IMG/VR virus record: IMGVR_UViG_3300036833_000338
Span: 1-56,783 of that record
DNA from: a virus
Lineage: Duplodnaviria; Caudoviricetes
Strand: one strand, 5' to 3'
DNA: 56,783 nucleotides
Part shown: positions 1 through 56,783 of the stretch, piece by piece
Layout of the letters: every line of letters begins with the position of its first letter
Position numbering within the stretch: the first letter of the stretch is position 1
The notes under the pieces: generated by a model
Told to the model about the DNA's origin: nothing
The model's input: only the letters and a program-made list of their open reading frames with translations
Database searches by the model: none
Position numbers and translations under genes: made by a program

Positions 1-1345
1 CGAGGTCGACGATCGGCTTAAAGGACGTGTCGCCGTGCAGCCAGCGGTCGATCTGGTCGGCCATCTGGTTGTCCTCGAACCCGCCGCCCGCCGGGCGCAT
101 GAAGAGCTGCTGCAGCCCTTCGCTGATCTGCCGCGGCAATACCATCTCGCCGGGATGCAGGCTTGCCGGGACGATGCCGCCATGCTGATAACCGGGATGG
201 GAAGTCTTCCACTGCTGTTCGAATTCAGTTTCGAGCGCGCGTAGCGATTTGCCTTTGTGGTCGCGTTCCCACTCGCGAAGCGTCTGGTTCCACGCGATAT
301 CATGTGGATTACCACCGAGTTGCTGCCCGAGACCAAGGCCGATGACGCCGCCCACAGCTGTGCCGATGCCCGGCCCGCCAATTGCGGTGCCAGCCGCCGC
401 ACCACCGAGCAGCCCCGCCAGCGCGGGATGCTCAAGGAGCCATTTGATACTGTCGATAATCCCGAGGAGAACTGTGCCCAGATCTTTCAGCCCCGTGGTA
501 AAGCGCTGGATCGCCTCGGGATCTTTGAGCCAGTTGGCAAAGCTGTCGACCAGCTCCTTGAAACTTTTTATCGTGTTCTCGGAGAGCAGCCACTCCCTGA
601 AGGCGTCGGTGAGTTGTGTGATAGCTGCGCTGATCCGCTCGTCGGTGAAGAACCGCGCGAACCCAAGCCTGAAGGTCTCGCCGAGAGCCCAAAAGGCCGT
701 GTCCATTTCTTTGGCGCGCTCGGTGGCCTTTTTGTACGCCTCCGTGGTGTCGCCGCCGAACACCTTGACGGCAATCTCGCCGAACTTTATTTGCCTCTCG
801 TTGTAGCCTTCTTGTTCAGTATAAAGTGTGTGCAGCAGCCCGCTAAGGCCGGTATAGTCTTCGAACAGCTTGGCGAATTGTTGTGCCATGCTGCCCTGGG
901 CTTCGCCCCCGGCCTTGGCCATCTCCCCGTAAGCCTTGACGACCCGTTCGATGTAGTCCTTGGGATCTACGGTGAACTCGAAGCTCCCTGCCGCCGCCAG
1001 CGAGCGCATTTGCGCCGTCTGGTTGCGCAGTGCGCCGGCGACCCGGGCGAGCTGCGGCACGGCTTGACTGGCGTCGAGACCGGCACCGGTAATCCCGGCG
1101 CGGTATTTGTCGATCTCCAGCGCGCTGAGGCCGAGCTCACGGCTGGAATAGTAGAGCTGGTCGAATGCGTTGGTCGTGCGCCGCACCGTCTCCTCGACGC
1201 CGACCGCCAGCGCCAATAGCCCGAGACGCAGCTCGTTGACCTGGCGCGCAGCGCCGGTCATCGTATCTTGAAAGCGCTTTTGTCCAGCAGGATCGACAGT
1301 GAATCCGAGCTTTACGAGAAAGCTCTGCAGCGTCTGATCAGCCAC
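1..1345 (-). CDS. Tape measure protein, 5' part (runs off the window)
   Basis: GTG at 1345 reads MADQTLQSFLVKLGFTVDPAGQKRFQDTM, a typical N-terminus for this tail type; follows the chaperone genes; absent from the ORF track because no stop lies in the window. Confidence 0.75.
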   Translation of the reverse strand, partial: MADQTLQSFLVKLGFTVDPAGQKRFQDTMTGAARQVNELRLGLLALAVGVEETVRRTTNAFDQLYYSSRELGLSALEIDKYRAGITGAGLDASQAVPQLARVAGALRNQTAQMRSLAAAGSFEFTVDPKDYIERVVKAYGEMAKAGGEAQGSMAQQFAKLFEDYTGLSGLLHTLYTEQEGYNERQIKFGEIAVKVFGGDTTEAYKKATERAKEMDTAFWALGETFRLGFARFFTDERISAAITQLTDAFREWLLSENTIKSFKELVDSFANWLKDPEAIQRFTTGLKDLGTVLLGIIDSIKWLLEHPALAGLLGGAAAGTAIGGPGIGTAVGGVIGLGLGQQLGGNPHDIAWNQTLREWERDHKGKSLRALETEFEQQWKTSHPGYQHGGIVPASLHPGEMVLPRQISEGLQQLFMRPAGGGFEDNQMADQIDRWLHGDTSFKPIVDL

Positions 1346-1523
1346 GGCGGTGCTCCGCGTTGGCGGCGTCCTCGAGACGCGCGCGGTTCTCGGCGCGCAC
1401 CGCCAGGTACTCGTTCATCCGCGCGATATCGACCAGCTTGAGGGTGCCGTCCTTGAGCGACTCATAGCGGCACATGCCCTCGGCCACCGGGTGCAATAGC
1501 CATTCCTCCCCGTCGTCGGTCAT
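1338..1523 (-). CDS. Tail assembly chaperone downstream part (GT-like)
   Basis: EEWLLHPVAEGMCRYESLKDGTLKLVDIARMNEYL; lies between chaperone and tape measure, in the -1 frame of the upstream gene. Confidence 0.75.
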   Translation of the reverse strand: MTDDGEEWLLHPVAEGMCRYESLKDGTLKLVDIARMNEYLAVRAENRARLEDAANAEHRRG

Positions 1524-1996
1524 GCTGGCCCATTCGATGGCGTAAGGACTATGCCGCCCAAAAGACTGAGGAGGCCCTCGCGAAAAAAAGGCCCGAGCTG
1601 GTCCTCCAACACCGCCCGCATCAATTGCAGCGCATCACCGAGCTTGAGATCCTCAAACATCAGGATGCCCTGCGCCGTCGTCAGCCGTGCCCAATTTTGC
1701 GCGCCTTCGCCCCGCCGCATGACCGTACCTAGGGTTGTGCGTAAAATGTATTCGGAGTCCTCCTGCGACATCTCGGCAATGGCCTGCGCCACCGGCCCGA
1801 TCGAACCCCAGAAGGCCGGGTTCGCGGTCACGCTCACGTCACTGCCGTTGCCCGCCGCCGATGTTTGGGCGCGCGTCAGCGACTCGATCAGCCCCACCAA
1901 AAACGGCATCAATTTGCGGGACAGGTGGTAGGCCTGAAACACGTCGAGGTCGCCGGTGCGGTAATTGATCCCGCCGATCGAAAGCTCCTGCACCAA
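1520..1996 (-). CDS. Tail assembly chaperone
   Basis: 158 aa, follows tail tube; GGAGG RBS; LDVFQAYHLSRKLMPFL motif. Confidence 0.75.
   Translation of the reverse strand: MVQELSIGGINYRTGDLDVFQAYHLSRKLMPFLVGLIESLTRAQTSAAGNGSDVSVTANPAFWGSIGPVAQAIAEMSQEDSEYILRTTLGTVMRRGEGAQNWARLTTAQGILMFEDLKLGDALQLMRAVLEDQLGPFFREGLLSLLGGIVLTPSNGPA
1583..1589 (-). other. Slippery heptamer T-TTT-TTT, candidate -1 programmed frameshift site
   Basis: CCT TTT TTT CGC near the chaperone 3' end; the -1 frame is open into ORF 1338..1523. Confidence 0.75.
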
Positions 1997-2004
1997 TCAC
2001 CTCC

Positions 2005-2478
2005 TTAGAACGCGACCGCGAGCCCCGAGCCGAGCACGAAATCGACCTGGCCGGCATGGAATGTCCACACCATCTCGCCGCCTTCTTTGGCATAGGTCAC
2101 ATCCGCGAACTTCGCGAACGCGCAAAATTGGCAGTTGATCACGTCGTTGCGCTGCAAGTCGCGGACGCTGATCTGGTTGGTGCCGTGATTGGCCGACGCC
2201 TGCGGGTTGCCCGCGACGTTGGTGTCGAGCCCGTACATCAGCGACAGCACCGAGTTGCTCGGTGAGGTCTTAAGTAAACGCACAGTAATAGTCGCCGATT
2301 TTCCGGCGTGTAGCGAGTGCATGACCTGGCCGTCCGCTCCTATAGTCATCGACGATTTATCCTCTGTCATTACAATACTTATACCACCTTCGGCATTGCC
2401 GGCACCCGAGCCCAGCGTGACGTTTCCGTTGGGACCGACAATGCTGCAAAGGTTATCTAAAAACGAGTATGTGGCCAC
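2005..2478 (-). CDS. Tail tube protein (DUF3277-like)
   Basis: MATYSFLD...GADGQVMHSLHAGKSATITVRLLKTSPSN; downstream of sheath. Confidence 0.85.
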   Translation of the reverse strand: MATYSFLDNLCSIVGPNGNVTLGSGAGNAEGGISIVMTEDKSSMTIGADGQVMHSLHAGKSATITVRLLKTSPSNSVLSLMYGLDTNVAGNPQASANHGTNQISVRDLQRNDVINCQFCAFAKFADVTYAKEGGEMVWTFHAGQVDFVLGSGLAVAF

Positions 2479-2543
2479 GAGTGCTCTCCCATAGATAGCA
2501 GAAACCCCGCTGGCAAGCGGAGCTCCGGATCACCATATGAAGC

Positions 2544-2634
2544 GGGCGACGCGATGCTTCGAACACCGTGCCGCCCTTGACACTGCCGGTCGTTAGGAGG
2601 ACCAGCGATGCCCGACGAGATCTTACCTCCGATC
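2544..2634 (+). promoter_or_regulatory. Two-hairpin leader element, family 1 copy A
   Basis: GGGCGACGCGATG-loop-CACCGTGCCGCCC, TTGACA, GGTC-GTTAGGAG-GACC, ATGCCCGA; similar to copies at 15396 and 55659. Confidence 0.7.
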
Positions 2635-3327
2635 ATCACGCGAGCCGACGCGAAAGCGCGCGGGCTCAAGCGCTATTTTACCGGGAAACCATGCAAACAT
2701 GGGCATGTCGCGGAGCGATATCTCTGTGGGTTATGTTGTAAATGTGATCGCCTGTGGCAAAAGACCTATTATCACCAAGATCCTGTCAAATATCGCGCGA
2801 TGAGCCGTGCATGGCAAATGGCTCATCCCGAATATATGCGAGAATATATCAAAGACTGGGACCAACTAAATCCTGGCCGCAGACGAGACCATCGAAATAA
2901 ATGGAAACTGGCAAACCCAGAGAAGGATATCGAGGCAAAACGTAAATCCGCGGCATTACCAAAAAGCAAAGCTCGAAGAGCGCAATATGTAGTTGATCGA
3001 CTGAAAACTGACCCACTATTTCGATTGAGCCGCGGTTTGCGGACTAGATTAGGTGCTGCGCTGCACGATGATAAAAAAGGCGGTTCCGCTATTCGTGATC
3101 TCGGCTGCACTATCGCTGAACTCAAAATCTGGCTTGAAAGCCAATTCGCTCCAGAGATGACGTGGGAAAATCGTGGCCCGGTTTGGCACGTCGACCACAA
3201 GATTCCGCTAGCGGCCTTTGATCTCACCGATCCGGTGGAGCTCAAGCAGGCGTGCCACTACACCAATCTGCAGCCGCTATTTGCCCGAGATAATCACAGG
3301 AAGGGGTCAACAAATGCCCGAAGATGA
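2608..3327 (+). CDS. Free-standing HNH homing endonuclease, antisense to the tail operon
   Basis: C-terminal MTWENRGPVWHVDHKIPLAAFDL...CHYTNLQPLFARDNHRKG; N-terminal AKARGLKRYFTGKPCKHGH Zn module; AT-richer than flanks. Confidence 0.9.
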   Translation: MPDEILPPIITRADAKARGLKRYFTGKPCKHGHVAERYLCGLCCKCDRLWQKTYYHQDPVKYRAMSRAWQMAHPEYMREYIKDWDQLNPGRRRDHRNKWKLANPEKDIEAKRKSAALPKSKARRAQYVVDRLKTDPLFRLSRGLRTRLGAALHDDKKGGSAIRDLGCTIAELKIWLESQFAPEMTWENRGPVWHVDHKIPLAAFDLTDPVELKQACHYTNLQPLFARDNHRKGSTNARR

Positions 3328-3691
3328 TGTAAGCGCCCGCCTCGCCCGGATCGAGGCGAACATCGCCACCAAAGCCGATCTCGAAGTCGCGGTGGCAACC
3401 GCAGTTGCCGGGCTGGCGACCAAAGCCGATCTCGCGCCCTTCGCCACCAAGGCCGACCTCGAGGGCGTCGCCAAGAATGTCGATATCACCAAGCTCAGTG
3501 ATGACGTGCGGCGGCTACGCGATGATGTGATCGCCCTCAAGGATGATCTTGCGGTAACCACCGCGATCGCCCAACGGCTCGATCATGTAACCAGCCGGCT
3601 GATCGTTGACGTGCTCACCGAGATCCGCGCCGAACATAGCCGCATGGATCGGCTGCTCGGCCGCGTCCGCGCCCTCGAAGGGGAGCCGTAA
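3314..3691 (+). CDS. Coiled-coil protein with ATKADL repeats (DUF1640/CCDC90-like)
   Basis: Three ATKADL repeats and heptad pattern; start taken at MPEDD. Confidence 0.65.
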   Translation: MPEDDVSARLARIEANIATKADLEVAVATAVAGLATKADLAPFATKADLEGVAKNVDITKLSDDVRRLRDDVIALKDDLAVTTAIAQRLDHVTSRLIVDVLTEIRAEHSRMDRLLGRVRALEGEP

Positions 3692-3754
3692 AAATCAAGT
3701 TTTTGGCCGGAACTCGCAAGTTTCCGAGCGTTGTGATTGCCATATTTAGTCTAC

Positions 3755-3770
3755 CGGCGCTGGAACGCCG
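3755..3770 (+). promoter_or_regulatory. Hairpin with CTGGAA loop upstream of RBS (family 3)
   Basis: CGGCG-CTGGAA-CGCCG followed by AAAGGA and ATG 3792. Confidence 0.5.
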
Positions 3771-3791
3771 CGGAACAGAAAGGACACCCCG

Positions 3792-4118
3792 ATGAACAAG
3801 ACCCTCACCGCCATCGCGCTCGCCACCGCCGTGCTCGCGAGCACTACGACAACTAGCCATGCTTTCGGGCCGCCCGCTAACGTAAAGCCCGGCGATTGCT
3901 GGCAAGACGGCTGGCAACAGGTATGCAAATACGCGCCAGGACCGGCCGCGCCGTTTGGGTACACAGGGCCGCCGCACCCTGAACCAGCGGCTCCCGCTGC
4001 GGCAGTCGCCCCGAGCGCACAGCCCCGCAATGCAGACGACGAAGCCTTTTATAAGGGAGTGGTTTGGTGTCACATAGCCTTGCACGCCAGCCTTGCTGAC
4101 TGCGCAAAGAAATATTAG
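3792..4118 (+). CDS. Exported protein with signal peptide
   Basis: MNKTLTAIALATAVLASTTTTSHA signal-like N-terminus; AAAGGA RBS. Confidence 0.7.
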   Translation: MNKTLTAIALATAVLASTTTTSHAFGPPANVKPGDCWQDGWQQVCKYAPGPAAPFGYTGPPHPEPAAPAAAVAPSAQPRNADDEAFYKGVVWCHIALHASLADCAKKY

Positions 4119-4121
4119 GCG

Positions 4122-4250
4122 ATGATGATCGCGATCGCCGGCGGCATTCTGCTGGCGCTGGCCGTTCTCGGGGTGCTCCGGCGCCTGCCGCAGATCCTCG
4201 CGATCCTCTTCGTCCTCTACCTGATTGGCAGCTGCGTCGGACCACACTAG
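4122..4250 (+). CDS. Small membrane protein (42 aa)
   Basis: MMIAIAGGILLALAVLGVLRRLPQILAILFVLYLIGSCVGPH, two hydrophobic segments; read by hand. Confidence 0.55.
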   Translation: MMIAIAGGILLALAVLGVLRRLPQILAILFVLYLIGSCVGPH

Positions 4251-4261
4251 ATAGTTGATTT

Positions 4262-5809
4262 TTATCTGTTGACGTTTATCAACACTGAGGCAAAATGCAC
4301 AGCCCCGGCGAGTTTGCAGGCCACCTGAATCAGCGGTGCTATTCTTGCTTCGCGATCTGCTTGGTCTTGGGCGTCGACCGATTGGGCAAACGAGTACCAC
4401 CCTGCGTGCAGCGTATCGCCCTGGTTGAGCTGGCCAAACCCCGGCGCGTTCCACACGCCCGGTGCGATTAATCCGTTCACCACACCCTGCGACAGGCTGA
4501 GATCGCAGGTGGTCACCAGGGTATGCACGCCGGGGTTGGTCTGCGGCACTTTCGGAGATTGATAGAGGACATTCCAGAGATCATTCTGCATGCGGTTCGA
4601 CAGCCAGTCGAGCCCGTGCATCTCGTCGAAATAGGCTGGTCCCGACATGACGCCTTCCTGGAGGATCGCGGCACCGTTGTTGTATTGGACGTAGACATTG
4701 GTGCGCTTGTTGGCGAGCGTCGTCGCCTGGGTGGCCGAAAGCAATTCGGGGAAAATCCCCGGCTCGACCTTGAACTTCATCGTGATCGTGGTGTTGCTGC
4801 CCTCGAAATTCGTGGTCAAGGCCCGGCCGAAGAAGCTGGCGATCGCGAAGCGCTGCGATGAATACTGAACCACGGTGCGCATGTAGTTGGCCAGCATCGA
4901 CAGGCTGCCGATGTCGGCGGCACTGGCGGCGTTGAGGCAGAGCGGGTCTTGCGAGGTGATCCCGTACATATGCTTGTCGGCGGCGGCCTCGATATAGCCG
5001 GAGACCGCCTGGTGCTCGGCATTGGTCAGGATGCGCGAGGCGGCGAAGGTGCAGGCGTACCAGCCGCGGCCGTCGACCCGAGCGACGCAGGCGACCGGGG
5101 TCTCAAGCGCGATGCCGGCGACGTTGCGCGAGGCCAGCGCCGCGGTCATCAGCAGGCCGCCATAGACTACCGGCGTTGTTCCCCCGGCACCTGAGATGTC
5201 GAGGCCGGCGATCGGCGCGCTCAGGTAGCTGACCGTCGAACCCGGGCCGCCTGTGGCGCTACCGCTCGTCAGCATGAATACCGGGTTGTTGATGCCGCCC
5301 CAAGTAAAGGTCGCATTTGTCGCGCCTACCCCGCCGGATGTGCGTATCGCCCCTTGGATGAGCGAGGCAACGCCGTTGAGATTGGTCTGGGTGCCGAAGT
5401 CGAGGCCGCTGACATGGAACACCGTGCCGCCGTCGAGTGTGCATGTGAACCCGCCGGTGTTGGTGCCCGTGATCGAAGTCCAGTTCGACATCAATTGCTG
5501 GGTGGCCGACAGCGGCCCGCTGACGAGCCGGCCATTGGTCGCGGTGTTCGCCCAGCGGCCGATGAAGAGGGTGCCCGGCTGCGGCACCTGGCCGAAGAAC
5601 AGCGCGGCGGCGAGGTATTCGGGCGCGGCCGTGCCGAAGTCGTTCGCCACGTCGTGGATCGAATTGTATTCTCGGATCGCCTCGCCGGTGTCGACGACCG
5701 TGCTGTCGCCGAGGATCAGCAACGTGTCGAATCGGACGGTCGGGATCGCCGCGGGCGCAAAATTGACGGTCACGTCAACGACGCGGCTGACGCTCAGACC
5801 TTGCGGCAT
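4262..5809 (-). CDS. Tail sheath protein (DUF3383-like)
   Basis: GLSVSRVVDVTVN; APEYLAAALFFGQVPQP; TITMKFKVEPGI; KLAGAVHFASVLINVNR. Confidence 0.9.
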   Translation of the reverse strand: MPQGLSVSRVVDVTVNFAPAAIPTVRFDTLLILGDSTVVDTGEAIREYNSIHDVANDFGTAAPEYLAAALFFGQVPQPGTLFIGRWANTATNGRLVSGPLSATQQLMSNWTSITGTNTGGFTCTLDGGTVFHVSGLDFGTQTNLNGVASLIQGAIRTSGGVGATNATFTWGGINNPVFMLTSGSATGGPGSTVSYLSAPIAGLDISGAGGTTPVVYGGLLMTAALASRNVAGIALETPVACVARVDGRGWYACTFAASRILTNAEHQAVSGYIEAAADKHMYGITSQDPLCLNAASAADIGSLSMLANYMRTVVQYSSQRFAIASFFGRALTTNFEGSNTTITMKFKVEPGIFPELLSATQATTLANKRTNVYVQYNNGAAILQEGVMSGPAYFDEMHGLDWLSNRMQNDLWNVLYQSPKVPQTNPGVHTLVTTCDLSLSQGVVNGLIAPGVWNAPGFGQLNQGDTLHAGWYSFAQSVDAQDQADREARIAPLIQVACKLAGAVHFASVLINVNR

Positions 5810-5895
5810 CGCTTATCTCCTGATAGGGGCGTTTGGGGCGTTATCAGTGTCGAAATTCATCCTCGACCAGGCGGATTTCGCTTGGCGGCTGCGGA

Positions 5896-7389
5896 TCAAC
5901 TAATCACCACCGGGCCGACCTGCAGGTTATCCACGGCGCTCGGGGTCCATGGTGCACCGGTATTCGGGTCGGTGACATCGACGCGCCAGGTCCAAAACAT
6001 GGATGTCGATAGCGTCTCTGTCGGGGTTTGCACCGTGGTAGTCCCAGAAGTAAGATTCAGGCTTCCCGACCGCGGATTGAGATTGTCCGACTTGGCCATG
6101 ATGCCTCGCGTGACCACTGCGACGATCGATGGCGGCTCTACGGCAAGACCGCTAATATTATATGTATCGCTGGCACCGGCAACGCCATCGTTGACAAAAA
6201 CGGCGTTGTTATACTGCAGAGGACCAGCAATGGTGGCATTGCTGCTGGCAGTGTAGACTATCGACACAACCGGAGCCGGACCGCTGGCAACACCTACCGA
6301 GTTAAGAGGGAACACAGCGTAAGCCGTGGGACTGCTGCAGCCGGTGATACCGAAGGTGGTGGCTCCGCTGTTGATGTTCGATCCGGTCGGGCTGTCGCTG
6401 CAAAACCCAGCCCATAGTTGTGTATTTTTGCTAACTGCCACTGCTGGTGAAAAAGTAAAGCTGTTGTTTCCGGTCACCGGATTATTGATTGGCGCTGTCG
6501 CCGCAGCCAACACTGTAGTAGGTCCAGCCGCCGTGCCGCTGAACAGCGCACACCGCATATTGCCGGTATAACCTAAAGCCATCGACAAGAGCACGTTGTT
6601 TATGGTGCCGTCATACTTCGCGAGAAAGCCTACATATAAGGCGGCCGGCGGAGTCATGCTCATGGATGCAAACGCGGTGTTGAGGATATGGGTCGCTGGC
6701 GATACTCTGCTGTACTGAATGCTGACGTCAGTGGCCGGCCGTCGAGAATAGCACCGGATGTCACCAAGCCACGCCACCGAAACTGGATCGCTACGCCATA
6801 TAAAATCATCGATCAACCAGTTATTGATCTGGGCATTCTGCCCGAGGACTAGTTGATTGGCGTAATTGTTGGTCGTGCCACCGCGTGTATTGAGCCCGGT
6901 CGCCGAGAAACTATTGACTTGGGTGCCTCCCTTGCGCACGCTGAAGCTGCCACCAGTGTTGTTGATCACCACTTCAAACTCGTATAAAAACCATTCGTTA
7001 CGGAAGTTTACCGCGTTAGGATAGGTCGCCAGCACCGTGCCAGTCGGACCACCAGAAGTCAATAAAATGGCGCCGTCGCTGCGAAACACAATGGTGCATT
7101 GCGCAGTGCTTCCGTCACCCAGGGTTAAATAGCCGCCGAGCGTGGCGCCGCTCAGCCCCTGGGTCTGCATGTAAGCAATGGTGATATGGTGAATCGAGTC
7201 GTTAGCGCCGGAATTTTTGGTGAGCCAGAAACCAAGAACTGTTGACGACTGGAATGCCTGACTACCTGCAAACCTCCCAGCCACCAGAGTAGCGCACGGC
7301 GCGCCGCTGTTCATGGTGTCCCAGTAGCCGTTGGGCAAGGTTTGCACAATGTCGTACGTATCGAAGCTATCGGCGAAAAACCATGCCAT
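5896..7389 (-). CDS. Virion fibre or receptor-binding-like beta-rich protein, paralog 2
   Basis: 497 aa; shares [26 protein letters not shown] and TDPNTGAPW blocks with 7636..9165. Confidence 0.6.
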   Translation of the reverse strand: MAWFFADSFDTYDIVQTLPNGYWDTMNSGAPCATLVAGRFAGSQAFQSSTVLGFWLTKNSGANDSIHHITIAYMQTQGLSGATLGGYLTLGDGSTAQCTIVFRSDGAILLTSGGPTGTVLATYPNAVNFRNEWFLYEFEVVINNTGGSFSVRKGGTQVNSFSATGLNTRGGTTNNYANQLVLGQNAQINNWLIDDFIWRSDPVSVAWLGDIRCYSRRPATDVSIQYSRVSPATHILNTAFASMSMTPPAALYVGFLAKYDGTINNVLLSMALGYTGNMRCALFSGTAAGPTTVLAAATAPINNPVTGNNSFTFSPAVAVSKNTQLWAGFCSDSPTGSNINSGATTFGITGCSSPTAYAVFPLNSVGVASGPAPVVSIVYTASSNATIAGPLQYNNAVFVNDGVAGASDTYNISGLAVEPPSIVAVVTRGIMAKSDNLNPRSGSLNLTSGTTTVQTPTETLSTSMFWTWRVDVTDPNTGAPWTPSAVDNLQVGPVVIS

Positions 7390-7411
7390 TTTGTCAGACC
7401 TTTCCGATCAA

Positions 7412-7633
7412 TCACGCCATAACCATAACTCGCGCTTGGCCTGACGGCGGCCCGGTCCCAGCCTGCGCAACCGACGCCCATTCTTCGATCACGGCTTGGG
7501 TCACCACCATGCGCAAGATGACGGTATTGACCGTGCCCCATTCCTCGATCGTTCCTTGGATCAAAAGCATCGCTGGCGGGACAGGCGGGCCCCACTCATC
7601 GATGGAAATTTGAGAAGTCTGGTGATCAGTCAT
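7412..7633 (-). CDS. Small protein with repeated (I/V)EEW motif, possible fibre adaptor
   Basis: IDEWG / IEEWG / IEEWA repeats; between the two paralogs. Confidence 0.55.
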   Translation of the reverse strand: MTDHQTSQISIDEWGPPVPPAMLLIQGTIEEWGTVNTVILRMVVTQAVIEEWASVAQAGTGPPSGQARVMVMA

Positions 7634-7635
7634 CG

Positions 7636-9165
7636 CTAGCTCAGCACCACCGGGCCGATTTGCAGATTGTTGACTCCGGCCGGAGCCCACGCCGCCCCGG
7701 TTGCCGGATCTGTTGTATCGGTGCGCCACGCCCAGCCATAGACTGTGGTCAGCGCGGTGGTTGGCGTGGCAACGGTCGTGCCGGCGGATTTGAGCTGCAT
7801 GGCACCGGTGCGCGATCCGGCATCGGTCTTGCCGACAAACCCACGAGTCGTCACCGCAATGATACTAGCTGGTGTGCCGGTCATCGCCCCGAGGGTGTAA
7901 AAGTCGGCGTCGCCGGTATTGCCGTCGGTGAGATAGCTGAGCCCGCTGTTCTCGACTGCTTGGTTGACGCAATCGGCGTTGGTCGCCGGGTTGAAAGTCG
8001 CAATTACGCTGGCCTGCTGCGCGCTAGCGGAAGTCCCGGTCGGATTGGAGGTCGGCCACGAGGCATAGGCCTGAGTGGCGGACAGTCCGCCGGCAACCGC
8101 CGTGCTGCCGGCGAATATCATCGAGGCATCCTGGTTATAGCCGAACCAGTATTGAGTGCCTTTGACCAATGTCGGGGGCGATGCGAAAGTGACGGTCTGG
8201 CTGGTCAGAGGCAAAGGATTGAGAATCTCGCTCGATGTTGCCAGCAAAGCTCCGGGAGCTCCGGCAGCGTCGCTGTAGATCGCGCACTTGACATGCCCAG
8301 TGCCGCCTCCGGTGGTGACGTTGAAGCTGACTGTGGCGCTGCCGAGAGTGCCGTTGAAGCCAGCATTGAACGGGAAGTAACTAGGTGCGCCAGCGGCTTT
8401 GGCCGTCAATGCGGTGGTGCCGCTGACGGCGTTCTGAGCCGCAGTCGATCTGGTAAACAACGCTTGGACATCACTGGCGGGGGAGCGAACATAGCAACGT
8501 ATGTCACCAAGCCACGGCGGGGCCGTCACATCGCTGCGCCACAGGAAATCGTCGAACTGGCAGCTGGAGACTGTCTGCGCCTGGAACATTAACAAGCGAT
8601 TGGCGTAGCTGTTGGCCGTGCCGCCACGCGTGGCGAGCCCGGTGATGGGTCCGAAGGTGTTGGTGCTGCTGCCGTTCAGACGGGCAGTAAAGCTGCCTGC
8701 GGTCGGATGGATGACCACCTCGAATTCAAATGCGTACCATGTATTGGCCACTGCGATCGGATTGCTCCCGCCGTTGGTGCCTGGTGTCCCCCAGGTCGCC
8801 AGGACCGTTCCCGTGGTGGCGCCGACGGGCATTCCCGAGGTTAGCAGGATCGTCCCGTCGCTGCGAAACACGATGCTGCACTGCGCGGTGGCGCCGTCCT
8901 GCAATGTCAGGACGTTCGCGTTGCGCACGCCGGTGGTGACCAATGCTGCGGTCTGGCGGTAGGCACAGATGATGTGGTGCACCGGGTCGTTGGACCCGCT
9001 CGCCTTGGCCAAATACAGCGTATTGGAGCCGGCGAGGCTGAGCGCCTGGCCAGCAAAACGGCCAGGCACCAAGGTGGCCGTGAAGCCGGTATCCCAGTAA
9101 CCGGAATAAGCGTCGGCGCCCGTCGCGTACAGATCGAAACCATCACCAAATATGTAAGCCATCAT
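7636..9165 (-). CDS. Virion fibre or receptor-binding-like beta-rich protein, paralog 1
   Basis: 509 aa, G/T/A-rich, paralogous to 5896..7389, within the structural operon. Confidence 0.6.
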
Positions 9166-12113
9166 ACCCTCGATGTTAGAATGCCGATCCCGACATCAGC
9201 CAGGGTTGCATCCTGGGTTGCCGGTGCGACCAGCTGCAACGTATCGCCCGCGGCTAGCGAGCCCCCGGCTCCGGCCAGCGTGCAGGAAGTGTGCGATGTC
9301 GTCGTGATGGTGATCGTTCCGAGTGCGGTTGTCACCCCGGCCGCGGTGATCTGGTTGAGTGTAAACACGGCGCTGGCGGTGGTTATCGTACCCTGATAAA
9401 CCACCGCACCCGTGAGGTTCGCCGGAACGGTCACCGCCATTGCCATCGGCACGTTGACCACACCGCCGGCCACGGGCTTGCCCGCCACCGGAAAGGCGAT
9501 CGGCACCTGGGCTACCTCAGTCGGCAGGCTCGGGTAGGTAAGCCGTGTAGCAAATGTCACCGCGCCGCTGAAGTTCGCTGCGGCTGCCGTGATCGTACCG
9601 GTAAAGCTCGGCGACGGCGCCGTCACGAGACCGGTAAAAGTCGCCCCGGCGGTTTGCGCATATTGCGCAAGGTTGAGCATCGTCGAGACTTGCGTCACGC
9701 TCAGATCGAGCGGCGCGCCCGTACCCGTAACGCTGCCCTTGATCGTATTAGCCGCCATCGTCGCCAGGGTGACGTTGGCCACCGCTCCCGCAGCCAACCC
9801 AGGGGCGGCATCGGAGCGCATGAATGTGGCGAGCGAGCCGGCAACCGCCGTGCCCCCGGTGATCAGTTGTGTGGGAGCGGCACCGGTCGGCGGGGCCGCA
9901 GGGGCCGCTATCCACGACGGGTCGGCAGCCGTGCCGCCGGTGCTCAACAGCTGACCCGCCGTGCCGGCCGCCAACGAGACCCAGCCGGTAGCACCGCGAA
10001 ACATGAGCGTGCCTCGGGCAGGGGCCGGCAGCAGCCAGGCGTCATGCCATGCCGAAGGCGTCGTAAAGGCCGGGTTGACGGCAGCCCCGACGCTCGCGAG
10101 CAGGTTGTTCGTCGCCCCCGGAGCCGCCGCCGCGATAGCGCCGGCAGCGGCGCCGAGCAGCACGTTATATTGCGCTAACGTAGCCAGACCGGTGCCGCCA
10201 CTGGCAACCCCGAGCGGCGTCGCCATGGTCACCGTGCCGGTGAAGCTCGGCGCGTTCAACGGCGCGTACTGCGCCAGATTGAGCATCGTCGAGACTTGCG
10301 TCACGCTCAGATCGAGCGGCGCAGCGGTCACCCCCGTATTATTGCCCTTGATCGTGTTGGCCGTCATACCCGCCAGGATGGCGTTGGTAACGGCACCGGT
10401 GGCGATCATCCCGGTGGCGACCACGCCCGCGCCGATCGTCGTGGTGATGGTCGAGCCGGTAGGTCCGGTGCCGGTAACATTACCCCCCAAGGTGACGGTC
10501 TGCGCCACCGGCAACGCCCAGGCCGGTATCCCGGCAGCCACACTCAGCACCGTATTCGCGGCGCCGATGCCGAGGCGAGTCAGCGCCCCGGTGGTGACGG
10601 CGCGATAGTAGATGTCGCCCGTGGCGTCGGCCCCGGCACCGACGCCCATGATTATCCCGGTGACCTGGGTCGAGCTCAGGGTCAACCCCGACGAGCCCGA
10701 CACGGCATTGCTGGCCGCCGGATAAAATGCTGCCTGATTGATGCCGCCAGCATTGACCGTGCCGCCGCCGGCCGCGAAGCTCTGCCAGCTCGGCAGACCG
10801 CTGACGACTTGCAGCGCAAAACCGTTGGTGCCGATGGCGAGTCGGGTGAAGACGTTGGATGCGTTTCGGTAATAAATATCCCCGATCGCGTCCGCGCCTG
10901 ACACATTGAAGCCGGTGATCTGGGTCGCGTTCAGAGTCAACGCGGACGAGCCGGCAAAGGTGCTGGCACTGTTCCACTGCACACCACCGAGTGGTGTGCC
11001 CGGTGTCGCCGCACCGCCGGCTGCGTTCAGCTGATTGCCGACCATCGTGAGGTTGGTGCCGAGGATGATCTCACCGAGCGCGGTGCTGCCAACCGCGCTG
11101 CCGATCAGCCGCTGAGCCACCGACGCGGCTTGCATCTTGGCGTAAGTGACCACGCCCGGCTGAATGGTCGTGGCAATGGTGGTGCCGGTCGGTCCCGAGC
11201 CGACGACATCGGTGCCCAACGTGACGGTCTGTGGGGTCGCTGTCAGAACCCCGCCGACCGACAGGTTCAGTCCGGTGGTGACCGTGATTTCCGAAGGAAC
11301 CGCCGCGCTGGCGGTCGGGTTGCCGAGCAGCCGCGCCGCCGTGACGGTCTGCATCTTGGCGTAGGTGACCGGGGCAAGCGTCGCAGCGAATGTGCCGGTA
11401 CCCGATCCGGTGACGTCGCCGGTCAGGGTGATCGTCTGAAGGGGCGATGTCAGCTGCCCGGCGGCAAAGGCCATATTTGCACCCAGCGTGATCTCCGCGA
11501 CGGCGGACCCAGCTGTGACGGTCGGATTACCAAGCAGGCTGCTCGCACCAACCGTCTGCATTTTGGCATAGGTGACGGCATTGGCGGCGATCTTGCCGGT
11601 CGAGATCGACAGCGGTTGAATCGTCAGCGCGCCGCCCGTGGCAATCGCCGCATCGCCCGAGATCGTGGCCGGGCCGACCACATTGGCGGCGGTATATTGT
11701 GCCATTTGCGGGGGCCCGCCGCCGCCGCTGACCGTGCCCCCACCGGTCGCGATGGGCGACCATTGTGGTAGTCCGCCGACCACTTCCAGCACTTGACCCG
11801 GCGTCCCGATCCCCAAGCGCGCCATCACTCCCGAGGCGTTGCGGAAATAGAGATCGCCGGGCGCATCCGTCCCGAAACTCATCGTCATGCCGGTGACCGC
11901 GACCGCGTTCAAACTGAGGCCGGACGACCCGCCAAATGCGGTGCCGCCAGAATTGTATTGCGCGTTGCCGGCCCCGCCGCCCGGCCCCAGACTCGAGCCC
12001 GCTGCTGCCTGCAATGCCGAGATCTCACTGGCCGCATAGGAAAAATTCGCACGCACGGAAGCGGTGGTCGGATTGCCCGCGACCGGCTGGCTCGGATCGA
12101 TCCGCGAGGTCAT
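9162..12113 (-). CDS. Long repetitive fibre protein
   Basis: 983 aa G/A/T-rich; VTYAKMQ x3, GD(I/L)Y(Y/F)R...RL(G/A)IG x3, [20 protein letters not shown] x2. Confidence 0.7.
9673..10322. repeat. 44-bp exact direct repeat inside the fibre gene (9673-9716 and 10279-10322)
   Basis: TTGAGCATCGTCGAGACTTGCGTCACGCTCAGATCGAGCGGCGC occurs twice. Confidence 0.85.
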
Positions 12114-12866
12114 TTAGATTTGATCCCATATACTGTTGCCGCTGTCCCAAATCGAGGCGCCGCCCTCCCAGATGTATGGCGGCACGTAATCCTGCGTGTC
12201 GAAATCGTCTTCGACGAGCCGTGTTTCGCCGGGCGGATTGGCGGTGATCGTGCCGCGCGAGCTCAGCAGGTTACGGACTTCGTAGTCGTAGCGGATCTCG
12301 CGGCGCAGGATGATGTTGATGTCGCTGCGCGGCCACCAGCGCTCCTTGATCAGCTCGGCCGTGCGGGTCACGCCGCTGACCTCGACGAGGCCGGCGCTGT
12401 TGGCGCGCAAGATCGCCCGGTTCTGGTCGATGAATAGACCGCGCTGCAGATAGGAGCTGAACCGGTCGCCGTTGGGGCCGTAGAACGAGACCAGGATGGT
12501 CGCCACCTCGTGGGTCTGCAGCGCGTCGTAGTCACTGTCCCAGGTCGTTTGACCGGCATCCCAGGTCGACGCACCATTGTCCCAGGTGCTCCCCGCGGTC
12601 GGCGGCGGCAGCACGGGGACATGGACGATTGCCGGGTCGAAATCGACGGTCGTGCTCATGACGCCGAATGCCAGCCAATCTTGGGTAATGTCAGGGCGCG
12701 GCGCGGGCTCCGGCTCCCACCGCGGGCGCACCAGGGTCGGATCGAAACCGACGATGCCGGCGAAGAAATCGTGCAGGAAATCGTCCCAGTCATCGTCGAA
12801 GGGTGGCGCCGACGGTTGGCGCGGGAGCAGGTAGCCGGGTTCGCCGCTGTCCGCCGCTGTCGCCAT
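12114..12866 (-). CDS. Neck / tail terminator protein
   Basis: DPTLVRPRWEPEP...WLAFGV...ILVSFYGP...LFIDQNR; start MATAADSGEPGYL coupled to the upstream stop. Confidence 0.75.
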   Translation of the reverse strand: MATAADSGEPGYLLPRQPSAPPFDDDWDDFLHDFFAGIVGFDPTLVRPRWEPEPAPRPDITQDWLAFGVMSTTVDFDPAIVHVPVLPPPTAGSTWDNGASTWDAGQTTWDSDYDALQTHEVATILVSFYGPNGDRFSSYLQRGLFIDQNRAILRANSAGLVEVSGVTRTAELIKERWWPRSDINIILRREIRYDYEVRNLLSSRGTITANPPGETRLVEDDFDTQDYVPPYIWEGGASIWDSGNSIWDQI

Positions 12867-13264
12867 CAGGCCAGGCCCATCGGCGCCGGGAGCGCTGTGA
12901 TCACAGTAGCGACGGCGTAGACAAACCCCCGGCCGTAGCCCGACCAATCATCCAGCACTCGGACGATGTAGGTGTCGCCGTGCCACTGGATCTGGTCGGG
13001 ATGCATTTGATTCCCCATCGCATCCATCGCCGCACCCTGCAGCCGGAACGGCGTCCACACTCCGATCGTCTTTTCCTGCATCTCCGCCTCCGGCAAGCGC
13101 CGCAGGTCGTCGGGCGAGGCCGCGCCGATCACCGCCAGCGCGGCGTGCGGCGTGTCGGTGATCTGCCCGCGCCCGTATTGGTCGACGACGATGGCGCGGC
13201 GCACCACCGTGATGTTGTCGAGCATGCTGGGATCGAAAGCATCGTCGACGTCGAGGCTAGGCAT
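12866..13264 (-). CDS. Head-tail adaptor / closure protein
   Basis: MPSLDVDDAFDP...DDLRRLPE...PDQIQWHGDTYIV...WSGYGRGF; synteny. Confidence 0.75.
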   Translation of the reverse strand: MPSLDVDDAFDPSMLDNITVVRRAIVVDQYGRGQITDTPHAALAVIGAASPDDLRRLPEAEMQEKTIGVWTPFRLQGAAMDAMGNQMHPDQIQWHGDTYIVRVLDDWSGYGRGFVYAVATVITALPAPMGLA

Positions 13265-13547
13265 CGATCACCCAAAGATCGCCAAAGTCGCCAAAGTCGC
13301 CAGAGTCCTCGTTCATCTTGGTAAGGCGATGTTTGTAGCCGTCCTTCGTGATCCAGCCGGCTTGTTCCAACTCTTCGATGGTCACCCGGCCAATGTTTGG
13401 CAGAGCGGCGATCCAATACACATCGCCGTCGCGGCAACCATCACCCCAGCCCTCTCCGCCATAAGTTGGGTCGGGATCGCCGCGCATGAGCCTCAATACC
13501 GCCGTAGCGCGACCACTGAGCTTGGCGGCCATCAGCCCCATACCCAC
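13257..13547 (-). CDS. Hypothetical protein
   Basis: 96-aa ORF filling the gap between neck genes. Confidence 0.45.
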   Translation of the reverse strand: MGMGLMAAKLSGRATAVLRLMRGDPDPTYGGEGWGDGCRDGDVYWIAALPNIGRVTIEELEQAGWITKDGYKHRLTKMNEDSGDFGDFGDLWVIDA

Positions 13548-14041
13548 ACGATGCTATTCAGCAGATTTCCAGTGTCAATTAATGGAGTCGTGTCTGCGGA
13601 TGTAGTTGCTTTGCGTCGATATTTGCTTCCTGGAGTTCGAACTCGCCTTCTCGCTACTGTCTCTTCTTTGAGCGGAGGAGGTATTCCAGCAGCGATCGTC
13701 CGTTTCACGCTGTTGACGGCGATCTGCCCGGCCTCGCCCAAGTGCCGCCGCATCAGCAGGGGCTCGCCGCCAAGCGCATCGCGGGCCGCCTGCTCGAGCT
13801 TCTTGACCCAGCGATCCTTGGATTTCGTGACGCCAGGAAAAAGAAAAGGTCTGCTTGGAATATTTCGGGCTGGCGAGCCAAATTCATGAATATACCCAAG
13901 ACTAGCGTTTCCGATAGGACTTCCACTTCTTGGGTTATTCTCCTGTGGAATACCAACAAGTACTTTATTAGTTCCAATAGCTTTGAGTGCTTCCGAAATT
14001 TTCTTCAAATTATCGACGGTGACTTCAACCCCGCTTTGCAT
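13532..14041 (-). CDS. Neck / tail completion (virion morphogenesis) protein
   Basis: VLVGIP...NASLGYIHEFGSPARNIPSRPFL...PLIDTGNLLNSI. Confidence 0.85.
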   Translation of the reverse strand: MQSGVEVTVDNLKKISEALKAIGTNKVLVGIPQENNPRSGSPIGNASLGYIHEFGSPARNIPSRPFLFPGVTKSKDRWVKKLEQAARDALGGEPLLMRRHLGEAGQIAVNSVKRTIAAGIPPPLKEETVARRRVRTPGSKYRRKATTSADTTPLIDTGNLLNSIVWVWG

Positions 14042-14760
14042 ACGGCCCATTCCTCCATGGTTCTAGTGCCTTTGGTGCTGTTACAACTCTGACAAAGCAA
14101 TTGAAAGTTCTCCGTCGCATTGGTGCCGCCGCGACTAAGAGGGATCTTATGATCCAGCGTGTATTTCTCTGAAATATCACACCCGCACCCAAGACACCGA
14201 CCATCTTGGTCTTGTTGCATGCGCGCGACATCGTCGAGGGTCAAAGCGAGCTTCCCACCCACTACTTCCCGCTGCCGACGGTTCGTTTTAGCGCGCAAAC
14301 GATGAATGCGCACCGCTTCCGGATGATCAACCACCCACTGGACGAGCAACTGTTTAACATGCTCGGCATTCTCGGTTCGCCAGACTTTTAGATACGCACT
14401 TATTTGTTCCGCATGCTTCAACTGGTGACGACGTTTGCGAGCTTTCAATTTCGCCGGATCGTGATTGATCCTTCGTCTTTGTTGACGCTTAATTTCCGGG
14501 TCTTTCGCTGCCTGCCGTTGCCGATCGCGTTCTTGATACGCTGGTCGCTTCTTCCAAGAATTGACCTTTTGACGGTTAGCCTTCATCCAAGCGTGTCGCT
14601 GAATGCGAGCACATTCGAAGCATCGATTATTGCTCGTGAGCCTCTGTGAGATATGTCCGTACGCACACGGCGTACCCAGGAAAAACCGCTTGAGTCCCGC
14701 AGCCTTCGCCTCGGCGCGCGTGACAATCGGGCCTTGATATGGAACGTAGCCGGTAGCCAT
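14005..14760 (-). CDS. Free-standing HNH endonuclease
   Basis: CLGCG...TLDHKIPLSRGGTNATENFQLLCQSCNSTKG; N-terminal AKAAGLKRFFLGTPCAYGH; start MATGY after AGGAG. Confidence 0.9.
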   Translation of the reverse strand: MATGYVPYQGPIVTRAEAKAAGLKRFFLGTPCAYGHISQRLTSNNRCFECARIQRHAWMKANRQKVNSWKKRPAYQERDRQRQAAKDPEIKRQQRRRINHDPAKLKARKRRHQLKHAEQISAYLKVWRTENAEHVKQLLVQWVVDHPEAVRIHRLRAKTNRRQREVVGGKLALTLDDVARMQQDQDGRCLGCGCDISEKYTLDHKIPLSRGGTNATENFQLLCQSCNSTKGTRTMEEWAVCKAGLKSPSII

Positions 14761-14836
14761 CGGAGGTGCTCCTACACCTGTGGTGGTCAGGGCCGGCGTG
14801 GCGTTGACCCGCCGCGTCGGCTCGCTCAACATTATA
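14758..14836 (-). promoter_or_regulatory. TATAAT box plus two-hairpin leader, family 1 copy D
   Basis: Minus strand: TATAAT, GAGCCGACGCGGCG-loop-CGCCACGCCGGCCC, TGACC, AGGTG-TAGGAG-CACCT, ATG. Confidence 0.6.
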
Positions 14837-14863
14837 CGCGCACTTCACGAATATCAGCCCCGT

Positions 14864-15121
14864 TCAGTGCACGCGTCGCCGGGGGATCCGGGTCTCGCGC
14901 CGGATGGTCCGGTTCGCCATCGCGGTGTCGATCGCGCTCGTCACCGGGTCGGCGTCGAGCACTTCCTGAAGCTGCCGGGCGACCTCAGTGTGCAAGTCGT
15001 ACGTTTCGGCATCGTCGGGCGACGCCTCGGCCACCGCAGTGTGGTAGGCGATGATGTTTTCCAGTCGCGCACGCATTGCCGATTGCATTTCAGCCTCCGT
15101 TGGAAAAGAGCGGAGCGGCAT
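14864..15121 (-). CDS. Hypothetical protein
   Basis: 85-aa ORF co-oriented with neighbours. Confidence 0.5.
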   Translation of the reverse strand: MPLRSFPTEAEMQSAMRARLENIIAYHTAVAEASPDDAETYDLHTEVARQLQEVLDADPVTSAIDTAMANRTIRRETRIPRRRVH

Positions 15122-15155
15122 GGCTACTCGCCGCTCCAGTTTGGGAGGAACCTTG

Positions 15156-15365
15156 TCAGGATTTGTAGATCAGCGCGCGCACAGCGCAGTCTTTCGCCTC
15201 GACTAGCTTGCGCAGCGCTGTCGTCCTTTCGGGATTGCGGGGCAGCGTCTCGACGATCTCGTGGGCGAGCTCGGAGAATGCCTTGCTCGTCGGCTGCAGG
15301 TCTTCGCGCAGATGGTCCCAGACGAAAAACTGCAGCATCGGCTCGCGCTCGGGATGGTCCGCCAT
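15156..15365 (-). CDS. Small helical-hairpin phage protein, possibly Acb2/Tad1-like
   Basis: LQFFVWDHL...LPRNPERTTALRKLVEAKDCAVRA; GAGGAG RBS. Confidence 0.55.
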   Translation of the reverse strand: MADHPEREPMLQFFVWDHLREDLQPTSKAFSELAHEIVETLPRNPERTTALRKLVEAKDCAVRALIYKS

Positions 15366-15395
15366 CGCAGGCTCCTCGCAAGTGTGATATAAAGC

Positions 15396-15523
15396 GGGCG
15401 ACGTGGTGTTGAGGCACCGCGCCGCCCTTGACACCCGTCGACCACTGGAGGGTCAGACAGATGCCCGATGAAATCTTACCACCGATTCGCGGACGCACCT
15501 TGCAGGAGGTGTCATGGGCGTAA
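15396..15523 (+). promoter_or_regulatory. Two-hairpin leader, family 1 copy B, with 20-codon leader ORF (15461-15523)
   Basis: Same layout as 2544; ORF MPDEILPPIRGRTLQEVSWA overlaps the next start; TGATATAAA just upstream. Confidence 0.7.
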
Positions 15524-15915
15524 CTCTCGTCGGACAGATCGGCACGATTTATTTTGTCGCGTGTAAAGAACGCTATGTAAAGATAGGGTTTGTGTGGCGC
15601 CGCAGCGTCTCAAAAAGAATAGATGATATGCAAGGCGAAAACCCGTTTCAGTTAAAGCTCATCCGAATTATAACGCCGGCCTACATGGAACAAGAGAGAT
15701 GGCTACATCAGCATTTCGAACATTTAAAGGCGTCGACCCCCGCAGGAGAGTGGTTCTGTTTTTCTGATGAAATGCTTACAATAAACCCGCCCGACAGCGA
15801 AACTTGCCTGGCTAACAAGGCCGCTCTTGAAAAACAGCTAAAATTGCGACGCGCCAGGATGGCGTATGCGCGGGCACATCCGGTCCGCCAATGGCGCACC
15901 CCCCTCAAAGTGTAA
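15514..15915 (+). CDS. GIY-YIG-superfamily (T5orf172-like) protein
   Basis: IYFV...YVKIGF...RIDDMQGENPFQLKL...ERWLHQHF...GEWF. Confidence 0.85.
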   Translation: MGVTLVGQIGTIYFVACKERYVKIGFVWRRSVSKRIDDMQGENPFQLKLIRIITPAYMEQERWLHQHFEHLKASTPAGEWFCFSDEMLTINPPDSETCLANKAALEKQLKLRRARMAYARAHPVRQWRTPLKV

Positions 15916-15929
15916 AGAGCGGGTTTTTC

Positions 15930-16028
15930 AGTGTAAACTTTTCTTACACTTTTTCGGGTTTTTGCCGCTCAGCCAGCGGATGGGAAATCAGCAATATCAG
16001 CCGCTTAATCGTTTGGCACGCTTCTTCT
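15930..16028 (+). promoter_or_regulatory. Palindromic enhancer-like site and sigma54-like promoter
   Basis: AGTGTAA-N7-TTACACT (15930-15950) and TGGCACG-CTTC-TTCT (16014-16028; -12 box deviates from TTGC). Confidence 0.55.
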
Positions 16029-16049
16029 ATATAACTCATCGGAGCGCTC

Positions 16050-16763
16050 ATGCTCCCTAAGGAGATGGAGAAACCCATGTCGAAAACACTTTTTGCCGCC
16101 ACCGCCGCCCTCCTGGCCGCGGCCGCCCTCTCTGGCTCAGCCTCGGCCGGCGTCCTGAACTGCTCGATCCTGGTCGACGGCATCAGCGTCGGCAGCTGCG
16201 TCACCTCGAGCACCGGGACGACCTCGTTCAATAGCGCCACGGCCTCGCCGCTGTTCTCGGCGATCAACCTCACCGCCGATGGCCCGCCGGTCCTGCCAAA
16301 CCCGGATCTGTCGAGCGTCACGCTCAACGTCTCCTCGGCGGCTGGATTCACCGGCACCCACATCCTGACCGTCGATGTCTTTCAGACCGGTGTAAGCGCC
16401 CCGATCGGGACGACATTGCAAACCACTGCGACGATCAATAACCTGATTGGGATCGCCGGCCCGACGACGCTCTCAGATGCGTTCAACGGGACTGCGTCGA
16501 CCTTGGGCACGACGTTGCGCAGCAACACCTTCCCCGCGACCTTCACCGGCGCGATCGGCCCGTTCCTTGATGTCCTCACCGTGCCGCTGACGGCCGATGC
16601 CGAGCAGTACCAGATCACCTTCACCGCGCCCAACCAATCGGCCAACGACACGATTCAACTTCAAGGTGTGACACCATCGGTCTCCGAACCCTCCTCGATG
16701 GCCTTGTTCGCCGGCGCGCTGCTCGCCATGGGCTGGTGGTATCGCCGCCGCCGCAATAGCTGA
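16050..16763 (+). CDS. PEP-CTERM sorting-domain surface protein (moron)
   Basis: Signal peptide; C-terminal VSEPSSMALFAGALLAMGWWYRRRRNS (PEP-like motif, TM helix, basic tail); start may be 16077. Confidence 0.85.
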   Translation: MLPKEMEKPMSKTLFAATAALLAAAALSGSASAGVLNCSILVDGISVGSCVTSSTGTTSFNSATASPLFSAINLTADGPPVLPNPDLSSVTLNVSSAAGFTGTHILTVDVFQTGVSAPIGTTLQTTATINNLIGIAGPTTLSDAFNGTASTLGTTLRSNTFPATFTGAIGPFLDVLTVPLTADAEQYQITFTAPNQSANDTIQLQGVTPSVSEPSSMALFAGALLAMGWWYRRRRNS

Positions 16764-16779
16764 ACAACATAGCGACCTG

Positions 16780-16814
16780 GAGCCGTCAGAGAAATCTGGC
16801 GGCTCTTTTCTTTT
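16780..16814 (+). terminator. Intrinsic terminator
   Basis: GAGCCGTCAGA-GAAA-TCTGGCGGCTC followed by TTTTCTTTT. Confidence 0.8.
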
Positions 16815-17019
16815 ACTCGCGCGGCGGCGGAGCGTCCCGATACACCTCTGTGTGCTGCTCGTCCTCGGTCGGGACAAACCCGCGGCCCGCGGCGGTGATC
16901 GCGAATTTGAGCCGGCGCAACAGCTCGGCGCCGCGCTCCGGGCTCGGGATCGCGCCGCGCACGATCAGTTCGAGATGACCGACCAAGTCCGCGCACAACT
17001 CCTCGGGGATCATGATCAT
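16813..17019 (-). CDS. Hypothetical protein
   Basis: MIMIPEELCADL... directly after the DUF4054 stop. Confidence 0.45.
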   Translation of the reverse strand: MIMIPEELCADLVGHLELIVRGAIPSPERGAELLRRLKFAITAAGRGFVPTEDEQHTEVYRDAPPPRE

Positions 17020-17020
17020 C

Positions 17021-17530
17021 TTAAGCACGATACGGCAATGCGGTGCCGTAGGAATAGTATTTCTGCCCCGAAACCCCGGTGAACGGGCGATAGCGGAACA
17101 TCCGGTATTGGGCGGTTCCCGCCCAATAGGCAAAACCGTATTTCGACTGGATGAACCAAGCTGCAGTGCCGGGAACATTTGGCAACTGATAACCGATGCT
17201 GACCGGGCCAACGCTTTTGTTGTTGATCATCCCGACCTGCTGCCCGGAGCCCGGTCCGGTCAGGTAGGCCATGTGCGCGGTCAGCATGTACAAGAGGCGC
17301 TCGCGCTCGCCGCCGACCGAGGCGTCGCACACCGGGCTATTGCAGGTGTTGTCGAGGTACATCGTCGCATCGTAGAACAGTTCCTGTGCCGTCGCCGCCT
17401 GCAGGTTATAGGGCGGATTGGAAAATTCCGGATAGCGCGCCGCAAAGCGGGGCGGATCGAACACCACCACGCACGGGTCGACCGGCGGTACCGGAACCAA
17501 CGGTGGGCATGGTGTGCAGGTGTCGCTCAT
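17021..17530 (-). CDS. Head-to-tail connector (DUF4054-like)
   Basis: FAARYPEFS...LLYMLTAHMAYL...AWFIQSKYGFAYW. Confidence 0.85.
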   Translation of the reverse strand: MSDTCTPCPPLVPVPPVDPCVVVFDPPRFAARYPEFSNPPYNLQAATAQELFYDATMYLDNTCNSPVCDASVGGERERLLYMLTAHMAYLTGPGSGQQVGMINNKSVGPVSIGYQLPNVPGTAAWFIQSKYGFAYWAGTAQYRMFRYRPFTGVSGQKYYSYGTALPYRA

Positions 17531-17586
17531 CGGGGAATCCCCTTCAAACGCGCGGCGTGCCGTCGGCGGTGCGGAGCAACATCATG

Positions 17587-17778
17587 TTACTCCACATCGC
17601 GCAATCGCGCAGCCGGCGCAGCACGTAACTCGGTCAGCACCAGAACCGCCTTGGCGGCCTTGCGGGTGAGGTGCCCTTTGTTGTGGCGCTGCCCGTGTTG
17701 GTCCTTGTAGGCGCAGACCCAGCGCACGCGCTCGCGGCCATCCTGGCCCTGCCAGGATCTCTTGTACACGCTCGCCAT
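17587..17778 (-). pseudogene. Isolated integrase N-terminal (arm-binding-like) fragment
   Basis: MASVYKRSW...VRWVCAYKDQHGQRHNKGHLTRKAAKA with no catalytic domain. Confidence 0.5.
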
Positions 17779-17779
17779 G

Positions 17780-18052
17780 TCAGGACCGCCGATCTTCGAG
17801 GCGCGCGACGCGCTCGGCCAGTTGCTGGACATAGCCGGCGAGAGCGATGCCCGCCTGTGCCATGCCCTGCTGCAGGCCGGCGAGAAACCGTACGTCGTCG
17901 TCGAGACGGCGGACGACGGCGAGGGTATCGGAGACCCGCTCGTTCAGCTTGGTGATCTCGCTCTCGATCTTGTCGAGATGCGTCGTGGTGGCGAGGGTCG
18001 GCAGCGCCGCCTCGATTGCTGCCAGCCGTTGTTCTAGATTTTCGTCAGCCAT
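17780..18052 (-). CDS. Small coiled-coil protein
   Basis: LEQRLAAIEAAL...LAERVARLE; resembles 3314..3691; AAAGGA RBS. Confidence 0.65.
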   Translation of the reverse strand: MADENLEQRLAAIEAALPTLATTTHLDKIESEITKLNERVSDTLAVVRRLDDDVRFLAGLQQGMAQAGIALAGYVQQLAERVARLEDRRS

Positions 18053-18141
18053 TGTCGTGGTCCTTTCACGAGGGTGGTCAGAGGTGCCGCTCCGTCTTAC
18101 ACACGGGCGGCGCCTCGCTCTTCACGAGCACACCGAATATA
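18050..18141 (-). promoter_or_regulatory. Two-hairpin leader, family 1 copy E
   Basis: Minus strand: TATATT, GAGGCGCCGCCCGT-loop-ACGGAGCGGCACCTC, TGACC, TCGTG-AAAGGAC-CACGA, ATG. Confidence 0.55.
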
Positions 18142-18175
18142 CGCGCAAAGTGGCTCGGACGCTTGCTGAATCGCG

Positions 18176-18355
18176 TCAGACTTTGCTTCGGCGTGAAGCA
18201 AACTTCCGGGAGGGGTAAGTCTTGTCCGGCCCTTCGGGCAGCATGCTGTCGAGGTATTCGGCGAAGTCGGCAAAGTGCGAGCGAATGTCGGCGATTTGCG
18301 CCAACTGGTTCTCGGTCGGCTGCAGGTATTCGAAAGTCGAATGATGCAAGCTCAT
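18176..18355 (-). pseudogene. Acb2/Tad1-like hairpin protein, apparently truncated at the C-terminus (59 aa)
   Basis: MSLHHSTFEYLQPTENQLAQIADIRSHFADFAEYLDSMLPEGPDKTY...; ATGA-coupled to the upstream gene; read by hand. Confidence 0.45.
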
Positions 18356-18810
18356 GCGTTGTCAGCCTTCTGAATGACCCCGCGGCCGCCGCCGATCGCG
18401 CGGACCCGTATGTCGACACCGAGGTTGCCGGGGTCGAGCGGCTCGAAGTTGGTTCTCTCGCCGGCCATTTCCTTGGCCCGGTCGCGCACCCGGTCGGGTG
18501 CCTCGGCGGCAAAGATCAGGTGGTGCTTGACGACCATGGATTCCCGGTTCTGGTGGAGCCACTCGTCGAAGAATGCCTTGTCGACATTGTGGGTCAATCC
18601 ACAACCGCCCGCGATTTCATGGTTGGGGTGCGCGCCATACGGGACGCGGTTGCCGTTGAGCACGTATTCCCGAGTGTCCGGGTGTGGACGCGCCACCATG
18701 ATCGTGCGCAAGCCGCCGCCCATCACCGGCTCGATGGTTTCCACCATCTGCCACAATTTGAGGATCAGCCCGTTCGGGAGCTTGCATGCAACACAAACCG
18801 TCTCTGCCAC
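18352..18810 (-). CDS. Conserved phage protein following the capsid gene
   Basis: TVCVACKLPNGL...GLTHNVDKAFFDEWL...FEPLDP. Confidence 0.75.
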   Translation of the reverse strand: MAETVCVACKLPNGLILKLWQMVETIEPVMGGGLRTIMVARPHPDTREYVLNGNRVPYGAHPNHEIAGGCGLTHNVDKAFFDEWLHQNRESMVVKHHLIFAAEAPDRVRDRAKEMAGERTNFEPLDPGNLGVDIRVRAIGGGRGVIQKADNA

Positions 18811-18823
18811 GATCGGTCTCCGC

Positions 18824-19927
18824 TTAGATCCCCAACATACTGGAAATAGCCATCGGCATTCGAATCACCGCGCCCCAAGTCCCACCAGTTTGTTTTTGAC
18901 GATAAGAACTGGTCGCTCTGATTATTGGGTGCGCCCTCATCTTTTCATTGAACGAACAGTATCCAGTGTCCTGGCCTTCGACGCTCTCGGCGATCAGCTG
19001 CATGAAATTGCCGCCGGTGTGACCTTGCGGGTTCGACGCGCTCAGCACGGCGTATTGCACTGCGGTGACGATCCGCAGGTTGGCGAATTCGTCCTCCAGC
19101 ATCTTGCGCGCGACCAAGCCATAGGTGTTGACAAAGCCGAACGCCACGGCAGTGGCCGGGTCGAGCGCCAGACACATCCGAGTCTCGCGATCGACGAGAC
19201 CGGCGGTCTGCTTGACGAGCTGCGTGAAGAGCGCCAGCACGTCATTGTAGACCTCGTTGGCCGAAGCATTGGGCGCGCCGGGGGCGGTGAACCAGGTCTG
19301 GCCACCTAGCGCCTTGGTGCTCGGGGCCAATGCCGCGCTGAGCGACGGGTCATTGACGAGGCCATAATTCTGCAATCCGCTGAGCCCGTAGAAGTAGGTC
19401 AGGTTGGTGAATTTGTTCATCACCAATGCGGCGGCCTGATCCAGCTCGCTGACCCAGTTGATGCGGGCGAGCCCGGCGCGCTCCAGTTCCAGATCGCCGT
19501 ATTCCTTCGAGGTCTGGAACAGATAGCTTTGCCGTTGCGGCCAGTTGGTGTTGGCGCCCGCGTGCCCGCCCTCGTTGTAGTCGCCGTACGTGGTCACCTC
19601 GCCGACATGCTCGACGATCGGGAACATCGCGGTCTGGTCGAGCCACGTCCCCTTGCGCACCTCTCCGAGGATCTCCGCGGCCTTGTTGGGCGCGAACAAC
19701 ACCTTGAACACGTCGGGATCGATCAACGTGGTCATCATGAATGGCACTGCCGAATTGATCCCGGTGGTCAAGGTCGGCATCGCGTCCAGTGCCAGGTTGT
19801 AGTTGTGCTTGAATTCGGGGGGCGTGTAAGCCCTTGGCGGGTCCATGCCGTCGGCAAAGCTGACACCGAGCGCCTTGAACCGCGCCTGGTCGGCCTGCCA
19901 AGCCGCGCGGCCTTCCTGTAGGTTCAT
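18824..19927 (-). CDS. Major capsid protein (DUF2184-like)
   Basis: NWPQRQSYLFQT...YGDLELERAG...YGLVNDPSL...QKQTGGTWGAVIRMP. Confidence 0.9.
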   Translation of the reverse strand: MNLQEGRAAWQADQARFKALGVSFADGMDPPRAYTPPEFKHNYNLALDAMPTLTTGINSAVPFMMTTLIDPDVFKVLFAPNKAAEILGEVRKGTWLDQTAMFPIVEHVGEVTTYGDYNEGGHAGANTNWPQRQSYLFQTSKEYGDLELERAGLARINWVSELDQAAALVMNKFTNLTYFYGLSGLQNYGLVNDPSLSAALAPSTKALGGQTWFTAPGAPNASANEVYNDVLALFTQLVKQTAGLVDRETRMCLALDPATAVAFGFVNTYGLVARKMLEDEFANLRIVTAVQYAVLSASNPQGHTGGNFMQLIAESVEGQDTGYCSFNEKMRAHPIIRATSSYRQKQTGGTWGAVIRMPMAISSMLGI

Positions 19928-19942
19928 CTTCGTCTCCTCTCT

Positions 19943-20479
19943 CTATAAGCCGGTTGGCGAGCCGGACAGGACGGACGTGGTTCTGACGAGTTCCCCGACA
20001 TTGCCGTTGCTGAGGGCTCGCCATTTGGTCTCGATCGAGCCGGCCACGGTTCCACCGGCGGCCGCAAAGCTCACTGCTCCGGTGGTCAGGCTGGCAAAGG
20101 CCTTCTGGCCGATGGTCGCCTGCCCGGCGCCGCTGTTGGTCATCCAGAAGCCGCCCGTATCCATCAAGGTGACCCCCATGCCGGCCGGGATCACCATGCC
20201 GGCTTCGCTCAGATACGTGGTGATCAGCCCCTGTTGTTCGCGGTGGACAAACCCGGTAGGCGTACCGGCGCCAGCGTTATTGACAAGGATCGGCCCGCCG
20301 CTGGTCACGTCGACCCCGGTGGAGGTATCCCACCAGGCGAACGCGCCGATGGTCACGCCGTTGGTGCCGGCGCGCAGCGCACCGGGCCCGGCGTCGACCG
20401 AGGACCTTGGATTCTGGTCTGCGAAATCGCCCGCGACTGCAGGACGCGGCTGGGTTGAAACCAGTGTCTGGAATGGCAT
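19943..20479 (-). CDS. Head decoration / cement protein
   Basis: PAVAGDFADQNPR...GFVHREQQGLITTYL; directly upstream of capsid. Confidence 0.8.
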   Translation of the reverse strand: MPFQTLVSTQPRPAVAGDFADQNPRSSVDAGPGALRAGTNGVTIGAFAWWDTSTGVDVTSGGPILVNNAGAGTPTGFVHREQQGLITTYLSEAGMVIPAGMGVTLMDTGGFWMTNSGAGQATIGQKAFASLTTGAVSFAAAGGTVAGSIETKWRALSNGNVGELVRTTSVLSGSPTGL

Positions 20480-20482
20480 TGG

Positions 20483-20884
20483 CTACTTCCTTCTCGTCGT
20501 CGTGGTGGTGCGCGTTACCGTGGTGGTGCGCTCGGCGGCCGGCTGCGGCTCGTCATCCTCCTCCTCGTCCTCGGGGGTCGGCGGGCCGATCGGCTCCGGG
20601 GGCTGCGGTTCGGGCGGCGGGGTTTCGCCGGGCTGCGGCGGCTGCTGCGCTTGTTGGTCGGCTTCGTGCAGTCGGCGCGAAGCCTCGGGGCTGGCCAACG
20701 CCCACAACAATTTCTGCGCCCGGTCATATTCCTCCGGGGTCAAGCCCGAGCCGAGCGGCGGCGGCAGCTCTTCGCCGGGAGGTTTGTCGCGTTGGCTGGC
20801 GGGCATCAATAACGTCAGCAACTCGTCGAGACGGGCCAGCTGGTGATGGCCGTTCGCGGCAAAGGCGGCATGGATCTCGCTCAT
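20483..20884 (-). CDS. Hypothetical Pro/Glu-rich protein
   Basis: 133 aa, start coupled to the upstream stop. Confidence 0.55.
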   Translation of the reverse strand: MSEIHAAFAANGHHQLARLDELLTLLMPASQRDKPPGEELPPPLGSGLTPEEYDRAQKLLWALASPEASRRLHEADQQAQQPPQPGETPPPEPQPPEPIGPPTPEDEEEDDEPQPAAERTTTVTRTTTTTRRK

Positions 20885-21771
20885 CAGAGCTGCCTGATGT
20901 GCTTGGTCTCGGGGAAACGGTCGAGGAAGCCCTTGGCGGACGCCGCGTCCATCGCGACGTGGGGCACATGAGTGGGCGTACCTGCCTTGGGTTGGGCCGC
21001 GAGCAATGCCGGATAGGCGCTCGGATGGATCGGCTTGGGGTCGATGCCGCGCATGCTCAGCGCCGTGGCATAGACCTGATCCTTCGAGTCGAACGACATC
21101 GTCAATTCGCCGACATACGGGAAGACGGCGCGCTCGGCCTCGCGGATCTCGCGCTGGGTGCGCGCCATGGTGGACTGCATCGCCTTGAGCGCCGCGTCCA
21201 TGGCGCCCTTCGTCACCAGATCGGGCTGAGGGTTTTTCTCTCCATCCTTGGCGGCCGCGATCGGCTCGACGACCGGCCGGTTCTCGTCCTGAGTGCTCTT
21301 CCAGGCGGCGTCGGCGGCCTCGTCCTCTTTCTCGCGCTCCGCACGCTCTGCCTCGGTTTCATCGCGACCCAATCGCCGCGCCGCGTCGCGGGCACGCACC
21401 GCTTTGATGTCCTGCATCATTCCCTGGTTGTCCTGGTTGCCCATCGGCACCGCGCTCGAGGGTAGCGTGCTCATGTCCGGCGGCGGCGCGTCGATCGGCG
21501 TTGGTACCGGCATCGGCGGCTGATCCTCGTTGTTGTTGGTGCCCGCACCGGTCAATGCCGCGATGAGTGGCATGATTTCATCGATGTCGGCATCCATGGC
21601 CAATTTCGGCTTGGCCTTGAGTGCCGTTAACTTAGCGAGAATCGCCGGGACGCTAGTCAGCATGGTCTCCTCCTTCGTGGTATCAAGAAGCGCGGCGTCC
21701 AGACCGAGCGCCGCCATTGCCGCTTGTGGCGTGCGAAATCGTTGCCGTAGCGCAATGCCCAGCTTGCTCAT
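20884..21771 (-). CDS. Capsid scaffold-like protein
   Basis: Charged, helical; AERAVFPYVGEL..SFDS..VYATALSMRGID...AMDAASAKGFLDRFP resembles C-termini of DUF2213 proteins. Confidence 0.7.
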   Translation of the reverse strand: MSKLGIALRQRFRTPQAAMAALGLDAALLDTTKEETMLTSVPAILAKLTALKAKPKLAMDADIDEIMPLIAALTGAGTNNNEDQPPMPVPTPIDAPPPDMSTLPSSAVPMGNQDNQGMMQDIKAVRARDAARRLGRDETEAERAEREKEDEAADAAWKSTQDENRPVVEPIAAAKDGEKNPQPDLVTKGAMDAALKAMQSTMARTQREIREAERAVFPYVGELTMSFDSKDQVYATALSMRGIDPKPIHPSAYPALLAAQPKAGTPTHVPHVAMDAASAKGFLDRFPETKHIRQL

Positions 21772-21795
21772 TGGCTCACCAGTGCTTAAATCAGT

Positions 21796-21880
21796 GTGGC
21801 GCGGCTAGGTGTTGCAACACTGAACCCTTTTCCTTGCCGAGAAGATCGCCGCGTCACTTCTCGGCAGGAGGCATGGCAAG
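21796..21880 (+). ncRNA. Three-way-junction structured leader, family 2 copy F
   Basis: Outer stem GTGGCGCGGC/GCCGCGTCAC, two inner hairpins; loop CTTGCC complementary to GGCAGG and GGCAAG before ATG 21881. Confidence 0.55.
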
Positions 21881-22633
21881 ATGCCCGGAAATCCCGAATT
21901 ACCGATCATCACGCAAGCTGAAGCAAAAGCGTGCGGACTCAAGCGCTTTTTCATTGGATTGCCCTGCAGGAATGGGCATGTCGCAGAACACTATAGCAGT
22001 CATGGCGGCTGCGTTGCTTGTGTTGCCCTACGTAATATTGCCAATAAAGAGAGTAAATTATGTTGGCAACGTGAACATCCAAAGGAAATGGCTGCAAGTC
22101 GCCTTTTGTGGCTAATAAACAATCGAGAGAAAGACGCCGCGAGTAGAGCTCTCTATGAAAGAAATAATCGTCCTACAAGAAAAATTACTCGGACCAAAAC
22201 CCCTGAGAAATTTTCCGTATATGATGCCCGTTACCGCTCCACCCATCCAGAACGAGTGAAGGCAAGTAGCACTCGTTATCGAGCAGCCCATCCTGAAACA
22301 GATCGCGCTCACAAGTTCGCACGGCGGGCCGCTGAAGCTAATCCGTCATGGGCTGATCAAAAGGCAATCGCAGCCATGTTTGCCAGTCGTCCGCTTGGGT
22401 ACCACGTTGATCATATTATTCCGCTCGGCAGCGCAAAGCGCCCCGCCAAAACGGCAGAAGGATATCCGATTAGAGGCTTAAATGTGCCGTGGAATTTGAC
22501 GCATTCACGCGCAACAATAAATCTCGGCAAACAGCATCGAATGACCATGGAAGAGCAATTCTTGTGCGAATTGCCATTTACATTACTTCCAGAAGAGCCT
22601 CTTCCAGCCGCGCCCATTCCTTATCTGCAATAG
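21881..22633 (+). CDS. Free-standing HNH endonuclease, antisense to the head operon
   Basis: PSWADQKAI...YHVDHIIPL...GLNVPWNL...NLGK; N-terminal AKACGLKRFFIGLPCRNGH. Confidence 0.88.
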   Translation: MPGNPELPIITQAEAKACGLKRFFIGLPCRNGHVAEHYSSHGGCVACVALRNIANKESKLCWQREHPKEMAASRLLWLINNREKDAASRALYERNNRPTRKITRTKTPEKFSVYDARYRSTHPERVKASSTRYRAAHPETDRAHKFARRAAEANPSWADQKAIAAMFASRPLGYHVDHIIPLGSAKRPAKTAEGYPIRGLNVPWNLTHSRATINLGKQHRMTMEEQFLCELPFTLLPEEPLPAAPIPYLQ

Positions 22634-23555
22634 ATGAGTCCGCAACCATTACGTCAGGCCCTGCGCGACCTTCCCGCACGAGACTCAAGTGATTACAGCG
22701 AATATTTCTCATGACGCCATCAAATTTATGACCCTCGTATACTCCAGGAGTCATATCTGCATCATAGGAATATCCGGCAGATATTTGCTTCTTGTCTCCG
22801 TCTTCAACCGCTTGCGACGCGTATTCCGGCCATATCGAGATATCATTCTTGATATAGGGATGTTCGTATCGAGCCTTGGTTCCCGCGGCACCAACTGTGA
22901 TCTCGGCCGGATGATCTTGTGCTGATGCGGGTTTATGCTCCCAAAGTAGCGGCTGACCATTGAAGCTATTGACAGTTTCCGGCTTAGCAAGTTCTTTAGG
23001 GTGCCTAAGTAGCATATAGGTCTTATCTGGATCTAACCCTAGTTCTTCTGCTTGCGGTATTTCGTCGCCGCGATATGGATTCACAATACCTTTCGTCAGA
23101 TTACAATCACTAACATGCAAACGACCGTCCTTGTCATATGTCCGTTTGCCGCCAGCTTGGTCGAGCGCCAGCGCCATGTCGTTGGCGGCGCGGAGCTCGC
23201 GGGTCAGCGCCGGCTTCAGCGGGTTGGCGGCGTCCTCGCGATCGGTGCCCTCAGGGGCCTCCGCAGGGGGCGCTGGCGGGGCGTGCTCCGCTTCCTGGCC
23301 CTCTTCACCGGCCCAGGCGAGAAGGCCCCTCAGGAACGTCCGCAGGCTGTCGAGAAACGTGCCGGTGGTCTGGTCGCCGTGCCCCTCGCCGATCGACTCG
23401 ACGAATTCTTTCCCGACGCTCTGCGGGATGCCCAGGGTCGACTTCCCGGACGCGGCGGCGTGCATGGCGCGGCGTTGGGATTCCGAAACGGGGGGGTCGG
23501 TGGCGAGGTCATCGCCGACGCCTGAGATCGGTCCTCCCACATCGGGCATGGCCAA
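22578..23555 (-). CDS. Prohead protease-like protein (DUF2213)
   Basis: RTYDKDGRLHV...VNPYRGDEIP...ISAGYSYDADMTPG...DGVMRNIRCNHLSLVREGRAGPDV. Confidence 0.88.
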   Translation of the reverse strand: MAMPDVGGPISGVGDDLATDPPVSESQRRAMHAAASGKSTLGIPQSVGKEFVESIGEGHGDQTTGTFLDSLRTFLRGLLAWAGEEGQEAEHAPPAPPAEAPEGTDREDAANPLKPALTRELRAANDMALALDQAGGKRTYDKDGRLHVSDCNLTKGIVNPYRGDEIPQAEELGLDPDKTYMLLRHPKELAKPETVNSFNGQPLLWEHKPASAQDHPAEITVGAAGTKARYEHPYIKNDISIWPEYASQAVEDGDKKQISAGYSYDADMTPGVYEGHKFDGVMRNIRCNHLSLVREGRAGPDVMVADSSIADKEWARLEEALLEVM

Positions 23556-23561
23556 ATCTCC

Positions 23562-23804
23562 TTAGCGTATTGGCAGCGGCAGCGGCACGAGGCAGGCGAG
23601 CAGGCCGAAGATCACAACAATGACGGCGATGACGATCGCTGCCCATATCACGATCCGCACGATCTGGATGGCGGCGTTCAGTGCCCACGCCAGTTCGGCC
23701 GGCGGCGTCGCCAATGCCAGCAGCACGCGAATGATCGCCAGCATCGCCAGCACCACGACGATCCAGATCAGCAAGTGCTCGATGGTCCCCAAGCCAAAGC
23801 ACAT
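23562..23804 (-). CDS. Small two-TM membrane protein
   Basis: Two long hydrophobic segments; GAGG RBS. Confidence 0.65.
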   Translation of the reverse strand: MCFGLGTIEHLLIWIVVVLAMLAIIRVLLALATPPAELAWALNAAIQIVRIVIWAAIVIAVIVVIFGLLACLVPLPLPIR

Positions 23805-23819
23805 GCCAGTTCCCTCGCT

Positions 23820-23990
23820 CTACCGATGCGGTCCGGCGCGTTTCGTGTTGACCGCTTCGGCCGTCAAGCCTTCAGGGCCGGCGGTGATCTGGCGGGTGGT
23901 GTCGATCCCGTGTTTCGACACGCCATGGCCATACGAGGCGACCACAAAAGTGACCAAGCCGACAAAGACGACAACGAACCTGCCCAGCAT
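23820..23990 (-). CDS. Small membrane-anchored protein (56 aa)
   Basis: MLGRFVVVFVGLVTFVVASYGHG...; TAATG coupling with the upstream gene; read by hand. Confidence 0.45.
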   Translation of the reverse strand: MLGRFVVVFVGLVTFVVASYGHGVSKHGIDTTRQITAGPEGLTAEAVNTKRAGPHR

Positions 23991-24205
23991 TACGGAACCG
24001 TGATCTGCGTCCAGTTCGGAGACGCCGACGTCCCGGTGTTCTGATAGAGTGTCGCGGGCGGCCCGGCGGTGATGTTGGTCAAGAGATCACCGGGCTGGGC
24101 GAGGTTGGCGAGCGTGCCCGAGGTGCCGCTGACCGGCACTCCCGAATGTGCATAGTTGGGCACCAGTACCATGTCGCCGGCGGCTGTCGCGACCGTGATC
24201 GCCAT
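23990..24205 (-). CDS. Small protein, possibly virion-associated
   Basis: 71 aa; AGGAG RBS; LYQNTGTSASPNW. Confidence 0.6.
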   Translation of the reverse strand: MAITVATAAGDMVLVPNYAHSGVPVSGTSGTLANLAQPGDLLTNITAGPPATLYQNTGTSASPNWTQITVP

Positions 24206-24215
24206 ATTGCGTCTC

Positions 24216-24581
24216 CTACCAGCGCACGCAGGTGAACTTGTGCCCGGCGGTTACGGCATTGACCGAGACTGTCGCCGAGCTGAGCGGAACACCTGAATAG
24301 GAATTCCCTGCTGCAATGCTGCTATTGGTGTTGTTGCCTGCCACCGTCGCGGTATTGACCGGATCGACAAACAGCGCTTCGGCGGTGGCAATCCCCTGAT
24401 CGGCGGCAGTCGTCGGGTTGACGATGTAAAAGCCGTTTACCGGACCGGTCAACGCCACCACCGCTGTCCCGCCGGTGACGACTGTGGTCGTGGTGCAGGC
24501 GCGCGGGGTGACGTTCTGGGCGTATGCGGGCCAGGCGACGACCACCAGGGCCGCGAACAAGAAGCGCAGGGATCGCGGCAT
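24216..24581 (-). CDS. Beta-rich protein with signal-peptide-like N-terminus
   Basis: MPRSLRFLFAALVVVAWPAYAQ followed by a T/V/A-rich domain. Confidence 0.6.
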   Translation of the reverse strand: MPRSLRFLFAALVVVAWPAYAQNVTPRACTTTTVVTGGTAVVALTGPVNGFYIVNPTTAADQGIATAEALFVDPVNTATVAGNNTNSSIAAGNSYSGVPLSSATVSVNAVTAGHKFTCVRW

Positions 24582-24635
24582 TTCGGCCCCTTTTCTGCTA
24601 GGTAGCTCAGCCGGTATCTTATTGCCGCGCTTCGA

Positions 24636-25568
24636 TTACTCGAATGCAGTACCTGTTGTATACCCTTGAGCGCGCAATGCAGCAAGATATTCTGGATTAC
24701 GGCGTAACCGCCCTTCGGCCGGAGTTTCACCAGCGAGCACGACTTCCGACCAACACCGGCAGTTTGGCCCGCCGCCTGGGTGATAACGCATTTCCCGCTG
24801 GCCTGGCTCACTAGCAATCGGCGGCTCTGACCAGCGATGGAAGGTTCCTTCCAGCTGCTTATGGCGAGGTCGCACGTCGCGGTCGAGTGACGATCGCCAA
24901 ATATATCCTTCCGATCCGAGATTTATCGACCGCTGCTCCAGGATTGCCCCCGCGGTGCGGCTGACCTCGGTGCGTCCGATTAAATTGGCCCGCGACTTGG
25001 TGACTTCGCCGGTCGCGAAGATCTCTCGACTAACTTCTTCCCAGCGTTTGCCGCCAGTGATCGCCTCCACTCCGAGCTGATGGACCCGCTCGGAAGCTTC
25101 CCTGGGGAGCGATTGAATCAGCCGCACCTGTTCTTCGAGCAGCCGGTCGAGCATCGGCTTGATGTCCACATCCGCGATCTCGCGGCGCAGTCCCCGGTAT
25201 ATTTCTCGTCCTAATTTATGCCAGCCGACGGCATCGCGGCGGGCGATCTCGCTCAAGATTCTCTCGGCCGTGACCGCAGCCCATGGCTCGAGGATGTCGG
25301 CATACTGGCCGAGCATGTCCTCGAGGGTGCGCAGCAGCTCGGGGGTCCATATCCCGTCGCTCGGGGCCATGCCGCGGACGAGGTCGCCGATGTGCCGGGC
25401 GATCTTGCGCAGGTTTCGGGCGTACTCACTCTCGGCCCGCCGGGCGCGCATCGCGTGGGCGCGGGCGCTCTCGGCCCCGCGGTGCTGGCCGCGGGCGATG
25501 GGGAAACGCCGCGACGGAAAGAACGGGCTCCAGTCGCGGTAGTAGCCTTCCGGGTCTTGCGACTGCAT
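24636..25568 (-). CDS. MuF / SPP1 gp7-like head morphogenesis protein
   Basis: RANLIGRTEVSR...YIWRSSLDRDVRPRH...HPGGGPNCRC. Confidence 0.9.
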   Translation of the reverse strand: MQSQDPEGYYRDWSPFFPSRRFPIARGQHRGAESARAHAMRARRAESEYARNLRKIARHIGDLVRGMAPSDGIWTPELLRTLEDMLGQYADILEPWAAVTAERILSEIARRDAVGWHKLGREIYRGLRREIADVDIKPMLDRLLEEQVRLIQSLPREASERVHQLGVEAITGGKRWEEVSREIFATGEVTKSRANLIGRTEVSRTAGAILEQRSINLGSEGYIWRSSLDRDVRPRHKQLEGTFHRWSEPPIASEPGQREMRYHPGGGPNCRCWSEVVLAGETPAEGRLRRNPEYLAALRAQGYTTGTAFE

Positions 25569-25604
25569 TACGGCGGCGGCCGCCGAGGCCGTGCCATCGG
25601 CCCT

Positions 25605-25778
25605 TTATGGAGCAGGCTTCGGGCTCTCCGGCAGCAACCCCTCGCGCTGCATCCGCGCCTTCACCTTCTCGGCGAAGGCGCGAGCCTGTTCAGGCGTCAT
25701 CACGCCCTCGGACGGGTCATCCGGGTCATCGATCCACGGGGCCCACTGCCCTGGCGATGGCTTCTCCTGGGATTCCAT
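25605..25778 (-). CDS. Hypothetical small protein
   Basis: MESQEKPSP... with GAGG RBS, overlapping the portal 3' end. Confidence 0.45.
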   Translation of the reverse strand: MESQEKPSPGQWAPWIDDPDDPSEGVMTPEQARAFAEKVKARMQREGLLPESPKPAP

Positions 25779-28700
25779 TTTTCCTCGCCTCTGCTTGTAG
25801 GGCAGTGGAATAATCGACGTTGGTGCCTTCGGTATCCCGGCCACCCAGTTTCGCATACAGCTCCTTCTCAGGATACCACCAGATCGCCTGCAGATCGGCA
25901 TTGCTGAGATGCGTGCCCTCGGCGGACAGCATTTGCCTGGCATGATCGACGACATCCCGCATCCAAATCCGGTCGCCGCCCGATTTTGGCGTCTCATTGA
26001 TGCCGTCCATGGCGTGGATCATCCGCTCGGCCGACAGTGTCAATTCGGACTTGAGGCGGGTCTTTGCGCGGTATTCAGCGGCATGAGCGGCGTAATCGCG
26101 TTCATGCAAGGCAACGATCGCGTCGGCCTGCGACTTTAGCTCCTCCAGGGTTGGCGGCACCGGCCCGCCGCCTGCGGCGAGGGCTCGCTCAAATCTGCCT
26201 TGGGTCTTGGCAAAGGACGCGGGATCGAGCTGTCCCTTCAGGGAGCCGGCGAGCCGTCCCCAGGCCCGCATGAACCACAGGTCCATCGTGACCGGGTTAT
26301 AATTGCCATTGAGGTTCTGGAAGAATCCACCGCCGATTTTTGGTCCGAAGATCGCCGAGCCGTAAACCGGCGTGTCGACGTTCTCGCCCTGGATCGGATG
26401 ACCATCCGCAGTCAGCTCGCCCGCCGTCCGCTCGGTATTCAGGAATTGCCGCGTTCCTTCCGGCCCCAGTGTATCCAGCAAATTGTTGTACTTTCCGAAA
26501 TTGGAGTTCATCGCGATCTTTTCTTGGGCTTCTATGTTCGTCGGAAACCGGCCGGTCTGCTTGAAGGTTCGGTACGCCTGATCGGCCAATCGCACATTCG
26601 ACGGTACCTTCTCGCCTTGGCTGGTGATCGCCAGTGCGGCGGTATACGCAGTGCGCGCGTGCGGATCGGTGGTCAATTCCGGATGCATCAAGGCAGCGAC
26701 ATCCATCGCCTCCTTGACCTTGCTGGTGTACCAATTGCCCGCGTGACCGGAGCGCGCCGCAGCGTCTTTGATCTCACTGGCAATGACGCGCGACAACAGA
26801 TGATCGGTTCGCGGAGACGGCCCTTGGATGCGACCGCCAGGGACGCCGAGGTTTCTGAGTGCGGCTGAGCCGCGCGCCATCAATTGGTCCGCGATGTCGA
26901 CCACCGTGCGCGAGCGTGGTCTTGCAGCAGGCGTATCACCGTAGAGGATGTCCCGCACCGAGAGCGCGCGTTCGCGCGGGTCGGCGCCGATCGGCGGCTC
27001 TACGCCGGTTTGCGTCCAGGTTGCTTCGCGCCAATGATCGTCAGCGTCTCGCCAGACCTCTCGGAGGTTTCGTCCACCCACCGCTCCGGAATCTTCCGTT
27101 TCGCGGATGACGGCTTCGTAGGCGCGCTGGGCGTCGGCGCGCTGCTCTTCGTCGGTTCCGGTGTCGAGCTTTGTGCCAATGAACTCTCCGTTGCCATGGG
27201 TGACCTTGATCGGCACGTCAGCCGCGACCCGCTCGATCGCCGCGTCGGTTTCGGGATCGCTCGAGTAAATATGAACCTTGGCGCCGCCGGGTGTCGGTTC
27301 CAATGTGTGAAAGGCCAGGCCGCCTTGCAATAGCTGATCGTGGATCTGCGACAGATCGCCCGGCAGCTCAAAGCTCACCATGCTCTCGGGCCCCTTGGGG
27401 TCCGGGTTGAACACCAGCACCGCCTTCTGGTTGGAGACGGCGCCCTTCATCGCGGCTGCCGCGCGGACCATCGCCGGATCGCCGCGCAGCGCGACCATCA
27501 ACGAATTCTCGGCACCGTCCGACCAGGCGCCGATGACGTCGGCTCGATGCGTCTCGCGCAGCCCGAGACCATCGTCGATGATGCGGCTGACCTGGCCCAA
27601 AGCCTTTTGGCGGACGCCACCCAGCTCGGCCTGCGCTTGGGGGAAGGTCAGGTCACGAATATTCGGGGAAGCAAAGGTTTCGGCCGTTCGAACTCTCGGC
27701 GCGGCGCGTTTAACAGGTTCCGCCGCGGCAGGCTCAGGCTTGGCAGGAGTCTCCTTCTTCTCGGGCTCGGAGGGCTCCTCGGCCTCCGGCTCTTCCTTCT
27801 CCGCAGGCTCTTCCTTCTTGGCGCCGGCCTCGCCTTCACCCTTCCGCGCGAATTGCCCGTGCTTGCGGGTGACGTTCTCTTCCTTAAACTCGGCATCCTC
27901 GGCGAACCAATCGGCCAGCCACTTCGCGTCACCGGTCAGTGGGGCTTTTTTTTTTGCTTCCGCTTCCGGGTCGTAGTTGGCGATCGCCTCGGCCAGATCT
28001 TCGAGGAACGCCTGCAGCCGCGCGATATCGTCCGGTGTCAGGTCATCGTTATCCGGCGCCGCGTCACCACCGCCTGCCGCTGCCCTGGCCATTCCGATGC
28101 CGAGTTTGGCGCCATGTTCGATGATGACGTGCTGGACGATTTCCTGCGCGAGCATCACGGCCGCATGCGCCACCGTCCCGGTCGGATCACCGGTCAGCAG
28201 CATCGACCCGCCCGACATCGCCATGCGCAGGCCGAAGGAGCGCAGACCTTTCATCTGCTCCGGGGTCGGCCGGTTGCCGGTCGCCATCGCCTTGAGCCCA
28301 CCGGCCGCATGCATCGCGTGCGTCTTCTCTTCGTGCCAGATGTGTTTCGGCAGATCCTTGGCCATGCCGGCGATCCTGCTCGCCCAGCTCTTGCGGGCCT
28401 CGCCGCCCGGTTTCAGCGCTTCGTGGATGGCCTGAGCCTCGGGCCGCCCGACCTCGCCGATGCGATGGACCACCGCCGCGGCGGCCCGCGCCCCAACGCC
28501 GGGCGTCGCGCTCGGTATATGCTGGTGAACGCCGCCCCCGCCACCGCCCGAGGTAAACCGGCCGTGCGCCTCGCGGCGGTGCTTCGACTCTTCCCATTCG
28601 GCCTGGTCGAAAGGCGCCCGGCTACGATCGCGCTCAGCCTGCAGCCCGTAGATGTACTGAATGATGTTGGACGGTGCGCCACGGGCGATCTCGAGCAAGT

Positions 28701-31137
28701 CGGGATCGAGCGGAACCGGCGCCTCCTGATCGAATGCGATGTCGCCCGCTCGATGCGCCGCCAGGCTCTGCCGGCCGGAGGCCGGGTCGCGGGTCGCGCC
28801 AAACGGCGACGTCACCGATGTGATGGCACCCTGGTGCGGGCCACCGCCCGGCGGCCGCGGCGGCCCGCCCAATGCGGGTTGCCCGGCACCAGCCATCGGC
28901 GGTGCCGGCGGCTCCGCGGGCAGCTCCTCCGGGTCGAGGTCGAGCGCGACATACGGGCTCTCCGGATCGGTCGCCAGGATGCGGCGCACCTCTTGATTCG
29001 TCACCGCGCCCATCTCTTCATACTTCGAATGAATGTCGGCCTTGGTCGCCTGCACCGAGGCTTTGCCGGCCTCGTCCAATTGCCACAGGCTCTTGAAATC
29101 AAACGTAATATCCGGGTCGACCCGGCCCAGGCGCGAGAGCTGGATAAAATCGATGACGCGGGTCAGCGGCTCGCGGAATAACAACTCTTGATAGGCGGCT
29201 ATCCAATCGTAAAAACTTCTGATCTCACCTTCACTACTTGCGTTTAGTCCTGACGGTGTGAGACCCGTATATTTTATTAGCGGTAGTCCACTAATTGAGC
29301 AGTTATGGACGAGTATACCGTTGGCGTACAACTCAGGGAGGTACCCATCGGCAACCTGAAGATTATAGACCGGCTCGCTGGCGTACCTTCCAAGCCGCGG
29401 TGTTGCAACGTTGGCTGCAATAGAGCGCGCGCTCGGGCCAGACGGTCGAATATTCAGCGCCGCAGCTCGCGCAAATCTTGGTAACAGCTGGTCCAAACGT
29501 AGTGAAACCGAGTCGGCCCTCGTTGACATGTTGGCGAATATGGTCGCCGTGCGGGATGCACTCGAAATTGCCGAGCTGATTATGCTCTGTATCTTCGTCG
29601 ATATGATGGACATCGTAGCCGTCAGGGATCGGCCCGTGATGCACAATCCAGATCTGTCGGTGCAGGAGTCCGCCTGCTTTGACGTTACGGTAATAACCCG
29701 ACTTAGTCTTGCCCCACCAATGGCCGCGCCAGAGGACCGGTGGCCCGTACTTGTTGGCCACGTTGGGGCCTCTAATTCGAGGCTGGCCTTTGCGCCGCTG
29801 CACAGCAGGAGATCCCCAGGCCGCACATTCTTCGCACTGACAAACGCGTCGATCGTAGGTAAATAAATCGGGTGGCATGGTGTGACCCAGACTGCTGAGT
29901 GCTCGCTCTTGATAAGGAGCAGTTCAGCAGAATAGCCGGTGCAACCGACCCAGGTCAACGGGGCGAGGCCTTTGCGGGTCATCACCTGATCGGTCAATTC
30001 GAGGCGATCAATCCGAACCTGTCCACGTTGCGTCTCGACCAGCGTGTTGCCAGAAACGCAAATATGTTCCTGCGACTGCGCCTGCAAGGCATCGAGACCG
30101 GCCAGCGGTGTCGAGATATTCTGAAACTCTTCAGTCTCCTTATTGAGGATCAGCAGCGCCCGGTTGTCGCGAAAGAAGTTGTACAGATCGGCCCGGTTCT
30201 GGACGATCTGCTGCCCGCCATTGTTGAGCATGGCGGTCAGATCGGTCAGCATCACGGCGGTCGAGAACGAACGGATCAGATCGGCGACCGAGTCACGCGT
30301 CTGCGTCCACTTGTCGATATAGGTCTTGGCCATCTGCGACAATGGCAGACCGCCAAACATGTACGCCGGCTTGAGCAGGTCCGGCACCTCGCGGCCGACC
30401 AGTGTCAGTAGCCGCGTGGCGTGGATCATCTTGCCCATGACAAACCACGACTGCGGCTTGTACCAGTCGGGGCGCAGTGGATCGGACGCGTTGTAGTCGA
30501 TTGGGTACGTCCATACCGCTTCCACTGTACGCAGCGCCTTCAAGCCGCCTTTGCGGATTTTAGCCTGCGAGATCAGATCCCGGCCATGGCCGATCGGAGT
30601 CTTCAGCTCGTCGGGGGTGTCGGTCGTGCCGAGGTCGATGTAGAGATGCGCCCGGCCAAAGAAGCCATCCTGCTCGGCCAGCCGGCGAAACGCGTCCTGC
30701 ACGCCCAGCCGTTTGATCTCGTCCTCGAGCGCGTTGATTTCGAGGCTCTTGTCCTCGTCGCTGGAGCTTTTGAGCTCGATCCATTCGCGCGTCATCTCGG
30801 TGGCGATGACTTCGCTGAGCCGCCGGTACTCGCCGCGCTGCGCCAACTCGGCCAGCAGCGGATAGCCGAGAAAACTCATGCCGTCGGCGTAATACGCCGC
30901 GAGCAATTGGTCGGCGGCCCAATTGGTCGAATTGCCGACAGCGCTGTCCATCGCCATCGTCGGCGCACCCTCAGGCACCACCCCTGGCATCGGCGCTGAG
31001 GGGGCGAACACCGGCTGCTGCGGCTTGCCGCGCGGGATCTGGCCGCGTTCTCCAGCTTTTTTCAGCGCTGCGGCGAAATCGCCTACCGGGGCGTCAGCAT
31101 CGGTCGGCGGCTGCGCCAGATTGACGACGTCGGCCAT
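25726..31137 (-). CDS. Portal protein (DUF1073-like) with intein and a long C-terminal extension of roughly 1000 aa
   Basis: FLGYPLLAELAQRGEYR...YNASDPLRPDWYKP...LLKPAYMFGG...TPSGLNASSEGEIRSFYDWI; follows terL. Confidence 0.9.
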   Translation of the reverse strand: MADVVNLAQPPTDADAPVGDFAAALKKAGERGQIPRGKPQQPVFAPSAPMPGVVPEGAPTMAMDSAVGNSTNWAADQLLAAYYADGMSFLGYPLLAELAQRGEYRRLSEVIATEMTREWIELKSSSDEDKSLEINALEDEIKRLGVQDAFRRLAEQDGFFGRAHLYIDLGTTDTPDELKTPIGHGRDLISQAKIRKGGLKALRTVEAVWTYPIDYNASDPLRPDWYKPQSWFVMGKMIHATRLLTLVGREVPDLLKPAYMFGGLPLSQMAKTYIDKWTQTRDSVADLIRSFSTAVMLTDLTAMLNNGGQQIVQNRADLYNFFRDNRALLILNKETEEFQNISTPLAGLDALQAQSQEHICVSGNTLVETQRGQVRIDRLELTDQVMTRKGLAPLTWVGCTGYSAELLLIKSEHSAVWVTPCHPIYLPTIDAFVSAKNVRPGDLLLCSGAKASLELEAPTWPTSTGHRSSGAAIGGARLSRVITVTSKQADSCTDRSGLCITGRSLTATMSIISTKIQSIISSAISSASRTATIFANMSTRADSVSLRLDQLLPRFARAAALNIRPSGPSARSIAANVATPRLGRYASEPVYNLQVADGYLPELYANGILVHNCSISGLPLIKYTGLTPSGLNASSEGEIRSFYDWIAAYQELLFREPLTRVIDFIQLSRLGRVDPDITFDFKSLWQLDEAGKASVQATKADIHSKYEEMGAVTNQEVRRILATDPESPYVALDLDPEELPAEPPAPPMAGAGQPALGGPPRPPGGGPHQGAITSVTSPFGATRDPASGRQSLAAHRAGDIAFDQEAPVPLDPDLLEIARGAPSNIIQYIYGLQAERDRSRAPFDQAEWEESKHRREAHGRFTSGGGGGGVHQHIPSATPGVGARAAAAVVHRIGEVGRPEAQAIHEALKPGGEARKSWASRIAGMAKDLPKHIWHEEKTHAMHAAGGLKAMATGNRPTPEQMKGLRSFGLRMAMSGGSMLLTGDPTGTVAHAAVMLAQEIVQHVIIEHGAKLGIGMARAAAGGGDAAPDNDDLTPDDIARLQAFLEDLAEAIANYDPEAEAKKKAPLTGDAKWLADWFAEDAEFKEENVTRKHGQFARKGEGEAGAKKEEPAEKEEPEAEEPSEPEKKETPAKPEPAAAEPVKRAAPRVRTAETFASPNIRDLTFPQAQAELGGVRQKALGQVSRIIDDGLGLRETHRADVIGAWSDGAENSLMVALRGDPAMVRAAAAMKGAVSNQKAVLVFNPDPKGPESMVSFELPGDLSQIHDQLLQGGLAFHTLEPTPGGAKVHIYSSDPETDAAIERVAADVPIKVTHGNGEFIGTKLDTGTDEEQRADAQRAYEAVIRETEDSGAVGGRNLREVWRDADDHWREATWTQTGVEPPIGADPRERALSVRDILYGDTPAARPRSRTVVDIADQLMARGSAALRNLGVPGGRIQGPSPRTDHLLSRVIASEIKDAAARSGHAGNWYTSKVKEAMDVAALMHPELTTDPHARTAYTAALAITSQGEKVPSNVRLADQAYRTFKQTGRFPTNIEAQEKIAMNSNFGKYNNLLDTLGPEGTRQFLNTERTAGELTADGHPIQGENVDTPVYGSAIFGPKIGGGFFQNLNGNYNPVTMDLWFMRAWGRLAGSLKGQLDPASFAKTQGRFERALAAGGGPVPPTLEELKSQADAIVALHERDYAAHAAEYRAKTRLKSELTLSAERMIHAMDGINETPKSGGDRIWMRDVVDHARQMLSAEGTHLSNADLQAIWWYPEKELYAKLGGRDTEGTNVDYSTALQAEARKNGIPGEAIARAVGPVDR
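29302..30060 (-). mobile_element. Intein in portal (253 aa)
   Basis: EHI/CVSGNTLVETQRG (block A), VTPCHP (block B), VYNLQV (block F), YANGILVHN/C (block G). Confidence 0.92.
29363..29761 (-). CDS. HNH endonuclease with Zn finger, nested out of frame in the portal intein
   Basis: LLHRQIWIVHHGPIPDGYDVHHIDEDTEHNQLGNFECIPHGDH; CASCG...YCSQRC; GAGG-N7-GTG start (ORF open to 29878). Confidence 0.88.
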   Translation of the reverse strand: MANKYGPPVLWRGHWWGKTKSGYYRNVKAGGLLHRQIWIVHHGPIPDGYDVHHIDEDTEHNQLGNFECIPHGDHIRQHVNEGRLGFTTFGPAVTKICASCGAEYSTVWPERALYCSQRCNTAAWKVRQRAGL

Positions 31138-31141
31138 GAGA

Positions 31142-33346
31142 TCAGCGCCGCAGCGTGTGGACCATCGGCAGCCCGGGGCGCGGCTGCAGCATCGATTTTG
31201 TTACAATAACTGGCAGGGGACCGGGTTCGACCAGCAGGTCCGTCAATGCCCACACCAGCGCGTCGACTCTGTCCGGTGACCCGTCGCGGGCCCGGTCATA
31301 GTCGATCGTAAACGAGCATTGCTGATCTTCGAGCTGGGGAAAATTTCCCACGTGGTGGATTCTCCCCTGCTCGTAGAGGGCGCTAACCGGCTCGGCGCGG
31401 ATCGCCTTGCCGCGCGAGGCATGCACTGGCGTATAGGCGATGTCCGGGTCGACCATCCTGATCGTGTTCTCGACCATTTCGCCTCCGTTGTTGATCTCGG
31501 CGACGATGCGGTCAGCCTTGCGCTGCGGGTGCTTGTATTGGGCTATTGCTGCCCGCGCCCACTCGGTCGGCTGGTAGTGCCCTGAAACGTCTGCGAGCAC
31601 ATAGCCATGCCCCGCCCAGTCGCAGGCGGCGACGACGATGCCGGTTTCATCCGCCTCCTCACCGCTGGTTGCGGCCGGATCGACGGCACAGACAATCCGC
31701 TTGAAGGCAGGCAGCGGTTGCCCGTAAGGCCAGCGGTCGCGATCGATCCCCTCGCGTGTCCACAGCGCCCCTGGCACGTCCTCGAGGAGCTCGCCGCCGA
31801 TCTCCTGGCGACCGAGGCGGGTGCCCTCGTAGCGGGCGACGATGCGGTCGAAGAAGGTCGGCGCGAGGTTGGCGCGGTTCTCGTAGCTGGAGCCGCGGGT
31901 GATGACGGTCATCGGATCGGCGAGCAGCTCGCGCAGAAGCTTCGTCGGACGCGGCGTCGCGGTCACCATGACTCGTGGATCGGGTCCCAGCCGCAACCCA
32001 AACATCAGCATGTCCCACGCCTCGGGGTATTTCCAGACCGACAACTCGTCGCAGTTGTGGACTAAAACTCCATTGGCGAAATATTCAGGGGAGCGCTCGA
32101 CAGTGAGATTAAAGACGCGAGCCTCGCCTTCTGGCTCCCAAGTTGACACAACGCTGACTACAGAAATTTCCTTGCCTCGACCTGAACGATCTCCCGCAAT
32201 ATTCACAGGCTCGGTCTGTCGTGCGGGCTTCCTCGGCTCGCTTTTGTTGACATCGCAAACATACCGGATCCCGGGCGTCTTTGCGCTGCTTTCGAATGAC
32301 TTCGACCCCACAGTCGCCGCAGCATAAGCGAATTTCTGGTTTGAGAGACCAATCGACAGGAGCAATTGGCTTTTCAGCGACGTGAAGCTTTCGATGATCA
32401 CTCTTCGATAAAAGCTCCAAGTCATCTGGGTTGGTCGTAGCCAGATCTTCGACCCGATGATGCACATCAAATCCCGGAGGAATTTCTCCGTGGGCCGCTC
32501 TCCATACGGCCCGATGTAAGCGGTCTCTGTCGACTCGCCCGAGTGACCTCGTGCCGCGATATTCGAAATACCCCGGTTGTCCGCGAGCCCGGTATCGGTG
32601 CCACCGCCGTCCACCCCACTCGACGCACTCGTTACACATGCCGCCCCTCGCGACAGGTCGGAAAGCCTCATCCAACCATGCGATGATAGTACGGGGTGCT
32701 CGGCCGTTCCAGTCAGATGCCTGCCATCAGCAAAGCGAACGGTCCCCACTTTTTCTGCTCGCGAAGCGACTCGGATCACGGCGTGTAGCCCGCTTCTTGT
32801 TACCACGAGATCGCCTGCTTTGATCGCTTCGATCGGGATCTCGCCGTGATCCGTGAGGATCGTCGTGCCGGCGACAAAACACCACGATCCATCGTGCTGC
32901 GGCCCGCGCAGGCGATCGGGCTCCTCAGCGCTATAGAGCGTGGCGACGGCGCCGTTGGGCCAGGTCAGGCGGCGCTTCGAGGGCTCATAGAGCGGCCGCT
33001 CGGAATTCGGCGAGACGGCCAGGATGCCGGATTGCCCCTCGACGATGACGTCACGGATATCGGCTGCGGTCGGGGCGACCAGCGCGAGCCGACGGCGCCC
33101 TCGCTTGACTTGCTCGCGCGTCCATTCGGCCCCTGAGCGCGTCTTTCCGTACCCGCGACCGGCAAGCAATAGCCACACCCGCCAATCGCCCGGCGGTGCC
33201 AGCTGCGAGGGTCGCGCCTGCCGATGCCAATCAAAATGGACAGCATCAGTGTTTCGTGTCTCCTGTAGTATTTCCGCTGCGTCTATCGCTTCCAGCAATG
33301 CCTGCAGCGAGCTTCGCGTCGGCGATCCACTGTGCAAGCTCAGCAT
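31142..33346 (-). CDS. terL: Terminase large subunit with intein
   Basis: Walker A AGRGYGKT, Walker B W/CDE split by the intein, VTATP, nuclease VDPA...DETGI...PDRVDALVWA. Confidence 0.95.
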   Translation of the reverse strand: MLSLHSGSPTRSSLQALLEAIDAAEILQETRNTDAVHFDWHRQARPSQLAPPGDWRVWLLLAGRGYGKTRSGAEWTREQVKRGRRRLALVAPTAADIRDVIVEGQSGILAVSPNSERPLYEPSKRRLTWPNGAVATLYSAEEPDRLRGPQHDGSWCFVAGTTILTDHGEIPIEAIKAGDLVVTRSGLHAVIRVASRAEKVGTVRFADGRHLTGTAEHPVLSSHGWMRLSDLSRGAACVTSASSGVDGGGTDTGLADNRGISNIAARGHSGESTETAYIGPYGERPTEKFLRDLMCIIGSKIWLRPTQMTWSFYRRVIIESFTSLKSQLLLSIGLSNQKFAYAAATVGSKSFESSAKTPGIRYVCDVNKSEPRKPARQTEPVNIAGDRSGRGKEISVVSVVSTWEPEGEARVFNLTVERSPEYFANGVLVHNCDELSVWKYPEAWDMLMFGLRLGPDPRVMVTATPRPTKLLRELLADPMTVITRGSSYENRANLAPTFFDRIVARYEGTRLGRQEIGGELLEDVPGALWTREGIDRDRWPYGQPLPAFKRIVCAVDPAATSGEEADETGIVVAACDWAGHGYVLADVSGHYQPTEWARAAIAQYKHPQRKADRIVAEINNGGEMVENTIRMVDPDIAYTPVHASRGKAIRAEPVSALYEQGRIHHVGNFPQLEDQQCSFTIDYDRARDGSPDRVDALVWALTDLLVEPGPLPVIVTKSMLQPRPGLPMVHTLRR
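32054..32881 (-). mobile_element. Intein in TerL (276 aa), inserted at Walker B
   Basis: GSW/CFVAGTTILTDHG, GTAEHP, VFNLTV, YFANGVLVHN/CDE. Confidence 0.93.
32109..32639 (-). CDS. HNH endonuclease with Zn fingers, nested out of frame in the TerL intein
   Basis: RLHRAVWRAAHGEIPPGFDVHHRVEDLATTNPDDLELLSKSDH; CGDCG, CLRC, CEYCG...FCSQRC; GAGGGG RBS before MCNEC (ORF open to 32675). Confidence 0.88.
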   Translation of the reverse strand: MCNECVEWGGRRWHRYRARGQPGYFEYRGTRSLGRVDRDRLHRAVWRAAHGEIPPGFDVHHRVEDLATTNPDDLELLSKSDHRKLHVAEKPIAPVDWSLKPEIRLCCGDCGVEVIRKQRKDARDPVCLRCQQKRAEEARTTDRACEYCGRSFRSRQGNFCSQRCVNLGARRRGSRL

Positions 33347-33620
33347 CGGTCATTTCGCTCGGTTTGCGGACGGTTACGGTGGCGGCGGCGAGCTTGGGAT
33401 GCAGGTAGGGCGCGGCAAGAGCGGCGCTCTTCTCGGCTGCGTCATGCTCGCCCGCATCGCGATGGCGGCGCATGTTTTCGAGGATCACCTCGAGCGGCGT
33501 GACGCTATGGGCGGCCGCGGCTTCGAGGATCGCGCGGGTGCTTTTGGCGATGGCTCCCTTCTTCTTGCCGGGACCACCTTTAGGCCTGCCCGCTCCTGGC
33601 CTAGCCCCACCGCGTGGCAT
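33246..33620 (-). CDS. terS: Terminase small subunit
   Basis: RGGARPGAGRPKG...TPLEVIL...AAPYLHPKL; directly upstream of terL. Confidence 0.8.
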   Translation of the reverse strand: MPRGGARPGAGRPKGGPGKKKGAIAKSTRAILEAAAAHSVTPLEVILENMRRHRDAGEHDAAEKSAALAAPYLHPKLAAATVTVRKPSEMTDAELAQWIADAKLAAGIAGSDRRSGNTTGDTKH

Positions 33621-33668
33621 TTTGAAATTTTCCGTTCAGTTTGAATTTAAAAGAAATCAAACATTAAA

Positions 33669-34172
33669 TCAATTCTCCGGCAGTTCCGGCTCGTATACCA
33701 CCGGGTCACCGGTGACTACCAAGGCGAAGAACATCGAGGGGTCTTTCCGCTGGTTCGTAGCATAACTCAATTTCCCGGTTGATTGGCTACGATATGCCGA
33801 TCGCACTTCGATCGTAATCAGCCTTGCTCCCTTATCGGCAATAAGATCATGCCCACGAGTGCGTGTGATCGGGATGTATACATGCCAACCGCGCGCCAGC
33901 AAATCAGCCGCAACAAGCAATTCCGATATTGTTCCTACGACACTTTGATTAACGGCTGTAAACACTCCTCCAGTTAATATTCGAGGGCGATAGTTCTGCT
34001 TTTCCCCAGATTTGACGTCGATATGTTTCCAGAATTCGATCCCATGATGATGGAGGATCTGATAAACGCGTTGACGCGAAATTCCTAAGCGGTTGGCGAT
34101 GATAAGAGCGGAGCAACCTTCTTTCACCCACTCGCGGATTTCAGCAATCCGGGCTTCATTTACCTGAGCCAT
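33669..34172 (-). CDS. HTH plus PD-(D/E)xK nuclease, putative homing endonuclease
   Basis: IANRLGISRQRVYQI; GTISELLVAADLLARGW..YIP....HDLIA...IEVRS; AT-rich. Confidence 0.75.
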   Translation of the reverse strand: MAQVNEARIAEIREWVKEGCSALIIANRLGISRQRVYQILHHHGIEFWKHIDVKSGEKQNYRPRILTGGVFTAVNQSVVGTISELLVAADLLARGWHVYIPITRTRGHDLIADKGARLITIEVRSAYRSQSTGKLSYATNQRKDPSMFFALVVTGDPVVYEPELPEN

Positions 34173-34222
34173 TTGCGGGCACCCATAAAGTGTCACTTGT
34201 CACTTTATAAATGCCCATCTCA

Positions 34223-34251
34223 TTGACAAATGTAAAGGGGCGCACTACATT
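34223..34251 (+). promoter_or_regulatory. Sigma70-type promoter for the rightward small-gene cluster
   Basis: TTGACA-17 nt-TACATT. Confidence 0.75.
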
Positions 34252-34425
34252 AGGTGTGGCGGCTGGAACCGCCCTCTGAACCAAAGGAGCCCCCGATGGC
34301 ATTCCGGACCAAGAGCGAAGCTGAGGCGGCGCGGTCGTTAACAACTGGTATGTTTGGCAGTTCATGGACGGCCGCTGGGCCGTCTCATTGATGATCAATC
34401 GCAACGCCTGAAAGGACGAACCCCA

Positions 34426-34662
34426 ATGAGCGCCCAGCACATGTCCCGCGAGGACCGCAACGCGCTGCTCACCGCCAAGCGCGTGTGCGACGCGCTGATC
34501 GCCACCGTCAACGAGATGCCGCACGGCGCCGCCGCCGGCCCGATGTATGTAGCGCTGATGCCGTACCTCAGCCTCGCCCAGTTCTCCTCGATGATGCGGC
34601 TGCTGGTCGAAACCAAGCGGGTCACCAAGCGCGGTGACCTGTACTACCCCGCAGGTGCGTGA
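34426..34662 (+). CDS. Hypothetical small winged-helix-like protein
   Basis: AAAGGA RBS; GPMYVALM...VTKRGDLYY. Confidence 0.6.
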   Translation: MSAQHMSREDRNALLTAKRVCDALIATVNEMPHGAAAGPMYVALMPYLSLAQFSSMMRLLVETKRVTKRGDLYYPAGA

Positions 34663-34931
34663 TGGATGTCAGCCAATTCAGTGCGCTCGCCGCCCTGATC
34701 ATCGGCGGGTTTGCACTATTCGCGTTTATGTTTCAGCGGCTTGAAACACGCATGGATCGGCGGTTTGCCCAGGTCGACCGACGGTTTGCCCAGATCGATC
34801 GGCGGTTTACCCGGGAGATGGATCAGCTACGCCGCGACTTGGCCGAAGAGTTCCGCGCACAACGCGCTGAGGTCGCGAGCCAGGTCAGCGCCATTGCCAG
34901 CGCGATCATCGCCAGCCGAAAGGAAGTCTAA
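34659..34931 (+). CDS. TM-anchored coiled-coil protein with DRRF heptad repeats
   Basis: MDRRFAQVDRRFAQIDRRF after a hydrophobic segment. Confidence 0.65.
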   Translation: MMDVSQFSALAALIIGGFALFAFMFQRLETRMDRRFAQVDRRFAQIDRRFTREMDQLRRDLAEEFRAQRAEVASQVSAIASAIIASRKEV

Positions 34932-34932
34932 A

Positions 34933-35151
34933 ATGTTAGCACGCAAATATTGGCACAAATCGATCACCGAGGAAGTCGTAGTCGGCGCAGTCGAGCGCGA
35001 GATGACCTCGCTCGACAATCCCGGCTTCTGCCTGATCTGCGGCTTCGAAGCCGGCGGCTGCGAGCCTGACGCCCGCAATTACGAGTGCGAGAGCTGCGGT
35101 GCCGAGCAAGTCTTTGGCGCGCAAGAGTTGCTGCTCCATCTCGTCGCGTGA
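34933..35151 (+). CDS. Small Zn-ribbon protein
   Basis: GFCLICG...CEPDARNYECESCG. Confidence 0.7.
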   Translation: MLARKYWHKSITEEVVVGAVEREMTSLDNPGFCLICGFEAGGCEPDARNYECESCGAEQVFGAQELLLHLVA

Positions 35152-35165
35152 AGGAGACGAACCCA

Positions 35166-35375
35166 ATGATCGCATTGGATCTCGACGGCCCCGAGGCCCT
35201 TGCCGAAGCGATGCATCTCGCCGAGATAACCGCAGCCGCACTGGCTATAGGACAGCCGCCACGGGGCAATTTATGGCGCGATCTCGACCCGGAAATACGT
35301 GCCGTTAAAGTCGCCGCCGCGCAACGGTTGATTACTCTTTACCGCGTCGAAGGTCTCAGCCTGGGTCTTGAGTAA
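35166..35375 (+). CDS. Hypothetical protein
   Basis: AAGGAG RBS. Confidence 0.5.
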   Translation: MIALDLDGPEALAEAMHLAEITAAALAIGQPPRGNLWRDLDPEIRAVKVAAAQRLITLYRVEGLSLGLE

Positions 35376-35499
35376 ACCCCTGACCGCGTGCCGGCGGTTT
35401 CCGGCACACTCTGGCGCTGGAAACGCCGGGCCAAACCAAAGGAACCCCAATGAAAAAGACAGAAGACCTGACCATCCAGCAGCGGGGGGAGTGCTGATC

Positions 35500-35697
35500 A
35501 TGATCCCGTTTTGGGAAATTATTGTCGCCATCATCGTCACCCGCCGCGGCTTTTGGAAGCTGATCGGCTTTCTGCTCGTCCTCGGTTTCGGCCTGCACGT
35601 AATACGAAACTTCAATGCTGACGTGCTTTGGATGTTTGCTGTCCCTGCCGTCGCCGCAGTCATCGCAGCATTTCGGAATCGAAACGTGCAGGGATGA
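35500..35697 (+). CDS. Small membrane protein
   Basis: Hydrophobic segments; GGAG RBS. Confidence 0.5.
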   Translation: MIPFWEIIVAIIVTRRGFWKLIGFLLVLGFGLHVIRNFNADVLWMFAVPAVAAVIAAFRNRNVQG

Positions 35698-35996
35698 TCT
35701 GGCTTCTGGTTCATGGGGCGAGCGCCGACATGCTGGGCCTCGTTCCGAGCTTCTTCTCCGAAGACGATCCGCGGCCGGCGCGCGAGCAGATCGCCGCCCG
35801 CTACATCTCCGGCTGGCATCCGTTGCCGGGCTTTACGGTCAGCGACGCGGACGGTTCGTTGCTGTATCCCGGCGACCCGCCGGTCCCAGTGCTCGCCGCC
35901 ACGCAGCTGCGCGACGAGCACATCCGGTTTTACGCCTACTCGTGGCTGGCGATCATCCAGCCCGATGGCGCTCTTGAGGTCGGGAGGGTCGACTGA
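35694..35996 (+). CDS. Conserved hypothetical phage protein
   Basis: LGLVPSFFSEDDPRPAREQ...YPGDPP...WLAIIQPDG.LEVGRVD. Confidence 0.65.
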   Translation: MIWLLVHGASADMLGLVPSFFSEDDPRPAREQIAARYISGWHPLPGFTVSDADGSLLYPGDPPVPVLAATQLRDEHIRFYAYSWLAIIQPDGALEVGRVD

Positions 35997-36564
35997 TGAG
36001 GGCGCGCGACTTCCACCGCGACACCGCCTCGGCAGTCGGGGCGGCGTGGGCGATCATGATCTGCATCGCCGTCGTCGCCGTCTGGCTGCTCTCGTGAGCA
36101 CACAAGAGGATGAGCGCACATGGGTCACTCAGCCGTGAAGAGCAAACGTTTCCCCGAATTCGCTGCCGCCAAAAGCAAGCGCAAGGCCCGGCTCTCCACT
36201 CCTGCGTCCGGGCGAGATCCTCGGATGCGCGGGGATGCGCCCTCGTTGCGCAACCAGCGGCGGCTAGCCGCCAAGGCCAAGAGAGGCAAGCCATGACCGT
36301 CGAGATCTACCGCACTGCGCACGACGGGTTTGGCTGGCTGCTGTTCGACAGCGACCGTTGCGTCGGCTCAAGCGAGATCGGTGCCCTGAGCCCCCAGCGC
36401 GGTCGCCGCAGCCAAGCGCTGGGCCAAGAAGTACGGCTACAGCGAGGTTGAAAAGGTGCCGCCCGCGCTCTGGAAAGCCGGGCGGCTGCCCGAGGGCCGG
36501 TCACCCGCCACCAAAGGAAAACGGGTGGGACGCCCGAGAACCCGAAAATAAGCAAGGTGAAACG

Positions 36565-36894
36565 ATGACGCCAGTTGAACTGCGCGACCGGCGGCTGGCT
36601 CTCGGCTGGTCGCAAGAGGAGGCGGCCGAGCGGCTCGGCGTCGGCCTGCGAACTTTTAAATACATGGAGGCTGGCGGTGACGTGCGCCGCGAGGCCACGC
36701 GGATCGACCCGGTCCCGAAGACGGTGGCGCTGGCGATGCTCGCGTATCGCTTTGCTCAGCATGTCGAAGTCGCCAAGCACGAGCTTGGGCATGACCTCAT
36801 AGCGCTCGGTGACGAGATCGAACATCTCGCCCGCGACTTCGCCGCAGAGATCCAGCCTTCGCAGCCGCTTCGGCGGAGTAGGCTCAGCCGATGA
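36565..36894 (+). CDS. XRE/Cro-like HTH regulator
   Basis: MTPVELRDRRLALGWSQEEAAERLGVGLRTFKYMEAG. Confidence 0.8.
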   Translation: MTPVELRDRRLALGWSQEEAAERLGVGLRTFKYMEAGGDVRREATRIDPVPKTVALAMLAYRFAQHVEVAKHELGHDLIALGDEIEHLARDFAAEIQPSQPLRRSRLSR

Positions 36895-37127
36895 CGATGC
36901 CGACGGTTACAAAGCTGACTCCGACCACCCGCAAGATCCTGCAATTCATCGCGGATGGTGGTGAACAGGGGAGGATGGAGCTGCAAGTCATAAGTTCTGG
37001 CGGTAGCTGGCCGCGCCGCTACCAGGATCTCAGGAATGCGGGCTATATCGAGAATGCGATGGCGCCTATCGACCAACCAGATCGTGTGCGGATCACTAAT
37101 GCTGGGCGCATAGCGCTCGGGAAATGA
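36891..37127 (+). CDS. Small winged-helix-like protein
   Basis: LTPTTRKILQFI...LRNAGYIE...VRITNAGRIAL. Confidence 0.6.
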   Translation: MTMPTVTKLTPTTRKILQFIADGGEQGRMELQVISSGGSWPRRYQDLRNAGYIENAMAPIDQPDRVRITNAGRIALGK

Positions 37128-37130
37128 CCG

Positions 37131-37694
37131 ATGTGGGCGCCGCCTAAGCACGTCTCGCGGATGTTGGCCGAGAAGCATTATCTCGGCCCGATCGACCGTG
37201 GTGCGGCTTGGATCGATGAGTTTGGCTGCATCGTGATCACGTCGCCGACTTCGCGCCGTCTGCCCGGCCATTGGCTCGAACTGGCCCGGTGGTGTCTGCT
37301 CGGCGCTAAGAATGGGGGTAGCCAACAATGGTCCGGGTTTACGCGGGCCCTACGGCGAGCACGCCCTGACGTGTCGACTATCGTTAGCTATTCAGATCCA
37401 AGCCAAGGACACACCGGGGCGCTCTACCGCGCTTGCAACTGGTGGTGGGCTCCGACGTGGTTGCGTTTACGGCCGCCGCCCACCGGCAACGGTTCATGGG
37501 CTGAAGGCGATCAGCAATCGGTTAAAGATCGGTGGGTGTTTGCACTTCATCCCGAGAGGGGGCGCGCTGACATTCTGCGAGCGAATGACGAGGCGATCTT
37601 ACGCAGATGGCCTTGGGCTGAATATCGGGAACCCGGCGGCGTGCCGATCAAGCGGTGGCGAGAGGAGTGTGCGCGTGTAAGGGGAGCTTTGTGA
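37131..37694 (+). CDS. Mom-like (GNAT-fold) DNA modification protein
   Basis: KHYLG...WLELARWC...IVSYSDPSQGHTGALYRACNW. Confidence 0.75.
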   Translation: MWAPPKHVSRMLAEKHYLGPIDRGAAWIDEFGCIVITSPTSRRLPGHWLELARWCLLGAKNGGSQQWSGFTRALRRARPDVSTIVSYSDPSQGHTGALYRACNWWWAPTWLRLRPPPTGNGSWAEGDQQSVKDRWVFALHPERGRADILRANDEAILRRWPWAEYREPGGVPIKRWREECARVRGAL

Positions 37695-37727
37695 CCCGGT
37701 GACAAAAAGGGAACCTCAAATACGTTA

Positions 37728-37979
37728 CTGCGCGACCGGCGGCTGGCTCTCGGCTGGACGCAAGAGGAAGCGGCCGCCCGACTCGGGATCGGCCTGCGAA
37801 CTTTTAAGTATTACGAAGCCGGCGGTGACGTGCGCCGCGAGGCCACGCGGGTCGATCCGGTCCCCAAGACGGTGGCGCTGGCGATGCTCGCCTACGCCTT
37901 TCTCCGCGACGCGGCGCACGAAGCGGCGCTCGAGGTGCCCGTGAAGAACTTGGCCGATGAGGATGCCGACCGAGGCTGA
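37728..37979 (+). pseudogene. 5'-truncated second copy of the XRE gene
   Basis: About 165 bp highly similar to 36579-36745; LRDRRLALGWTQEEAAARLGIGLRTFKYYEAG with no start codon after the in-frame TGA at 37692. Confidence 0.75.
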
Positions 37980-38017
37980 GCATCCGCGGAGGCAAAACGC
38001 ACATCCTGAATATCGTA

Positions 38018-38647
38018 TCACGCATATCCTGCTTGTGTTTCCTGCTCGTCAAGAGGTTTGTGACGATTGGGTGGCCGGGTCATCGCCACCAGGCGTTCCA
38101 GCGCGGCGCGGAGCAGCGCCAGCCGGGCATCGTCGCGCGGTCGCCGCGGCTCACGAAGGACGCGGCGCTTAAGCCACGCAGGCCATGCGGAGTCGAGAAC
38201 GACCGCCTGCACCATGTGGTAGCCGCTGCCATCGTCGCCCGGCGGCCATAGCTTCAGGTTCATCTGTTTGAGCTCGCGCTCGGCCGCCGCGTTCTCGCCG
38301 GGGCTGCCGGGCTCGAGGTGCCGCGTGGCGATGTCGCCAATCGCGCCGGCGATCATGCGGCGATAGAGATCGGCGACCGAGGCCTCCGAAAGCCCCCACA
38401 GAGCCCGCGCGCGGGCCGTCAGGTAGGCATATCGGCGGGCGACGGCATGTTGGCCCACCGAGATCAGGTCGCGCGCCAGCAACGTCCCTAGAGGATCTGT
38501 CGGCAAATCGGGGCGACCGTTGAGCCTCTCGCGCAACAGACGCAGTTCGGCCGTGCCGAGATCGGGCTTGGGCGCCCGGCCTGCGCGTGTAGTCGCGCGC
38601 CGTCGCGCCTGGGCCTGCCGCGGCCGGCCCCGGTGTCCCCTCTTCAT
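38018..38647 (-). CDS. Hypothetical protein, possible late regulator
   Basis: 209 aa at the end of the leftward replication operon. Confidence 0.5.
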   Translation of the reverse strand: MKRGHRGRPRQAQARRRATTRAGRAPKPDLGTAELRLLRERLNGRPDLPTDPLGTLLARDLISVGQHAVARRYAYLTARARALWGLSEASVADLYRRMIAGAIGDIATRHLEPGSPGENAAAERELKQMNLKLWPPGDDGSGYHMVQAVVLDSAWPAWLKRRVLREPRRPRDDARLALLRAALERLVAMTRPPNRHKPLDEQETQAGYA

Positions 38648-39122
38648 TTCGCTTAATCCCCCTCATTCGTCCTGAAGCGCCCCGAAAGCCCCAGGACATG
38701 TGTTCTTATCCCGAGAGGTTTATCGCGGCCGTAGGCTGGCGGTGATTTCGTAGCCTTTGTCAAGCATGCCCTTGCTGACATCGCCGCGGCCGTGATCCCT
38801 CACCCATCGCGCCACGCGGGGTTTCGCCGCGGATCAGCCCATCCCAGCCAAAGGGTTCTTTATTTAACGGCTGGAATGTTATGCGGCAGGGCAAGCCCTG
38901 GTCGAGGGTGCGCGAGCCCCATGCGTGGGAACCCATCATCGCTTTCACCCTTGGTTCTTCAGGGGTCGTCCTCGCGACGAGCCGGCGCTCGTTGCGCGCC
39001 GAGGTTTGCGTGACCTCCTCGGCGACCAGCCCACCCCTGACCTTGATCCCCATCTGGCGTGGTCGGCCGCTGCCCCGTTGTTTGCTCAACTTCTGCTCCC
39101 TTGGTTCCTCAGGAGTCGTCGG

Positions 39123-39557
39123 TCACCACATCCCGCGCAACGGTATCCCCCAACCGCGCAAATGGTCGAGCATCTCGTCGACCGAATGCGCGATGGCGAT
39201 CGACGCCGCACCGGCTTTGAGCAAGCGCTCGAAGGTTTCCACCTGTCCGTCGACTTGGCGCAGCGCGCCGTGCCTGGTGCGCACGATGCGGGTTTTGCTC
39301 AACGCGCCGCCGTGGCGCTTGATCTCGATCCCGTACAAGGAACCGCCGTTCAACAGAAAAATATCGGGCAAGCCGGATTTAGTGCCGATGCGGACGAGGC
39401 GGGACATCTGCGCGCCGCTGAGTTGGATGTGGCCGATCGGCATCGCCCACCACATGGCGGGCGGCAGCAAGAGCGCATCAAGCGCGTGGGCGATCGCCGC
39501 ATGAATGTCGACCTCGGCCGACTCAGGCGCAACGAGGCGAAATTTGGCGGCGGTCAT
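39123..39557 (-). CDS. VRR-NUC-like nuclease
   Basis: EVDIHAAI...GTKSGLPDIFLL...GIEIKRHGGALS. Confidence 0.8.
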   Translation of the reverse strand: MTAAKFRLVAPESAEVDIHAAIAHALDALLLPPAMWWAMPIGHIQLSGAQMSRLVRIGTKSGLPDIFLLNGGSLYGIEIKRHGGALSKTRIVRTRHGALRQVDGQVETFERLLKAGAASIAIAHSVDEMLDHLRGWGIPLRGMW

Positions 39558-39745
39558 GGCCCTGAATAATCGCGCCCGGTGGCGGCCAGCCGCTGGAGAT
39601 GGCCGCGGTCGCCGATCCGCTGCTCGCGCTCGTCGGCCTCCTCGGCCACCCGCTGAAGGCTCACGCAACGCCGGCACAGCACGTTGGTTTTTTGCCGCGG
39701 AAACTCGTAGCACTCCGCGCACAGCTCGAGGGATTCGGTCCTCAC
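39554..39745 (-). CDS. Small Cys-containing protein
   Basis: CAEC...CRRC; coupled to the next gene. Confidence 0.5.
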   Translation of the reverse strand: MRTESLELCAECYEFPRQKTNVLCRRCVSLQRVAEEADEREQRIGDRGHLQRLAATGRDYSGP

Positions 39746-39859
39746 GCGGTGCCCGCGGTCATCAGCTGGACGAGCTTGCCAGCGACGAGCTCGCGGAAGG
39801 CCTCCTCGTCGAGCATCGGACGCCAGAGCGCGGTCATCGGCTGACGATTTCCTGGTCGG

Positions 39860-40144
39860 TCATTTCAGCTCCTCGAGGTCTTCGCGATGGGTCCAGCGCA
39901 CCAGCCGCACCCGGTGCCCGCTCGCCCGTTGATGCTTGAGGGCGACCTCGCGCAGCGGGCCCTCGGCGATCGCGCGCGAGCGGGTGACCAGATTGACCGG
40001 GCCGAGCCTCGGCATGGCCGGCACCAACGCCAGGATCGTGCCTTCGCCGCCATCCGGGTCGACCTCGGTCCAAGTGTAGATCTCGGTCAAGTCCTTCCCG
40101 GGTTCGCGGTTGTCGCGTGCTCCTGAGCGTTTGTCGAAGGGCAT
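39860..40144 (-). CDS. Hypothetical protein
   Basis: IYTWTEVDPDGGEG...VRLVRWTHREDLEE; GAGG RBS. Confidence 0.55.
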   Translation of the reverse strand: MPFDKRSGARDNREPGKDLTEIYTWTEVDPDGGEGTILALVPAMPRLGPVNLVTRSRAIAEGPLREVALKHQRASGHRVRLVRWTHREDLEELK

Positions 40145-40226
40145 CAGTGCCTCGCCTCGATCAGCAGGTCCATCATGCGACCGTGCGCGAAAGGCTCGCG
40201 CGAGCTCGACCAGTGTGCGACGGCGC

Positions 40227-41996
40227 TCATGCCGCACCCATGATGCGCTCGAGGATCCAGCGTATGACCGGCACCGCCATCGAATTGCCGAGCGCCCGGT
40301 AGCGCGGCCCGTCCGCCGCCGGCTTGCCGCGATACGAGATCGCGGTCCAGCCCGGCGGAAATCCCTGGAGTTTTTCGCATTCGACCGGCGTCAGCCGCCG
40401 CACCGCCATCTGCTGTACATAGCTGCGGCTCGATCCGCCGCTCGCGGACCGGATGTTCGCGATCTCGTCCAACTCAGGCATGGAACCGCCTTCACGGCCC
40501 CGCAGATTGAAGGCAACCGCCGTCGCCCGGTTCGCCGTCAGGGTCGGCCGATCGCCTTTGATGGCTTGGTTGGAATAATTCGATTGGAAGGCGATGGCCT
40601 GGGTGTGGCCATCGGTGTCGAGCACGTTGGCCTGGTCGCCGTAGATGCACACATCGGATTGGCGGGCGTCGAAGGCGATGGCGTGCTGATCGCGGCCTGT
40701 CAGGGTGAATTGTGGATCGCCAACTTCTCCTATTCCAAGGCCGTTCTGCTTCTTGTTGCGATCCAGGGTTCCTTGAATGGGGATAATCGCCACCAGCGGC
40801 GTGCCGCGCCCGGTGCCGTCTTCGCTGGCGTCGAAGCCCTCGGCGCGAAGGGCGTGGGTGACGATCATCTCCGACCCGTTCCCGGCGTTGCCGTTGCCGC
40901 CGACCGCCGCCTGCAGGGTCGGCGCGAGGTCGCCCGAACGCCCGCAGGCGATGAAGGTCTCAGTCTCGAAATCCTGTCGCCCGTGCGGCCCGCCGTGGGC
41001 ATTGACCGCCTCGATCGGCCCGGACTGGCGGTTGCCGCCGTAGGCGACGGCGTTATTCGCGCGAGCCCGTAGCGAGGGCTGACATCCCTCGACGATGTTG
41101 AGGCCCGAGCGCTCGGCCGCATTTCCCGCCGCACCTTCGCCGCTGCGGTCCAACGCATCGCTGCCGATGCCGTAGCCGTGAGCGCCGACGCTGAGGGTCG
41201 GGGCAACCTGCGCGATCAGTCCGCCGTCGCACTCGAAGTCGGTGCCGAGCCCGCCGCCTGCCGTAGCGCGGCTGCTAAGGCTGGGGGCAACATCGGCAAT
41301 GCCGTGATGCTTGCCACTCTGCAGCGTGAACATCGGGTCGCCAAGCTCGCCGATGCCTATTCCGGCGCGCGGATCGTCGGTCGAGACGCCTGTTCGAGCA
41401 CCGACTTCAAGGATCGGGGCAACTCCTTCCCCCGCTTTTCTGCCCGGCGCAGGATTCCCGTGCAGGCTTTCGGGCTCAAAAAGTACCGCTGCGGCAGGTC
41501 GCCAGTCTCCAAGATGGCCGACAACGAACAGGCGACGCCGTCGCTGGGGTACTCCGAAATATTGAGCGTCAAGCGTCCGGTAGGCCCACCCGTACCCGCA
41601 TTGCTCCACTGCCCCGAGAAAGGTGCCAAAGTCCCGTCCCTCGTCGGAAGACAGGAGGCCGGGCACGTTCTCGAAAAGAAACCAACGGGGGCGCAGGCGC
41701 TCAACCAGACGAAGGGCGACGAGGGCCAGGTTGCCGCGCGGGTCGTCCAGCCCGAGGCGCTTCCCGGCGACCGAAAAGGACTGGCAGGGCGATCCGAAGA
41801 CGACGACGTCCACAGGCTCAACTGCGTCGGCATCGATCCGCTCCACGTCGCCGAGGTTGGGGATGCCGGGGAAACGGGCGCGGTGCACAGCACTGGCGAA
41901 CGGGTCGATCTCCGCGCACCACCGCCAGTCGATTGCCGCACATGCCGCCTCCGGCGCCCCGATCCCTGAAAAAAGAGTACCCCCGGAAAGTCTCAT
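40227..41996 (-). CDS. C5 cytosine DNA methyltransferase (alpha chain) with long variable region
   Basis: LFSGIG (I), GSPCQSFS (IV), ENVPG (VI), QRRRRLF (VIII), RRLTPVECEKLQGFP, RYRALGNS (X). Confidence 0.93.
   Translation of the reverse strand: MRLSGGTLFSGIGAPEAACAAIDWRWCAEIDPFASAVHRARFPGIPNLGDVERIDADAVEPVDVVVFGSPCQSFSVAGKRLGLDDPRGNLALVALRLVERLRPRWFLFENVPGLLSSDEGRDFGTFLGAVEQCGYGWAYRTLDAQYFGVPQRRRRLFVVGHLGDWRPAAAVLFEPESLHGNPAPGRKAGEGVAPILEVGARTGVSTDDPRAGIGIGELGDPMFTLQSGKHHGIADVAPSLSSRATAGGGLGTDFECDGGLIAQVAPTLSVGAHGYGIGSDALDRSGEGAAGNAAERSGLNIVEGCQPSLRARANNAVAYGGNRQSGPIEAVNAHGGPHGRQDFETETFIACGRSGDLAPTLQAAVGGNGNAGNGSEMIVTHALRAEGFDASEDGTGRGTPLVAIIPIQGTLDRNKKQNGLGIGEVGDPQFTLTGRDQHAIAFDARQSDVCIYGDQANVLDTDGHTQAIAFQSNYSNQAIKGDRPTLTANRATAVAFNLRGREGGSMPELDEIANIRSASGGSSRSYVQQMAVRRLTPVECEKLQGFPPGWTAISYRGKPAADGPRYRALGNSMAVPVIRWILERIMGAA
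41357..41833 (-). CDS. Alternative-frame ORF inside the MTase, resembling an M.EcoHK31I-type beta polypeptide
   Basis: CSLSAILETGDLPQRYFLSPKACTGILRRAEKRGKELP; ORF open to 41941. Confidence 0.7.
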   Translation of the reverse strand: MPTQLSLWTSSSSDRPASPFRSPGSASGWTTRAATWPSSPFVWLSACAPVGFFSRTCPASCLPTRDGTLAPFSGQWSNAGTGGPTGRLTLNISEYPSDGVACSLSAILETGDLPQRYFLSPKACTGILRRAEKRGKELPRSLKSVLEQASRPTIRAPE

Positions 41997-42102
41997 GATC
42001 GTTTGATTCCGATCCAGGCTTCGTGTACATCGGACTCGAGCGGCGGCGGCGGCGCGGTCAGCCGGAAGGGCGGCGTTCGGCTCGACCAGTGTGCGGCGGC
42101 GC

Positions 42103-42327
42103 TCATGCCTTCCTTGCACGCTTGCGAAAATCATAGATCGCGCTATCCAGCGCGCGCCACGCGTCGCCAACCGCATCCTGGTCGTGAGCGCCGGCTTGCT
42201 CAGCCTGCATGACATCCTGAAAGTGCTCAGCAGCTTTAGCGAGGTATTCCCCGAATTCGATCGCAAAATCCTTATCGGTTCGGCCGAGATGCTCGGTCGT
42301 TGATTCAGGTAGCTTCTGCACGCTCAC
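42103..42327 (-). CDS. Hypothetical protein
   Basis: RTDKDFAIEFGEYLA...AIYDFRKRA; coupled to the upstream gene. Confidence 0.6.
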   Translation of the reverse strand: MSVQKLPESTTEHLGRTDKDFAIEFGEYLAKAAEHFQDVMQAEQAGAHDQDAVGDAWRALDSAIYDFRKRARKA

Positions 42328-42791
42328 GCGGTCCCCGCGGGCTCGCTGCCGAGATGCGCCCTGGCCTCGGCAAAGGCGTCGTCGACGGTCTTGCGCTTAC
42401 GGACCCGCAGCGGCGGATGCACCGGCTGCTCGGCGAACGGGCGCGGCTTGCGGGTCCGCGGCTTGGGCGGCGGATGCACGACGTCGGCGGCAGTCTGCCC
42501 GGTGCGCTGCATGGCGGCCTCGCCGAGCGGAGTATCGGCATAGAGCCCTAGGGCCCGGCGGTATTCGTCGCGCAGGTCGTACTGCCCCTGTCGCACCACC
42601 GGGTCGAGTGCCTTCTCCTTGACCATCTGACGCACGGTCTCGGCATCCATGCCAACCTCGCGAACCTCGTCATAGATTTCCCGCAGCGATGCGTTGATCC
42701 CCGCGCGCTCCTCGACCAGGATCTCGATCCGGTCGAGGAAACGGGCCAACATGTCGCTGTCGACGCTGGATTTTGCTTTTGCCATTCCCAA
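42324..42791 (-). CDS. gapR: GapR-like (DUF2312) DNA-binding protein
   Basis: LARFLDRIEILVEERAGINASLREIYDEV...GMDAETVRQMV...YRRALG. Confidence 0.75.
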   Translation of the reverse strand: MGMAKAKSSVDSDMLARFLDRIEILVEERAGINASLREIYDEVREVGMDAETVRQMVKEKALDPVVRQGQYDLRDEYRRALGLYADTPLGEAAMQRTGQTAADVVHPPPKPRTRKPRPFAEQPVHPPLRVRKRKTVDDAFAEARAHLGSEPAGTA

Positions 42792-42900
42792 CCCCTCCTA
42801 TGGTCGTCCCTGTCGTTGCCGAGCTTCCGGCGGATGCGCCATTCTTGAAATTTCATCCACGCGCAGCGGCTTGCGTGAATTCATGATCTTTTTCTCCCTT

Positions 42901-43221
42901 TCACCCTTTTCCAATGGTCCACGGCGAGGGCGGCGGATGCGCCATCTCGAATAATGCCCTCAATGCCGCCTTGATCTTGGGATCGGCCAGCGCCAGCACT
43001 CGATCCTCGCCTTCCAGCCGCACCAGTGCCAGCGCCTCGCCCTCGTATTGCAGCAGCTCGCGGCAATACCCGCAGATGGCGATATCGCCCGGCTTGGGAA
43101 TGGCACCGTCGAGCTCGACTGAGGTGGCGCCGTCGTTGAGCGAGCCACATGAGGGACAGCGGGCCGGCGGCAGCTCGACGTGCAGGCTCTCGGGCTTGGG
43201 CTTGCCCCACGGGGTTTTCAT
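42901..43221 (-). CDS. Zn-finger hypothetical protein
   Basis: CPSCG...PKPGDIAICGYC. Confidence 0.6.
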   Translation of the reverse strand: MKTPWGKPKPESLHVELPPARCPSCGSLNDGATSVELDGAIPKPGDIAICGYCRELLQYEGEALALVRLEGEDRVLALADPKIKAALRALFEMAHPPPSPWTIGKG

Positions 43222-43508
43222 AGCGGGTCCAATCCGTGCTCCTCGGCTTGGCGCAGCCATCTGGTGATCACCGCGCGGGTGGTCAGCCCGTCGACGGCTT
43301 CGCGCATTCGAAGGAGCCATAAGTGTTCCTCGGCGCCCGCGTGTGGATTGCGGTCCCACACCGGCGCCATGATCCATTGCCGCAGGTAGGCGCGCAACGC
43401 GGCGATGTGCTCGGCGCTGAGCTCGTGGCCTTCGAGGTAGGCAACGACGGCGGGCTGCAGCACACCCGAGGTTTCGTATTGCCAGTATCCCGGCCCCTCA
43501 TCATCCAT
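43218..43508 (-). CDS. Hypothetical protein
   Basis: PGYWQYETSGVL...LRAYLRQWI; overlaps neighbours in the operon. Confidence 0.6.
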   Translation of the reverse strand: MDDEGPGYWQYETSGVLQPAVVAYLEGHELSAEHIAALRAYLRQWIMAPVWDRNPHAGAEEHLWLLRMREAVDGLTTRAVITRWLRQAEEHGLDPL

Positions 43509-43749
43509 CACGGCACGTCCCAATGATCATGGCATTGACCGCGGTCAGCGTGCGCACCGCCGCGCAGTGCAGCGCGAGCAGCTCGGCGCGCAGCGTGCGG
43601 GTGGCGTCGACATCGCCAGGCACTTGGTGCCCAGCCAGCCACAGACCCAAGAGATCGGCCAGCACCGCACCCTGCACCTCGGGCTCGTGTCCCGCCAGCA
43701 GCGGTTTGATCCGCTCGGCTACCAGTGTGACCTGCTCGATGTCAGTCAT
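43501..43749 (-). CDS. Hypothetical protein
   Basis: IKPLLAGHEPEVQGAVLADLLGLWLAGH. Confidence 0.55.
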   Translation of the reverse strand: MTDIEQVTLVAERIKPLLAGHEPEVQGAVLADLLGLWLAGHQVPGDVDATRTLRAELLALHCAAVRTLTAVNAMIIGTCRDG

Positions 43750-44260
43750 CGGTTTCGTCTTCAGATGGCGGCGTGGGCACTCCGCCGTGGCTGACCAAAT
43801 GCTCATAAGCATTACGATAACGCCAAGTCGGATTTAATACTAGCAGCGGGCGGATCACTTGTCGCCATTCAAAATCCCATTCTCGGAATGCGCGCTCGGC
43901 GGCGGCAATATTCTGTTCCTTCTGTAACGTAATCTGATCACCGTCGAGAAGGGTCAATTCGGCACGTTCAAGATAGAGCGTGCCAGCTTTGTGACTGACG
44001 GTGAACAATTCGGTGAGGACAAACTGGCCAGTCGACACTTCGAGCCCTTGCTTGACCGCGCGCTTGTCGCTCATCGCGTTGACTTCGATGAAGTTCCGAT
44101 GGATGTCGTCGAAATTTTCCATCGCCAACGTCTTGGTCGCCTTACGCACAGCCTCAGCGATTTCGGCCTTGTCGGTTAGTCCACCGGCTTTAACCTTTGC
44201 GACCTTTTGGCGGCATACGGTGATTAGTTTGATCAACCGCTGTGTCGTGCTTTGCACCAA
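43742..44260 (-). CDS. Hypothetical protein
   Basis: 172 aa; GGAGG RBS. Confidence 0.55.
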   Translation of the reverse strand: MVQSTTQRLIKLITVCRQKVAKVKAGGLTDKAEIAEAVRKATKTLAMENFDDIHRNFIEVNAMSDKRAVKQGLEVSTGQFVLTELFTVSHKAGTLYLERAELTLLDGDQITLQKEQNIAAAERAFREWDFEWRQVIRPLLVLNPTWRYRNAYEHLVSHGGVPTPPSEDETDD

Positions 44261-45152
44261 TCCCCTCCCTTTCGAGAGCGACGACCAAATCGGCGAGCCA
44301 TTCGACTACGATCTTCGCATTGGTTTTCAACTCTGCCAACTTGGCGGTAGCGAGTTCGGGATGGCGATGGATGGTCGTCGCCAACTCACGTTCGATATCA
44401 ATCAGCTGCCGCGGCGTAATCGCTAATTCTTCGACTAAAGCTTTGAGCGCTCGCCCCACACACATCGCTTGGAATGATGTATTACTATCAAACGTCGGCG
44501 GAAGCGGTGTGGGCTTGCCGGGCTTGGTCTGCAGAGTCTTAACGTTGGCAATCGCTCGATCGCGCTCTTTAGCGATCTGCTGCTGCTGTGTTTCCAGCCG
44601 CTCAATGCGCTTCTGATATTTCGAAGTGATCTTGTCGAACTCATCGGCCAATTCGTCTTCACTGTAGATCAGCTTACCGGCTAGAGCAGTTGTCGTCGCT
44701 TCGACCTTGGCGGCCTCGACCAGCCGCTCGACCTCGGCGCGTGAGATGCCTTCGGGCCGTGCCGCCTTTTCGAGTACCTCGGTACGGACTTCAGCCGAAG
44801 TCGAACGTCCGGCGATCAGGTACAACGAAGAAGCTTCGATGGTCAGCTTATCGATCTGCTCTGGTGCATAATGTGCACTAGAGAGCATTTCATAGACCGC
44901 GACAAACTTGTCACCTGATCGTTTGGACCACAGCAACCGATCGGTCACGAAGTCGACGAACCCCTGATATCCGACCCGTGCTTTGACCTCGACGAGCTTC
45001 TGGCCGATTGCCAGGATGCCGGCGACAACCAGCTTGCCGCAGCCGCGAATCTGACCCTCGGCTTGTGCCAGGAACTCTTCCTCGATCGGCACCATCTCGG
45101 CCGCGGCGACGAGCCCGATTACGGCAGACTCGCGCAGGTCGTCCTCAGTCAC
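44190..45152 (-). CDS. DUF3102-like protein
   Basis: ILAIGQKLVEVKARVGYQGFVDFV...WSKRSGDKF; coiled-coil C-terminus. Confidence 0.6.
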   Translation of the reverse strand: MTEDDLRESAVIGLVAAAEMVPIEEEFLAQAEGQIRGCGKLVVAGILAIGQKLVEVKARVGYQGFVDFVTDRLLWSKRSGDKFVAVYEMLSSAHYAPEQIDKLTIEASSLYLIAGRSTSAEVRTEVLEKAARPEGISRAEVERLVEAAKVEATTTALAGKLIYSEDELADEFDKITSKYQKRIERLETQQQQIAKERDRAIANVKTLQTKPGKPTPLPPTFDSNTSFQAMCVGRALKALVEELAITPRQLIDIERELATTIHRHPELATAKLAELKTNAKIVVEWLADLVVALEREGIGAKHDTAVDQTNHRMPPKGRKG

Positions 45153-45345
45153 TTGGCGGCCCCGCCAGCCCGCAATAGCCGAGATCGTCGCCGTACCACC
45201 GCCAGGCCATACAACCCGAGGCGAGGCAGCGGCAGGCGTGATCCGGCCCGCCTTCGATGTCGCGATTGGCGCCCCGCAGCGAGCGGGCGAACGGGCACCA
45301 GCGGTTTTTTGCGTCGGCTTCAGTCATCATGGCACCACCTCCCAT
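45145..45345 (-). CDS. Small Cys-rich phage protein
   Basis: TEADAKNRWCPFAR...CLASGCMAWRW...GYCGLAG. Confidence 0.65.
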   Translation of the reverse strand: MGGGAMMTEADAKNRWCPFARSLRGANRDIEGGPDHACRCLASGCMAWRWYGDDLGYCGLAGPPSD

Positions 45346-45442
45346 GGTGTTCCCTGCGGCGGATCGGTGCGCGCGGCAACCCGTGCAGGGAGGACGGGGA
45401 TGCGGGGATCAGCCGTGCCGCGCCACGCCAGCATGCCATCGG

Positions 45443-45805
45443 TCAGCAGGCGGCGCAAGCCGCGCATTCGCACCAGCCGACGCTGCCCGGACGGCGCACC
45501 GAGGTGTAGTGCCCGGGGGCGAGCCGCGGCGGGATCGGCGGCAGATGCCCGATGTCGAGCTCGACCGCCGGGCACCGCGCGGCGCGCTCGGCCAGCGCCC
45601 GCCAGCTGTGCAGCAGGTCATCGCGGAGCGGCGGCGGGATCTTCGGAGCGTACATTCTGCTAAACCACAAATGCCGGCCAGATTGGCTGACCGGCACCGT
45701 GACGGAGAATGTGATGCGTACACATCGCAAGCTCCGGCTTCGGATTATCGTGATCTGGCGCGTGAGCGTCAAGATCATGATCCGCCGATAGCCGGGGGAG
45801 GTCAA
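45443..45805 (-). CDS. Hypothetical protein
   Basis: Co-oriented ORF; start uncertain. Confidence 0.35.
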   Translation of the reverse strand: MTSPGYRRIMILTLTRQITIIRSRSLRCVRITFSVTVPVSQSGRHLWFSRMYAPKIPPPLRDDLLHSWRALAERAARCPAVELDIGHLPPIPPRLAPGHYTSVRRPGSVGWCECAACAAC

Positions 45806-45920
45806 TCGGCAACGGTTGGCCTCTCCCGTCGCTCAGCGCCCGCAGGTTGTGCAGCCGACGTCCGACACAAGGCGATCGATTTTTCGCTATGGACGGCGTG
45901 TTCGCCAGCCCGGTCTTGGT

Positions 45921-45956
45921 CTAGGGATTCCCCCCCCTATAGGGGGGGAACCCTAG
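45921..45956. repeat. Near-perfect palindrome, candidate replication origin element
   Basis: CTAGGG-A-TT-C8-TATA-G7-AA-CCCTAG downstream of the helicase gene. Confidence 0.6.
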
Positions 45957-46188
45957 CCCGGGGAAGCAACGTCCGTCGCGCGCAGTTTTGCTGGGGATAA
46001 TTCGAATAACCCTGTTTTATATCGGGTTTCTCCAAAACCCGATCCAAGCTCCGGGCACACCTCTCCCGTTTACTGAATCAGGTCCGTCAATTTACGCAAC
46101 GACAACGCGTTTCTGCCTCGAGCCAAACGCCCATGGGGGCGTGGCTCCCGAGGGGACCGACTGTAGCGCCAGTCCCAGCAGGCCTCGC

Positions 46189-47448
46189 CTAGCGGTACAG
46201 CGAACCGAGCATCTCTCGAGCTTTTGTCTCGTTGAGGGTGACGCCTGGACAGATCTTGTGTCCGCGTTTCTCAGACAGGTATTCGCTTTCGACTAGGACG
46301 CCGTTGTCGATCCAGGCTTTTAGGATGCGTTTGGCCTGGCCTTTGGACTTGTCGGCGAGCTTACAGATGGGCCATCCGGCCCAGTCGCCGGCTGCGCGGG
46401 AGTCGCTGAGATAGGGGTCACCTGTCTCGAGCCCATTTCGCAGCACCTCGAAGATTTGGGCGATTTGTGTTTTCGGGAAGTCCTCCTTGTCAAAGACATC
46501 GGGTGGGTACCAGCGCTCGACGGTCTGCACGACGTCCCCTCTGGGATATCGCGGATTGACTGCGGTATTGCCGAGCGGCACGCCGATCAGCTTGAACCAC
46601 ATTGCGGTCGGGTCGAGCGGGGCAAGGTTGATCTTGGCGTCGTCGACGCGCACCAGGTGGGTGCGGTCTTTGTCGGAGACGCCAAAGATCTCGGCCTCGG
46701 CTTGGGTCATTGTAGTGACCGTCCGTATCAGCCGACCGGCATCGACCACTGCCGAGGCTCCGCGCCCGCGATCGGCGTCGCCTGCAGTTCCGATACCCTT
46801 GCGGGTATGGTGGACAATGTCGGGTGCGAAGTGCCACTCTGCTGCCAGCTGGATGAATAGACTGATGACTTCATCCATGGCACTGTTGTCGTTTTCGGTG
46901 AGGCTGTGCGCCTTGACAAACGGGTCCAGTCCAATGATGTCGACTGGCAATTCTAGTTGCTCATAGAGCGACCCAACGGCCCGTTGGCCAAAGCGATCGG
47001 CGACCATGAGCTTGAGGCCGCGCGGCGTGCAGTAGAGCAGCTGGCCGTCGACCTCGGTCGGGTCGATGTTGTGGTGCAGCATCGCCGCACCGATTCGCCG
47101 TTGGATCTCGGCGAGCCCATCCTCGAGGCAGACCATGGCGACGCGTCCCTGGAAGTGGACGTGCTCGCCGGTGAGCGGGCGGCCGGTGGCGACGGCGAGG
47201 TATTGCAGGCAGCGGATGGCCGACTTGCCGGCACCGCCGGCGCCGATCAGGCCGGAGAGGAAGCCCCTGGCGAAGGTGCTGCCCAAAATCCATTCGCGCG
47301 GCGGCAGGTGCTCGGCGATGATGTTGCCGGCGTTGTACCACTTGATCTGGGGCGGCGGGTCGGCCTGATCGGCCGGGTCGATGCGGAGTGGCGTGAGGCC
47401 GTTTGGCTTGCCGTTGCCGGTGTGCGGCGCGTGCCCGTTGCTACGCAC
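46189..47448 (-). CDS. RecA-fold RepA-like (AAA_25) replicative helicase
   Basis: Walker A GAGGAGKS, CLED, IGLDPF, ENDN, VHHTRK, RGASAVVDAGR. Confidence 0.85.
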   Translation of the reverse strand: MRSNGHAPHTGNGKPNGLTPLRIDPADQADPPPQIKWYNAGNIIAEHLPPREWILGSTFARGFLSGLIGAGGAGKSAIRCLQYLAVATGRPLTGEHVHFQGRVAMVCLEDGLAEIQRRIGAAMLHHNIDPTEVDGQLLYCTPRGLKLMVADRFGQRAVGSLYEQLELPVDIIGLDPFVKAHSLTENDNSAMDEVISLFIQLAAEWHFAPDIVHHTRKGIGTAGDADRGRGASAVVDAGRLIRTVTTMTQAEAEIFGVSDKDRTHLVRVDDAKINLAPLDPTAMWFKLIGVPLGNTAVNPRYPRGDVVQTVERWYPPDVFDKEDFPKTQIAQIFEVLRNGLETGDPYLSDSRAAGDWAGWPICKLADKSKGQAKRILKAWIDNGVLVESEYLSEKRGHKICPGVTLNETKAREMLGSLYR

Positions 47449-47727
47449 GGCTGACGCCCTAGCGAAGCGTCACAAAACAACCGCTTGACGAGTGCTGGCG
47501 AATTACAACATAGAGAGACTGCATATCACTTTCTCCCCGAGAGTGGTGTGAAACGCATCTCGGTTCCCCCCGAGATCCTGGAAAGTGCGAGCGCCGGCAG
47601 CCCCCGCTGCCGGCGTTCTTTCATTCTGGCGCGGAAGCGCGGGGGCGTCCAGCGGGTCGTGCGGCGCGGCGGAAAGGCTGCGGGTGCGGCTGGCTTGCAT
47701 CTCGCTGCGCTCTGGTGATAAGTGAAA

Positions 47728-47824
47728 TGACGCGGCGCGGGCGACGGCCCGACCCTCCGATACCCCTGATTCGGACTCGCCGCGTCACTTCCTAACGAAA
47801 ACAGGGGCGAAGGTCAGGGGAATA
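47728..47824 (+). ncRNA. Three-way-junction structured leader, family 2 copy G
   Basis: Outer stem TGACGCGGCG/CGCCGCGTCA, two inner hairpins; loop CCCCTG complementary to two CAGGGG sites before ATG 47825. Confidence 0.6.
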
Positions 47825-49723
47825 ATGACGGTAAGGGGACAGAGCAAGCAAAGCTATCGCAAGCAGCCGCAATGGCTGGCGCTCGATCGACTACAGCCGC
47901 ATCCCAACAATCCCCGACTGATGCCGCGGGAGGAAATCGTTGAACAAATCCACCAACAAATCGCTGCGGATGGGTTTGATGCCGCGCATGCGCTGATCGT
48001 TCGACCGCTCGGCAAGGGTTGGCAGATCGTCTCGGGTCACCACCGCTGGCTGGCGGCCGACCGCGCCGGGCTCGATCGGGTGCCGTGCTGGGTGCGCGAG
48101 CTCGACGATGCGGCAGCGTACATGATGCTGGTGACGTCGAACGCGCAGAGCGAGCTGACGGCGCTGGAGCGCGGGCTGCACGCGCTGCGCAGCGTCGAGA
48201 AGCCGGAAGACCTCGATGTCAAAGCGTATGCGGAACGTGCTGGACGCGCAAAGGAACGCCGTACAGTTCAGAGCGAGATAATGGCCGCGCGCGTTGCCGA
48301 GGCTGCGGCCGATATCGGCCACGCGCTGTCCGATCGCTTCTCCCAGCTCGTCGAGATCCACGCCGCCCCCGAGTGGCTGTGGCCGGCCTTGGTCGAGGCG
48401 ATGCTGCCGTCGGAAGCGACATTGCGCGAGCCCGGCGGCAACGTCATTGTCGAGGGCAAGCGGGCCTGGACAGTCGAGGAGACGCGGACTCAAGTCGCGC
48501 GGTTCAAGAACATCACCGAGCCGCCGTTCTTCCTCGACATCGCCAGGGCGCTGGTCGAGGGCATTGCGATGCCAGCCGACGTTGATCGGGTCATCAAGGC
48601 CGAGGCTCGCACTGTCGCTGAACTCGATGCTATCGCCAAGCGGTTCGCCGCGCTCGATCCAGATCGCCCATTCGAAGAAGGCGCGGGACAAATTCATCTG
48701 GCCGAACGGATGGCGCTCGGCAGTGAGTACTTTAGCACCTATGCCGAAGCGCTTGAATTCTTCGATGGCGTAATCGCTGAACAACGCCAGGAACTGGCCG
48801 AGCTTGAACGTGAGCAGCGCCTAGCGCAGCGTGCCACCGAAGCGGCTCGCCAGCGCAGTCTGCGTCTGCGCAATTACGTGTCGCTCGAAGAATGGAACAC
48901 GCTTGACCGAACCACCCAGCTGGCGTTGTTGCCACCGGATCTTGCGGGGCTTTCCAAAGCCGACTTCAATAAGCAGACTGGACCCGACATCGAATGGGCG
49001 AGGTGGTCGTGGAACCCGATCACCGGCTGCGAGCACACCTGCCCCTATTGCTATGCGCGCGAAATAGCCAATGATCCCGATCGGGCAAAGGTTTTCCCTA
49101 ATGGGTTTGCCCCGACACTGAAGCCGCGTTCGCTGCTCGCTCCACGGTTCATGAAAGTGCCGGACGAGGCCAAGACTGACGCGCGCTTCGGCAACGTCTT
49201 CATGGGCTCGATGGCTGATGTCTTTGGTCGGTGGGTGCCAACGGAATGGATTGAGGCAATCCTCGCCGAGATCCGTGCGGCAGCGCAGTGGAACTTCCTG
49301 TGTTTGACTAAATTCCCCAAGCGGATGGCCGAATTCGACATCCCAAAGAATGCCTGGATGGGCACCACGGTCGATCTGCAAGCGCGGGTTGCAGCCGCCG
49401 AGGCGGGCTTTGAGCATGTCGGATCGAAGTATCGATGGCTATCGGTCGAACCCATGATTGAGCCCCTGCGCTTCACCCATCTCGACCGGTTCAACTGGAT
49501 TGTCATCGGTGGCGCATCATCCACAAAGAATGATCCACCAACGCCGGAGTGGCGACCGCCATTCGATTGGATCGCAGATTTGCGCAATCAAGCCCGCGAT
49601 GCGGGCGTAAAGGTGTACATGAAGACCAACTTGCTCGGCAACCGCGTCCTCGAACTGCCTGGCGATTGGCCGATCAAAACCGATCTGACCGAAGCGCCAG
49701 CAGTTTTCCATTACCTCCGATGA
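47825..49723 (+). CDS. ParB-N domain fused to DUF5131 (Gp37/Gp68-like) domain
   Basis: LQPHPNNPR...IVSGHHRW; IEWARWSWNPITGCEHTCPYCYA...SMADVFG...LSVEP...WIVIGG. Confidence 0.85.
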   Translation: MTVRGQSKQSYRKQPQWLALDRLQPHPNNPRLMPREEIVEQIHQQIAADGFDAAHALIVRPLGKGWQIVSGHHRWLAADRAGLDRVPCWVRELDDAAAYMMLVTSNAQSELTALERGLHALRSVEKPEDLDVKAYAERAGRAKERRTVQSEIMAARVAEAAADIGHALSDRFSQLVEIHAAPEWLWPALVEAMLPSEATLREPGGNVIVEGKRAWTVEETRTQVARFKNITEPPFFLDIARALVEGIAMPADVDRVIKAEARTVAELDAIAKRFAALDPDRPFEEGAGQIHLAERMALGSEYFSTYAEALEFFDGVIAEQRQELAELEREQRLAQRATEAARQRSLRLRNYVSLEEWNTLDRTTQLALLPPDLAGLSKADFNKQTGPDIEWARWSWNPITGCEHTCPYCYAREIANDPDRAKVFPNGFAPTLKPRSLLAPRFMKVPDEAKTDARFGNVFMGSMADVFGRWVPTEWIEAILAEIRAAAQWNFLCLTKFPKRMAEFDIPKNAWMGTTVDLQARVAAAEAGFEHVGSKYRWLSVEPMIEPLRFTHLDRFNWIVIGGASSTKNDPPTPEWRPPFDWIADLRNQARDAGVKVYMKTNLLGNRVLELPGDWPIKTDLTEAPAVFHYLR

Positions 49724-49935
49724 AATTCGAATTGACCTTTGAAGACCCTCCTCCCCGCAGCCTCCGATGGCGGCGCTGGCACCCATCGGTCGAGGCGGCC
49801 GAGGCCGAGGCGGCGCACGTCTACCAGGTGCTGGACCATCGCATGTTGGCTCGCCCGCGCTACTCGATCGCGGACGGCGACGGTCGGGTCGCCGGCAGCA
49901 CGCTGATCACCCGATTAGCCGAACGCCTATCATAA
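49720..49935 (+). CDS. Hypothetical protein
   Basis: ATGA-coupled ORF. Confidence 0.45.
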   Translation: MKFELTFEDPPPRSLRWRRWHPSVEAAEAEAAHVYQVLDHRMLARPRYSIADGDGRVAGSTLITRLAERLS

Positions 49936-50005
49936 AGAGCTTGCTTCTGCCGTTATCTGCTGGTATCCTTCTTCGCTAGGCATTATTCAGCGATGAAGGT
50001 TATTT

Positions 50006-50245
50006 ATGGACAGTAAAGAAGTTCCAGCAGCGGCGCCGCAGCTCGAGCCGGGCGACGCCTTGTTCGGTGGCCAAGAGATCACCGACTTTGTCAACGAGCT
50101 CTGGGGCACCGATTACGCGGTGCAGACAATCTACGGCTGGCTCAACCGCGGCCTGCTCCCGGCCGGGAAGTTTGGAGCGCGGGTAGTGGGCTCCCGCCGC
50201 GCGATCCGCGAACGCGCTGCACAAGCCGCCGGGCTCACCAAGTGA
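50006..50245 (+). CDS. Excisionase-like small DNA-binding protein
   Basis: GGQEITDFV...QTIYGWLNRGLLPAGKFGARVV. Confidence 0.65.
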   Translation: MDSKEVPAAAPQLEPGDALFGGQEITDFVNELWGTDYAVQTIYGWLNRGLLPAGKFGARVVGSRRAIRERAAQAAGLTK

Positions 50246-50629
50246 ACCTGACGTGGCTGTTCGCCGCCGGCAGCCTGGAAGCGCGCCAGCGCCGCCCGGA
50301 ACGGCTCAAGTACCTGATCATCAGCCTGTTCGCGGCCGGTGGCGCGGTCGGGCTCGGCTATCTCCTGGCCGCGGGCCTGGTGCACCGGGTGCTGCATCTG
50401 CCATAGATCATGGACGCCAAGCCGCCGATCCTGCCGCGGATCGAGATTATCGAAGAGCCGGATCTTCTCAACCCACCACCAGCAGGGGAAAAAGCTGATG
50501 AGTGAACTTGAATTGCGGTCCATCCTCTTCGACTCCGTCGTCGAGGTGCTGGTTATTATCGAGCCGCAAGGCTGCACTCGTTTTTGGTGTTAGCGCCGCA
50601 CAAATTACGAGAATTCGTCGGCGGGAATC

Positions 50630-51010
50630 ATGGGAAGGTTCGCAATGAGACGCCCCGCGCTGCCCTCCCCGTGGGTTCTACCGGGAACAAGCCCTAATCA
50701 TCCTCAGCCTGGCTGGTGGATGGTCCGGTGGCGCCGTCACACGGCTGAAGTACCCGCTGCCATCTGGTCGAGCCCCTATGAGCCGGGCACCGACAATCTG
50801 CTCTCGACAGGTCCGATCCTGGCGGCCGCGATCGCCGGGGAACCCGTCGACCCGGTGACGGTGTGGACCATGAGGAAGCGGCCGGTCGACGAGGCCGAGT
50901 ATAAATTCCGCGTCGCCGATCAGGCATGGTTGCGCCAGGCGCAGCCAGATGATCCCAAGGTCAACCCGCGCCAACCCGTCGATTTGAAGACGATGGCACC
51001 ACCCTTTTAA
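50630..51010 (+). CDS. Conserved hypothetical phage protein
   Basis: PQPGWWMVR...VPAAIW...PVDEAEY...PVDLKTMAPPF. Confidence 0.65.
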   Translation: MGRFAMRRPALPSPWVLPGTSPNHPQPGWWMVRWRRHTAEVPAAIWSSPYEPGTDNLLSTGPILAAAIAGEPVDPVTVWTMRKRPVDEAEYKFRVADQAWLRQAQPDDPKVNPRQPVDLKTMAPPF

Positions 51011-51213
51011 TGGAGAGTGTTATGACTAGAAAACAGAGCCTGGATCTACAAGCGATAGTGCGCCGGGGCTGGTATGGCCGCCGTGCTGGATGACCTGAGG
51101 ATGTTGGCCGAGTTCGAGAGCGGCTGGGAGGAAGTTGCATCCGCGCTCTGGGAGGCAAAGGAAGCGGCTATTAAGGCATCCGCCAATTCGTCAATTGAAG
51201 GAACTCTTTTTAC

Positions 51214-52062
51214 ATGAATGATCTCGAGCAACTGCTGGCCCGTGACCCGCCCGGTATCGGTGACAACTTCCCGCCACCCGAGTCGCTCGCCGAGCACCTC
51301 GCCGAGGAGACGGCGGCGTTACGGGCGCGCGCCGACGAGTTGGTGCTGAATCTCAAAGAGCGCGCCGTCGTCGCCACCGAGGATGACGCTGAAAAAATGA
51401 CGCTGCTCCTGGCGATGGTCGCCGAGCATTCCGACGTCATCGAAGCGTGCCGAGTCGAGCGCAAGGCGCCCTACCTCGCAGACGCGCGGATCGTCGATGA
51501 GCATTTCGGCGACCTGCAGTTTCCGCTTGTGGGCAATCCAAGAAAGAAGGGGGGCGCCTACGCCGAGGGGCACGCACGGCTCGACGCCTACCGCCGCCGC
51601 CAGGAGGCCGCGGCCCTGGCCGAGCGCCGACGGCTCGAGGACGAAGCCCGCAAGCAGCGCGAGGCCGCTGAAGCTGCTGAACGCGCCCGGCTGCGGGCCG
51701 AGCAGGCGCAGCGCGACGCCACCGACAAGGCTGCTGCCGAAAAGGCGCGCAGAGAGAAGGCCGAGGCTGAGCTCGCCGCCCGCAAGGCCGCCGACGCCGC
51801 GGCCCAATTCGACGCCCGCGCCGAAGCCGCCGAGGCGCCGCAAGTAATACATTCTGGGTACGGGCCTCGTGCGGCGCGACGCGTCACGCACAAGGTGGTC
51901 ATCGTCGATCTCTCAAAAGCCCTGCGCCACGCACTGCGGATCGACGCGCATCGTGTGCGCGAATGTGTGCAAGCCATCTTCGAAGCCCAAGTGCGCGGTG
52001 GCGTGCGTGAATTACCCGGTGCCGATATCGTCACCGACAGCACTACCGTCATCCGAAAATGA
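51214..52062 (+). CDS. Coiled-coil protein of the recombination module
   Basis: GIGDNFPP...RVERKAPYL...long A/E/R coil...GVRELPG; upstream of recT. Confidence 0.7.
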   Translation: MNDLEQLLARDPPGIGDNFPPPESLAEHLAEETAALRARADELVLNLKERAVVATEDDAEKMTLLLAMVAEHSDVIEACRVERKAPYLADARIVDEHFGDLQFPLVGNPRKKGGAYAEGHARLDAYRRRQEAAALAERRRLEDEARKQREAAEAAERARLRAEQAQRDATDKAAAEKARREKAEAELAARKAADAAAQFDARAEAAEAPQVIHSGYGPRAARRVTHKVVIVDLSKALRHALRIDAHRVRECVQAIFEAQVRGGVRELPGADIVTDSTTVIRK

Positions 52063-52156
52063 TGCGGCAAAAGATGCGTGCTGCCCGCGCACGGTATGTA
52101 GCTAGCACGCAAGTGCGCAAGTGAGATCCAGACCCGGCAATCCATGGAGGGAGCCG

Positions 52157-53725
52157 ATGCCTGACGAGAGCAGGGAACTCGCCACATCAAACCGTGATCT
52201 GGCGACGATGCCGTTGCAGGAAGCACTCGACGAGTTTGGCCCGAACTTTGCGGCTGAGCTGCCCTCGCACATTCCGCTGGCGCGATTCAAGCGGACGATC
52301 ATCACGGCAATCAACAGCGCCCCCGATCTGCGCTATGCCGACCGGCGGTCGCTCTTCAACGCTTGCGTCAAGTGCGCTCATGACGGGCTCTATCCTGACG
52401 GTCGCGAAGCCGCGCTGGTGGTGTTCAAGACCAAGGTGAAAGACCGCAACGGCAACGAAAGAACCATCGACCAGGTTCAGTACATGCCCATGATCGCTGG
52501 CATCAGGAAGCGCTTGCGCAATTCCGGTGAGGTGCTGTCGGCCATCGCCGAGGTCGTTCACCGACACGACAAATTCCGTTATGCGCAGGGCGAGCAGCCG
52601 GTCATCGAGCACGAGCCGCCGCCGCTCGATCAGGACCGCGGTGACATGATCGGAGCTTACGCCATCATCAAATTGACGAATGGCGAAGTCCTGCGCGAGG
52701 TGATGCCCAAAGCCGACATCGAGAAGGCGCGTAAACAGAGCCGAGCCCCGAACAGCCTGATGTGGCGGGAATTCTGGGGCGAAGGCGCCAGAAAGACCGT
52801 GCTGCGACGCTGCGCCAAGGCGGCCCCGGTCAGCTCGGAACTCGAGCGCCTGTTGGCTCGCGATGACGAGTTGCCGGAATTGCCCGCACCCGAGACGGTC
52901 GAGCCCCTGCCGCCGCGGCCAACGCGCGAGCAGTTTATCGCGTCCGAAGAACGGCCAGAACCAGAGCCGGTCGAGGAACCTTCCGAGCCCGAGGAAGAGG
53001 AGGAAGAACACGAGGAGCCCGAAGACGAGCCCGAGCCTGTGGATGAACCTGTGGATGAGCCCGCCGACGAGCCCTTTGTTCTGGTCGACGCGCACGGCGA
53101 GGAGCACCGGGTCGACGGTGCCGCAAACGCCGCCGAGGGCTTCCGCGCGGCGATCGAAGAGGCGGGCAAGATCCGCGCCGATCTCGGCATCTCGGCAGTC
53201 TGGGACAACAACGAGAGCTTGAGATTTCAGTTGAGAGAGCGCGGCTACGACAACCTCGCCGACGAGCTCGGCCAGTTCTACAGCGCCGCGCTGGCCGCCG
53301 CCGACGCGGCGCCAGCAGCCCCTTCGAGAGCCTCAGGGCAGGCTCCACCTGCCCCGGCGGCTACCACACCACCCCCGCCGAAGAAGACCACTCAGCGCCC
53401 TCCTACGCGGGCCGCTACCGCTGCGGCGACCCCCGCTGCTACATCTGCGGCGCCTCCTGAGGTCTCCTCGAAGGGCCCTGGCCCCTCCGCTACTGGTGAG
53501 AAGATCGCGGAGATCAAACCCCAGCAGATCACCGGCCGCAGCGGCTGGGACTGGAAAAAATTCGCAGATGATTGCATCGCGGCGGCCCAGCAGCGGCGCC
53601 CCGACGAGATCGCCGCCTTTCGCGTCGTCCAGGCCCGCATGCTCGACACCTGCCGCGGCCACCCAACCGGCAAATCCGAATGGTCACGAATCATGCAGGC
53701 CTTGGCCGAGCTGGAGCGCGCATGA
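52157..53725 (+). CDS. recT: RecT-family single-strand annealing protein with long acidic/Pro-rich tail
   Basis: CAHDGLYPDGREAALVVF...QYMPMIAG...GAYAIIKL...WGEGARKTVLRR. Confidence 0.88.
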   Translation: MPDESRELATSNRDLATMPLQEALDEFGPNFAAELPSHIPLARFKRTIITAINSAPDLRYADRRSLFNACVKCAHDGLYPDGREAALVVFKTKVKDRNGNERTIDQVQYMPMIAGIRKRLRNSGEVLSAIAEVVHRHDKFRYAQGEQPVIEHEPPPLDQDRGDMIGAYAIIKLTNGEVLREVMPKADIEKARKQSRAPNSLMWREFWGEGARKTVLRRCAKAAPVSSELERLLARDDELPELPAPETVEPLPPRPTREQFIASEERPEPEPVEEPSEPEEEEEEHEEPEDEPEPVDEPVDEPADEPFVLVDAHGEEHRVDGAANAAEGFRAAIEEAGKIRADLGISAVWDNNESLRFQLRERGYDNLADELGQFYSAALAAADAAPAAPSRASGQAPPAPAATTPPPPKKTTQRPPTRAATAAATPAATSAAPPEVSSKGPGPSATGEKIAEIKPQQITGRSGWDWKKFADDCIAAAQQRRPDEIAAFRVVQARMLDTCRGHPTGKSEWSRIMQALAELERA

Positions 53726-53943
53726 ACCCGGAGGCGGTGGACAAAATGACCGACGAGCAAATTCTCACATTGCTGCTTTGCATCCGCAGCCTGGCGCAGA
53801 TCCCCTATCCCTTTCCCGAGAACAGCCCCAACGGCTCAGCCAGGGCACACCCGGCCCTGGCGTTTGCGCTCGGCCAGATCGCCGGCATCGCCACCAAGGC
53901 CATCGCCGAATACGAGCCGCCGGTCGAAAAGGCCCCGCCATGA
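53722..53943 (+). CDS. Hypothetical protein
   Basis: ATGA-coupled on both sides. Confidence 0.5.
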   Translation: MNPEAVDKMTDEQILTLLLCIRSLAQIPYPFPENSPNGSARAHPALAFALGQIAGIATKAIAEYEPPVEKAPP

Positions 53944-54167
53944 ACCCGGAGTCGACAGGGCGGTGGAAGCCGCCGCGCAAGGAGCAACTGTTGCACGAGA
54001 TCGCGACCGGCGCACTGACCCGTGCCGAGGCGCTCGAGCAATATGGCCTCAGCGCCGACGAGCTCGCCGAGTGGCAAAAAGCCTACGACGCGCACGGGCT
54101 CCCCGGACTCCGCAGCACCCGGAGTCAAATGTATCGCGGCCACCCCGCGCCGCGCTTCACCCGATGA
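53940..54167 (+). CDS. sciP: SciP-like (DUF1153) CtrA-inhibitor homolog
   Basis: RWKPPRKEQLLHEIATGALTRAEALEQYGLSADELAEWQKAYDAHGLPGLRSTRSQMYR. Confidence 0.8.
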   Translation: MNPESTGRWKPPRKEQLLHEIATGALTRAEALEQYGLSADELAEWQKAYDAHGLPGLRSTRSQMYRGHPAPRFTR

Positions 54168-54367
54168 CGACGCCGGAGCATTTTGCGATGACCTTTGACG
54201 TAACGATGCGGTTTTACGTGAGGTACAGCGATCGGCGCTATCGCCCTGACGACGCTGTCGCCGATGTTTTTGAGTGGGGTGAATGCGTCAGCGAAAGCGA
54301 GGCGCGAGCGACTTTCCTTCTGGCGCACCCGCACGCCTACATCGTCCGTGAAGAGCGCATCGAATGA
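54164..54367 (+). CDS. Hypothetical protein
   Basis: ATGA-coupled on both sides. Confidence 0.45.
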   Translation: MTTPEHFAMTFDVTMRFYVRYSDRRYRPDDAVADVFEWGECVSESEARATFLLAHPHAYIVREERIE

Positions 54368-54849
54368 CGCTCCACGACTATCTCGAGGCAAACGTCGCCT
54401 GGCTCGAGGAGGCGGTCAAAAGCGTGGCGGCCGGCAGCGATCTGATGCCGATGTATGTCTTCGAAACGGCGGACGCGACCGTAGTTGTGCCGCCGATCAT
54501 CCACGACAAGGACCTGATGGTCGCGGTGTTCGAGGGACTGGCAAAGAAAGCCGGCGCGGTGCGCTACGCCATCATCTCGGCCGCCTGGTACGTCAAGCTC
54601 GCACCACACGAGGCAACCACGGGGACGGCGATCATCGGCCGAGAGGGCACCGGCACCATCTACAAGGACCGCCGCCGCGAGTGTTACGAGGTCGTCGTCG
54701 GCGACAAGGAGCAGACGCTGATCGCGACATTTGATGTGCAACGCGACTACAAGGACAAAATCCGGCAGCTGATCCGGCTGCCCGCACTCGAACCGCAGGC
54801 GTTTTCCCACGGGCGCATGATCGACCTGCTTGTCGAGGCTCGACACTGA
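54364..54849 (+). CDS. Hypothetical protein
   Basis: 161 aa, GC3-rich codons, followed by a hairpin. Confidence 0.65.
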   Translation: MTLHDYLEANVAWLEEAVKSVAAGSDLMPMYVFETADATVVVPPIIHDKDLMVAVFEGLAKKAGAVRYAIISAAWYVKLAPHEATTGTAIIGREGTGTIYKDRRRECYEVVVGDKEQTLIATFDVQRDYKDKIRQLIRLPALEPQAFSHGRMIDLLVEARH

Positions 54850-54866
54850 GATGTTTCCCGTGAAAC

Positions 54867-54898
54867 ACCCGGCGGCTGCTCCCCCACAGCCGCCGGGT
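54867..54898. terminator. GC-rich hairpin between convergent genes
   Basis: ACCCGGCGGCTG-8 nt-CAGCCGCCGGGT; no clear U-tract on the plus strand. Confidence 0.5.
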
Positions 54899-54990
54899 CG
54901 GGCCTCACTCCTTCTGTCGCCGCCTGCGCAACAGCCGCCGTCGCTCACGCCCGCTGATGCTCGGCGGTTCCGGCTTTTCTCCTGAGTCAG

Positions 54991-55578
54991 CTAAGGGCGC
55001 GGTGCGGCCGATGGTGTTGGCGTGCCGGGGTGAGACTTTGACGGCACAATGGCCATCGCCCAGCCGCCTGTGGGGGTCCAATATGCGATTACGTCCCATC
55101 TCTCCATGATTTCCGGTGGCTTGGGCGGGCTGCCATCAGTCGGTGGATCTGGAAGTATTATTGGGTGGACAGGAAGCGGCGGCCAAATAGTTGTTGGTGG
55201 CGGCACAATAATTGGATGTTCAGGTTTGGCATTTGGCGGCCACACATCAACATCGGGCGGGACCACGATCGGATGACTAGGCCCGCCACCGGGCGAAATT
55301 GGATGTTCAGGCCGTCCTGGACTTGGCCAGATACCTACCGGCGGCATCGGTGGACTTGGAATTACAATGGGGTGACTTGGGCTGACAGGAAATCCCGGCG
55401 GAATCACGATCGGAAACGTTGGAAAGCCTGGGCCTTGTGATGGGCCGCCGCCTGGCGAAATGGGGTGGGCCGGGTGCCCGGGAGAAGGCCAGATCCCCGG
55501 CGGCGGCCCGGCGATCGGGTGTTCTGGTGTGCCGCCAGTCTGCAACGGCACGATGTAGGCGAGGATCGGATCTGGCAT
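54991..55578 (-). CDS. Proline-rich repeat protein
   Basis: Repeated PxHPI and (I/V)WP units; AAAGGAG RBS. Confidence 0.7.
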   Translation of the reverse strand: MPDPILAYIVPLQTGGTPEHPIAGPPPGIWPSPGHPAHPISPGGGPSQGPGFPTFPIVIPPGFPVSPSHPIVIPSPPMPPVGIWPSPGRPEHPISPGGGPSHPIVVPPDVDVWPPNAKPEHPIIVPPPTTIWPPLPVHPIILPDPPTDGSPPKPPEIMERWDVIAYWTPTGGWAMAIVPSKSHPGTPTPSAAPRP

Positions 55579-55658
55579 GCGTAAGCGCTCCTTTTCGAGG
55601 ATTGGGATTTTGCCGAAAATCCTGTAGACCCAATTAAACCACAGGATTATTACATATC

Positions 55659-55771
55659 GGGTGACGCGGTGTTCGACGCACCGCGCCGCCCTTGACAGGA
55701 CCGATCGTACAGGGGATCAGCCCATGCCCGACACGACCTTATCCCAAACTCCCGGCGAGCTGGTTCATTAA
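55659..55771 (+). promoter_or_regulatory. Two-hairpin leader, family 1 copy C, with 15-codon leader ORF (55724-55771)
   Basis: GGGTGACGCGGTG-loop-CACCGCGCCGCCC, TTGACA, GATC-GTACAGGG-GATC, ATGCCCGAC. Confidence 0.7.
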
Positions 55772-55787
55772 AGGATAGGATCGCCGC

Positions 55788-56273
55788 ATGACGATGCCCC
55801 CGGTTCATCCTATCGCCGATATCTGGCCCCTGATGAGCGAGGTCGACCTCGGCAAGCTCGCCGCCGATATCGCCGCCTATGGCCAGCGCCTGCCGATTAC
55901 TCAAGTCGATGGCGAGATCATCGATGGTCGCAACCGCTGGCTAGCGTGTGAGCAGGCCGGTGTTGAGCCATGGGTCGAGGATGTCGAGACTGATGACATT
56001 GAGGCCCTCGCCTGGTCGCTCAACGAACATCGCCGACATGCCAATGAGGGTGTGCGCGCCATGGCGGCGGCGCGGTATGCGAACATGCGACAGGGCGCTC
56101 GAACCGACCTCGGATCAATTGATACTAAGTCCCTGCAGCAAGCCGCCGTGCGACTGCACTACAGAGGCTTTACCAATTGTGCCGCCGCTTGCGTGGCTCA
56201 TCGGGTGAGACGCCGCGCACGATCTTATTGCGACACGGCTTTGATCCTGGCAACGACTGAGATTCTGCAGTAA
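55788..56273 (+). CDS. ParB-N-like protein, possibly truncated
   Basis: HPIADIWPLMS...LAADIAAYGQRLPI...IIDGRNRWLAC...SLNEHRRH. Confidence 0.75.
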   Translation: MTMPPVHPIADIWPLMSEVDLGKLAADIAAYGQRLPITQVDGEIIDGRNRWLACEQAGVEPWVEDVETDDIEALAWSLNEHRRHANEGVRAMAAARYANMRQGARTDLGSIDTKSLQQAAVRLHYRGFTNCAAACVAHRVRRRARSYCDTALILATTEILQ

Positions 56274-56374
56274 TGCTCGGTCGTCACGGCGGGGCCGAGG
56301 TGTTGATCGTGGCCGAGCAATCGAGTCGGCCAACAAGGTAGGACGCAAGCAGCATCAGGGTGGGGCCGTGACAC

Positions 56375-56617
56375 TCAAGGCTGTCCCTTGTCGCACGCAT
56401 CGACGGCGCCGACGACGTCCTCATCGGCTTCACGCACCGCGAATGTTTTACCGGTGACCGTGTAGATCACCGCATGCGTACCCTTCGACAGATGGTTCAC
56501 GTGCTCAGCGGGTATCGGTTTGACCACGGTGATCGCCGCGGACTTGATCCATATCAGACTGCCGTCGGACGAGTGGAATAGGATCAAGCAACAGACCACA
56601 GGTAAAGCCCGGATCAC
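56375..56617 (-). CDS. Hypothetical protein
   Basis: 80-aa ORF with GGAG-like upstream context. Confidence 0.5.
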   Translation of the reverse strand: MIRALPVVCCLILFHSSDGSLIWIKSAAITVVKPIPAEHVNHLSKGTHAVIYTVTGKTFAVREADEDVVGAVDACDKGQP

Positions 56618-56783
56618 ATGGCACCGCTCAGGTTATTTCCGGAGCCTGGCGGATCGCCAGCCCGAAGTCGGCGATGACCCGGTCGGCGATCGTCCACGAG
56701 AAACCGTCGAGTTTCTCTTTCAACGTGCGATACTGTTCCTCGGTGAAGGTGACTTCATCGGTTTTCGCCTTGATTGCCGCTTC

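Follow-up and report, generated by a model that had tools for sequence, protein, structure and literature searches.

What are the five look-alike leaders that lie ahead of genes on both strands of a phage sequence of 56,783 nucleotides (hereafter the window, meaning the whole stretch that was analysed), and what could they have in common with leaders elsewhere? A preliminary description had proposed five two-hairpin leaders of shared layout, and all five were read and folded as it claimed: in every case an A/T-rich box is followed by a GC hairpin of 30–36 nt (hairpin 1) carrying an A.C or C.A mismatch, then by (T)TGAC(A/C), by a stem of 4–6 bp (stem 2) with the Shine-Dalgarno (SD) inside its loop, and by ATG. 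The five leaders are confirmed as real and as one family.

Three of them, of type A, lie on the plus strand. Leader c1 (2536–2610) has the box TATGAA (2536–2541), hairpin 1 with an A.C mismatch (2544–2576), TTGACA (2577–2582), stem 2 GGTC/GACC with the SD in its loop, and ATG at 2608; c2 (15385–15463) has the extended −10 TGATATAAA (15385–15393), hairpin 1 at 15396–15427, TTGACA, stem 2 GACC/GGTC and ATG at 15461; and c3 (55651–55726) has the box TACATA (55651–55656), hairpin 1 at 55659–55691, TTGACA, stem 2 GATC/GATC and ATG at 55724. The two of type B lie on the minus strand: c4 (14758–14839) with GCGTATAAT (14839–14831), hairpin 1 with A.C and C.A mismatches (14821–14792), CTGACCACC, stem 2 AGGTG/CACCT and ATG at 14760, and c5 (18050–18144) with GCGTATATT (18144–18136), hairpin 1 with a C.A mismatch and a bulged A (18116–18081), CTGACCACC, stem 2 TCGTG/CACGA and ATG at 18052. 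The stem 2 pairs quoted earlier are thus correct, and the window holds no sixth copy.

The motif CCYYTGACM occurs 9 times in the window against 2.55 expected, a count reached by 0 of 100 shuffles; c1 matches c2 and c3 at 75–76% across about 85–100 nt, and a descriptor scan of the window returned all five leaders and three intragenic matches, five shuffles yielding 0–3. Two covariance models bear on the relationship between the copies. Model R1 was seeded with c1, c3, c4 and L030, so that its matches to these four (84.8 bits for c1, 79.4 bits for c3) are by construction; on the non-seeds it gave 53.4 bits for c2 and only 15.4 bits (E 0.044) for c5, the top unrelated match standing at 14.9 bits. 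Model R2, built from 10 sequences that all come from other contigs and with type B seeds only, recovers c4 (43.2 bits, E 3.2e-10), c5 (33.7 bits, E 1.6e-7) and c1 (29.6 bits, E 2e-6), gives only 12.2 bits (E 0.22) for c2, and has no match on the sense strand of c3. As R2 picks up the type A leaders c1, G5a, L093 and L058 at 30–34 bits, types A and B are linked.

The leaders are part of a phage gene-start module that is widespread but had not been catalogued until now; no Rfam family matches it. The family comprises 54 members with 49 distinct hairpin-1 sequences, drawn from the window, its relative G005 and viral contigs spanning 38–74% GC, with several copies outside the window in L443 (three matches) and L442 (two), and in at least 30 viral contigs this layout stands ahead of unrelated genes. 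Across the family, conservation of sequence extends to the linker (CUGACCACC or CCCUUGACAC) and the first codons (MAD.., MPD..); it is partly built in, because all outside members were retrieved by exact patterns containing the linker and/or the start motif. Linker CUGACCACC and start AUGGCUGAC recur over the whole range of 38–74% GC, and in the fetched stretches no protein similarity was detectable between these linker-bearing contigs and the window.

The covariation among homologs that the preliminary description had expected is strong. In the 41-match alignment, which is model-made and fitted to the covariance model, hairpin 1 is paired in 91.5% of cells, against 63.2% in shuffles, and shows double-sided changes in 108 cells, against 32.3 (0/500 shuffles for both); 10 of its 11 pairs covary, and slid controls pair at 37–52%. 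Type A alone is paired in 87.8% of cells, with double changes at 6 pairs (0/500). Native arms fold at −19.7 kcal/mol and chimeras at −12.5, the corresponding values for type B being −19.5 and −8.1. Beyond pairing, the hairpin has G as its first and C as its last base in 47/49, the loop ends in AA in 21/49, and a GGYG/CRCC top stem is found in 11/49; with few exceptions the defect is A.C, C.A or a bulged A (A.C or C.A in 16 of the 18 1x1 mismatches), and such transition defects are about as frequent as G.U pairs (16 against 17). A stem 2 whose loop holds the SD is present in 41/49 members, as against 10.7 in 300 shuffles (maximum 17), with 34 distinct stem 2 sequences across the family. Compared with 31 other genes of the window, the leaders have a somewhat more open SD window (0.51 vs 0.39, p 0.026); the start codon shows no increase in openness over the control genes of the window (p 0.33).

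The genes behind the leaders had been described as unrelated, which holds across the contigs; within the window, however, the HNH genes of c1 and c4 are paralogs (29% identity, E 7e-15). Directly 3′ of c1 lies an HNH-type endonuclease gene (2608–3327, +; N-terminus MPDEILPPI; phrog_1035 6e-14, phrog_1081 1.6e-16; no Pfam match), followed by the coiled-coil ORF2 (MPEDDVSARLARIE..; 3314–3691, +; 42% identity to ORF2 of G005), upstream of which AGGAAGGGGTCAACAA-ATGCCCGA resembles the 3′ half of a leader, and by a secreted-protein-like ORF (3792–4118, +) and a small membrane ORF (4122–4250, +). The HNH gene behind c4 (14005–14760, −) matches PF01844 (1.8e-11), and c5 precedes a 90-aa coiled-coil gene (MADENLEQRLAAIE..; 17780–18052, −) of the ORF2 family (39% identity to ORF2 of G005, 1.7e-9), the direct comparison with ORF2 of the window being weak (E 0.009). 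The genes first taken as GIY-YIG and ParB-like do follow leaders, but behind remnant ORFs rather than directly adjoining. After c2 comes a 20-codon ORF (MPDEILPPIRGRTLQEVSWA; 15461–15523, +), a remnant HNH start because its first 9 codons match the c1 HNH, which overlaps the start of a gene with a T5orf172/MUG113 domain (15514–15915, +; PF13455, 2.9e-6) and not GIY-YIG; after c3 comes a 15-codon remnant ORF (MPDTTLSQTPGELVH; 55724–55771, +), then an ORF (55788–56273, +) with a weak ParB-N-like motif (E 0.002, 18 residues), phrog_21315 being listed for this locus. Across the family, the 32 cargo proteins scanned comprise 12 nucleases of homing-endonuclease type (HNH, HNH_3, GIY-YIG, His-Me, T5orf172) and 20 non-nuclease proteins, among them integrase, helicase, RadC, Bro-N and DUF2637; the coiled-coil ORF family appears repeatedly among the cargo (c5, ORF2, G5a, L058, L340, L521, L443, L442).

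Comparison with close relatives shows islands that are present in one genome and absent in another. The whole c1 island (2479–4261, +: leader, HNH, ORF2 and two further ORFs), lying antisense between the tail sheath (4262–5809, −) and tail tube (2005–2478, −) genes, is entirely absent in L091, and in G005 the HNH is missing at this place and the ORF2 homolog stands directly behind the leader. The island holding c2 (15119–16815), closed by a plus-strand terminator at 16779–16806, is absent in G005, as are the c4 leader and its HNH (about 13991–14857), where the two flanking late genes abut. The bins of these islands have the lowest GC in the window. The slot behind one same leader is filled by four different genes in four relatives, namely the HNH in the window, a coiled-coil ORF in G005, a 71-aa ORF in L093 and a coiled-coil-ClpX-zinc-finger ORF in L058, which all begin MPD(E/Q)xL and each keep the first 4–6 codons, giving comparative support to the idea of a recombination handle. 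By these comparisons, the leader marks places where related phages gained or swapped genes.

As to the box, an extended −10 is found in 13/51 members against 1.71 in shuffles (0/2000) and is absent in 38/51, while a −10 with at least 5/6 matches is found in 16/51 against 5.57 (0/2000); in the c1 group (c1, G5a, L058, L093) the boxes are all poor (TATGAA, CATAAA, ATGAAT), and no convincing −35 was seen in the family members inspected. In 12 of the 13 extended −10 members the hexamer ends 2–6 nt 5′ of the hairpin, and where the −10 is clear the usual +1 is predicted 1–5 nt within the 5′ arm of hairpin 1. Because the islands of c1 and c2 run antisense, flanked by divergent or late genes, these leaders would need a promoter of their own within about 30–130 nt.

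All this probably reflects a self-contained promoter/insulator and translation-start cassette that lets accessory genes, in very many cases those of free-standing homing endonucleases, be expressed independently. Its parts would be: (i) an A/T-rich box, in many members a (TGn-extended) sigma-70-type −10 element; (ii) after 2–10 nt, a G...C-closed hairpin of 9–17 bp with an A-containing defect; (iii) the single-stranded, sequence-conserved linker; (iv) a mini-hairpin of 4–7 bp showing the SD in its loop; and (v) ATG with two to five conserved codons, MAD.. or MPD(E/Q)xL... The box would set the start of transcription at the base of hairpin 1; the mRNA would thus begin with a stable stem-loop that protects its 5′ end and insulates the ribosome site from upstream sequence, and stem 2 would hold the SD exposed. 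Because the basal pairs covary even though the predicted +1 falls inside the 5′ arm, the full hairpin must matter in a molecule other than the cassette's own mRNA; in transcripts crossing the cassette it could serve as an insulator or attenuator, followed on the opposite strand by a U-rich tail. Since the unit would supply a complete gene start, a gene joined on after its first codons could be expressed in any context, even antisense inside the late operon (c1, c2), and the repeated, conserved unit would offer homology for exchange of the gene behind it. The portability and the link to mobile or accessory genes put forward in the preliminary description hold, but the cassette is not without precedent: the T4-type PeSLs, which carry the idea of a “composite promoter-terminator,” and the mycobacteriophage ESAS/SAS are elements of the same kind.

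A plain stabiliser leaves unexplained the sequence-conserved linker, the first codons, the A.C/C.A defects and the AA-ending loops. It is possible, if only tentatively, that hairpin 1 (its defect and apical loop) and the linker form an operator for a trans-acting protein or RNA co-regulating the translation or stability of cassette-headed genes, as the ESAS/SAS authors suggested for their repeats; such a factor might be a conserved one of the host or one of the phage, for which the small coiled-coil protein seen repeatedly is a candidate, and it would keep the endonucleases under tight control. The conservation beyond pairing, with linker and start recurring in contigs without detectable shared proteins, the near-constant hairpin ends and defects, the recurring AA loop ends and GGYG/CRCC top stem, and the repeated coiled-coil cargo agree with this, but the linker conservation is partly imposed by the member-finding patterns, the basal stem varies freely, so that only part of the hairpin could be read, no linker complementarity to loops, start region or SD was seen on reading family members, no candidate binder was identified, and the presence of the cassette in very different phages disfavours a phage-specific factor. 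Rather doubtful is a backward-facing intrinsic terminator/insulator that stops transcription antisense through the cargo gene, with the promoter-like box secondary, a reading close to the composite idea of the PeSLs: on the opposite strand the hairpin would be fully paired (A.C becoming G.U), and the A-rich box (about 49% A vs 14% T at −3 to −10) would read as a U-rich tail behind it. Of the 11 members folded, 10 have their more stable hairpin on the antisense strand, the antisense tail has at least 5 U in 8, the terminator rule, in 21/51 members and at least 4 in 36/51, the AT-rich L218 and L273 read antisense as textbook terminators, and the covarying basal pairs fit as well; against it, the five tails of the window are weak (2–5 U in 8) whereas its bona fide terminators have clear T-runs, an efficient stop antisense of c1 and c2 would cut off the tail tube gene and a 70-aa gene (15156–15366) of the late operon, TGn enrichment would be meaningless, and the fixed linkage to linker, stem 2 and ATG would be left unexplained.

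That the leaders are ordinary intergenic hairpins alike by chance, or were simply inherited along with paralogous HNH genes, is extremely improbable. GC-rich DNA does fold readily, the single-sequence fold z-scores are modest (−1.1 to −3.7; −3.7 for c5 and only −1.1 for c1 and c4, which 29/200 and 26/200 shuffles equal), c1–c3 are plain sequence repeats and two cargo genes are paralogs, but this is contradicted by the covariation of hairpin 1, the matches of the independent R2, the stem 2 counts, the recurrence of the layout with different stems before unrelated genes in unrelated contigs, and a third HNH paralog (21881–22633) whose leader is of a different kind. It is unlikely, too, that leader and first codons are the recognition sequence or homology arm of free-standing homing endonucleases, that is, landing pads whose hairpins are incidental or DNA-level features. 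Such a site would suit the c1 HNH, bounded precisely by the leader on one side and by a repeat of the leader's 3′ half plus ATGCCCGA on the other, the HNH just upstream of the same leader in L093, the c2 leader, still followed by 9 codons of an HNH whose place another nuclease-type gene has taken, and the gene adjoining the c4 HNH, which compared with G005 has a recoded, AT-rich 5′ end like that of co-conversion or target-immunity tracts; the near parity of A.C/C.A and G.U would follow if selection did not act solely on the RNA of one strand. Yet the leader is common to at least five unrelated families of nuclease, more than a single recognition site is likely to serve, most of the scanned cargo is non-nuclease, and the fixed spacing to SD and ATG, together with the covarying stems, points to a function at the level of RNA or expression.

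The five two-hairpin leaders of the window, here called c1 (2544, +), c2 (15396, +), c3 (55659, +), c4 (14821, −) and c5 (18116, −), run to start codons at 2608, 15461, 55724, 14760 and 18052, respectively, and when each site was read and folded the layout claimed in the preliminary description was present at all five: a hairpin 1 composed of 5 or 4 bp, a one-by-one A·C or C·A mismatch and 7–9 bp, after which come an unpaired run of (T)TGAC(A/C), a short stem 2 that has the Shine-Dalgarno sequence (SD) as part of its loop, and the ATG. These are single-sequence folds with modest z-scores (−1.1 to −3.7), and 29/200 shuffles of c1 and 26/200 of c4 fold as well as the native sequence, so that in GC-rich DNA the folding energy alone is little proof. 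At the level of sequence, c1, c2 and c3 are plain relatives, with 75–76% identity from the A/T box to 18–26 nt inside the ORF; c4 and c5 have GCGTATAWT, CTGACCACC and ATGGCT in common, and their hairpins differ.

It is two covariance models together that tie all five sites into one family. R1, built from c1, c3, c4 and a leader of another viral contig (L030), scores c2 at 53.4 bits and c5 at only 15.4, against 14.9 for the best unrelated match. The decisive check is the search of the window, with filters off, using R2, which was built from ten sequences all taken from other contigs: it scores c4 at 43.2 bits (E 3.2e-10), c5 at 33.7 (1.6e-7), c1 at 29.6 (2.4e-6) and c2 at 12.2 (E 0.22), with c3 missed on the sense strand. 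Neither model found a sixth copy in the window, and extra weak R1 matches in the contigs G001–G008, being without linker and SD, were discarded. The cassette is not used by every endonuclease of this phage, as a third HNH paralog (21881–22633, +), with 76% identity to the gene of c1 over 93 nt, has a different leader (21800–21880), with one hairpin only, of 10 bp, its 3′ arm abutting the SD.

Members outside the window were collected by exact-pattern scans of viral contigs, followed by a filter for an abutting hairpin. The pattern CTGACCACC-N14-30-ATGGCTGAC gave 105 matches, in 58 of which a hairpin of 9 bp or more ends no more than 3 nt from the linker (41 at −15 kcal/mol or better, 34 of those non-identical), and the 47 without an abutting hairpin were dropped as chance. 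The resulting 34-row set leaves out 17 further matches with a weak hairpin (above −15 kcal/mol), and may itself include chance matches in L460 (a tape measure gene), L515 and L467. The other scans contributed about 9 real leaders (5 distinct) out of 69 matches, 1 out of 28, 4 out of 118, and about 10 among 80 matches examined, the rest again being dropped as chance. In total the family has 54 members collected here, with 49 distinct hairpin-1 sequences, and they fall into two sequence types. Type A combines CCCUUGACAC with AUGCCC (MP..) and includes c1–c3, L058 (identical to L094), L093, L030, L011, L054, L031, L334, L343, L340, L341, L376 and G5a, a leader of the relative G005; type B combines CUGACCACC with AUGGCU(GAC) (MA(D)..) and includes c4, c5, the G005 leader G5b, L169, L218, L273 and the set from the CTGACCACC-N14-30-ATGGCTGAC scan. 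Since R2, whose seeds are all of type B, also recovers type A members at 30–34 bits, the two types are one family, and since it matches L443 three times and L442 twice, the element is multi-copy in other phages too. The conservation of linker and start motif is partly built in, because the members were fished with one or both of those motifs.

The stems of hairpin 1 measure 9–17 bp (median 13) and are opened by G and closed by C in 47/49, their loops have 3–11 nt, and stem 2 begins 8–15 nt later. The contigs that carry them range from 38% to 74% GC, and several of the stretches fetched from them have no detectable protein similarity to the window. At the upper end of this range (70–74% GC), in L428, L518, L520, L492, L464 and L493, GGAG pairs with CUCC in stem 2, which sequesters the SD, and the gene behind the leader encodes a DUF2637 membrane protein; these are possibly a functionally different subgroup.

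Both stems covary. For hairpin 1, in a 41-row alignment made by R2 and hence fitted to the model, standard pairs occupy 91.5% of cells against 63.2% in shuffles (0/500), changes on both sides occur in 108 cells against 32.3 (0/500), 10/11 pairs covary, and sliding the partner by 1–3 columns leaves a pairing of 37–52%. When 14 type A leaders are aligned by plain MAFFT, pairing is found in 87.8% of cells, with a double change in six pairs, one sequence each (0/500 shuffles). Native hairpins fold at a mean of −19.7 kcal/mol, against −12.5 for chimeras in which the 5′ arm of one member is joined to the 3′ arm of another, and within type B at −19.5 against −8.1. As for stem 2, it is found with an SD-like triplet in its loop in 41/49 members against 10.7 in shuffles (maximum 17, n = 300), and its innermost sequences are of 34 different kinds; thus the full covariation attributed to this stem from the five window copies is right, and is general.

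In the window, the gene behind c1 is of HNH type and that behind c4 is its paralog (29% identity), c5 leads to a 90-aa coiled-coil gene, c2 to an ORF of 20 codons, which opens with the same nine codons as the c1 HNH, and then to a T5orf172/MUG113-domain gene, and c3 to a 15-codon ORF and then to a gene with a weak ParB-N motif. Across the family, homing-endonuclease-type nucleases make up 12/32 of the cargo proteins scanned (by Pfam or PHROGs), and they belong to several unrelated folds: HNH/HNH_5, HNH_3 with AP2, GIY-YIG with NUMOD3, His-Me finger and T5orf172. The remaining cargo includes a tyrosine integrase, a helicase, RadC, Bro-N, DUF2637 membrane proteins, a ClpX-zinc-finger fusion and many small ORFs without family, as well as a recurrent family of small coiled-coil proteins (behind c5, in ORF2 of the c1 island, and at G5a, L058, L340, L521 and copies in L443 and L442).

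The leaders stand where relatives of the phage differ in gene content. In L091, whose sheath is 92% identical, the sheath–tube gap is of about 110 nt, and the window has there 1.8 kb of + strand genes, with c1 first. The complete relative G005 keeps the island and the leader and is missing the HNH, the leader being followed directly by ORF2, the coiled-coil gene; the HNH of the window is situated between c1 and ORF2, and upstream of ORF2 there is an apparent 3′ half of a second leader plus ATGCCCGA. In the slot of c1 type, L093 has a 71-aa ORF, with an HNH that ends in the A/T box just upstream, and L058 a coiled-coil-ClpX-zinc-finger ORF. The N-terminus of the slot genes is MPD(E/Q)xL throughout the window, G005, L093 and L058, and therefore the graft point lies a few codons within the ORF. 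Also missing from G005 are the c2 island (15119–16815) and the c4 leader with its HNH (~13991–14857), whose two flanking late genes abut in that genome. Beside this HNH, the 5′ end of the tail-completion gene (13901–14041, −) is AT-rich and heavily recoded at synonymous sites with respect to G005, and it looks like a co-conversion or target-immunity tract, such as would be expected beside a homing endonuclease. The islands of c1, c2 and c4 fall in the lowest-GC bins of the window. That of c2 is closed by a strong + strand terminator at 16748–16814; that of c1, on the + strand, is inserted between the sheath stop and a separate GC hairpin followed by UUCUGC, which lies on the late strand just upstream of the tube gene in the window (2505–2523), in G005 and in L091 (6465–6510), and is probably the native sheath–tube attenuator.

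On the sense strand the A/T-rich box can often be taken for a promoter −10. An extended −10 (TGn plus at least 4/6 matches with A at position 2) occurs in 13/51 non-identical members against 1.71 in shuffles (0/2000), and a −10 with at least 5/6 matches in 16/51 against 5.57 (0/2000). Upstream of the boxes there is no convincing −35, the best match being 4/6 and most being 1–3; extended −10 promoters are usually without an evident −35. Since all that surrounds c1 and c2 lies on the other strand, these two must carry a promoter of their own, and this, together with the −10 enrichment, is why the unit is read as a self-contained promoter and translation start. In 12 of the 13 extended −10 cases the hexamer ends 2–6 nt before the hairpin, and the predicted +1 falls 1–5 nt within the 5′ arm of hairpin 1, though the basal pairs covary. 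The box is A-rich, not A/T-balanced, and on the opposite strand it becomes a U-rich tail, with at least 5 U in 8 in 21/51 members and 2–5 in the five of the window; in 10/11 members folded, the antisense hairpin is the more stable, because A·C turns into G·U. An efficient backward terminator is nonetheless unlikely in c1 and c2, because the late operon would then be interrupted ahead of the tube gene and of the gene at 15156–15366. On the sense strand an intrinsic terminator is absent, the hairpin being followed by CUGACCACC or CUUGACAC with 1–2 U, and a terminator scan of the window does not list the leaders. The most economical reading would be a composite element, as experiment has shown for the promoter-early stem-loops (PeSLs) of T4-type phages: the cassette's own transcripts would start in the foot of the hairpin, with the upper stem at the 5′ end, and in transcripts crossing the cassette the whole hairpin would form, giving attenuation or insulation. 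As regards translation, the region of the SD, at 0.51 against 0.39, is a little more open than that of 31 further genes in the window (p 0.026), with no excess of openness at the start codon (p 0.33).

Several other explanations of the linker and of hairpin 1 were considered. That TTGACA is the −35 of a sigma-70 promoter is contradicted by there being no −10 16–18 nt downstream, where the SD arrives after only 8–13 nt; at the same position G5a has TAGACA and L093 TTTGAAC. A pseudoknot of the linker with the hairpin-1 loop is seen only in c4, its pairing with the start region or the SD does not exceed 3 bp, a leader peptide across hairpin 1 has an ORF in c1 only, an RF2-like frameshift site or UGA stop in the linker would have CUUUGA in L093 only, and for a tRNA-like minihelix with CCA the spacing is wrong. 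Nor do the flanks of the leaders contain the cores of an attC or IS200/IS605-type hairpin site (the core sites of integron attC are RYYYAAC/GTTRRRY), and no integrase or Y1 transposase was found among the annotated neighbors in the window.

The main rival of the simple cassette, or an addition to it, is a trans-acting reader, which is kept because of a series of conserved features that suggest it: the linker and first codons keep their sequence across very different phages (in members found via those motifs), the defects of hairpin 1 are almost always A·C, C·A or a bulged A (16/18 of the one-by-one mismatches), 21/49 loops end in AA, and a GGYG/CRCC top stem is common to 11/49. No pairing partner for the linker was found. 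A bolder proposal, which we regard as improbable, is that of a mobile “gene socket” that crosses lineages, in which a conserved trans-factor or the endonucleases would read the invariant linker, the apical loop and the first codons, and the copies in unrelated phages (38–74% GC) would be shared landing pads where endonucleases of at least five nuclease families and accessory genes would plug in in-frame, be expressed and be exchanged, and on one strand the hairpin would guard the RNA like a 5′ cap, on the other it would stop transcription.

The cassette, taken as a self-contained promoter and translation start, has its closest counterparts in two known systems. The PeSLs are mobile regulatory cassettes of T4-type phages (Arbiol et al., 2010, PMC2839356; Comeau et al., 2014, PMC4122927). 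Both they and our leaders are dispersed intergenic repeats (of ~100 bp) made up of a sigma-70-type promoter (putative in our leaders), a stem-loop, an SD and the start codon of the next gene, precede accessory or ORFan genes, mark indels among close relatives, and have been proposed to bring their own expression signals and to shuffle genes by recombination; the same order is seen in our family, where SD and ATG follow in 20/20 first-set members having a start. As they appear in the excerpts of those papers, PeSLs differ in having a full −35/−10, with the stem-loop between them or over the −10, whereas in the cassette no −35 is seen and the hairpin comes 2–10 nt after the −10; the excerpts mention no second hairpin displaying the SD, no conserved linker and no conserved first codons, all of which the cassette has, nor any enrichment in homing endonucleases, which is marked in our family. 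PeSLs are described there from T4-like phages of gammaproteobacteria, where they occupy hyperplastic regions, and the cassette from non-T4 myoviruses and other contigs of 38–74% GC. The promoter, terminator and mini-circle activities of PeSLs are experimental; for the cassette the hints are comparative, from the islands and the swapped slot genes.

The start-associated sequences (SAS) and extended SAS (ESAS) of Cluster K mycobacteriophages have nearly the same architecture, with inverted repeats immediately before an SD unit. The ESAS are imperfect inverted repeats (17 bp, spacer 4–13) just upstream of the 13-nt SAS, GGG-ATAGGAG-CCC, in which a 3-bp complement encloses an SD, 3–7 nt before a mostly ATG start; they occur, in a single orientation and at the larger intergenic gaps, ahead of genes that belong to different families, and a role in translation initiation or factor binding has been proposed (Pope et al., 2011, PMC3203893). 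As reported in the sections of that paper which describe them, the ESAS arms are conserved in sequence within a genome, whereas the stems of the cassette differ and covary; a linker of the CUGACCACC type, conserved first codons and a −10 box, which the cassette has, do not figure in those sections, and SAS/ESAS are confined to one phage cluster, unlike the cassette. With up to 3 mismatches, the 13-nt GGGATAGGAGCCC has 21 matches in the window against 18.8 expected, and is not enriched; at leader-associated gene starts it matches only at c4 (14766–14778) and at 55772–55784, just upstream of the start at 55788. Judged by sequence, then, the leaders belong to neither PeSL nor SAS/ESAS; the SAS 13-mer is not enriched and the phage is not T4-like. 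The cassette is of the same kind as both; its architecture is distinct, it is far more widely spread, and its link with homing endonucleases is marked.

There are also other parallels. The homing endonuclease genes of the T4 family (I-TevI, mobE), reportedly described by Gibb and Edgell, are said to have their own promoters and RBS-linked hairpins controlling translation, and so resemble the cassette in joining a free-standing endonuclease gene, its own promoter and a hairpin beside the ribosome site. Their hairpin is said to sequester the SD, whereas in the cassette the SD is in the loop in 41/49, with GGAG–CUCC pairing in a few high-GC members; to our knowledge, they form no family common to several nuclease types and phage groups. 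The 5′-terminal stem-loop stabilizers of mRNA, such as the ompA leader, carry a stable hairpin at the transcript 5′ end or a few nt from it, and the −10 geometry of the cassette would predict a similar 5′-terminal hairpin; unlike the cassette, such stabilizers are features of single genes, with no conserved linker and no dispersed family.

The novelty supposed in the preliminary description holds against Rfam, no family of which is matched by the leaders at gathering score. The whole window has 0 matches to Rfam 15 at that score, and at permissive E-values the best over the leaders reach 22.0 bits (ncr1175, gathering 60) and 17.4 bits (BjrC80, gathering 80), on the opposite strand. In a collection of phage isolates there was no DNA match to a leader, and the member L218 matched for its HNH ORF only. 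Full-text literature searches with the linker 9-mer and “phage” gave only primers and unrelated papers among the matches listed, and, for the concept of conserved promoter/stem-loop repeats with homing endonucleases, only the PeSL work was relevant.

If the reading as a promoter and start cassette holds, this would be a widespread and uncatalogued cis-element that explains how selfish endonuclease and accessory genes are expressed wherever they have landed, even antisense within a late operon, why the same few spots vary among otherwise near-identical phages, and how genes are swapped with the start signals left in place. The idea of a mobile regulatory cassette would be extended beyond its two known cases, the T4-like phages and one mycobacteriophage cluster, by a new family with measurable covariation in very different phages. 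It could serve in annotation as a marker of gene starts and recent gene acquisition, and in synthetic biology as a compact natural insulator and start module, and its conserved linker and first codons point to an interaction partner worth finding.

The genome, of ~62% GC and an estimated completeness of 82%, is that of a contractile-tailed myovirus that is not T4-like, with a Mu-type portal (PF06381), RecT and ParB genes. On the − strand lie the tail assembly chaperone (1520–1996), the tail tube-like protein (2005–2478), the tail sheath (4262–5809), the tail completion protein (13532–14041), the major head protein (18824–19927), a 1803-aa ORF with the portal at its N-terminus (25726–31137), whose Hint_2 match is weak (23.4 bits, below the curated cut-off of 28.4), and the terminase large subunit (31142–33346), whose intein has Hint_2 above the cut-off and an Intein_splicing match; RecT and a ParB-DUF5131 fusion are on the + strand at the right end. 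No tRNA genes were found in the window, and its 8-kb structural block has no DNA match in the isolate collection. A soil-metagenome DNA run contains 96% of the words sampled from the queried stretch 13900–18300, for which no RNA runs are listed. The terminator at 16748–16814 has a sub-threshold match to the Bradyrhizobiaceae sRNA BjrC68 (22.7 bits vs. 39), which, with the 62% GC and the soil source, gives a faint hint of the host group. There is a direct repeat of 175 nt with 88% identity (36579–36753 and 37727–37901, 1.1 kb between), and, on the − strand, the neighboring genes of ~500 aa at 5896–7389 and 7636–9165 have several repeats of 45–65 nt in common (74–80% identity), and the 983-aa gene at 9162–12113 has internal repeats spaced ~600–730 nt; the repeats in these three genes look like duplicated tail-fibre-like modules.

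Follow-up and report, generated by a model that had tools for sequence, protein, structure and literature searches.

In the phages P1 and P7, the antisense RNA C4 is encoded in one operon with its target, its loop partly occludes the ribosome-binding site, and a change of a few loop bases alters its specificity (excerpts of PMC5320573 and PMC8198154). For its two different sites C4 has separate regions, a' and b', and RNase P excises the RNA, C4-type RNAs being described as substrates of this enzyme (excerpts of PMC5320573). The CI RNA of P4 has one loop with two complementary targets within its own transcript, one upstream and one downstream, and the outcome stated in the relevant excerpt of PMC4825925 is transcription termination. 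Another structured RNA, the orphan motif int-alpA, is entered in Rfam as RF02996 and classed there as "Gene; sRNA". It is reportedly one of 224 motifs in one motif survey. The main text of PMC5737381 does not mention the motif, and a full-text literature search on its name brought up, in the portions of text available, no functional study, the mentions being listings of Rfam hits or wording on gene order. The first of the loop-site pairings considered below may already have been described, as a pseudoknot, in the supplement of PMC5737381. Among 151 sampled genomes of its phylum, 34 contained int-alpA above the RF02996 gathering cut-off of 35.8 bits, and a single genome had as many as 6 copies.

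Here we analyzed the whole 56,783-nt stretch of the Caudoviricetes record IMGVR_UViG_3300036833_000338 (hereafter, the window), in which a preliminary description had reported two copies of a three-way-junction RNA and had read them as a C4/CI-like switch.

Three copies of a three-way-junction RNA in one phage

Both reported copies were found where they had been placed, on the plus strand, with three-way-junction folds. Copy 1 (21796..21857; 82.3 bits with R2, a covariance model trained on the three window copies and the relative L055) is predicted to fold into an outer stem (21796-21805 paired with 21848-21857), hairpin A (21808-21821), a linker (21822-21826) and hairpin B (21827-21844), whose loop (21833..21838) is the putative antisense element. 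Target site 1 (21861..21868) overlaps the 5' portion of the Shine-Dalgarno, and target site 2 (21874..21880), adjoining the start codon at 21881, falls within a leader hairpin loop closed by 5 bp. Copy 2 (47728..47787), recognized by its predicted fold and by covariance-model matches, comprises an outer stem (47728-47737 paired with 47778-47787), hairpin A (47738-47751) and hairpin B (47756-47775, loop 47761-47770). Loop complementarity places its site 1 at 47802..47807 and its site 2 at 47813..47820, the latter on the Shine-Dalgarno and 4 nt 5' of the start codon at 47825; all these features of copies 1 and 2 are on the plus strand. A third copy, absent from the preliminary description, was found on the minus strand (45367..45426) by its predicted fold and by the models R1 and R2 (66.4 bits with R2). 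Its hairpin B is at 45398-45380 (loop 45393-45385), its site 1 at 45351..45357 and its site 2 at 45338..45343, on the Shine-Dalgarno and in the loop of a 6-bp leader hairpin, with the start codon at 45330-45328.

The minimum-energy fold of the core was a three-way junction for both copy 1 (-26.9 kcal/mol, z -3.77) and copy 2 (-33.8 kcal/mol, z -4.38), and 0 of 200 shuffles folded as well in either case. Moreover, the whole window was searched, with filters off, with R1, a covariance model trained on copy 1 and one outside relative but not on copy 2. It recovered copy 2 (27.5 bits, E 2.6e-4) and also detected copy 3 on the minus strand (45362-45427; 24.9 bits, E 0.001). Position, fold and loop complementarity confirm that the reported elements really exist; the 3' tail that had been given as part of their common stem is not conserved among relatives.

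The gene 3' of copy 1 (21881..22633, plus strand) encodes a 250-aa endonuclease VII/HNH-like protein. Its earlier designation as an HNH gene is backed by a match to phrog_1035, annotated as endonuclease VII (E 2e-8), but not by Pfam, in which no family was matched. Copy 2 precedes a plus-strand gene for a 632-aa protein (47825..49723) in which the proposed ParB_N and DUF5131 domains were indeed found, and which heads a rightward block with an exonuclease (51214-52062) and RecT (52121-53725). Copy 3 is followed on the minus strand by a gene for a cysteine-rich protein of 61 aa (45145..45330) and then by a 320-aa gene at 44190-45152. These downstream genes have no relation to one another. A head-protease gene and a DUF2213 gene lie on either side of copy 1, a primase/helicase-type gene lies opposite copy 2, and a 70-aa ORF precedes copy 3. 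Copies 1 and 2 are at the 5' end of an operon and copy 3 is between cistrons. A promoter scan called none upstream of copy 1 or copy 2, and the junction is not followed by an intrinsic terminator. No RNA run was found to contain the sequence. The most closely related phage, with a ParB-DUF5131 protein of 77% identity, carries no copy.

Relation to int-alpA and to C4-type RNAs

The window copies matched no Rfam family at gathering score; at E <= 10, there was no Rfam match in the 251-nt stretches around copies 1 and 2 and no match to RF02996 in the whole record. Membership in the C4 family (RF01695) was thus rejected, with 0 Rfam matches at gathering score or E <= 10, and the search against the C4 models matched the positive control, P4 CI, at 74.9 bits against a cut-off of 45. 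Among eight relatives retrieved from the window copies, six exceeded the RF02996 cut-off: L370, L360, L366, L365, L174 and L055 scored 41-52 bits, and L316 and L363 scored 30-32 bits. Model R2 retrieves L174, L360, L365, L366 and L370, every one of them above this cut-off, and the column identity between copy 1 and L055 is 79%. This chain of sequence homology links the window copies to accepted int-alpA members, and judged by it the window elements are a diverged variant of int-alpA, which the earlier placement with C4 and CI only had overlooked.

The predicted folds of all three copies agree with the RF02996 consensus structure line. They have in common with int-alpA a closing stem of 8-10 bp, a two-nucleotide junction, a small first hairpin, an A-rich linker, a second hairpin with a pyrimidine-rich loop of 6-10 nt, then 2-3 nt and the closing strand, and a purine-rich site 3' of the stem complementary to the hairpin-2 loop; the RF02996 model itself reaches 14 nt beyond the stem, ending on this first site. 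The rule of two sites per loop, presented below, is true of canonical members too. However, the hairpins of the window copies are longer or otherwise unlike, and the copies precede endonuclease, ParB-DUF5131 and 61-aa genes in a phage instead of following an integrase gene. Going by the family name, int-alpA would be expected between an integrase gene and the gene that follows it in an integrative element; none of the three copies lies in such a place.

What stood of the proposed C4/CI-like switch is the layout and the two-target loop logic, but not membership in the C4 family. As in the window copies, the Rfam C4 consensus on P4 joins three helices and places the antisense sequence in the loop of the second hairpin, and P4 CI, too, is located in the leader of an operon for the replication of a mobile element. 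On the contrary, its outer stem has 17 bp versus 9-10 bp in the window copies, its hairpins are adjacent with an 8-nt strand after hairpin 2 whereas the window copies have a linker between the hairpins, and the targets of the window copies are both downstream, at the ribosome-binding site. As in C4, the transcript appears to contain sites complementary to its own loop, among them one at the ribosome-binding site, but the window RNAs use a single loop for two like sites, unlike the two regions of P1/P7 C4.

Hairpin-B loops match two sites in their own leader

We compared loops and leaders of six members, counting as a site a Watson-Crick run of at least 6. The loops of copies 1, 2 and 3 each matched two sites in their own leader and 0 sites in the five other leaders tested, and shuffled own leaders reached two sites in 94, 183 and 367 cases per 10000, respectively. 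It was therefore correct that the hairpin-B loop differs from copy to copy and that each loop has two matching downstream sites, the last at the Shine-Dalgarno or start codon. Two own-leader sites were present in 5 of the 6 members, the sixth having one 7-nt site and, at a laxer threshold, one 5-nt site. Cross-member matches occurred only among members with the same loop, with one single-site exception (the L174 apex against the leader of copy 3). With sites of at least 5 pairs, 8 of 10 members had two, and the proximal site was 0-8 nt from the start codon; L363 had 0 sites with the automatic loop and L366 had one. At this lax threshold, single-member shuffle rates were 0.7-12%, and chance matches are raised by the pyrimidine-rich composition of the loops and the purine-rich composition of the sites. 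With strict loops, two sites were reached in 30 of 598 mismatched pairs.

As most of these members had been retrieved with patterns or models derived from the window, this first set is not independent. An independent set was made of 28 RF02996 matches sampled from other genomes, 25 of which had a rule-defined hairpin B. Results showed at least two sites in 19 of these 25 int-alpA RNAs, one in 5 and none in 1, with 20 distinct loops in the set; mismatched loop-leader pairs reached two sites in 16 of 388 cases. The two sites were 11-17 nt apart in 18 of the 19 members, and the distance from the closing stem to the start of site 1 was short and nearly fixed. Loop-target complementarity is thus kept in homologs, in keeping with the earlier idea of a structured RNA family with reprogrammed loop specificity: the targets in the same transcript covary with the loop, and the proximal one is on the ribosome-binding site. 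The proximal site also falls within the loop of a leader helix of at least 4 bp in 27 of 30 members, a weak feature considering that, on average, 29% of the trials with shuffled flanks gave a helix as long as the observed one.

A proposed self-targeting riboregulator

The best explanation, to which we assign a probability of about one half, is a riboregulator that targets its own transcript, the loop blocking the ribosome-binding site in an autogenous circuit. The junction of ~60 nt would act as a conserved scaffold made of the closing stem, the small hairpin A and the short A-rich linker, on which hairpin B would display a loop of 6-10 nt that is free to vary. This loop would have two short antisense targets in the following leader, separated by 12-14 nt, the distal one a few nt past the closing stem and the proximal one on the Shine-Dalgarno or start codon, often inside the loop of a small leader hairpin. 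We infer that loop and proximal site pair in the cell, which would hide the ribosome-binding site and reduce translation of the next gene. As regulator and target are on one transcript, the circuit would be autogenous, the element regulating the mRNA that carries it. Should the stable junction outlive this mRNA or be cut from it, sister transcripts might be regulated too, as with P1 C4 and P4 CI; we propose such action in trans tentatively. A separate small RNA would need processing, considering that no intrinsic terminator follows the junction. With three copies and three loop/site pairs, the phage would possess three largely separate channels.

Occlusion does not account for site 1, as one loop cannot hold both sites simultaneously in cis. 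A switch acting only in cis, which we consider unlikely but a serious competitor, would give this site a role: sites 1 and 2 would compete for the loop in alternative pseudoknots, with no separate small RNA, and some signal (temperature, translation of the upstream gene or a protein of the element) would set the balance. As a decoy, site 1 would keep the ribosome-binding site open, so that activation would be possible besides repression. The near-fixed distance of site 1 from the closing stem and the spacing of 11-17 nt between sites agree with such a switch, as do the extension of the Rfam model 14 nt past the stem to site 1, the absence of a terminator, the lack of a conserved 3' end, and the fact that copy 3 and three relatives directly follow the upstream gene, within a longer transcript. 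Indeed, an intramolecular pseudoknot would fit the fixed short distance better than a purely trans-acting RNA. On the contrary, a plain anti-Shine-Dalgarno hairpin would suffice for control in cis, without a conserved junction, three different loops in one phage are expected if cross-talk in trans matters, and the Rfam entry type of the family is an sRNA gene.

More speculative, and in our opinion improbable in its full extent, is a general version of the self-targeting riboregulator, in which int-alpA-class RNAs are freely re-programmable and choose between a decoy pseudoknot and the ribosome-binding site, tipped by sister RNAs. If this were true, the loop would choose between the decoy site just 3' of the junction and a ribosome-binding site in a small hairpin loop, and free junction RNAs from sister or co-resident elements would tip the choice. 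Expression would then sense the copy number of the element and provide immunity against same-loop relatives, the window phage would run three such channels with different codes, and the orphan motif would gain a function. The loop/two-site rule offers a concrete and testable mechanism for the common int-alpA motif, whose diverged phage copies escape the Rfam model. As a scaffold in which 6-10 loop bases would determine the specificity, with three parallel codes within a single phage, it may be relevant to how phages and satellites restrain early, nuclease and replication genes, and could be a source of orthogonal RNA regulators.

Conservation of the junction and other explanations

In a 6-sequence alignment, 92% of cells pair (28-58% in slid controls), with compensatory changes at 5 of the 6 pairs of hairpin B and 3 of the 4 pairs of hairpin A, and the covariation score was reached by 0 of 500 shuffles. 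With 10 sequences, 159 of 170 cells pair and the outermost pair shows three pair types. One closing-stem position is G-U in 7 of the 10 members and would read A-C on the other strand, which fixes the RNA strand. All 10 members are just 5' of a gene in the same orientation, and the eleventh relative, L370, is placed likewise. The closing stem is highly diverse in sequence across canonical int-alpA RNAs; in the window subgroup, whose model finds only 2 of 30 canonical int-alpA RNAs, 7 of 9 closing-stem pairs are invariant. A different element in soil metagenomes carries the identical 12-mer inverted repeat. Copy 2 and L365 have hairpin A in common, but not the loop.

Conservation of hairpin A and the junction strands independently of the loop, as in copy 2 and L365, would also suit a protein-binding, processing or stability element in which loop-site complementarity is secondary and a nuclease or mobile-element protein recognizes the junction, protecting or marking the 5' end of the mRNA; the action of RNase P on C4-type RNAs points the same way (excerpts of PMC5320573). 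We judge this quite improbable, as it leaves unexplained both the 20 different loops with two own-leader matches and the constant placement of the proximal site on the ribosome-binding site. Processive antitermination RNAs are exemplified by put of HK022. Transcription control in cis, by an RNA of this type or by a ligand-sensing riboswitch, could be suggested by the placement of copies at the starts of three operons and by the conserved junction strands, but it is very improbable considering that variable loops with covarying targets are foreign to both classes, the leaders are without a downstream terminator, the downstream genes are mutually unrelated and Rfam riboswitch matches were 0. Finally, a DNA-level feature, the inverted repeat being an operator or recombination site with no RNA helix, would fit the invariant closing-stem pairs of the window subgroup and the recurrence of the 12-mer in soil metagenomes, but is hardly credible against the wide closing-stem covariation of the larger family, the compensatory changes in both inner hairpins, the strand fixed by G-U pairs, the variable spacing of the arms and an orientation that tracks the downstream gene in every case.

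The relatives were also seen in contexts other than those of the window copies. They occur directly 3' of an integrase gene and 5' of a DUF927 primase/helicase-type gene, L360 being one that directly follows an integrase gene, or alternatively opposite a repressor-type gene with HTH and M78-peptidase domains.

Architecture and leader targets of the window RNAs

The two three-way-junction RNAs of the preliminary description were confirmed at 21796-21857 (copy 1) and 47728-47787 (copy 2), both on the plus strand. Each isolated core gave the same fold, at -26.9 kcal/mol for copy 1 and -33.8 kcal/mol for copy 2, with z-scores of -3.77 and -4.38, respectively, and none of 200 shuffled sequences folded as well. 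As had also been proposed, the hairpin B loops, which are the antisense elements, differ between the two copies, and each has two complementary sites in its own leader. These sites lie within the 25-40 nt separating the closing stem from the start codon, and the second adjoins or covers the Shine-Dalgarno sequence or the start codon. No terminator was found within the leaders of copies 1 and 2, and a promoter scan upstream of both called none; by eye, candidate -10-like hexamers can be seen 6-9 nt 5' of the stem.

We trained a covariance model on copy 1 together with a single outside relative, leaving copy 2 out, and searched the entire window with it, filters off. Copy 2 was recovered (27.5 bits, E = 2.6e-4), and a previously unreported copy 3 came to light on the minus strand at 45362-45427 (24.9 bits, E = 0.001). 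Copy 3 shares the layout of the other two and carries a third loop sequence with two matching sites, the second being the Shine-Dalgarno of a 61-aa gene; at a lax threshold, its loop can also pair with the sites of copy 2. Copy 3 begins 16 nt past a 70-aa ORF (45654-45443, minus strand), and further upstream the same strand has promoter-like sites at 45805-45777 and 45772-45744 (10/12 matches) and, between these and the ORF, a terminator-like hairpin (45698-45670). Considering this arrangement, copy 3 is probably part of a longer transcript. A second model, also run with filters off, found no fourth copy in the window.

Relatives and conservation of the fold

We looked for relatives by exact-pattern scans and by model searches. 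As the pattern is G+C-rich, the exact-pattern scans returned mostly chance matches. In viral contigs, one of 63 stretches was accepted (L055); L035, which is intergenic, was rejected for its different interior, and L032 for lying inside a 566-codon frame. Genome contigs gave 66 stretches with 19 model matches at E <= 0.1, 14 of which were examined and one accepted (L174, from a MAG titled Alphaproteobacteria). Metagenome contigs gave at least 80 loci and at least 40 model matches at E <= 0.05; 16 among those listed were examined and two accepted (L316 and L250, the latter identical in sequence to L055). Several metagenome loci (L271, L272, L277 and similar ones) contain a different element, a 22-24-bp perfect stem including the 12-mer of the window closing stem, with a variable interior of ~30 nt, a fold z of ~-6 and matches on both strands.

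Five more relatives (L360, L363, L365, L366 and L370) came from searching samples of 151 genomes with models. Using R2, a model derived from the three window copies and L055, matches were found in 4/151 genomes of the order-level sample (two accepted, L361 rejected as inside a long frame and L362 as unclear), in 6/151 of the family-level sample (four accepted, L364 and L367 rejected as inside long frames) and in 2/151 of the class-level sample. In L365, the target site occurs a third time at ~288-340, inside the coding region and ~19 nt past the start codon.

Alignments were model-based; a MAFFT alignment of three sequences put copy 2 in the wrong place. With six sequences, 92% of cells pair versus 28-58% in slid controls, compensatory changes affect five of the six pairs of hairpin B and three of the four of hairpin A, and none of 500 shuffles reached the covariation score. 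With ten sequences, 159/170 cells pair, and seven members show G-U at a closing-stem position, where the opposite strand would not pair. All ten lie just 5' of a co-oriented gene, and an eleventh, L370, is arranged likewise. The near-invariance of the closing stem in this subgroup is partly due to ascertainment, as patterns and models derived from the window were used to assemble these sequences. Hairpin A was rejected as a second antisense loop, since it is common to members with different targets.

The window RNAs as a diverged variant of the int-alpA class

We compared the window copies with all Rfam families, and none matched at gathering score; short stretches of copies 1 and 2 gave no match at E <= 10. 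The kinship with C4-type RNAs implied by the preliminary description was thus not borne out by Rfam, while P4 CI, run as a positive control with the same tool, was recognized as C4 (RF01695) at 74.9 bits. Relatives of the window RNAs matched RF02996, the int-alpA RNA: six of eight scored 41-52 bits, above the 35.8-bit cut-off, and the remaining two fell just under it (30-32 bits). In its consensus, RF02996 contains the parts of the window copies, arranged in the same order, and it runs 14 nt beyond the closing stem to end on a purine-rich site matching the loop of its hairpin 2.

The RF02996 model did not reach the window's own copies. Their link to int-alpA runs through L055, with 41 bits against RF02996 and 79% column identity to copy 1, and through the members that a window-derived model retrieved. 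We therefore regard the window copies as diverged variants within the int-alpA class and not as accepted members. The window RNA family diverges, as a branch, from a motif that is already known but is an orphan.

One earlier study is said to have described the int-alpA motif. The motif is absent from the main text of PMC5737381, whose supplement may describe the first pairing. In the portions of the full-text literature retrieved, int-alpA appeared by name only in a listing of Rfam hits or as wording for a gene order, and among the literature matches listed, nothing relevant concerned C4-like antisense RNAs in Alphaproteobacteria.

Loop-target complementarity is kept in canonical int-alpA RNAs

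In a phylum-level sample of 151 genomes, 34 had RF02996 matches above the cut-off, and single genomes carried as many as six. From 30 fetched loci we used 28, leaving out L387, truncated at a contig end, and L398, which is the same site as L360. To count as hairpin B, a 5-bp stem had to end 0-4 nt 5' of the closing strand. This fixed rule identified a hairpin in 25 of the 28, the other three being dropped for want of a clean 5-bp hairpin, and a site was defined as at least 5 Watson-Crick pairs with the loop in the next 55 nt. Two or more sites were present in 19/25 RNAs, one site in five and none in one, whereas mismatched loop-leader pairs sharing no loop 5-mer had two sites in only 16/388 cases. 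The set comprised 20 distinct loops, and the spacing between sites was 11-17 nt in 18 of 19. These counts show that loop-target complementarity, on which the preliminary description had staked its switch, is kept in homologs. Stricter loops taken from automatic MFE folds gave two or more sites in 17/28 versus 30/598 mismatched pairs; as these folds get several hairpins wrong, the rule-based definition is preferred.

Canonical members have many different closing-stem sequences, and the window-subgroup model finds only 2 of the 30. This indicates that the stem covaries family-wide, which removes the worry that it might be a DNA operator.

We also looked at the folding of the leader around the proximal site. 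This site lies in the loop of a leader hairpin with a helix of at least 4 bp in 27/30 members and at least 5 bp in 19/30, the helix being 5 bp in copy 1 and 6 bp in copy 3. As an average of 29% of shuffles of the flanks reach the helix length observed, the tendency of the proximal site to lie in a small hairpin loop is only suggestive.

Genes served and genomic context

The genes downstream of the RNA are unrelated, encoding an endonuclease VII/HNH-like protein, ParB-DUF5131, a 61-aa cysteine-rich protein and proteins without family, and no informative family emerged among the downstream proteins of the relatives. The RNA was present at none of 100 loci encoding relatives of ParB-DUF5131 or of the endonuclease, and the closest related phage has no copy; the RNA is therefore not linked to the families of its downstream genes. 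Besides L055's own record, none of three related phage records had the RNA at a convincing score. The relatives in bacterial genomes sit in integrative elements. Two examples are L368 (genome G047) and L369 (genome G233). In one, the RNA directly follows an integrase gene and precedes a 298-aa gene and then a DUF927 primase/helicase-type gene; in the other, a gene for an HTH and M78-peptidase protein is divergent from the RNA, after which come a 274-aa gene and a DUF3631 protein.

Comparison with C4/CI RNAs and mode of action

The window RNAs are laid out like the C4/CI class: the closing stem encloses a small structural hairpin and then another hairpin, whose loop is antisense. P4 CI likewise has one loop and two targets in its own transcript, as we confirmed on the P4 sequence, but one of its targets is upstream and the other downstream, whereas both sites of the window RNAs are downstream. 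The P4 arrangement is reported to lead to transcription termination (PMC4825925). In P1, C4 RNA is processed, and its loops bind both the ribosome-binding site and a site upstream (PMC5320573, PMC8198154). For the window RNAs, considering that both sites are downstream, that the proximal one coincides with the ribosome-binding site and that the leader has no terminator, the most direct reading of the sequence would be occlusion of the ribosome-binding site by the loop. The preliminary C4/CI-like label, set aside above as family membership, keeps its value as an analogy that probably describes how the element works.

The junction may act solely in cis, on its own mRNA, as suggested by its fixed short distance to site 1 and by the presence of some copies within longer transcripts. 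It may also act in trans, considering that the junction is conserved and stable, that one phage carries three different codes and that Rfam labels the family as sRNA.

In P4 (L358), the leader upstream of CI (8615-8692, minus strand) is an Rfam isrK match at 60.8 bits and contains the upstream target. The P4 order of promoter, two hairpins with a terminator and junction RNA resembles the order upstream of copy 2, where the stretch 47510-47632 (plus strand) folds strongly (z = -5.6) into two hairpins with C-rich loops of 5-6 nt, and a terminator-like hairpin lies at 47589-47618. The second of these loops is complementary to the G-run in copy 2's proximal site, which raises the possibility that two RNAs address this ribosome-binding site.

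Other features of the window

The window is a linear IMG/VR virus record of 56.8 kb, estimated to be 82% complete, and the sequencing runs listed with it are from soil DNA only, with no RNA runs. Structural genes on the minus strand (among them tape measure, head protease, DUF2213 and terminase) occupy about the first 33 kb and are followed by replication and recombination genes, which encode a methyltransferase, a primase/helicase-type AAA protein, ParB-DUF5131, an exonuclease and RecT; ARAGORN found no tRNA-like genes. Positions 45921-45956, flanked by the primase/helicase-type gene and by the leftward promoter-like sites, form a nearly perfect 36-nt palindrome that contains long runs of C and of G.

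Two endonuclease VII/HNH-like paralogues (2608-3327 and 21881-22633, both on the plus strand; 76% identity over 93 nt) lie on the other strand from the structural genes around them, in the manner of free-standing homing endonucleases. One of them has copy 1 and the other a different conserved leader, present in three copies on the plus strand (2520-2615, 15371-15520 and 55635-55795) and laid out as a ~13-bp hairpin, a conserved -35-box-like hexamer, a Shine-Dalgarno and a conserved ORF start.

What the first reader, a model, noticed from the sequence alone, without database searches (positions are those of the whole stretch)
29302..32881. Dual-coding inteins: the homing endonuclease is a separate gene in the -1 frame, twice, with the same design
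Seen: both inteins (portal 29302-30060, TerL 32054-32881) have intact splicing blocks. Their central regions read as S/T/I/A-rich filler with no LAGLIDADG or HNH motif, yet stay stop-free. The -1 frame of each encodes a clear HNH plus Cys-finger protein with its own SD and start codon. Both nested ORFs stop at the equivalent nucleotide, the TAA spanning the codons of block F (V-F-N, TTT AAT; V-Y-N, TAT AAT). Established: intein endonucleases are normally in frame with the splicing domain. Inference: this is a class of mobile element in which splicing and homing are translated separately from one sequence, so the nuclease can be dosed or timed independently of an essential late protein. The shared frame and stop in two divergent inteins at different host genes argues against accident. 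I cannot exclude published precedent.
Basis: partly seen in the sequence, partly recalled or inferred. Interest (0 to 1): 0.92.

Follow-up and report, generated by a model that had tools for sequence, protein, structure and literature searches.

The report
Two inteins with overlapping HNH genes
Two neighbouring phage packaging genes each carry a self-splicing protein insert whose middle also encodes, one base out of step, a separate DNA-cutting enzyme that probably spreads the insert; this is real, but it belongs to a large family of a kind already in print.

Summary
The portal gene (25726-31137, minus strand) and the TerL gene (31142-33346, minus strand) each hold a class-1 intein. Each intein encloses a complete HNH_3 plus zinc-ribbon ORF in the +2 (-1) frame, and the host frame stays open through it.

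It is neither chance nor an assembly error.
- Among relatives of the nuclease, 96 of 173 places show the same layout, 3 use the other shifted frame and 1 is in frame.
- Conservation, synonymous changes and a confident fold lie in the HNH frame. The host frame there is unconserved, low-confidence filler.
- An independent assembly of the reads shows no indels.
- Intein-less alleles of related phages lie in the same soil samples.

The shared frame has a simple cause. It is the stop-poor frame of these genes, with about 2.5 expected stops against about 17 in the other shifted frame.

The kind is already published: the brucellaphage terL intein with an out-of-frame HNH (2015), actinophage inteins (2025 preprint) and the cyanobacterial dnaX intein (2026 preprint). 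This scan has also noted it before on other DNA, in 31 findings from at least 30 genomes.

New here: two such inteins in one phage, a portal-hosted form (six more found), and an atypical catalytic core in the TerL copy. Separate translation and homing are inferred, not shown.

The parts
25726..31137 (-). Portal gene (1803 aa precursor with a long C-terminal extension), host of intein 1
   Evidence: ORF. Pfam Phage_portal_3 at E 4.2e-73.
29302..30060 (-). Portal intein, 253 aa, class 1. It starts with C1, carries T..H in block B, ends in HN and is followed by a +1 Cys.
   Evidence: Sequence. Hint_2 at E 2.6e-6, 28.3 bits, just under the 28.4 gathering cut-off. Boundaries set. Intein-less relatives read QEHI|CSISG across the site.
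29363..29878 (-). Nested HNH_3 plus zinc-ribbon ORF in the +2 frame: 171 aa, ATG at 29878, TAA at 29363-29365
   Evidence: HNH_3 at E 2.6e-10 and phrog_15471 at E 1.9e-17. The N-terminus from the ATG aligns with relatives L319-L326, and L319 and L322 have an ATG at the same place.
31142..33346 (-). Large terminase gene (734 aa precursor), host of intein 2
   Evidence: Terminase_6N and Terminase_6C hits.
32054..32881 (-). TerL intein, 276 aa, class 1, inserted in Walker B (HDGSW | CDE)
   Evidence: Hint_2 at E 2.1e-9 (above gathering) and Intein_splicing at E 1.7e-8, 34.9 bits, just under the 35.8 cut-off. In the AF2 model the splicing domain has pLDDT 96-98 and the middle 40-71. The top Foldseek match is the gp41-1 mini-intein at E 9.6e-7. 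Intein-less relatives read HDAAW|CDE.
32109..32639 (-). Nested HNH_3 plus zinc-ribbon ORF in the +2 frame: 176 aa from the ATG at 32639 (a TTG at 32675 is an alternative start), TAA at 32109-32111
   Evidence: HNH_3 at E 5.6e-9 and phrog_15471 at E 3.8e-18. AF2 mean pLDDT 91.0. The best Foldseek row is I-HmuI at E 1e-2. The catalytic core is atypical.
32644..32649 (-). GAGGGG, a Shine-Dalgarno-like motif 4 nt upstream of the ATG at 32639
   Evidence: Upstream sequence printed.
32727..32729 (-). Last stop in the HNH frame upstream of the TerL-nested ORF; it closes that frame 29 codons before the ATG
29924..29926 (-). Last stop in the HNH frame upstream of the portal-nested ORF, 15 codons before the ATG

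Best explanation
The portal and TerL precursors each carry a class-1 intein, and splicing restores the essential host protein. The middle of each intein, where canonical inteins hold an in-frame endonuclease domain, is instead a complete I-HmuI-like HNH_3 plus zinc-ribbon gene read in the +2 frame.

How the two frames are used:
- The host ribosome reads through this stretch as an unconserved, probably disordered linker. The only demand on it is to carry no stop and not to hinder splicing.
- The nuclease is made separately, by internal initiation at its own start codon (inferred).
- It probably cuts intein-less alleles of the same gene in co-infecting relatives, so that repair copies the whole unit in, that is, homing (inferred).

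Origin and frame:
- The layout most likely arose when a free-standing HNH gene entered a mini-intein.
- It persists in this frame because the frame one base after the HNH frame is the stop-poor one.

The two window copies:
- They belong to different sub-lineages and were acquired independently.
- The TerL copy has an unusual catalytic core and may be weakened or inactive.
For: Shown in the window:
- Both frames are open, the nested ORFs hit HNH_3 and the host frame hits intein families.
- C1, the block B histidine and the terminal Asn are invariant in 67 aligned inteins.
- The nested TerL HNH model has mean pLDDT 91.0. In the host-frame model residues 1-85 and 240-276 score 96-98 and residues 90-238 score 40-71.

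Shown in the family:
- Of 173 HNH places, 96 are nested with the HNH in host frame +2, 3 in host frame +1, 63 have no host ORF running through them (free-standing by that test), 7 are ambiguous and 4 are long ORFs.
- All 99 nested hosts hit the N-intein model and 98 of 99 the C-intein model.
- Of 65 host ORFs, 57 hit Pfam Intein_splicing, 33 Terminase_6N and 24 Terminase_3.

Selection:
- In 71 non-redundant clusters the host frame has 0 stops against 175.7 expected from synonymous shuffles.
- For the same nucleotides, 2485 of 2485 pairs are alike by blastp in the HNH frame and 269 of 2485 in the host frame.
- In 11 close pairs, differences by HNH codon position 1/2/3 are 498/413/902. Synonymous to non-synonymous codon differences are 568:641 in the HNH frame and 185:1074 in the host frame.

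Own start:
- All 71 clusters have a start codon between the upstream stop and the start of HNH homology. It is ATG in 66 of 71, and 35 of 71 have an SD-like motif.

Mobility:
- 78 of 80 closest TerL relatives and 67 of 70 closest portal relatives have no insert at the site.
- L217 carries a mini-intein at the same TerL site. Its HNH core is deleted and remnants remain in the +2 frame.
- Contigs in two soil runs join across exactly the 828 nt of the TerL intein. One contig runs from the portal N-extein straight into the C-extein.
- The seven-row HNH clade that holds the TerL copy (support 97) is all nested. Six of its seven members sit at the same W|CDE site; L006 reads Q|...|SDL.

No assembly error: Logan contigs cover both inteins with 0 differences and no indels.
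Against: - No expression, splicing or cleavage data exist for these copies or, as far as I found, for this family.
- Only 35 of 71 clusters have an SD-like motif. The portal ATG at 29878 has no clear one.
- The promoter scan found 1 site against 1.4 expected by chance.
- The TerL-nested HNH is alone among 67 aligned sequences at four near-invariant core positions: V63, T68, T69 and D73, where 65 of 67 have N at the last. It may not cut.
- The portal host frame being open is not significant on its own (P about 0.11).
- The Foldseek match to I-HmuI is weak (E 1e-2, no row at or below 1e-3).
- X1 may be the sample the record was assembled from, so the read check is an independent assembly, not an independent sample.
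Confidence: 0.8

Rival explanations
1. The nuclease is made by programmed -1 ribosomal frameshifting from the host frame. The product would be an N-extein plus N-intein plus HNH fusion, not a separately initiated protein.
For: - The HNH frame is the -1 frame of the host.
- It opens just after the N-terminal splicing blocks: 44-50 codons after intein residue 1 in the window and 67-94 in most relatives.
Against: - No X XXY YYZ heptamer lies between the upstream stop and the HNH homology in either window intein. Only 10 of 71 clusters have one, at no fixed place.
- All 71 clusters have a start codon there, ATG in 66 of 71, often within 10 codons of the upstream stop and at profile positions 1-4.
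- 3 of 99 nested cases in the first survey use the other shifted frame, as does brucellaphage Tb. A -1 shift cannot serve these.
Confidence: 0.06
2. One or both nested ORFs in this phage are relics. The ORF is still open, but the nuclease no longer works and the intein persists only because exact loss is rare.
For: - The TerL copy differs at four near-invariant core positions, uniquely among 67 sequences.
- A relative (L217) has already lost the HNH core by an in-frame deletion, as the homing cycle predicts.
Against: - Both ORFs are full length.
- The invariant residues H42, H60, H61 and H82 and the aligned zinc cysteines are kept in the TerL copy.
- The portal copy has the family's commonest residue at most core positions checked, and at the rest (H68, F74) one that a few other members share.
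- The TerL model folds with pLDDT 91.
- Empty target alleles are present in the same samples.
Confidence: 0.25
3. The layout is an artefact: compensating sequencing or assembly frameshifts hide an ordinary in-frame HNH intein, or GC-rich DNA gives an open alternative frame by chance.
For: - The window is about 62% G+C and is full of long spurious ORFs.
- The portal host frame would stay open in 11% of synonymous shuffles.
Against: - The same layout occurs in 96 of 173 places across bacteria, archaea and phages, down to 31% G+C. Expected host-frame stops there reach 4-6 and none is observed.
- Logan contigs of the runs show no indels over either intein.
- An in-frame reading would need two compensating shifts in each of two inteins.
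- Only 1 of 173 places (L160) is truly in frame.
Confidence: 0.02
4. The nested HNH proteins serve the phage, for example as terminase-associated HNH packaging factors, and do not home.
For: - HNH proteins beside terminase genes are known packaging components (Kala et al. 2014, as cited in PMC4422536).
- 57 of 65 hosts are terminases.
Against: - The same nuclease family sits in portal inteins at two sites.
- It is absent from 78 of 80 and 67 of 70 closest relatives, which package DNA without it.
- Its lineages follow insertion sites.
- L217 lost the HNH core and kept the intein.
Confidence: 0.07

Closest known systems
Brucellaphage Tb/Pr (Perisivirus) terL intein with a nested out-of-frame HNH (GenBank JN939331 ORF07/ORF08; Virol J 2015, PMC4422536)
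   Same: - A large-terminase intein whose middle holds a complete, separately annotated HNH ORF out of frame, with the host frame open.
- My N- and C-intein models hit it at E 2e-15 and 9e-14.
   Different: - The Tb nuclease is Pfam HNH (PF01844), with zinc ribbons before the catalytic core. It is not HNH_3.
- It lies in the +1 frame, not +2.
- Tb has one such intein and none in its portal.
Non-canonical actinobacteriophage inteins with an endonuclease VII-like endonuclease in 'frame 3' (Gosselin, Arsenault, Gogarten, bioRxiv 10.1101/2025.01.02.630785)
   Same: [quoted passage not shown]
- The in-frame reading is unstructured.
- The proposed origin is invasion of an intein by a free-standing endonuclease (sections 8, 15 and 28 read).
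   Different: - Their nuclease is called endonuclease VII-like (IPR004211). Ours hit only HNH_3 in Pfam at E up to 0.01.
- Their non-canonical endonucleases sit in DNA polymerase, minor capsid, TerL and thymidylate synthase, not in portal.
- They call the layout rare, whereas here it is the majority state of the nuclease's relatives.
- I could not see their supplementary tables.
Cyanobacterial dnaX intein with a LAGLIDADG endonuclease in an overlapping frame (Gorbalenya 1998 as cited; Phillips et al., bioRxiv 10.64898/2026.09.14.751524)
   Same: - Splicing and homing functions are encoded in separate overlapping frames.
- Purifying selection acts in the nuclease frame, and the host-frame reading is disordered (outline and passages read).
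   Different: - The nuclease is LAGLIDADG, not HNH.
- The host is a cellular replication gene, not a phage packaging gene.
ShiLan domain: an out-of-frame HNH inside a mycobacteriophage DNA methylase (Genes 2025, PMC11855218)
   Same: - An HNH flanked by zinc fingers lies in the third frame of an open host frame.
- Its TAA stop lies at the very end of the insert (abstract and passages read).
   Different: - No splicing domain was detectable there, so the insert stays in the host protein.
- Here full intein blocks flank the nuclease gene.
Fractured genes: split inteins with a free-standing endonuclease gene between the halves (Dassa et al. 2009, PMC2677866; search listing and citations in the 2025 preprint only)
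   Same: [quoted passage not shown]
- 20 of the 74 non-nested relatives have both intein halves flanking the HNH with the host frame broken or shifted.
   Different: - In the window the host frame is continuous, so the inteins are contiguous, not split.
- The nuclease family in the 2009 paper is, as cited, Vsr-like.
I-HmuI, the HNH homing endonuclease of Bacillus phage SPO1 (PDB 1u3e)
   Same: It is the best structural match of the nested TerL protein model (Foldseek probability 1.00, 119 columns). It is also an elongated HNH nuclease with extra DNA-binding modules.
   Different: - I-HmuI is intron-encoded.
- The match is weak (E 1e-2, TM 0.36, 17% identity).
- A sequence profile search of the PDB found no nuclease at all.

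Membership tests
Class-1 intein (Hint fold) | Cys or Ser at position 1 and T-x-x-H in block B | tested here: met
   Both window inteins start with C. C1 and H62 are invariant and T59 nearly invariant in 67 aligned inteins.
Class-1 intein (Hint fold) | C-terminal His-Asn followed by Cys, Ser or Thr as the first C-extein residue | tested here: met
   VHN|C in both window inteins. The terminal N is invariant. The +1 Cys is native in intein-less relatives.
Class-1 intein (Hint fold) | Hint fold of the splicing domain | tested here: met
   Tested for the TerL intein only: pLDDT is 96-98 for residues 1-85 and 240-276, and the top Foldseek hits are mini-inteins (6qaz at E 9.6e-7, TM by target 0.82). 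The portal intein was not folded.
Class-1 intein (Hint fold) | Protein splicing activity | not testable with these tools
   It needs expression of the precursor and detection of the ligated exteins.
HNH_3 / His-Me finger nuclease (PF13392) | Profile match above Pfam's gathering score | tested here: met
   40.2 and 35.9 bits against a cut-off of 24.8.
HNH_3 / His-Me finger nuclease (PF13392) | Conserved catalytic core (HH ... N ... N ... H ... H) | tested here: inconclusive
   The portal copy fits the family pattern, with H68 and F74 as minority residues. The TerL copy keeps H60, H61, H82 and H86. It has V63, T68, T69 and D73 where 57, 54, 63 and 65 of 67 sequences have D, N, N and N.
Inteins with an out-of-frame, same-strand homing endonuclease gene | A complete nuclease ORF between the splicing blocks in another frame, with the host frame open through it | tested here: met
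Inteins with an out-of-frame, same-strand homing endonuclease gene | Purifying selection in the nuclease frame and not in the host frame | tested here: met
   Tested at family level. For the window copies themselves only one pair was compared (TerL against L005).
Inteins with an out-of-frame, same-strand homing endonuclease gene | Separate translation of the nuclease | not testable with these tools
   Start codons and SD-like motifs were counted. No RNA or protein data are available.
Actinophage 'endonuclease VII-like, frame 3' inteins (Gosselin et al. 2025) | The nuclease belongs to the endonuclease VII family (IPR004211 / PF02945) | tested here: not met
   Only HNH_3 was reported by Pfam at E up to 0.01 for both nested proteins.
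Split intein / fractured gene | The host gene is broken into two ORFs, each carrying one intein half | tested here: not met
   Both host ORFs are continuous.
-1 programmed ribosomal frameshift cassette | A slippery X XXY YYZ heptamer upstream of the new-frame coding part | tested here: not met
   None was found in either window intein (rows WIN_1362 and WIN_4123).

The most novel reading that the evidence does not exclude
The HNH_3 inteins are not a rare oddity. They are the main natural state of this nuclease family, and they may be a living intermediate in intein evolution.

The proposed path is this:
- A free-standing HNH gene lands in a mini-intein. It survives only in the one frame that costs few stops.
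- It is then translated on its own, possibly earlier than the late packaging genes.
- From that state it can decay to a mini-intein (L217), break the host into a split intein (20 flanked cases), or slip into frame (L160).

The portal-hosted forms, at two sites, would then show the same unit jumping between packaging genes.
Probability: 0.35. Interest if true: 0.55.

Novelty: new member of a known kind. Interest (0 to 1): 0.33.

Why it matters
Annotation:
- Pipelines usually call only the long host ORF. The nuclease that drives these inteins is then missed, and the inteins are taken for mini-inteins with a long linker.

For the intein field:
- The papers I read call out-of-frame endonucleases rare.
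- Here that layout is the majority state among relatives of one HNH family. It reaches phages of many bacterial phyla and archaeal genome bins.
- The data also give a simple reason for the frame bias.
- They support the view that inteins gain nucleases by capturing free-standing genes, with mini-intein, split and in-frame outcomes all visible in one family.

For this phage:
- Two essential packaging proteins depend on splicing.
- Intein-less alleles of related phages lie in the same soil samples. That makes it a natural setting in which to test homing.

Tried and rejected
- Sequencing or assembly error: rejected (and the family survey).
- Chance open frames in GC-rich DNA: rejected for the family and for the TerL copy. 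The portal copy is not significant on its own.
- Frameshift expression: no slippery site in the window.
- Own promoter: one sigma-70-like site (29958-29929, minus strand, about 50 nt upstream of the portal-nested ATG), against 1.4 expected by chance. This is not evidence.
- Close relatives of the portal-nested HNH by exact peptide words: none. An alignment-seeded scan then found them.
- PDB by sequence profile: only zinc-finger noise (RNF8, polyhomeotic), no nuclease.
- The GTG at 29761, proposed as the start in another first-reader note: less likely. Homology with L319-L326 runs from the ATG at 29878, and L319 and L322 have an ATG at the same place.
- Recent duplication between the two window inteins: rejected. 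Identity is 19% in the host frame and 31% in the HNH frame.
- The nested ORF in the cytosine methylase (41357-41941): I read its translation only, and it shows no HNH-like motif by eye. No family search was run.
- No RNA holder was listed for the stretch, so nothing can be said on expression.
- The 4 'long in-frame?' places: only L160 proved to be an in-frame intein. The other three had no intein halves.
- Limits of the counts: the survey counts include near-identical contigs and the six seed sequences. The non-redundant figure is 71 clusters. The second survey overlaps the first in some contigs and used a simpler test for nesting.
- Supplementary tables of the 2025 preprint were not seen. They may list phages that bear on whether HNH_3 forms were already catalogued.
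- Searches behind 'not found in print' for portal-hosted or HNH_3 frame-3 forms. For the last two only the listings were read.

Full report
**What is in the window.**
- The window is a whole IMG/VR virus record: linear, 56,783 bases, with a CheckV completeness estimate of 82%. Sequencing runs label the source as soil metagenome.
- On the minus strand lie a portal gene (25726-31137) and a large-terminase gene (31142-33346).
- Both inteins begin with Cys, have T..H in block B, end in His-Asn and are followed by Cys.
- The TerL intein splits Walker B (HDGSW | CDE). Intein-less relatives read HDAAW-CDE without a break. Intein-less portal relatives read QEHI-CSISG.

**The nested genes.**
- In the +2 (= -1) frame each intein holds a complete ORF. 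The portal one is 29363-29878 (171 aa). The TerL one is 32109-32639 from an ATG preceded by GAGGGG (176 aa; a TTG at 32675 is an alternative start).
- Both exceed Pfam's gathering score for HNH_3. Both match phrog_15471, annotated as an HNH endonuclease, at E about 1e-17 to 1e-18.
- Across each intein the host frame has no stop. The HNH frame is open only over the HNH gene. The third frame has 13-14 stops over the stretch scanned, about 6-10 of them inside each intein.

**Which frame carries the information.**
- An AlphaFold2 model of the TerL-nested protein, built with 67 aligned relatives, has mean pLDDT 91.0 and no segment below 50.
- The best Foldseek row for this model is the HNH homing endonuclease I-HmuI. 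The match is weak (E 1e-2).
- The same DNA read in the host frame gives a model whose splicing domain (residues 1-85 and 240-276) scores 96-98. The 150 residues between score 40-71.
- The splicing domain matches solved mini-inteins (gp41-1 at E 9.6e-7).
- The filler is 50% and 62% Ser, Thr, Ala, Gly, Pro and Arg in the two window inteins.

**It is a family, not a coincidence.**
- A tblastn search of phage records with the TerL-nested protein hit inside the annotated terL of four unrelated phages: Tetrasphaera TJE1, Acinetobacter Highwayman, a Rhodobacteraceae phage and Clostridium phiCDHM19. In all four the hit lies in the +2 frame.
- I scanned IMG/VR and one genome per prokaryote species with an alignment of the six nucleases. 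This gave 173 HNH places in 163 loci plus the window:
  - 96 are nested in a long ORF with the HNH in host frame +2.
  - 3 are nested in host frame +1.
  - 63 have no host ORF running through the HNH region.
  - 7 are ambiguous.
  - 4 are long ORFs.
- All 99 nested hosts hit an N-intein model built from the six seeds, and 98 of 99 hit the C-intein model.
- Boundaries could be set for 96 inteins, which collapse to 71 clusters at 90% nucleotide identity.
- Of 65 host ORFs scanned, 57 hit Intein_splicing, 33 Terminase_6N and 24 Terminase_3. Three further long hosts also carry an ordinary in-frame LAGLIDADG intein upstream.
- Record titles name hosts from many bacterial phyla and from archaeal bins: Halobacteriales, Thermoplasmatales and Nitrosotalea.

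**Selection.**
- For the 71 clusters I shuffled synonymous codons within each HNH ORF. This predicts 175.7 host-frame stops in all, and none is observed. The median chance of a stop-free host frame is 0.044.
- For the window, TerL has 3.67 expected stops and 0 of 500 stop-free shuffles. The portal has 1.73 expected stops and 11% stop-free shuffles.
- For the same nucleotides, 2485 of 2485 pairs are significantly alike in the HNH frame. Only 269 of 2485 are alike in the host frame, always with lower scores among the 40 best listed.
- In 11 close pairs, differences by HNH codon position 1/2/3 are 498, 413 and 902. Changed codons are synonymous to non-synonymous 568:641 in the HNH frame and 185:1074 in the host frame.

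**Why always this frame.**
- The third frame of these Lys-, Arg-, Asp-, Glu- and Asn-rich genes carries 1131 stops in the 71 clusters, about 16-17 per gene (expected 1209). The frame the host uses would carry about 2.5 per gene.
- In 29 homologues with no intein half nearby, the two frames carry 5.4 and 14.1 stops on average.
- A gene that lands in an intein can therefore be read through cheaply in only one frame. This explains the shared frame without any design.
- A further point is inference only. The HNH third codon position is the host second position, so synonymous changes in the nuclease can tune the character of the linker.
- The stop position is not fixed. It lies 2-31 codons before the intein end. 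The commonest place is the one seen in the window (20 codons, 17 of 71), and the next is at L-T-V-E (16 codons, 12 of 71).
- Conserved block F codons (Tyr or Phe ending in T, then Asp or Asn) read as TGA or TAA in this frame. That makes this a natural place to stop.

**How the nuclease is probably made.**
- All 71 clusters have a start codon between the last upstream stop in the HNH frame and the start of homology. It is ATG in 66, and 35 have an SD-like motif at a proper distance.
- Slippery heptamers occur in 10 of 71, at no fixed place, and in neither window intein. I therefore favour internal initiation over frameshifting. This is inferred.
- For the portal copy, homology with its closest relatives runs from the ATG at 29878, and two of those relatives have an ATG at the same place. 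The GTG at 29761 proposed in another note is thus less likely.

**Mobility.**
- Of the 80 closest TerL relatives in IMG/VR (54-77% identity), 78 have no insert at the site, one is incomplete and one (L217) has a 528-nt insert.
- L217 carries a mini-intein closely related to the window's. Its +2 frame still reads the first and last parts of the nuclease with the catalytic core deleted.
- Of the 70 closest portal relatives, 67 have no insert and 3 are incomplete.
- I laid Logan contigs of two soil runs on the region:
  - Both inteins are reproduced with 0 differences and no indels.
  - A contig in each run (depth 26 and 8.3) joins 32051 to 32892 with 12 other letters between. The net loss is the 828 nt of the intein, so this is an intein-less allele of a related phage.
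  - One contig matches the portal N-extein up to the intein start and then runs on into letters that translate as the C-extein start.
  - X1 may be the source sample. This is therefore an independent assembly, not an independent sample. X2 comes from another study and holds three short pieces identical to the TerL intein.
- The TerL-nested nuclease sits in an all-nested clade of seven (support 97). Six of the seven are inserted at W|CDE; L006 reads Q|...|SDL.

**The portal form.**
- An alignment led by the portal nuclease found eight close relatives (38-53% identity), all nested in the +2 frame.
- Six are in portal genes. Three sit at the window's site and three at a second site about 20 residues downstream (GLNA | SSEGEI). 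Two are in terL.
- In that second survey of 80 loci, 56 were nested in frame +2, 3 in frame +1 and 21 were not nested.

**A continuum.**
- The 74 non-nested places sort as follows:
  - 49 have no intein half within reach.
  - 4 have one half.
  - 21 are flanked by both halves.
- Of those 21, one (L160) has the halves and the HNH_3 all in one frame, which makes it a canonical intein.
- The other 20 have a broken or shifted host frame, as in split inteins with a free-standing nuclease gene.
- On a quick tree of 116 nucleases, nested and non-nested forms are interspersed. At least 13 changes are needed, and 6 are forced by well-supported branches.

**A caveat for this copy.**
- The TerL-nested protein is alone among 67 aligned sequences at four near-invariant core positions (V63, T68, T69, D73). 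It keeps the invariant histidines and cysteines.
- It may be weakened or inactive. The portal copy has the family's commonest residue at most core positions checked, and at the rest a residue that a few other members share.

**What is known.**
- GenBank JN939331 annotates ORF07 as 'intein present' with ORF08, an HNH, inside it. I checked that this nuclease is Pfam HNH (PF01844) in the +1 frame.
- A 2025 preprint reports actinophage inteins with an endonuclease VII-like nuclease in frame 3 and proposes capture of free-standing genes.
- A 2025 paper reports a third-frame HNH in a methylase without an intein.
- A 2026 preprint treats the dnaX intein.
- This scan has 31 earlier findings of the same layout in at least 30 genomes.
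- My four literature searches found no paper describing portal-hosted forms or the breadth of the HNH_3 form. For the last two searches I read only the listings. Supplements were closed.

**Verdict.**
- The window adds two members of a known kind, one of them in a host gene not yet reported for this layout.
- Separate translation, splicing and homing remain to be shown.

Noticed in passing
L217:1228-1758 (IMG/VR contig, a relative of the window's TerL): A 176-aa mini-intein sits at the same Walker-B site. Its +2 frame keeps the first and last parts of the HNH gene with the catalytic core deleted in frame. It looks like a decay stage of the same element.
   Followed up: partly
L022, L040, L104, L107, L113, L120, L128-L130, L140, L143, L146, L147, L150, L161 and others (20 places): HNH_3 genes are flanked by an N-intein half and a C-intein half, with the host frame broken or the halves in different frames. 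These may be split inteins with a free-standing nuclease gene, or broken genes. Most are in Bacillota genome bins.
   Followed up: partly
L160:2674-3586: This is the only relative in which the intein halves and the HNH_3 lie in one frame (Pfam Intein_splicing at E 5.8e-27 and HNH_3 at E 3.5e-12 on one protein). It is a canonical in-frame version of the same unit, in an Actinomycetota bin.
   Followed up: partly
L048, L084, L157, L098: These host ORFs carry two inteins: an upstream one with an ordinary in-frame LAGLIDADG domain, and a downstream one with the out-of-frame HNH.
   Followed up: no
window 25726-29301 (minus strand): The portal precursor runs on for about 1190 residues after the intein, far beyond the Phage_portal_3 match. 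The nature of this long C-terminal extension was not examined.
   Followed up: no
window 41357-41941 (minus strand): Another first-reader note reads the alternative-frame ORF inside the cytosine methylase gene (40227-42266) as a nested gene. By eye its translation is Ser-, Pro-, Thr- and Arg-rich with no HNH-like motif. No family search was run.
   Followed up: partly
window 29929-29958 (minus strand): A sigma-70-like hexamer pair (TTGACC, 18 nt, TATTCT) lies about 50 nt upstream of the portal-nested ATG. It is the only such site in 4.7 kb, against 1.4 expected by chance.
   Followed up: no
L090-L094 (Selenomonadales genome bins): Two or three HNH_3 genes of this family lie in tandem within a few kilobases, with no intein halves nearby.
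   Followed up: no

Follow-up and report, generated by a model that had tools for sequence, protein, structure and literature searches.

The portal gene of an uncultured phage contains an apparent intein, across the middle of which runs a second open reading frame (ORF) for an HNH nuclease, in a different frame. This arrangement raises the question of whether intein and nuclease form a single mobile element, and of how the same bases serve both. We analysed the IMG/VR virus record that holds the gene (positions 1 to 56,783, here called the window). Our best explanation, to which we assign a probability of roughly 80%, is a composite selfish element in which a mini-intein and a separately translated I-HmuI-like HNH homing nuclease move together. 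The portal gene and its intein comprise the following features.

25726..31137, minus strand: portal ORF, 1803 aa; PF06381 (Phage_portal_3) split by the intein, plus a long C-terminal extension
30061..31137, minus strand: portal N-extein, aa 1-359, ending ...QSQEHI (read from the sequence and from alignment to intein-less portals)
29302..30060, minus strand: class-1 portal intein, 253 aa, CVSGN...LVHN (intein blocks, Hint_2, AF2 model)
30060-30058, minus strand: intein Cys1 (sequence)
29883-29881 and 29874-29872, minus strand: block B Thr60 and His63 (sequence)
29304-29302, minus strand: terminal Asn of intein blocks F/G, VYNLQV...YANGILVHN (sequence)
29299..29301, minus strand: +1 Cys codon, opening the C-extein CSISGLPLIKY... 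(sequence and alignment)

The Phage_portal_3 profile matched the portal ORF (E 4.2e-73) as two segments that part at profile position 264; the first segment stops at residue 359, at the start of the intein. A sequence-only reading of this DNA had placed the junction at EHI/CS, and alignment to intein-less portals showed this to be exact: at the junction 6/6 aligned intein-less portals read QEH[IM]/[CAS]S.. (the slash marks the insertion point). That reading had also named portal homologs routinely carrying the segment as evidence against an intein, and the 253 aa are precisely missing from each of the 11 related portals (50-82% identity) that extend across the site. Hint_2 matched the portal intein with an E of 8.3e-5, which is under the gathering score, while its match to a second intein in the terminase gene (described below) is over it. 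Cys1, Thr60, His63 and Asn253 are invariant in 32/32 aligned inteins, and both window inteins end in the class-1 signature LVHN/C. The AF2 model of the portal intein has pLDDT values of at least 90 at residues 1-90 and ∼220-253, and its Foldseek matches to solved intein splicing domains have a probability of 1.00 (e.g. 6riz, TMt 0.85; 1am2, E 4.9e-5). Judged by its sequence blocks, the Hint_2 match and the predicted fold, the portal insertion is a genuine class-1 intein, which would be expected to splice. Between the two halves block-mean pLDDT is 46 to 80; this host-frame linker is low-confidence filler, constrained only to remain stop-free. The C-terminal 1084 aa of the portal ORF had 0 matches in a PHROG search and no likeness to the ORF that follows the portal of the closest relative.

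The nested ORF occupies the centre of the intein as follows.

29363..29878, minus strand: nested HNH ORF, 171 aa, ATG to TAA, frame +2 relative to the intein (ORF list, HNH_3, homologs)
29365-29363, minus strand: its TAA stop, built from the block F Tyr-Asn codons (sequence)
29540..29665, minus strand: HNH (His-Me finger) core, residues 72-113, LHR...VHHID.D..HN...N...H (HNH_3, conservation, I-HmuI 1u3e)
29405..29473, minus strand: C-terminal CxxC...CxxxC zinc-ribbon-like module, C136, C139, C154 and C158 (alignment, AF2)

By these coordinates the intact HNH ORF lies wholly within the intein, as had been claimed, and the motifs first noticed in it (LHRQIW, HHGPIPDGYDVHHIDED and CASCG...YCSQRC) are all present. 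Pfam HNH_3 matched residues 72-113 over the gathering score (E 2.6e-10). Across 57 HNH sequences H73, H91, H92 and H113 never vary, and conservation of N100, N104 and H117 reaches 90% or more. The AF2 model of the nested protein has a pLDDT of 86.5 overall and of 93-97 in the zinc-ribbon-like module, the fold likeness of which to the YacG zinc finger is weak and not significant (E about 1). When the HNH family profile was compared with the PDB the sole sequence match was I-HmuI (1u3e, E 1.1e-3), which was also the top match in a fold search with the model, with a low TM (0.32, E 2e-3). The protein library held 4067 HNH relatives at E<=1e-3; among the 150 matches listed most are 100-330 aa long and two exceed 500 aa. 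A word-index protein search with the HNH sequence gave 2 relatives, and a single-protein scan of viral contigs with the portal HNH gave no match.

The same arrangement occurs a second time in the window, in the gene for the terminase large subunit; this copy does not appear in the sequence-only reading.

31142..33346, minus strand: terminase large subunit ORF, 734 aa, holding the second intein (Terminase_6N, Terminase_6C, Hint_2, Intein_splicing)
32054..32881, minus strand: terminase intein, 276 aa, CFVAGTT...NGVLVHN, inserted before CDELS in the Walker B region (Pfam, alignment, bridging contigs)
32109..32639, minus strand: second nested HNH ORF, 176 aa from ATG 32639 (HNH_3 E 5.6e-9, over the gathering score)

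The terminase HNH ORF, the open frame of which also permits a TTG start at 32675, has the identical +2 frame relation to its intein, is 32% identical to the portal HNH, and matches the same PHROG (15471). The terminase unit is a diverged paralog of the portal unit of intein and HNH. Both window HNH ORFs are intact, keep all of their catalytic and zinc residues, and are predicted to encode active nucleases.

Where translation of the portal HNH starts is less obvious, as there are two further candidates besides the ATG at 29878.

29801..29817, minus strand: alternative internal start, GGGGA (29817-29813), 9 nt, then GTG 29803-29801 (sequence)
29759..29772, minus strand: start proposed by the sequence-only reading, GAGG (29772-29769)-N7-GTG 29761, giving 132 aa that lack the conserved Cys cluster (sequence)

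The GAGG-N7-GTG arrangement is present as described, although as the main start it is probably wrong, since homologs favour ATG 29878. The 132-aa product would drop the N-terminal M..DL..RVCxCxEC segment, in which C15 and C18 are invariant in 13/13 aligned HNH sequences and R11, V12, C13, C15, E17 and C18 do not vary among the 7 closest; the top library matches to the portal HNH align from residue 2-3. ATG 29878 is therefore probably the start, on the evidence of homology, although intein block B, read in the other frame, could account for part of the conservation seen at the N-terminus. No Shine-Dalgarno-like motif was found within 16 nt of ATG 29878, whereas the two candidates that have one (GTG 29803 and GTG 29761) both lose the conserved Cys cluster. 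The ATG is formed from the Pro61-Cys62 codons of intein block B, and the GGGGA ahead of GTG 29803 consists of the Gly-Asp codons of the intein PGD motif. In the terminase copy GAGGGG (32649-32644) lies 4 nt ahead of ATG 32639. Among HNH relatives that start 8 nt past the motif Gly codon this codon is GGA or GGG in 9/10, compared with 2/9 when the start is farther off and 360/745 for Gly codons elsewhere. Upstream of the portal HNH a promoter search gave one promoter-like site (29958-29929), which we dismissed because shuffled sequences give an equal count (mean 1.0).

To ask how easily two overlapping frames arise by chance, we ran 20,000 synonymous permutations that preserved the HNH protein and its codon set. 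For the portal copy 9.7% of these left the intein frame stop-free and 0.005% the third sense frame; for the terminase copy the figures are 0.11% and 0%. GC content by codon position tracks the HNH frame. Differences between relatives at HNH codon positions 1/2/3 number 12/2/40 and 25/14/60, and those between the window and one relative, L015, number 55/50/93, i.e. they are concentrated at third positions. Over the same bases the HNH frame conserves more of its amino acids than the host frame does (identity 0.94 versus 0.76, 0.83 versus 0.61 and 0.49 versus 0.29). The codon-position and identity comparisons indicate that purifying selection acts on the HNH frame, and together with the frame comparison they bear out the earlier suggestion that the nuclease frame dictates the sequence of the linker.

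We looked for the layout elsewhere in the best 80 of 140 IMG/VR loci with HNH relatives, a sample taken with one peptide pattern from a narrower alignment. The HNH is nested in a long ORF with the same frame relation in 57/80 of these, which is not an estimate of prevalence because the sample is the best 80 of 140, uses a single pattern and includes several near-duplicates (there are 49 unique host ORFs). In the nested loci frame HNH+1 stays open over the whole HNH, as part of a span of 240-1092 aa; it is closed in the 21 loci where the HNH does not lie inside a longer open frame. Of 44 host ORFs scanned, 39 match Intein_splicing, 41 have Cys1 and the terminal Asn, 33 fall by profile into terminase N-terminal families (26 Terminase_6N, 7 Terminase_3), and 1 is a portal. 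Their inteins occupy several different insertion sites, the portal among them; the share of 1/44 for portals agrees with the prior expectation that portal insertions are less common, and portal inteins have already been listed (Kelley 2016, Gosselin 2025). The single match in a named phage is an HNH concealed under a 'terminase large subunit' CDS in GenBank. An out-of-frame HNH within an intein looks common among uncultured phages. A broader and more tentative proposal, for which we would put the chance a little short of even, is that the overprinted unit is the normal state of a large, mostly unannotated HNH_3 clade whose units hop between packaging-gene sites, with intein codons doubling as expression signals. 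Intein and nuclease would have evolved jointly, the ATG coming from block B, the Shine-Dalgarno sequence from the Gly-Asp codons of PGD, and the HNH stop from Tyr-Asn or Tyr-Asp codons in block F. Unrelated phages would exchange units among packaging-gene sites, and two per phage would be possible.

The distribution of the units bears on their mobility. The closest relative, L003, has a portal 82% identical to that of the window and without the intein, and its 463-aa terminase is also intein-free; the portal intein is shared by the window and L015, the exteins of which are 53% identical. As judged from these sequences, the distribution of the portal intein is discordant with relatedness. At the terminase site, contigs joining 32051 to 32892 were found in two soil metagenome runs, X1 (depth 26) and X2 (depth 8.3). 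These bridging contigs omit 840 nt and insert 12 other letters, so that their net loss (828 nt) equals the terminase intein in length; intein-bearing contigs were found in both runs, and intein-free alleles therefore co-occur in the two soils. Contigs were accepted at 90% likeness and may stem from related phages. Among the contigs listed for X1 and X2 none bridges the portal site, and positions 29000-30028 are uncovered in X2. X1 contigs reproduce 29000-30349 and 31836-32957 with 0 differences, and X1 may be the source sample. GC content of both inteins (0.49-0.61) is below that of the flanking exteins. We also looked for a co-conversion tract at the portal site: the extein flanks match L003 at 45/60 positions on each side, as against 253/300 farther upstream and 221/300 farther downstream, which is too little to call. 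The relatives of the window's portal are proteobacterial phages.

In the composite element that we favour, the class-1 mini-intein would be made within the portal precursor and would have to excise itself to give a working portal. The HNH nuclease with its zinc-ribbon modules, encoded in the -1 (= +2) frame over the stretch where a canonical intein has its in-frame endonuclease domain, would be translated separately from an internal start. The nuclease would then cut or nick intein-less portal alleles of co-infecting relatives, and repair off the intein-bearing copy would bring intein and nuclease jointly into the new genome.

An unlikely alternative is that the HNH ORFs are dead passengers, i.e. 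that a free-standing nuclease gene invaded a mini-intein, lost its expression and now awaits decay in a vertically inherited intein. The missing Shine-Dalgarno-like motif at the homology-supported portal ATG fits this, as does one locus, L078, in which the longest HNH-frame span begins late, has no start before intein residue 157 and looks truncated. However, both window ORFs are intact with every catalytic and zinc residue present, ORFs are intact over dozens of diverged loci, the HNH frame has a third-position bias and the higher identity, and the inteins are polymorphic for presence. Slightly less probable still is domestication of the HNH for the phage, as a packaging aid acting with terminase and portal or as a weapon against competitors, rather than for its own homing. 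Both copies are in packaging genes, the relatives are overwhelmingly in terminases, and terminase-assisting HNH proteins are mentioned in section 4.2 of PMC11855218. Against this, L003 lacks both units in its portal and terminase, and the units are therefore dispensable there; in addition, the match found by fold and by sequence is a homing nuclease that carries DNA-binding modules, and the varied insertion sites, a portal included, fit site-specific invasion.

Ribosomal frameshifting could instead make the HNH as a fusion to the N-extein and the intein N-domain, given that the HNH lies in the -1 frame of its host and that phage structural genes commonly use -1 shifts. We consider this very improbable: upstream of the ATG the HNH frame is closed by a TGA, at a distance of 15 codons in the portal copy and of 29 codons in the terminase copy, no X_XXY_YYZ heptamer was found in either TGA-to-ATG interval, and the relatives possess their own start codons, often with Shine-Dalgarno-like motifs. 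As the window is a metagenomic assembly, indels introduced by assembly or sequencing might also have created the offset in a canonical intein with an in-frame HNH. This is hardly credible, as two compensating indels would be needed in each of the two inteins and again in 57 independent contigs, no stop interrupts the host frame, blocks B and F provide the HNH with a start and a stop of its own, and the X1 contigs match both regions without differences, with the proviso that X1 may be the source sample.

The composite element bears on how inteins acquire nucleases: it supports an order in which the splicing domain came first and was later invaded by a free-standing nuclease, with the overprinted unit as a stable intermediate. 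Dual coding is also seen here in a clean natural form, with Hint-block constraint and translation signals falling on the same bases. Gene callers and GenBank records mark the host gene alone, and such homing nucleases are therefore systematically missed. The nuclease and the compact mini-intein (about 100 structured residues) could serve protein engineering and genome editing.

The nearest solved structure, I-HmuI (PDB 1u3e) of a Bacillus phage group I intron, is an elongated multi-module HNH homing nuclease that nicks a single strand, and the portal HNH is probably of similar elongated, multi-module build. The portal HNH differs from it in sequence (17% identity, low TM), in its C-terminal module, which here is a zinc ribbon, and in its carrier, an intein rather than an intron. 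Out-of-frame nucleases in inteins are already known from preprints of 2025-26, in Endo VII-like and LAGLIDADG forms, from which the HNH_3 version differs, although the supplement of 10.1101/2025.01.02.630785 might list HNH_3-type cases. That preprint describes Endo VII-like nucleases with several points in common with ours: the inteins interrupt essential phage genes, terminase among them, the nuclease is read from the intein's own strand in 'frame 3', and the in-frame linker lacks recognisable structure. The preprint proposes that a free-standing nuclease gene invaded the intein. There the nuclease matches T4 endonuclease VII (1E7D) over residues 1-67, whereas here it is HNH_3/I-HmuI-like with a core at 72-117 and zinc ribbons, a portal serves as host besides the terminase, and the nested ORF overlaps blocks B and F, second ORFs in the preprint typically lying outside the splicing domain. 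The cyanobacterial dnaX intein (bioRxiv 10.64898/2026.09.14.751524) also has a +2 ORF with putative Shine-Dalgarno motifs; its nuclease is under purifying selection, and alleles with and without the intein occur in a single population, but that nuclease is a LAGLIDADG enzyme in a cellular replication gene of cyanobacteria. The 'hidden' HNH of the ShiLan domain in mycobacteriophage methylases (PMC11855218) likewise overprints, out of frame, a phage-gene insertion free of stops; its own stop codon falls right where the insertion ends, and its translation start is unsettled. That insertion is not an intein and stays in the protein, whereas here a complete splicing domain flanks it. Canonical in-frame HNH or LAGLIDADG inteins and the 'fractured genes' of split inteins (Dassa 2009, PMC2677866) also pair a homing nuclease, between blocks B and F, with a splicing domain, but in the window the nuclease is encoded in the same DNA, read a second time, and is neither a domain of the intein nor a gene set between split halves.

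The sequence-only reading that an HNH gene lies nested inside an intein of the portal protein proved real and mainly correct. Within the window, which comes from a single IMG/VR virus record of 56,783 nt, the arrangement at the portal gene is as follows:

25726-31137, minus strand: portal ORF, 1803 aa, matching Phage_portal_3 in two stretches, the first stopping at residue 359.
Cys codon 30060-30058 to Asn codon 29304-29302, minus strand: portal intein, 253 aa, followed by Cys.
29878-29363, minus strand: nested HNH ORF, 171 aa, entirely within the portal intein at an offset of +2 nt.

A Hint_2 match begins at portal residue 359, where the first Phage_portal_3 stretch stops. The intein carries Thr60 and His63 in block B, VYNLQV...YANGILVHN in block F/G and His as its penultimate residue, and an alignment of 32 related inteins shows no variation at C1, T60, H63 or N253. 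An AlphaFold2 model built from this alignment gave pLDDT means (10-residue blocks) of at least 90 at residues 1-90 and ∼220-253, and of 46 to 80 in between; it matched the solved splicing domains of gp41-1 (6riz, TMt 0.85) and GyrA (1am2, E 4.9e-5). A portal search of viral contigs gave 12 loci; in the 11 that span the intein site, the matches fall short of the query range by ∼253 aa. The proposed EHI/CS junction was borne out by alignment with intein-less portals i.e. the 253-aa block is exactly missing in 6/6 aligned relatives, with the junction QEH[IM]/[CAS]S.., and the closest portal (related locus L003, 82% identity) reads QEHI/CSISG, an unoccupied site that already has the Cys. Named portal relatives are phages of Proteobacteria, at no more than 47% identity. 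The window's portal ORF also runs ∼1084 aa past the portal domain (25726-28980, minus strand), an extension with no Pfam or PHROG match; in L003 the portal ORF is 553 aa long, and the 280-aa ORF that follows it does not resemble the extension.

The nested ORF matches HNH_3 (E 2.6e-10) and PHROG 15471. When 1.84 billion representatives were searched in full with HMMER, 4067 relatives reached E<=1e-3; among the 150 matches listed, most were 100-330 aa long and two exceeded 500 aa. Residues H73, H91, H92, H113, C136, C139 and C154 are invariant in a 57-sequence HNH alignment. The homing nuclease I-HmuI (1u3e) was the only solved structure matching the family profile (E 1.1e-3) and the top Foldseek match (E 2e-3, TM 0.32) of the AF2 model (mean pLDDT 86.5), a likeness that we take as a pointer and not as proof. 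The two reading frames share splicing-block codons: the HNH ATG is formed by the Pro61-Cys62 codons within block B, and its TAA spans the Tyr and Asn codons of block F, taking the last base of the former and the first two of the latter.

The start had originally been placed at GTG 29761, behind a GAGG-N7 spacing. This motif exists, but as a start it would cut off a conserved N-terminal segment, M..DL..RVCxCxEC, in which C15 and C18 are invariant in 13/13 aligned sequences and R11, V12, C13, C15, E17 and C18 in the seven closest. Residues 11-20 have a pLDDT of 89 (AF2), and the best HNH matches align from query residue 2-3. No ATG/GTG/TTG precedes ATG 29878 in the open HNH frame; this codon is upstream of the Cys cluster and has no SD-like motif before it. 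A third candidate, GTG 29803, lies 9 nt past GGGGA, the Gly-Asp codons of the intein PGD motif. In relatives, the Gly codon of this motif is GGA/GGG in 9/10 cases with a start 8 nt after it and in 2/9 with the start further away (360/745 among Gly codons elsewhere); these counts are suggestive only, because the sequences counted are related. On homology ATG 29878 is favoured, and the N-terminal conservation could partly be a shadow of block B in the other frame.

The adjacent terminase gene holds a second copy of the arrangement:

31142-33346, minus strand: terminase ORF, matching Terminase_6N, Terminase_6C, Hint_2 and Intein_splicing.
32881-32054, minus strand: terminase intein, 276 aa, before CDELS.

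Within this intein lies an HNH_3 ORF (E 5.6e-9), likewise at +2 nt and 32% identical to the portal HNH; GAGGGG stands 4 nt ahead of its ATG (32639). The L003 terminase (463 aa, AAW/CDEIG) has no intein.

We compared the two frames over the overlap. GC by codon position in the HNH frame (0.62/0.49/0.61) is similar to that of the host genes (0.65/0.49/0.74), and the intein frame has a shifted pattern. Nucleotide differences between related loci cluster at HNH codon position 3, with 12/2/40 at positions 1/2/3 for L058-L087, 25/14/60 for L056-L058 and 55/50/93 for the window and L015. Over the same bases, amino-acid identities in the HNH and host frames were 0.94 vs 0.76, 0.83 vs 0.61 and 0.49 vs 0.29, respectively. 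The nuclease is therefore conserved, and the host-frame linker drifts while staying open. Over 20,000 synonymous permutations of the HNH codons, 9.7% of trials for the portal copy and 0.11% for the terminase copy left the host frame without a stop, compared with at most 0.005% for the other sense frame, a disparity that may account for the near-constant relation between the HNH and host frames.

Scanning viral contigs with an HNH alignment gave 140 relatives, of which the best 80 were retained. Among these 80 loci, the HNH+1 frame was open across the HNH in 57, within stop-to-stop spans of 240-1092 aa; in 21 the HNH was not nested in any longer open frame and the +1 frame was closed, in one (L067) the other frame was open instead, and in one (L062) a portal-like ORF carried the HNH in frame at its end. 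In L067 (569-2869) the host frame is HNH+2, in an ORF matching Intein_splicing. In L062 (2-2854) the HNH_3 relative occupies residues 851-894, at the C-terminal end of a 951-aa ORF with a weak SU10_portal match and no Hint domain, and perhaps represents a fusion and not an intein. The 57 nested loci gave 49 unique host ORFs, of which 44 were scanned (L033 and four truncated copies were left out): Intein_splicing was found in 39, Terminase_6N in 26, Terminase_3 in 7 and a portal domain in one, L015. Cys1 and the terminal Asn aligned in 41/44, two of the others being misaligned and one cut by a contig end. Intein lengths were 240-369 aa, at several different insertion sites, and in 42/43 inteins the HNH stop lay 10-24 codons ahead of the intein end, in or just before block F. 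The L015 intein occupies the window's portal site (N-extein 53% and HNH 49% identical to the window). In L078 (2211-3152) no HNH start candidate precedes intein residue 157 and the longest open span is 170 aa; this HNH frame looks N-terminally truncated and the copy is perhaps decaying. In L064 (2298-3128) the tblastn match crosses a stop just upstream of the likely start.

Intein distribution is discordant with extein relatedness, since L015 (53%) has the portal intein and L003 (82%) has none. We placed contigs from two soil-metagenome runs, X1 and X2, on window 29000-33400 at a likeness threshold of 90%. Contigs in X1 (at depth 26) and in X2 (a contig of 2418 nt at depth 8.3) join 32051 to 32892, omitting 840 nt with 12 other letters between, a net loss of 828 nt, exactly the terminase intein. 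Intein-bearing contigs occur in both runs (X1, depth ∼12.5; X2, three 151-nt contigs, depth 2-2.7). Because X1 is possibly the sample from which the window came, and because the threshold was 90%, the allele lacking the intein could stem from a related phage. From the bridging letters we infer Val, not Cys, at its +1 position, in which case an incoming intein would have to bring the +1 nucleophile by co-conversion. At the portal site, no intein-skipping joint was listed among the X1 and X2 contigs. Both inteins are lower in GC (0.49-0.61) than their exteins. GC is 0.49-0.55 across the terminase intein (31975-32500) and 0.62-0.72 elsewhere, and over roughly the first 150 nt of the portal C-extein (29125-29350) it is down to 0.45-0.52. 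Likeness of the portal extein to L003 is lower downstream (221/300) than upstream (253/300) of the intein, and one possibility is that this low-GC, less L003-like stretch was co-converted from a donor of lower GC.

The best-supported reading, to which we give a probability of roughly 80%, is a mini-intein and a separately translated homing HNH moving together. Production of the HNH by -1 frameshifting from the host frame is disfavoured, as the HNH frame is closed 15 (portal) and 29 (terminase) codons upstream of the starts and no slippery heptamer was found in the intervals upstream of the two starts. An assembly artefact would hardly produce the layout twice in the window and again in 57 independent contigs, and decay of the HNH ORFs is contradicted by the selection pattern on their frame. 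Domestication of the HNH for packaging is possible, although L003 has a portal and a terminase without either unit.

Only one of 50,697 named phage records matched the HNH at E<=1e-8, and there the match falls under a 'terminase large subunit' CDS with the HNH not annotated. In Rhodobacteraceae phage LS06-2018-MD07 (OP947163.1, locus L095; 1041-3089), a 683-aa CDS of that name covers an unannotated HNH_3 relative (32.5% identity), and another, separate CDS upstream bears the same name.

Gosselin et al. (bioRxiv 10.1101/2025.01.02.630785) describe an endonuclease VII-like nuclease encoded in 'frame 3' of actinophage inteins, a layout they term previously unreported, and count the portal among the proteins known to host inteins; Phillips et al. 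(bioRxiv 10.64898/2026.09.14.751524) describe a cyanobacterial dnaX intein with a +2-frame LAGLIDADG, termed a rarity; Arsenault et al. (PMC11855218) describe a methylase insertion with an out-of-frame HNH and no intein; and Kelley et al. 2016 (PMC5050341) list 6 portal inteins. In the passages of these four papers that we consulted, no intein is described on which an HNH_3 / I-HmuI-like nuclease is overprinted, and none in which the start and stop of such a nuclease lie within blocks B and F. Worth following up are the presence of two copies in one phage, the splicing-block codons that serve both frames and how abundant the layout appears to be in uncultured phages. The portal and terminase inteins with their out-of-frame HNH are a variation on the recently described out-of-frame-nuclease inteins: the nuclease is HNH_3 / I-HmuI-like, whereas those of Gosselin et al. 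and Phillips et al. are endonuclease VII-like and LAGLIDADG, respectively, and it sits in an intein, unlike the HNH of Arsenault et al.
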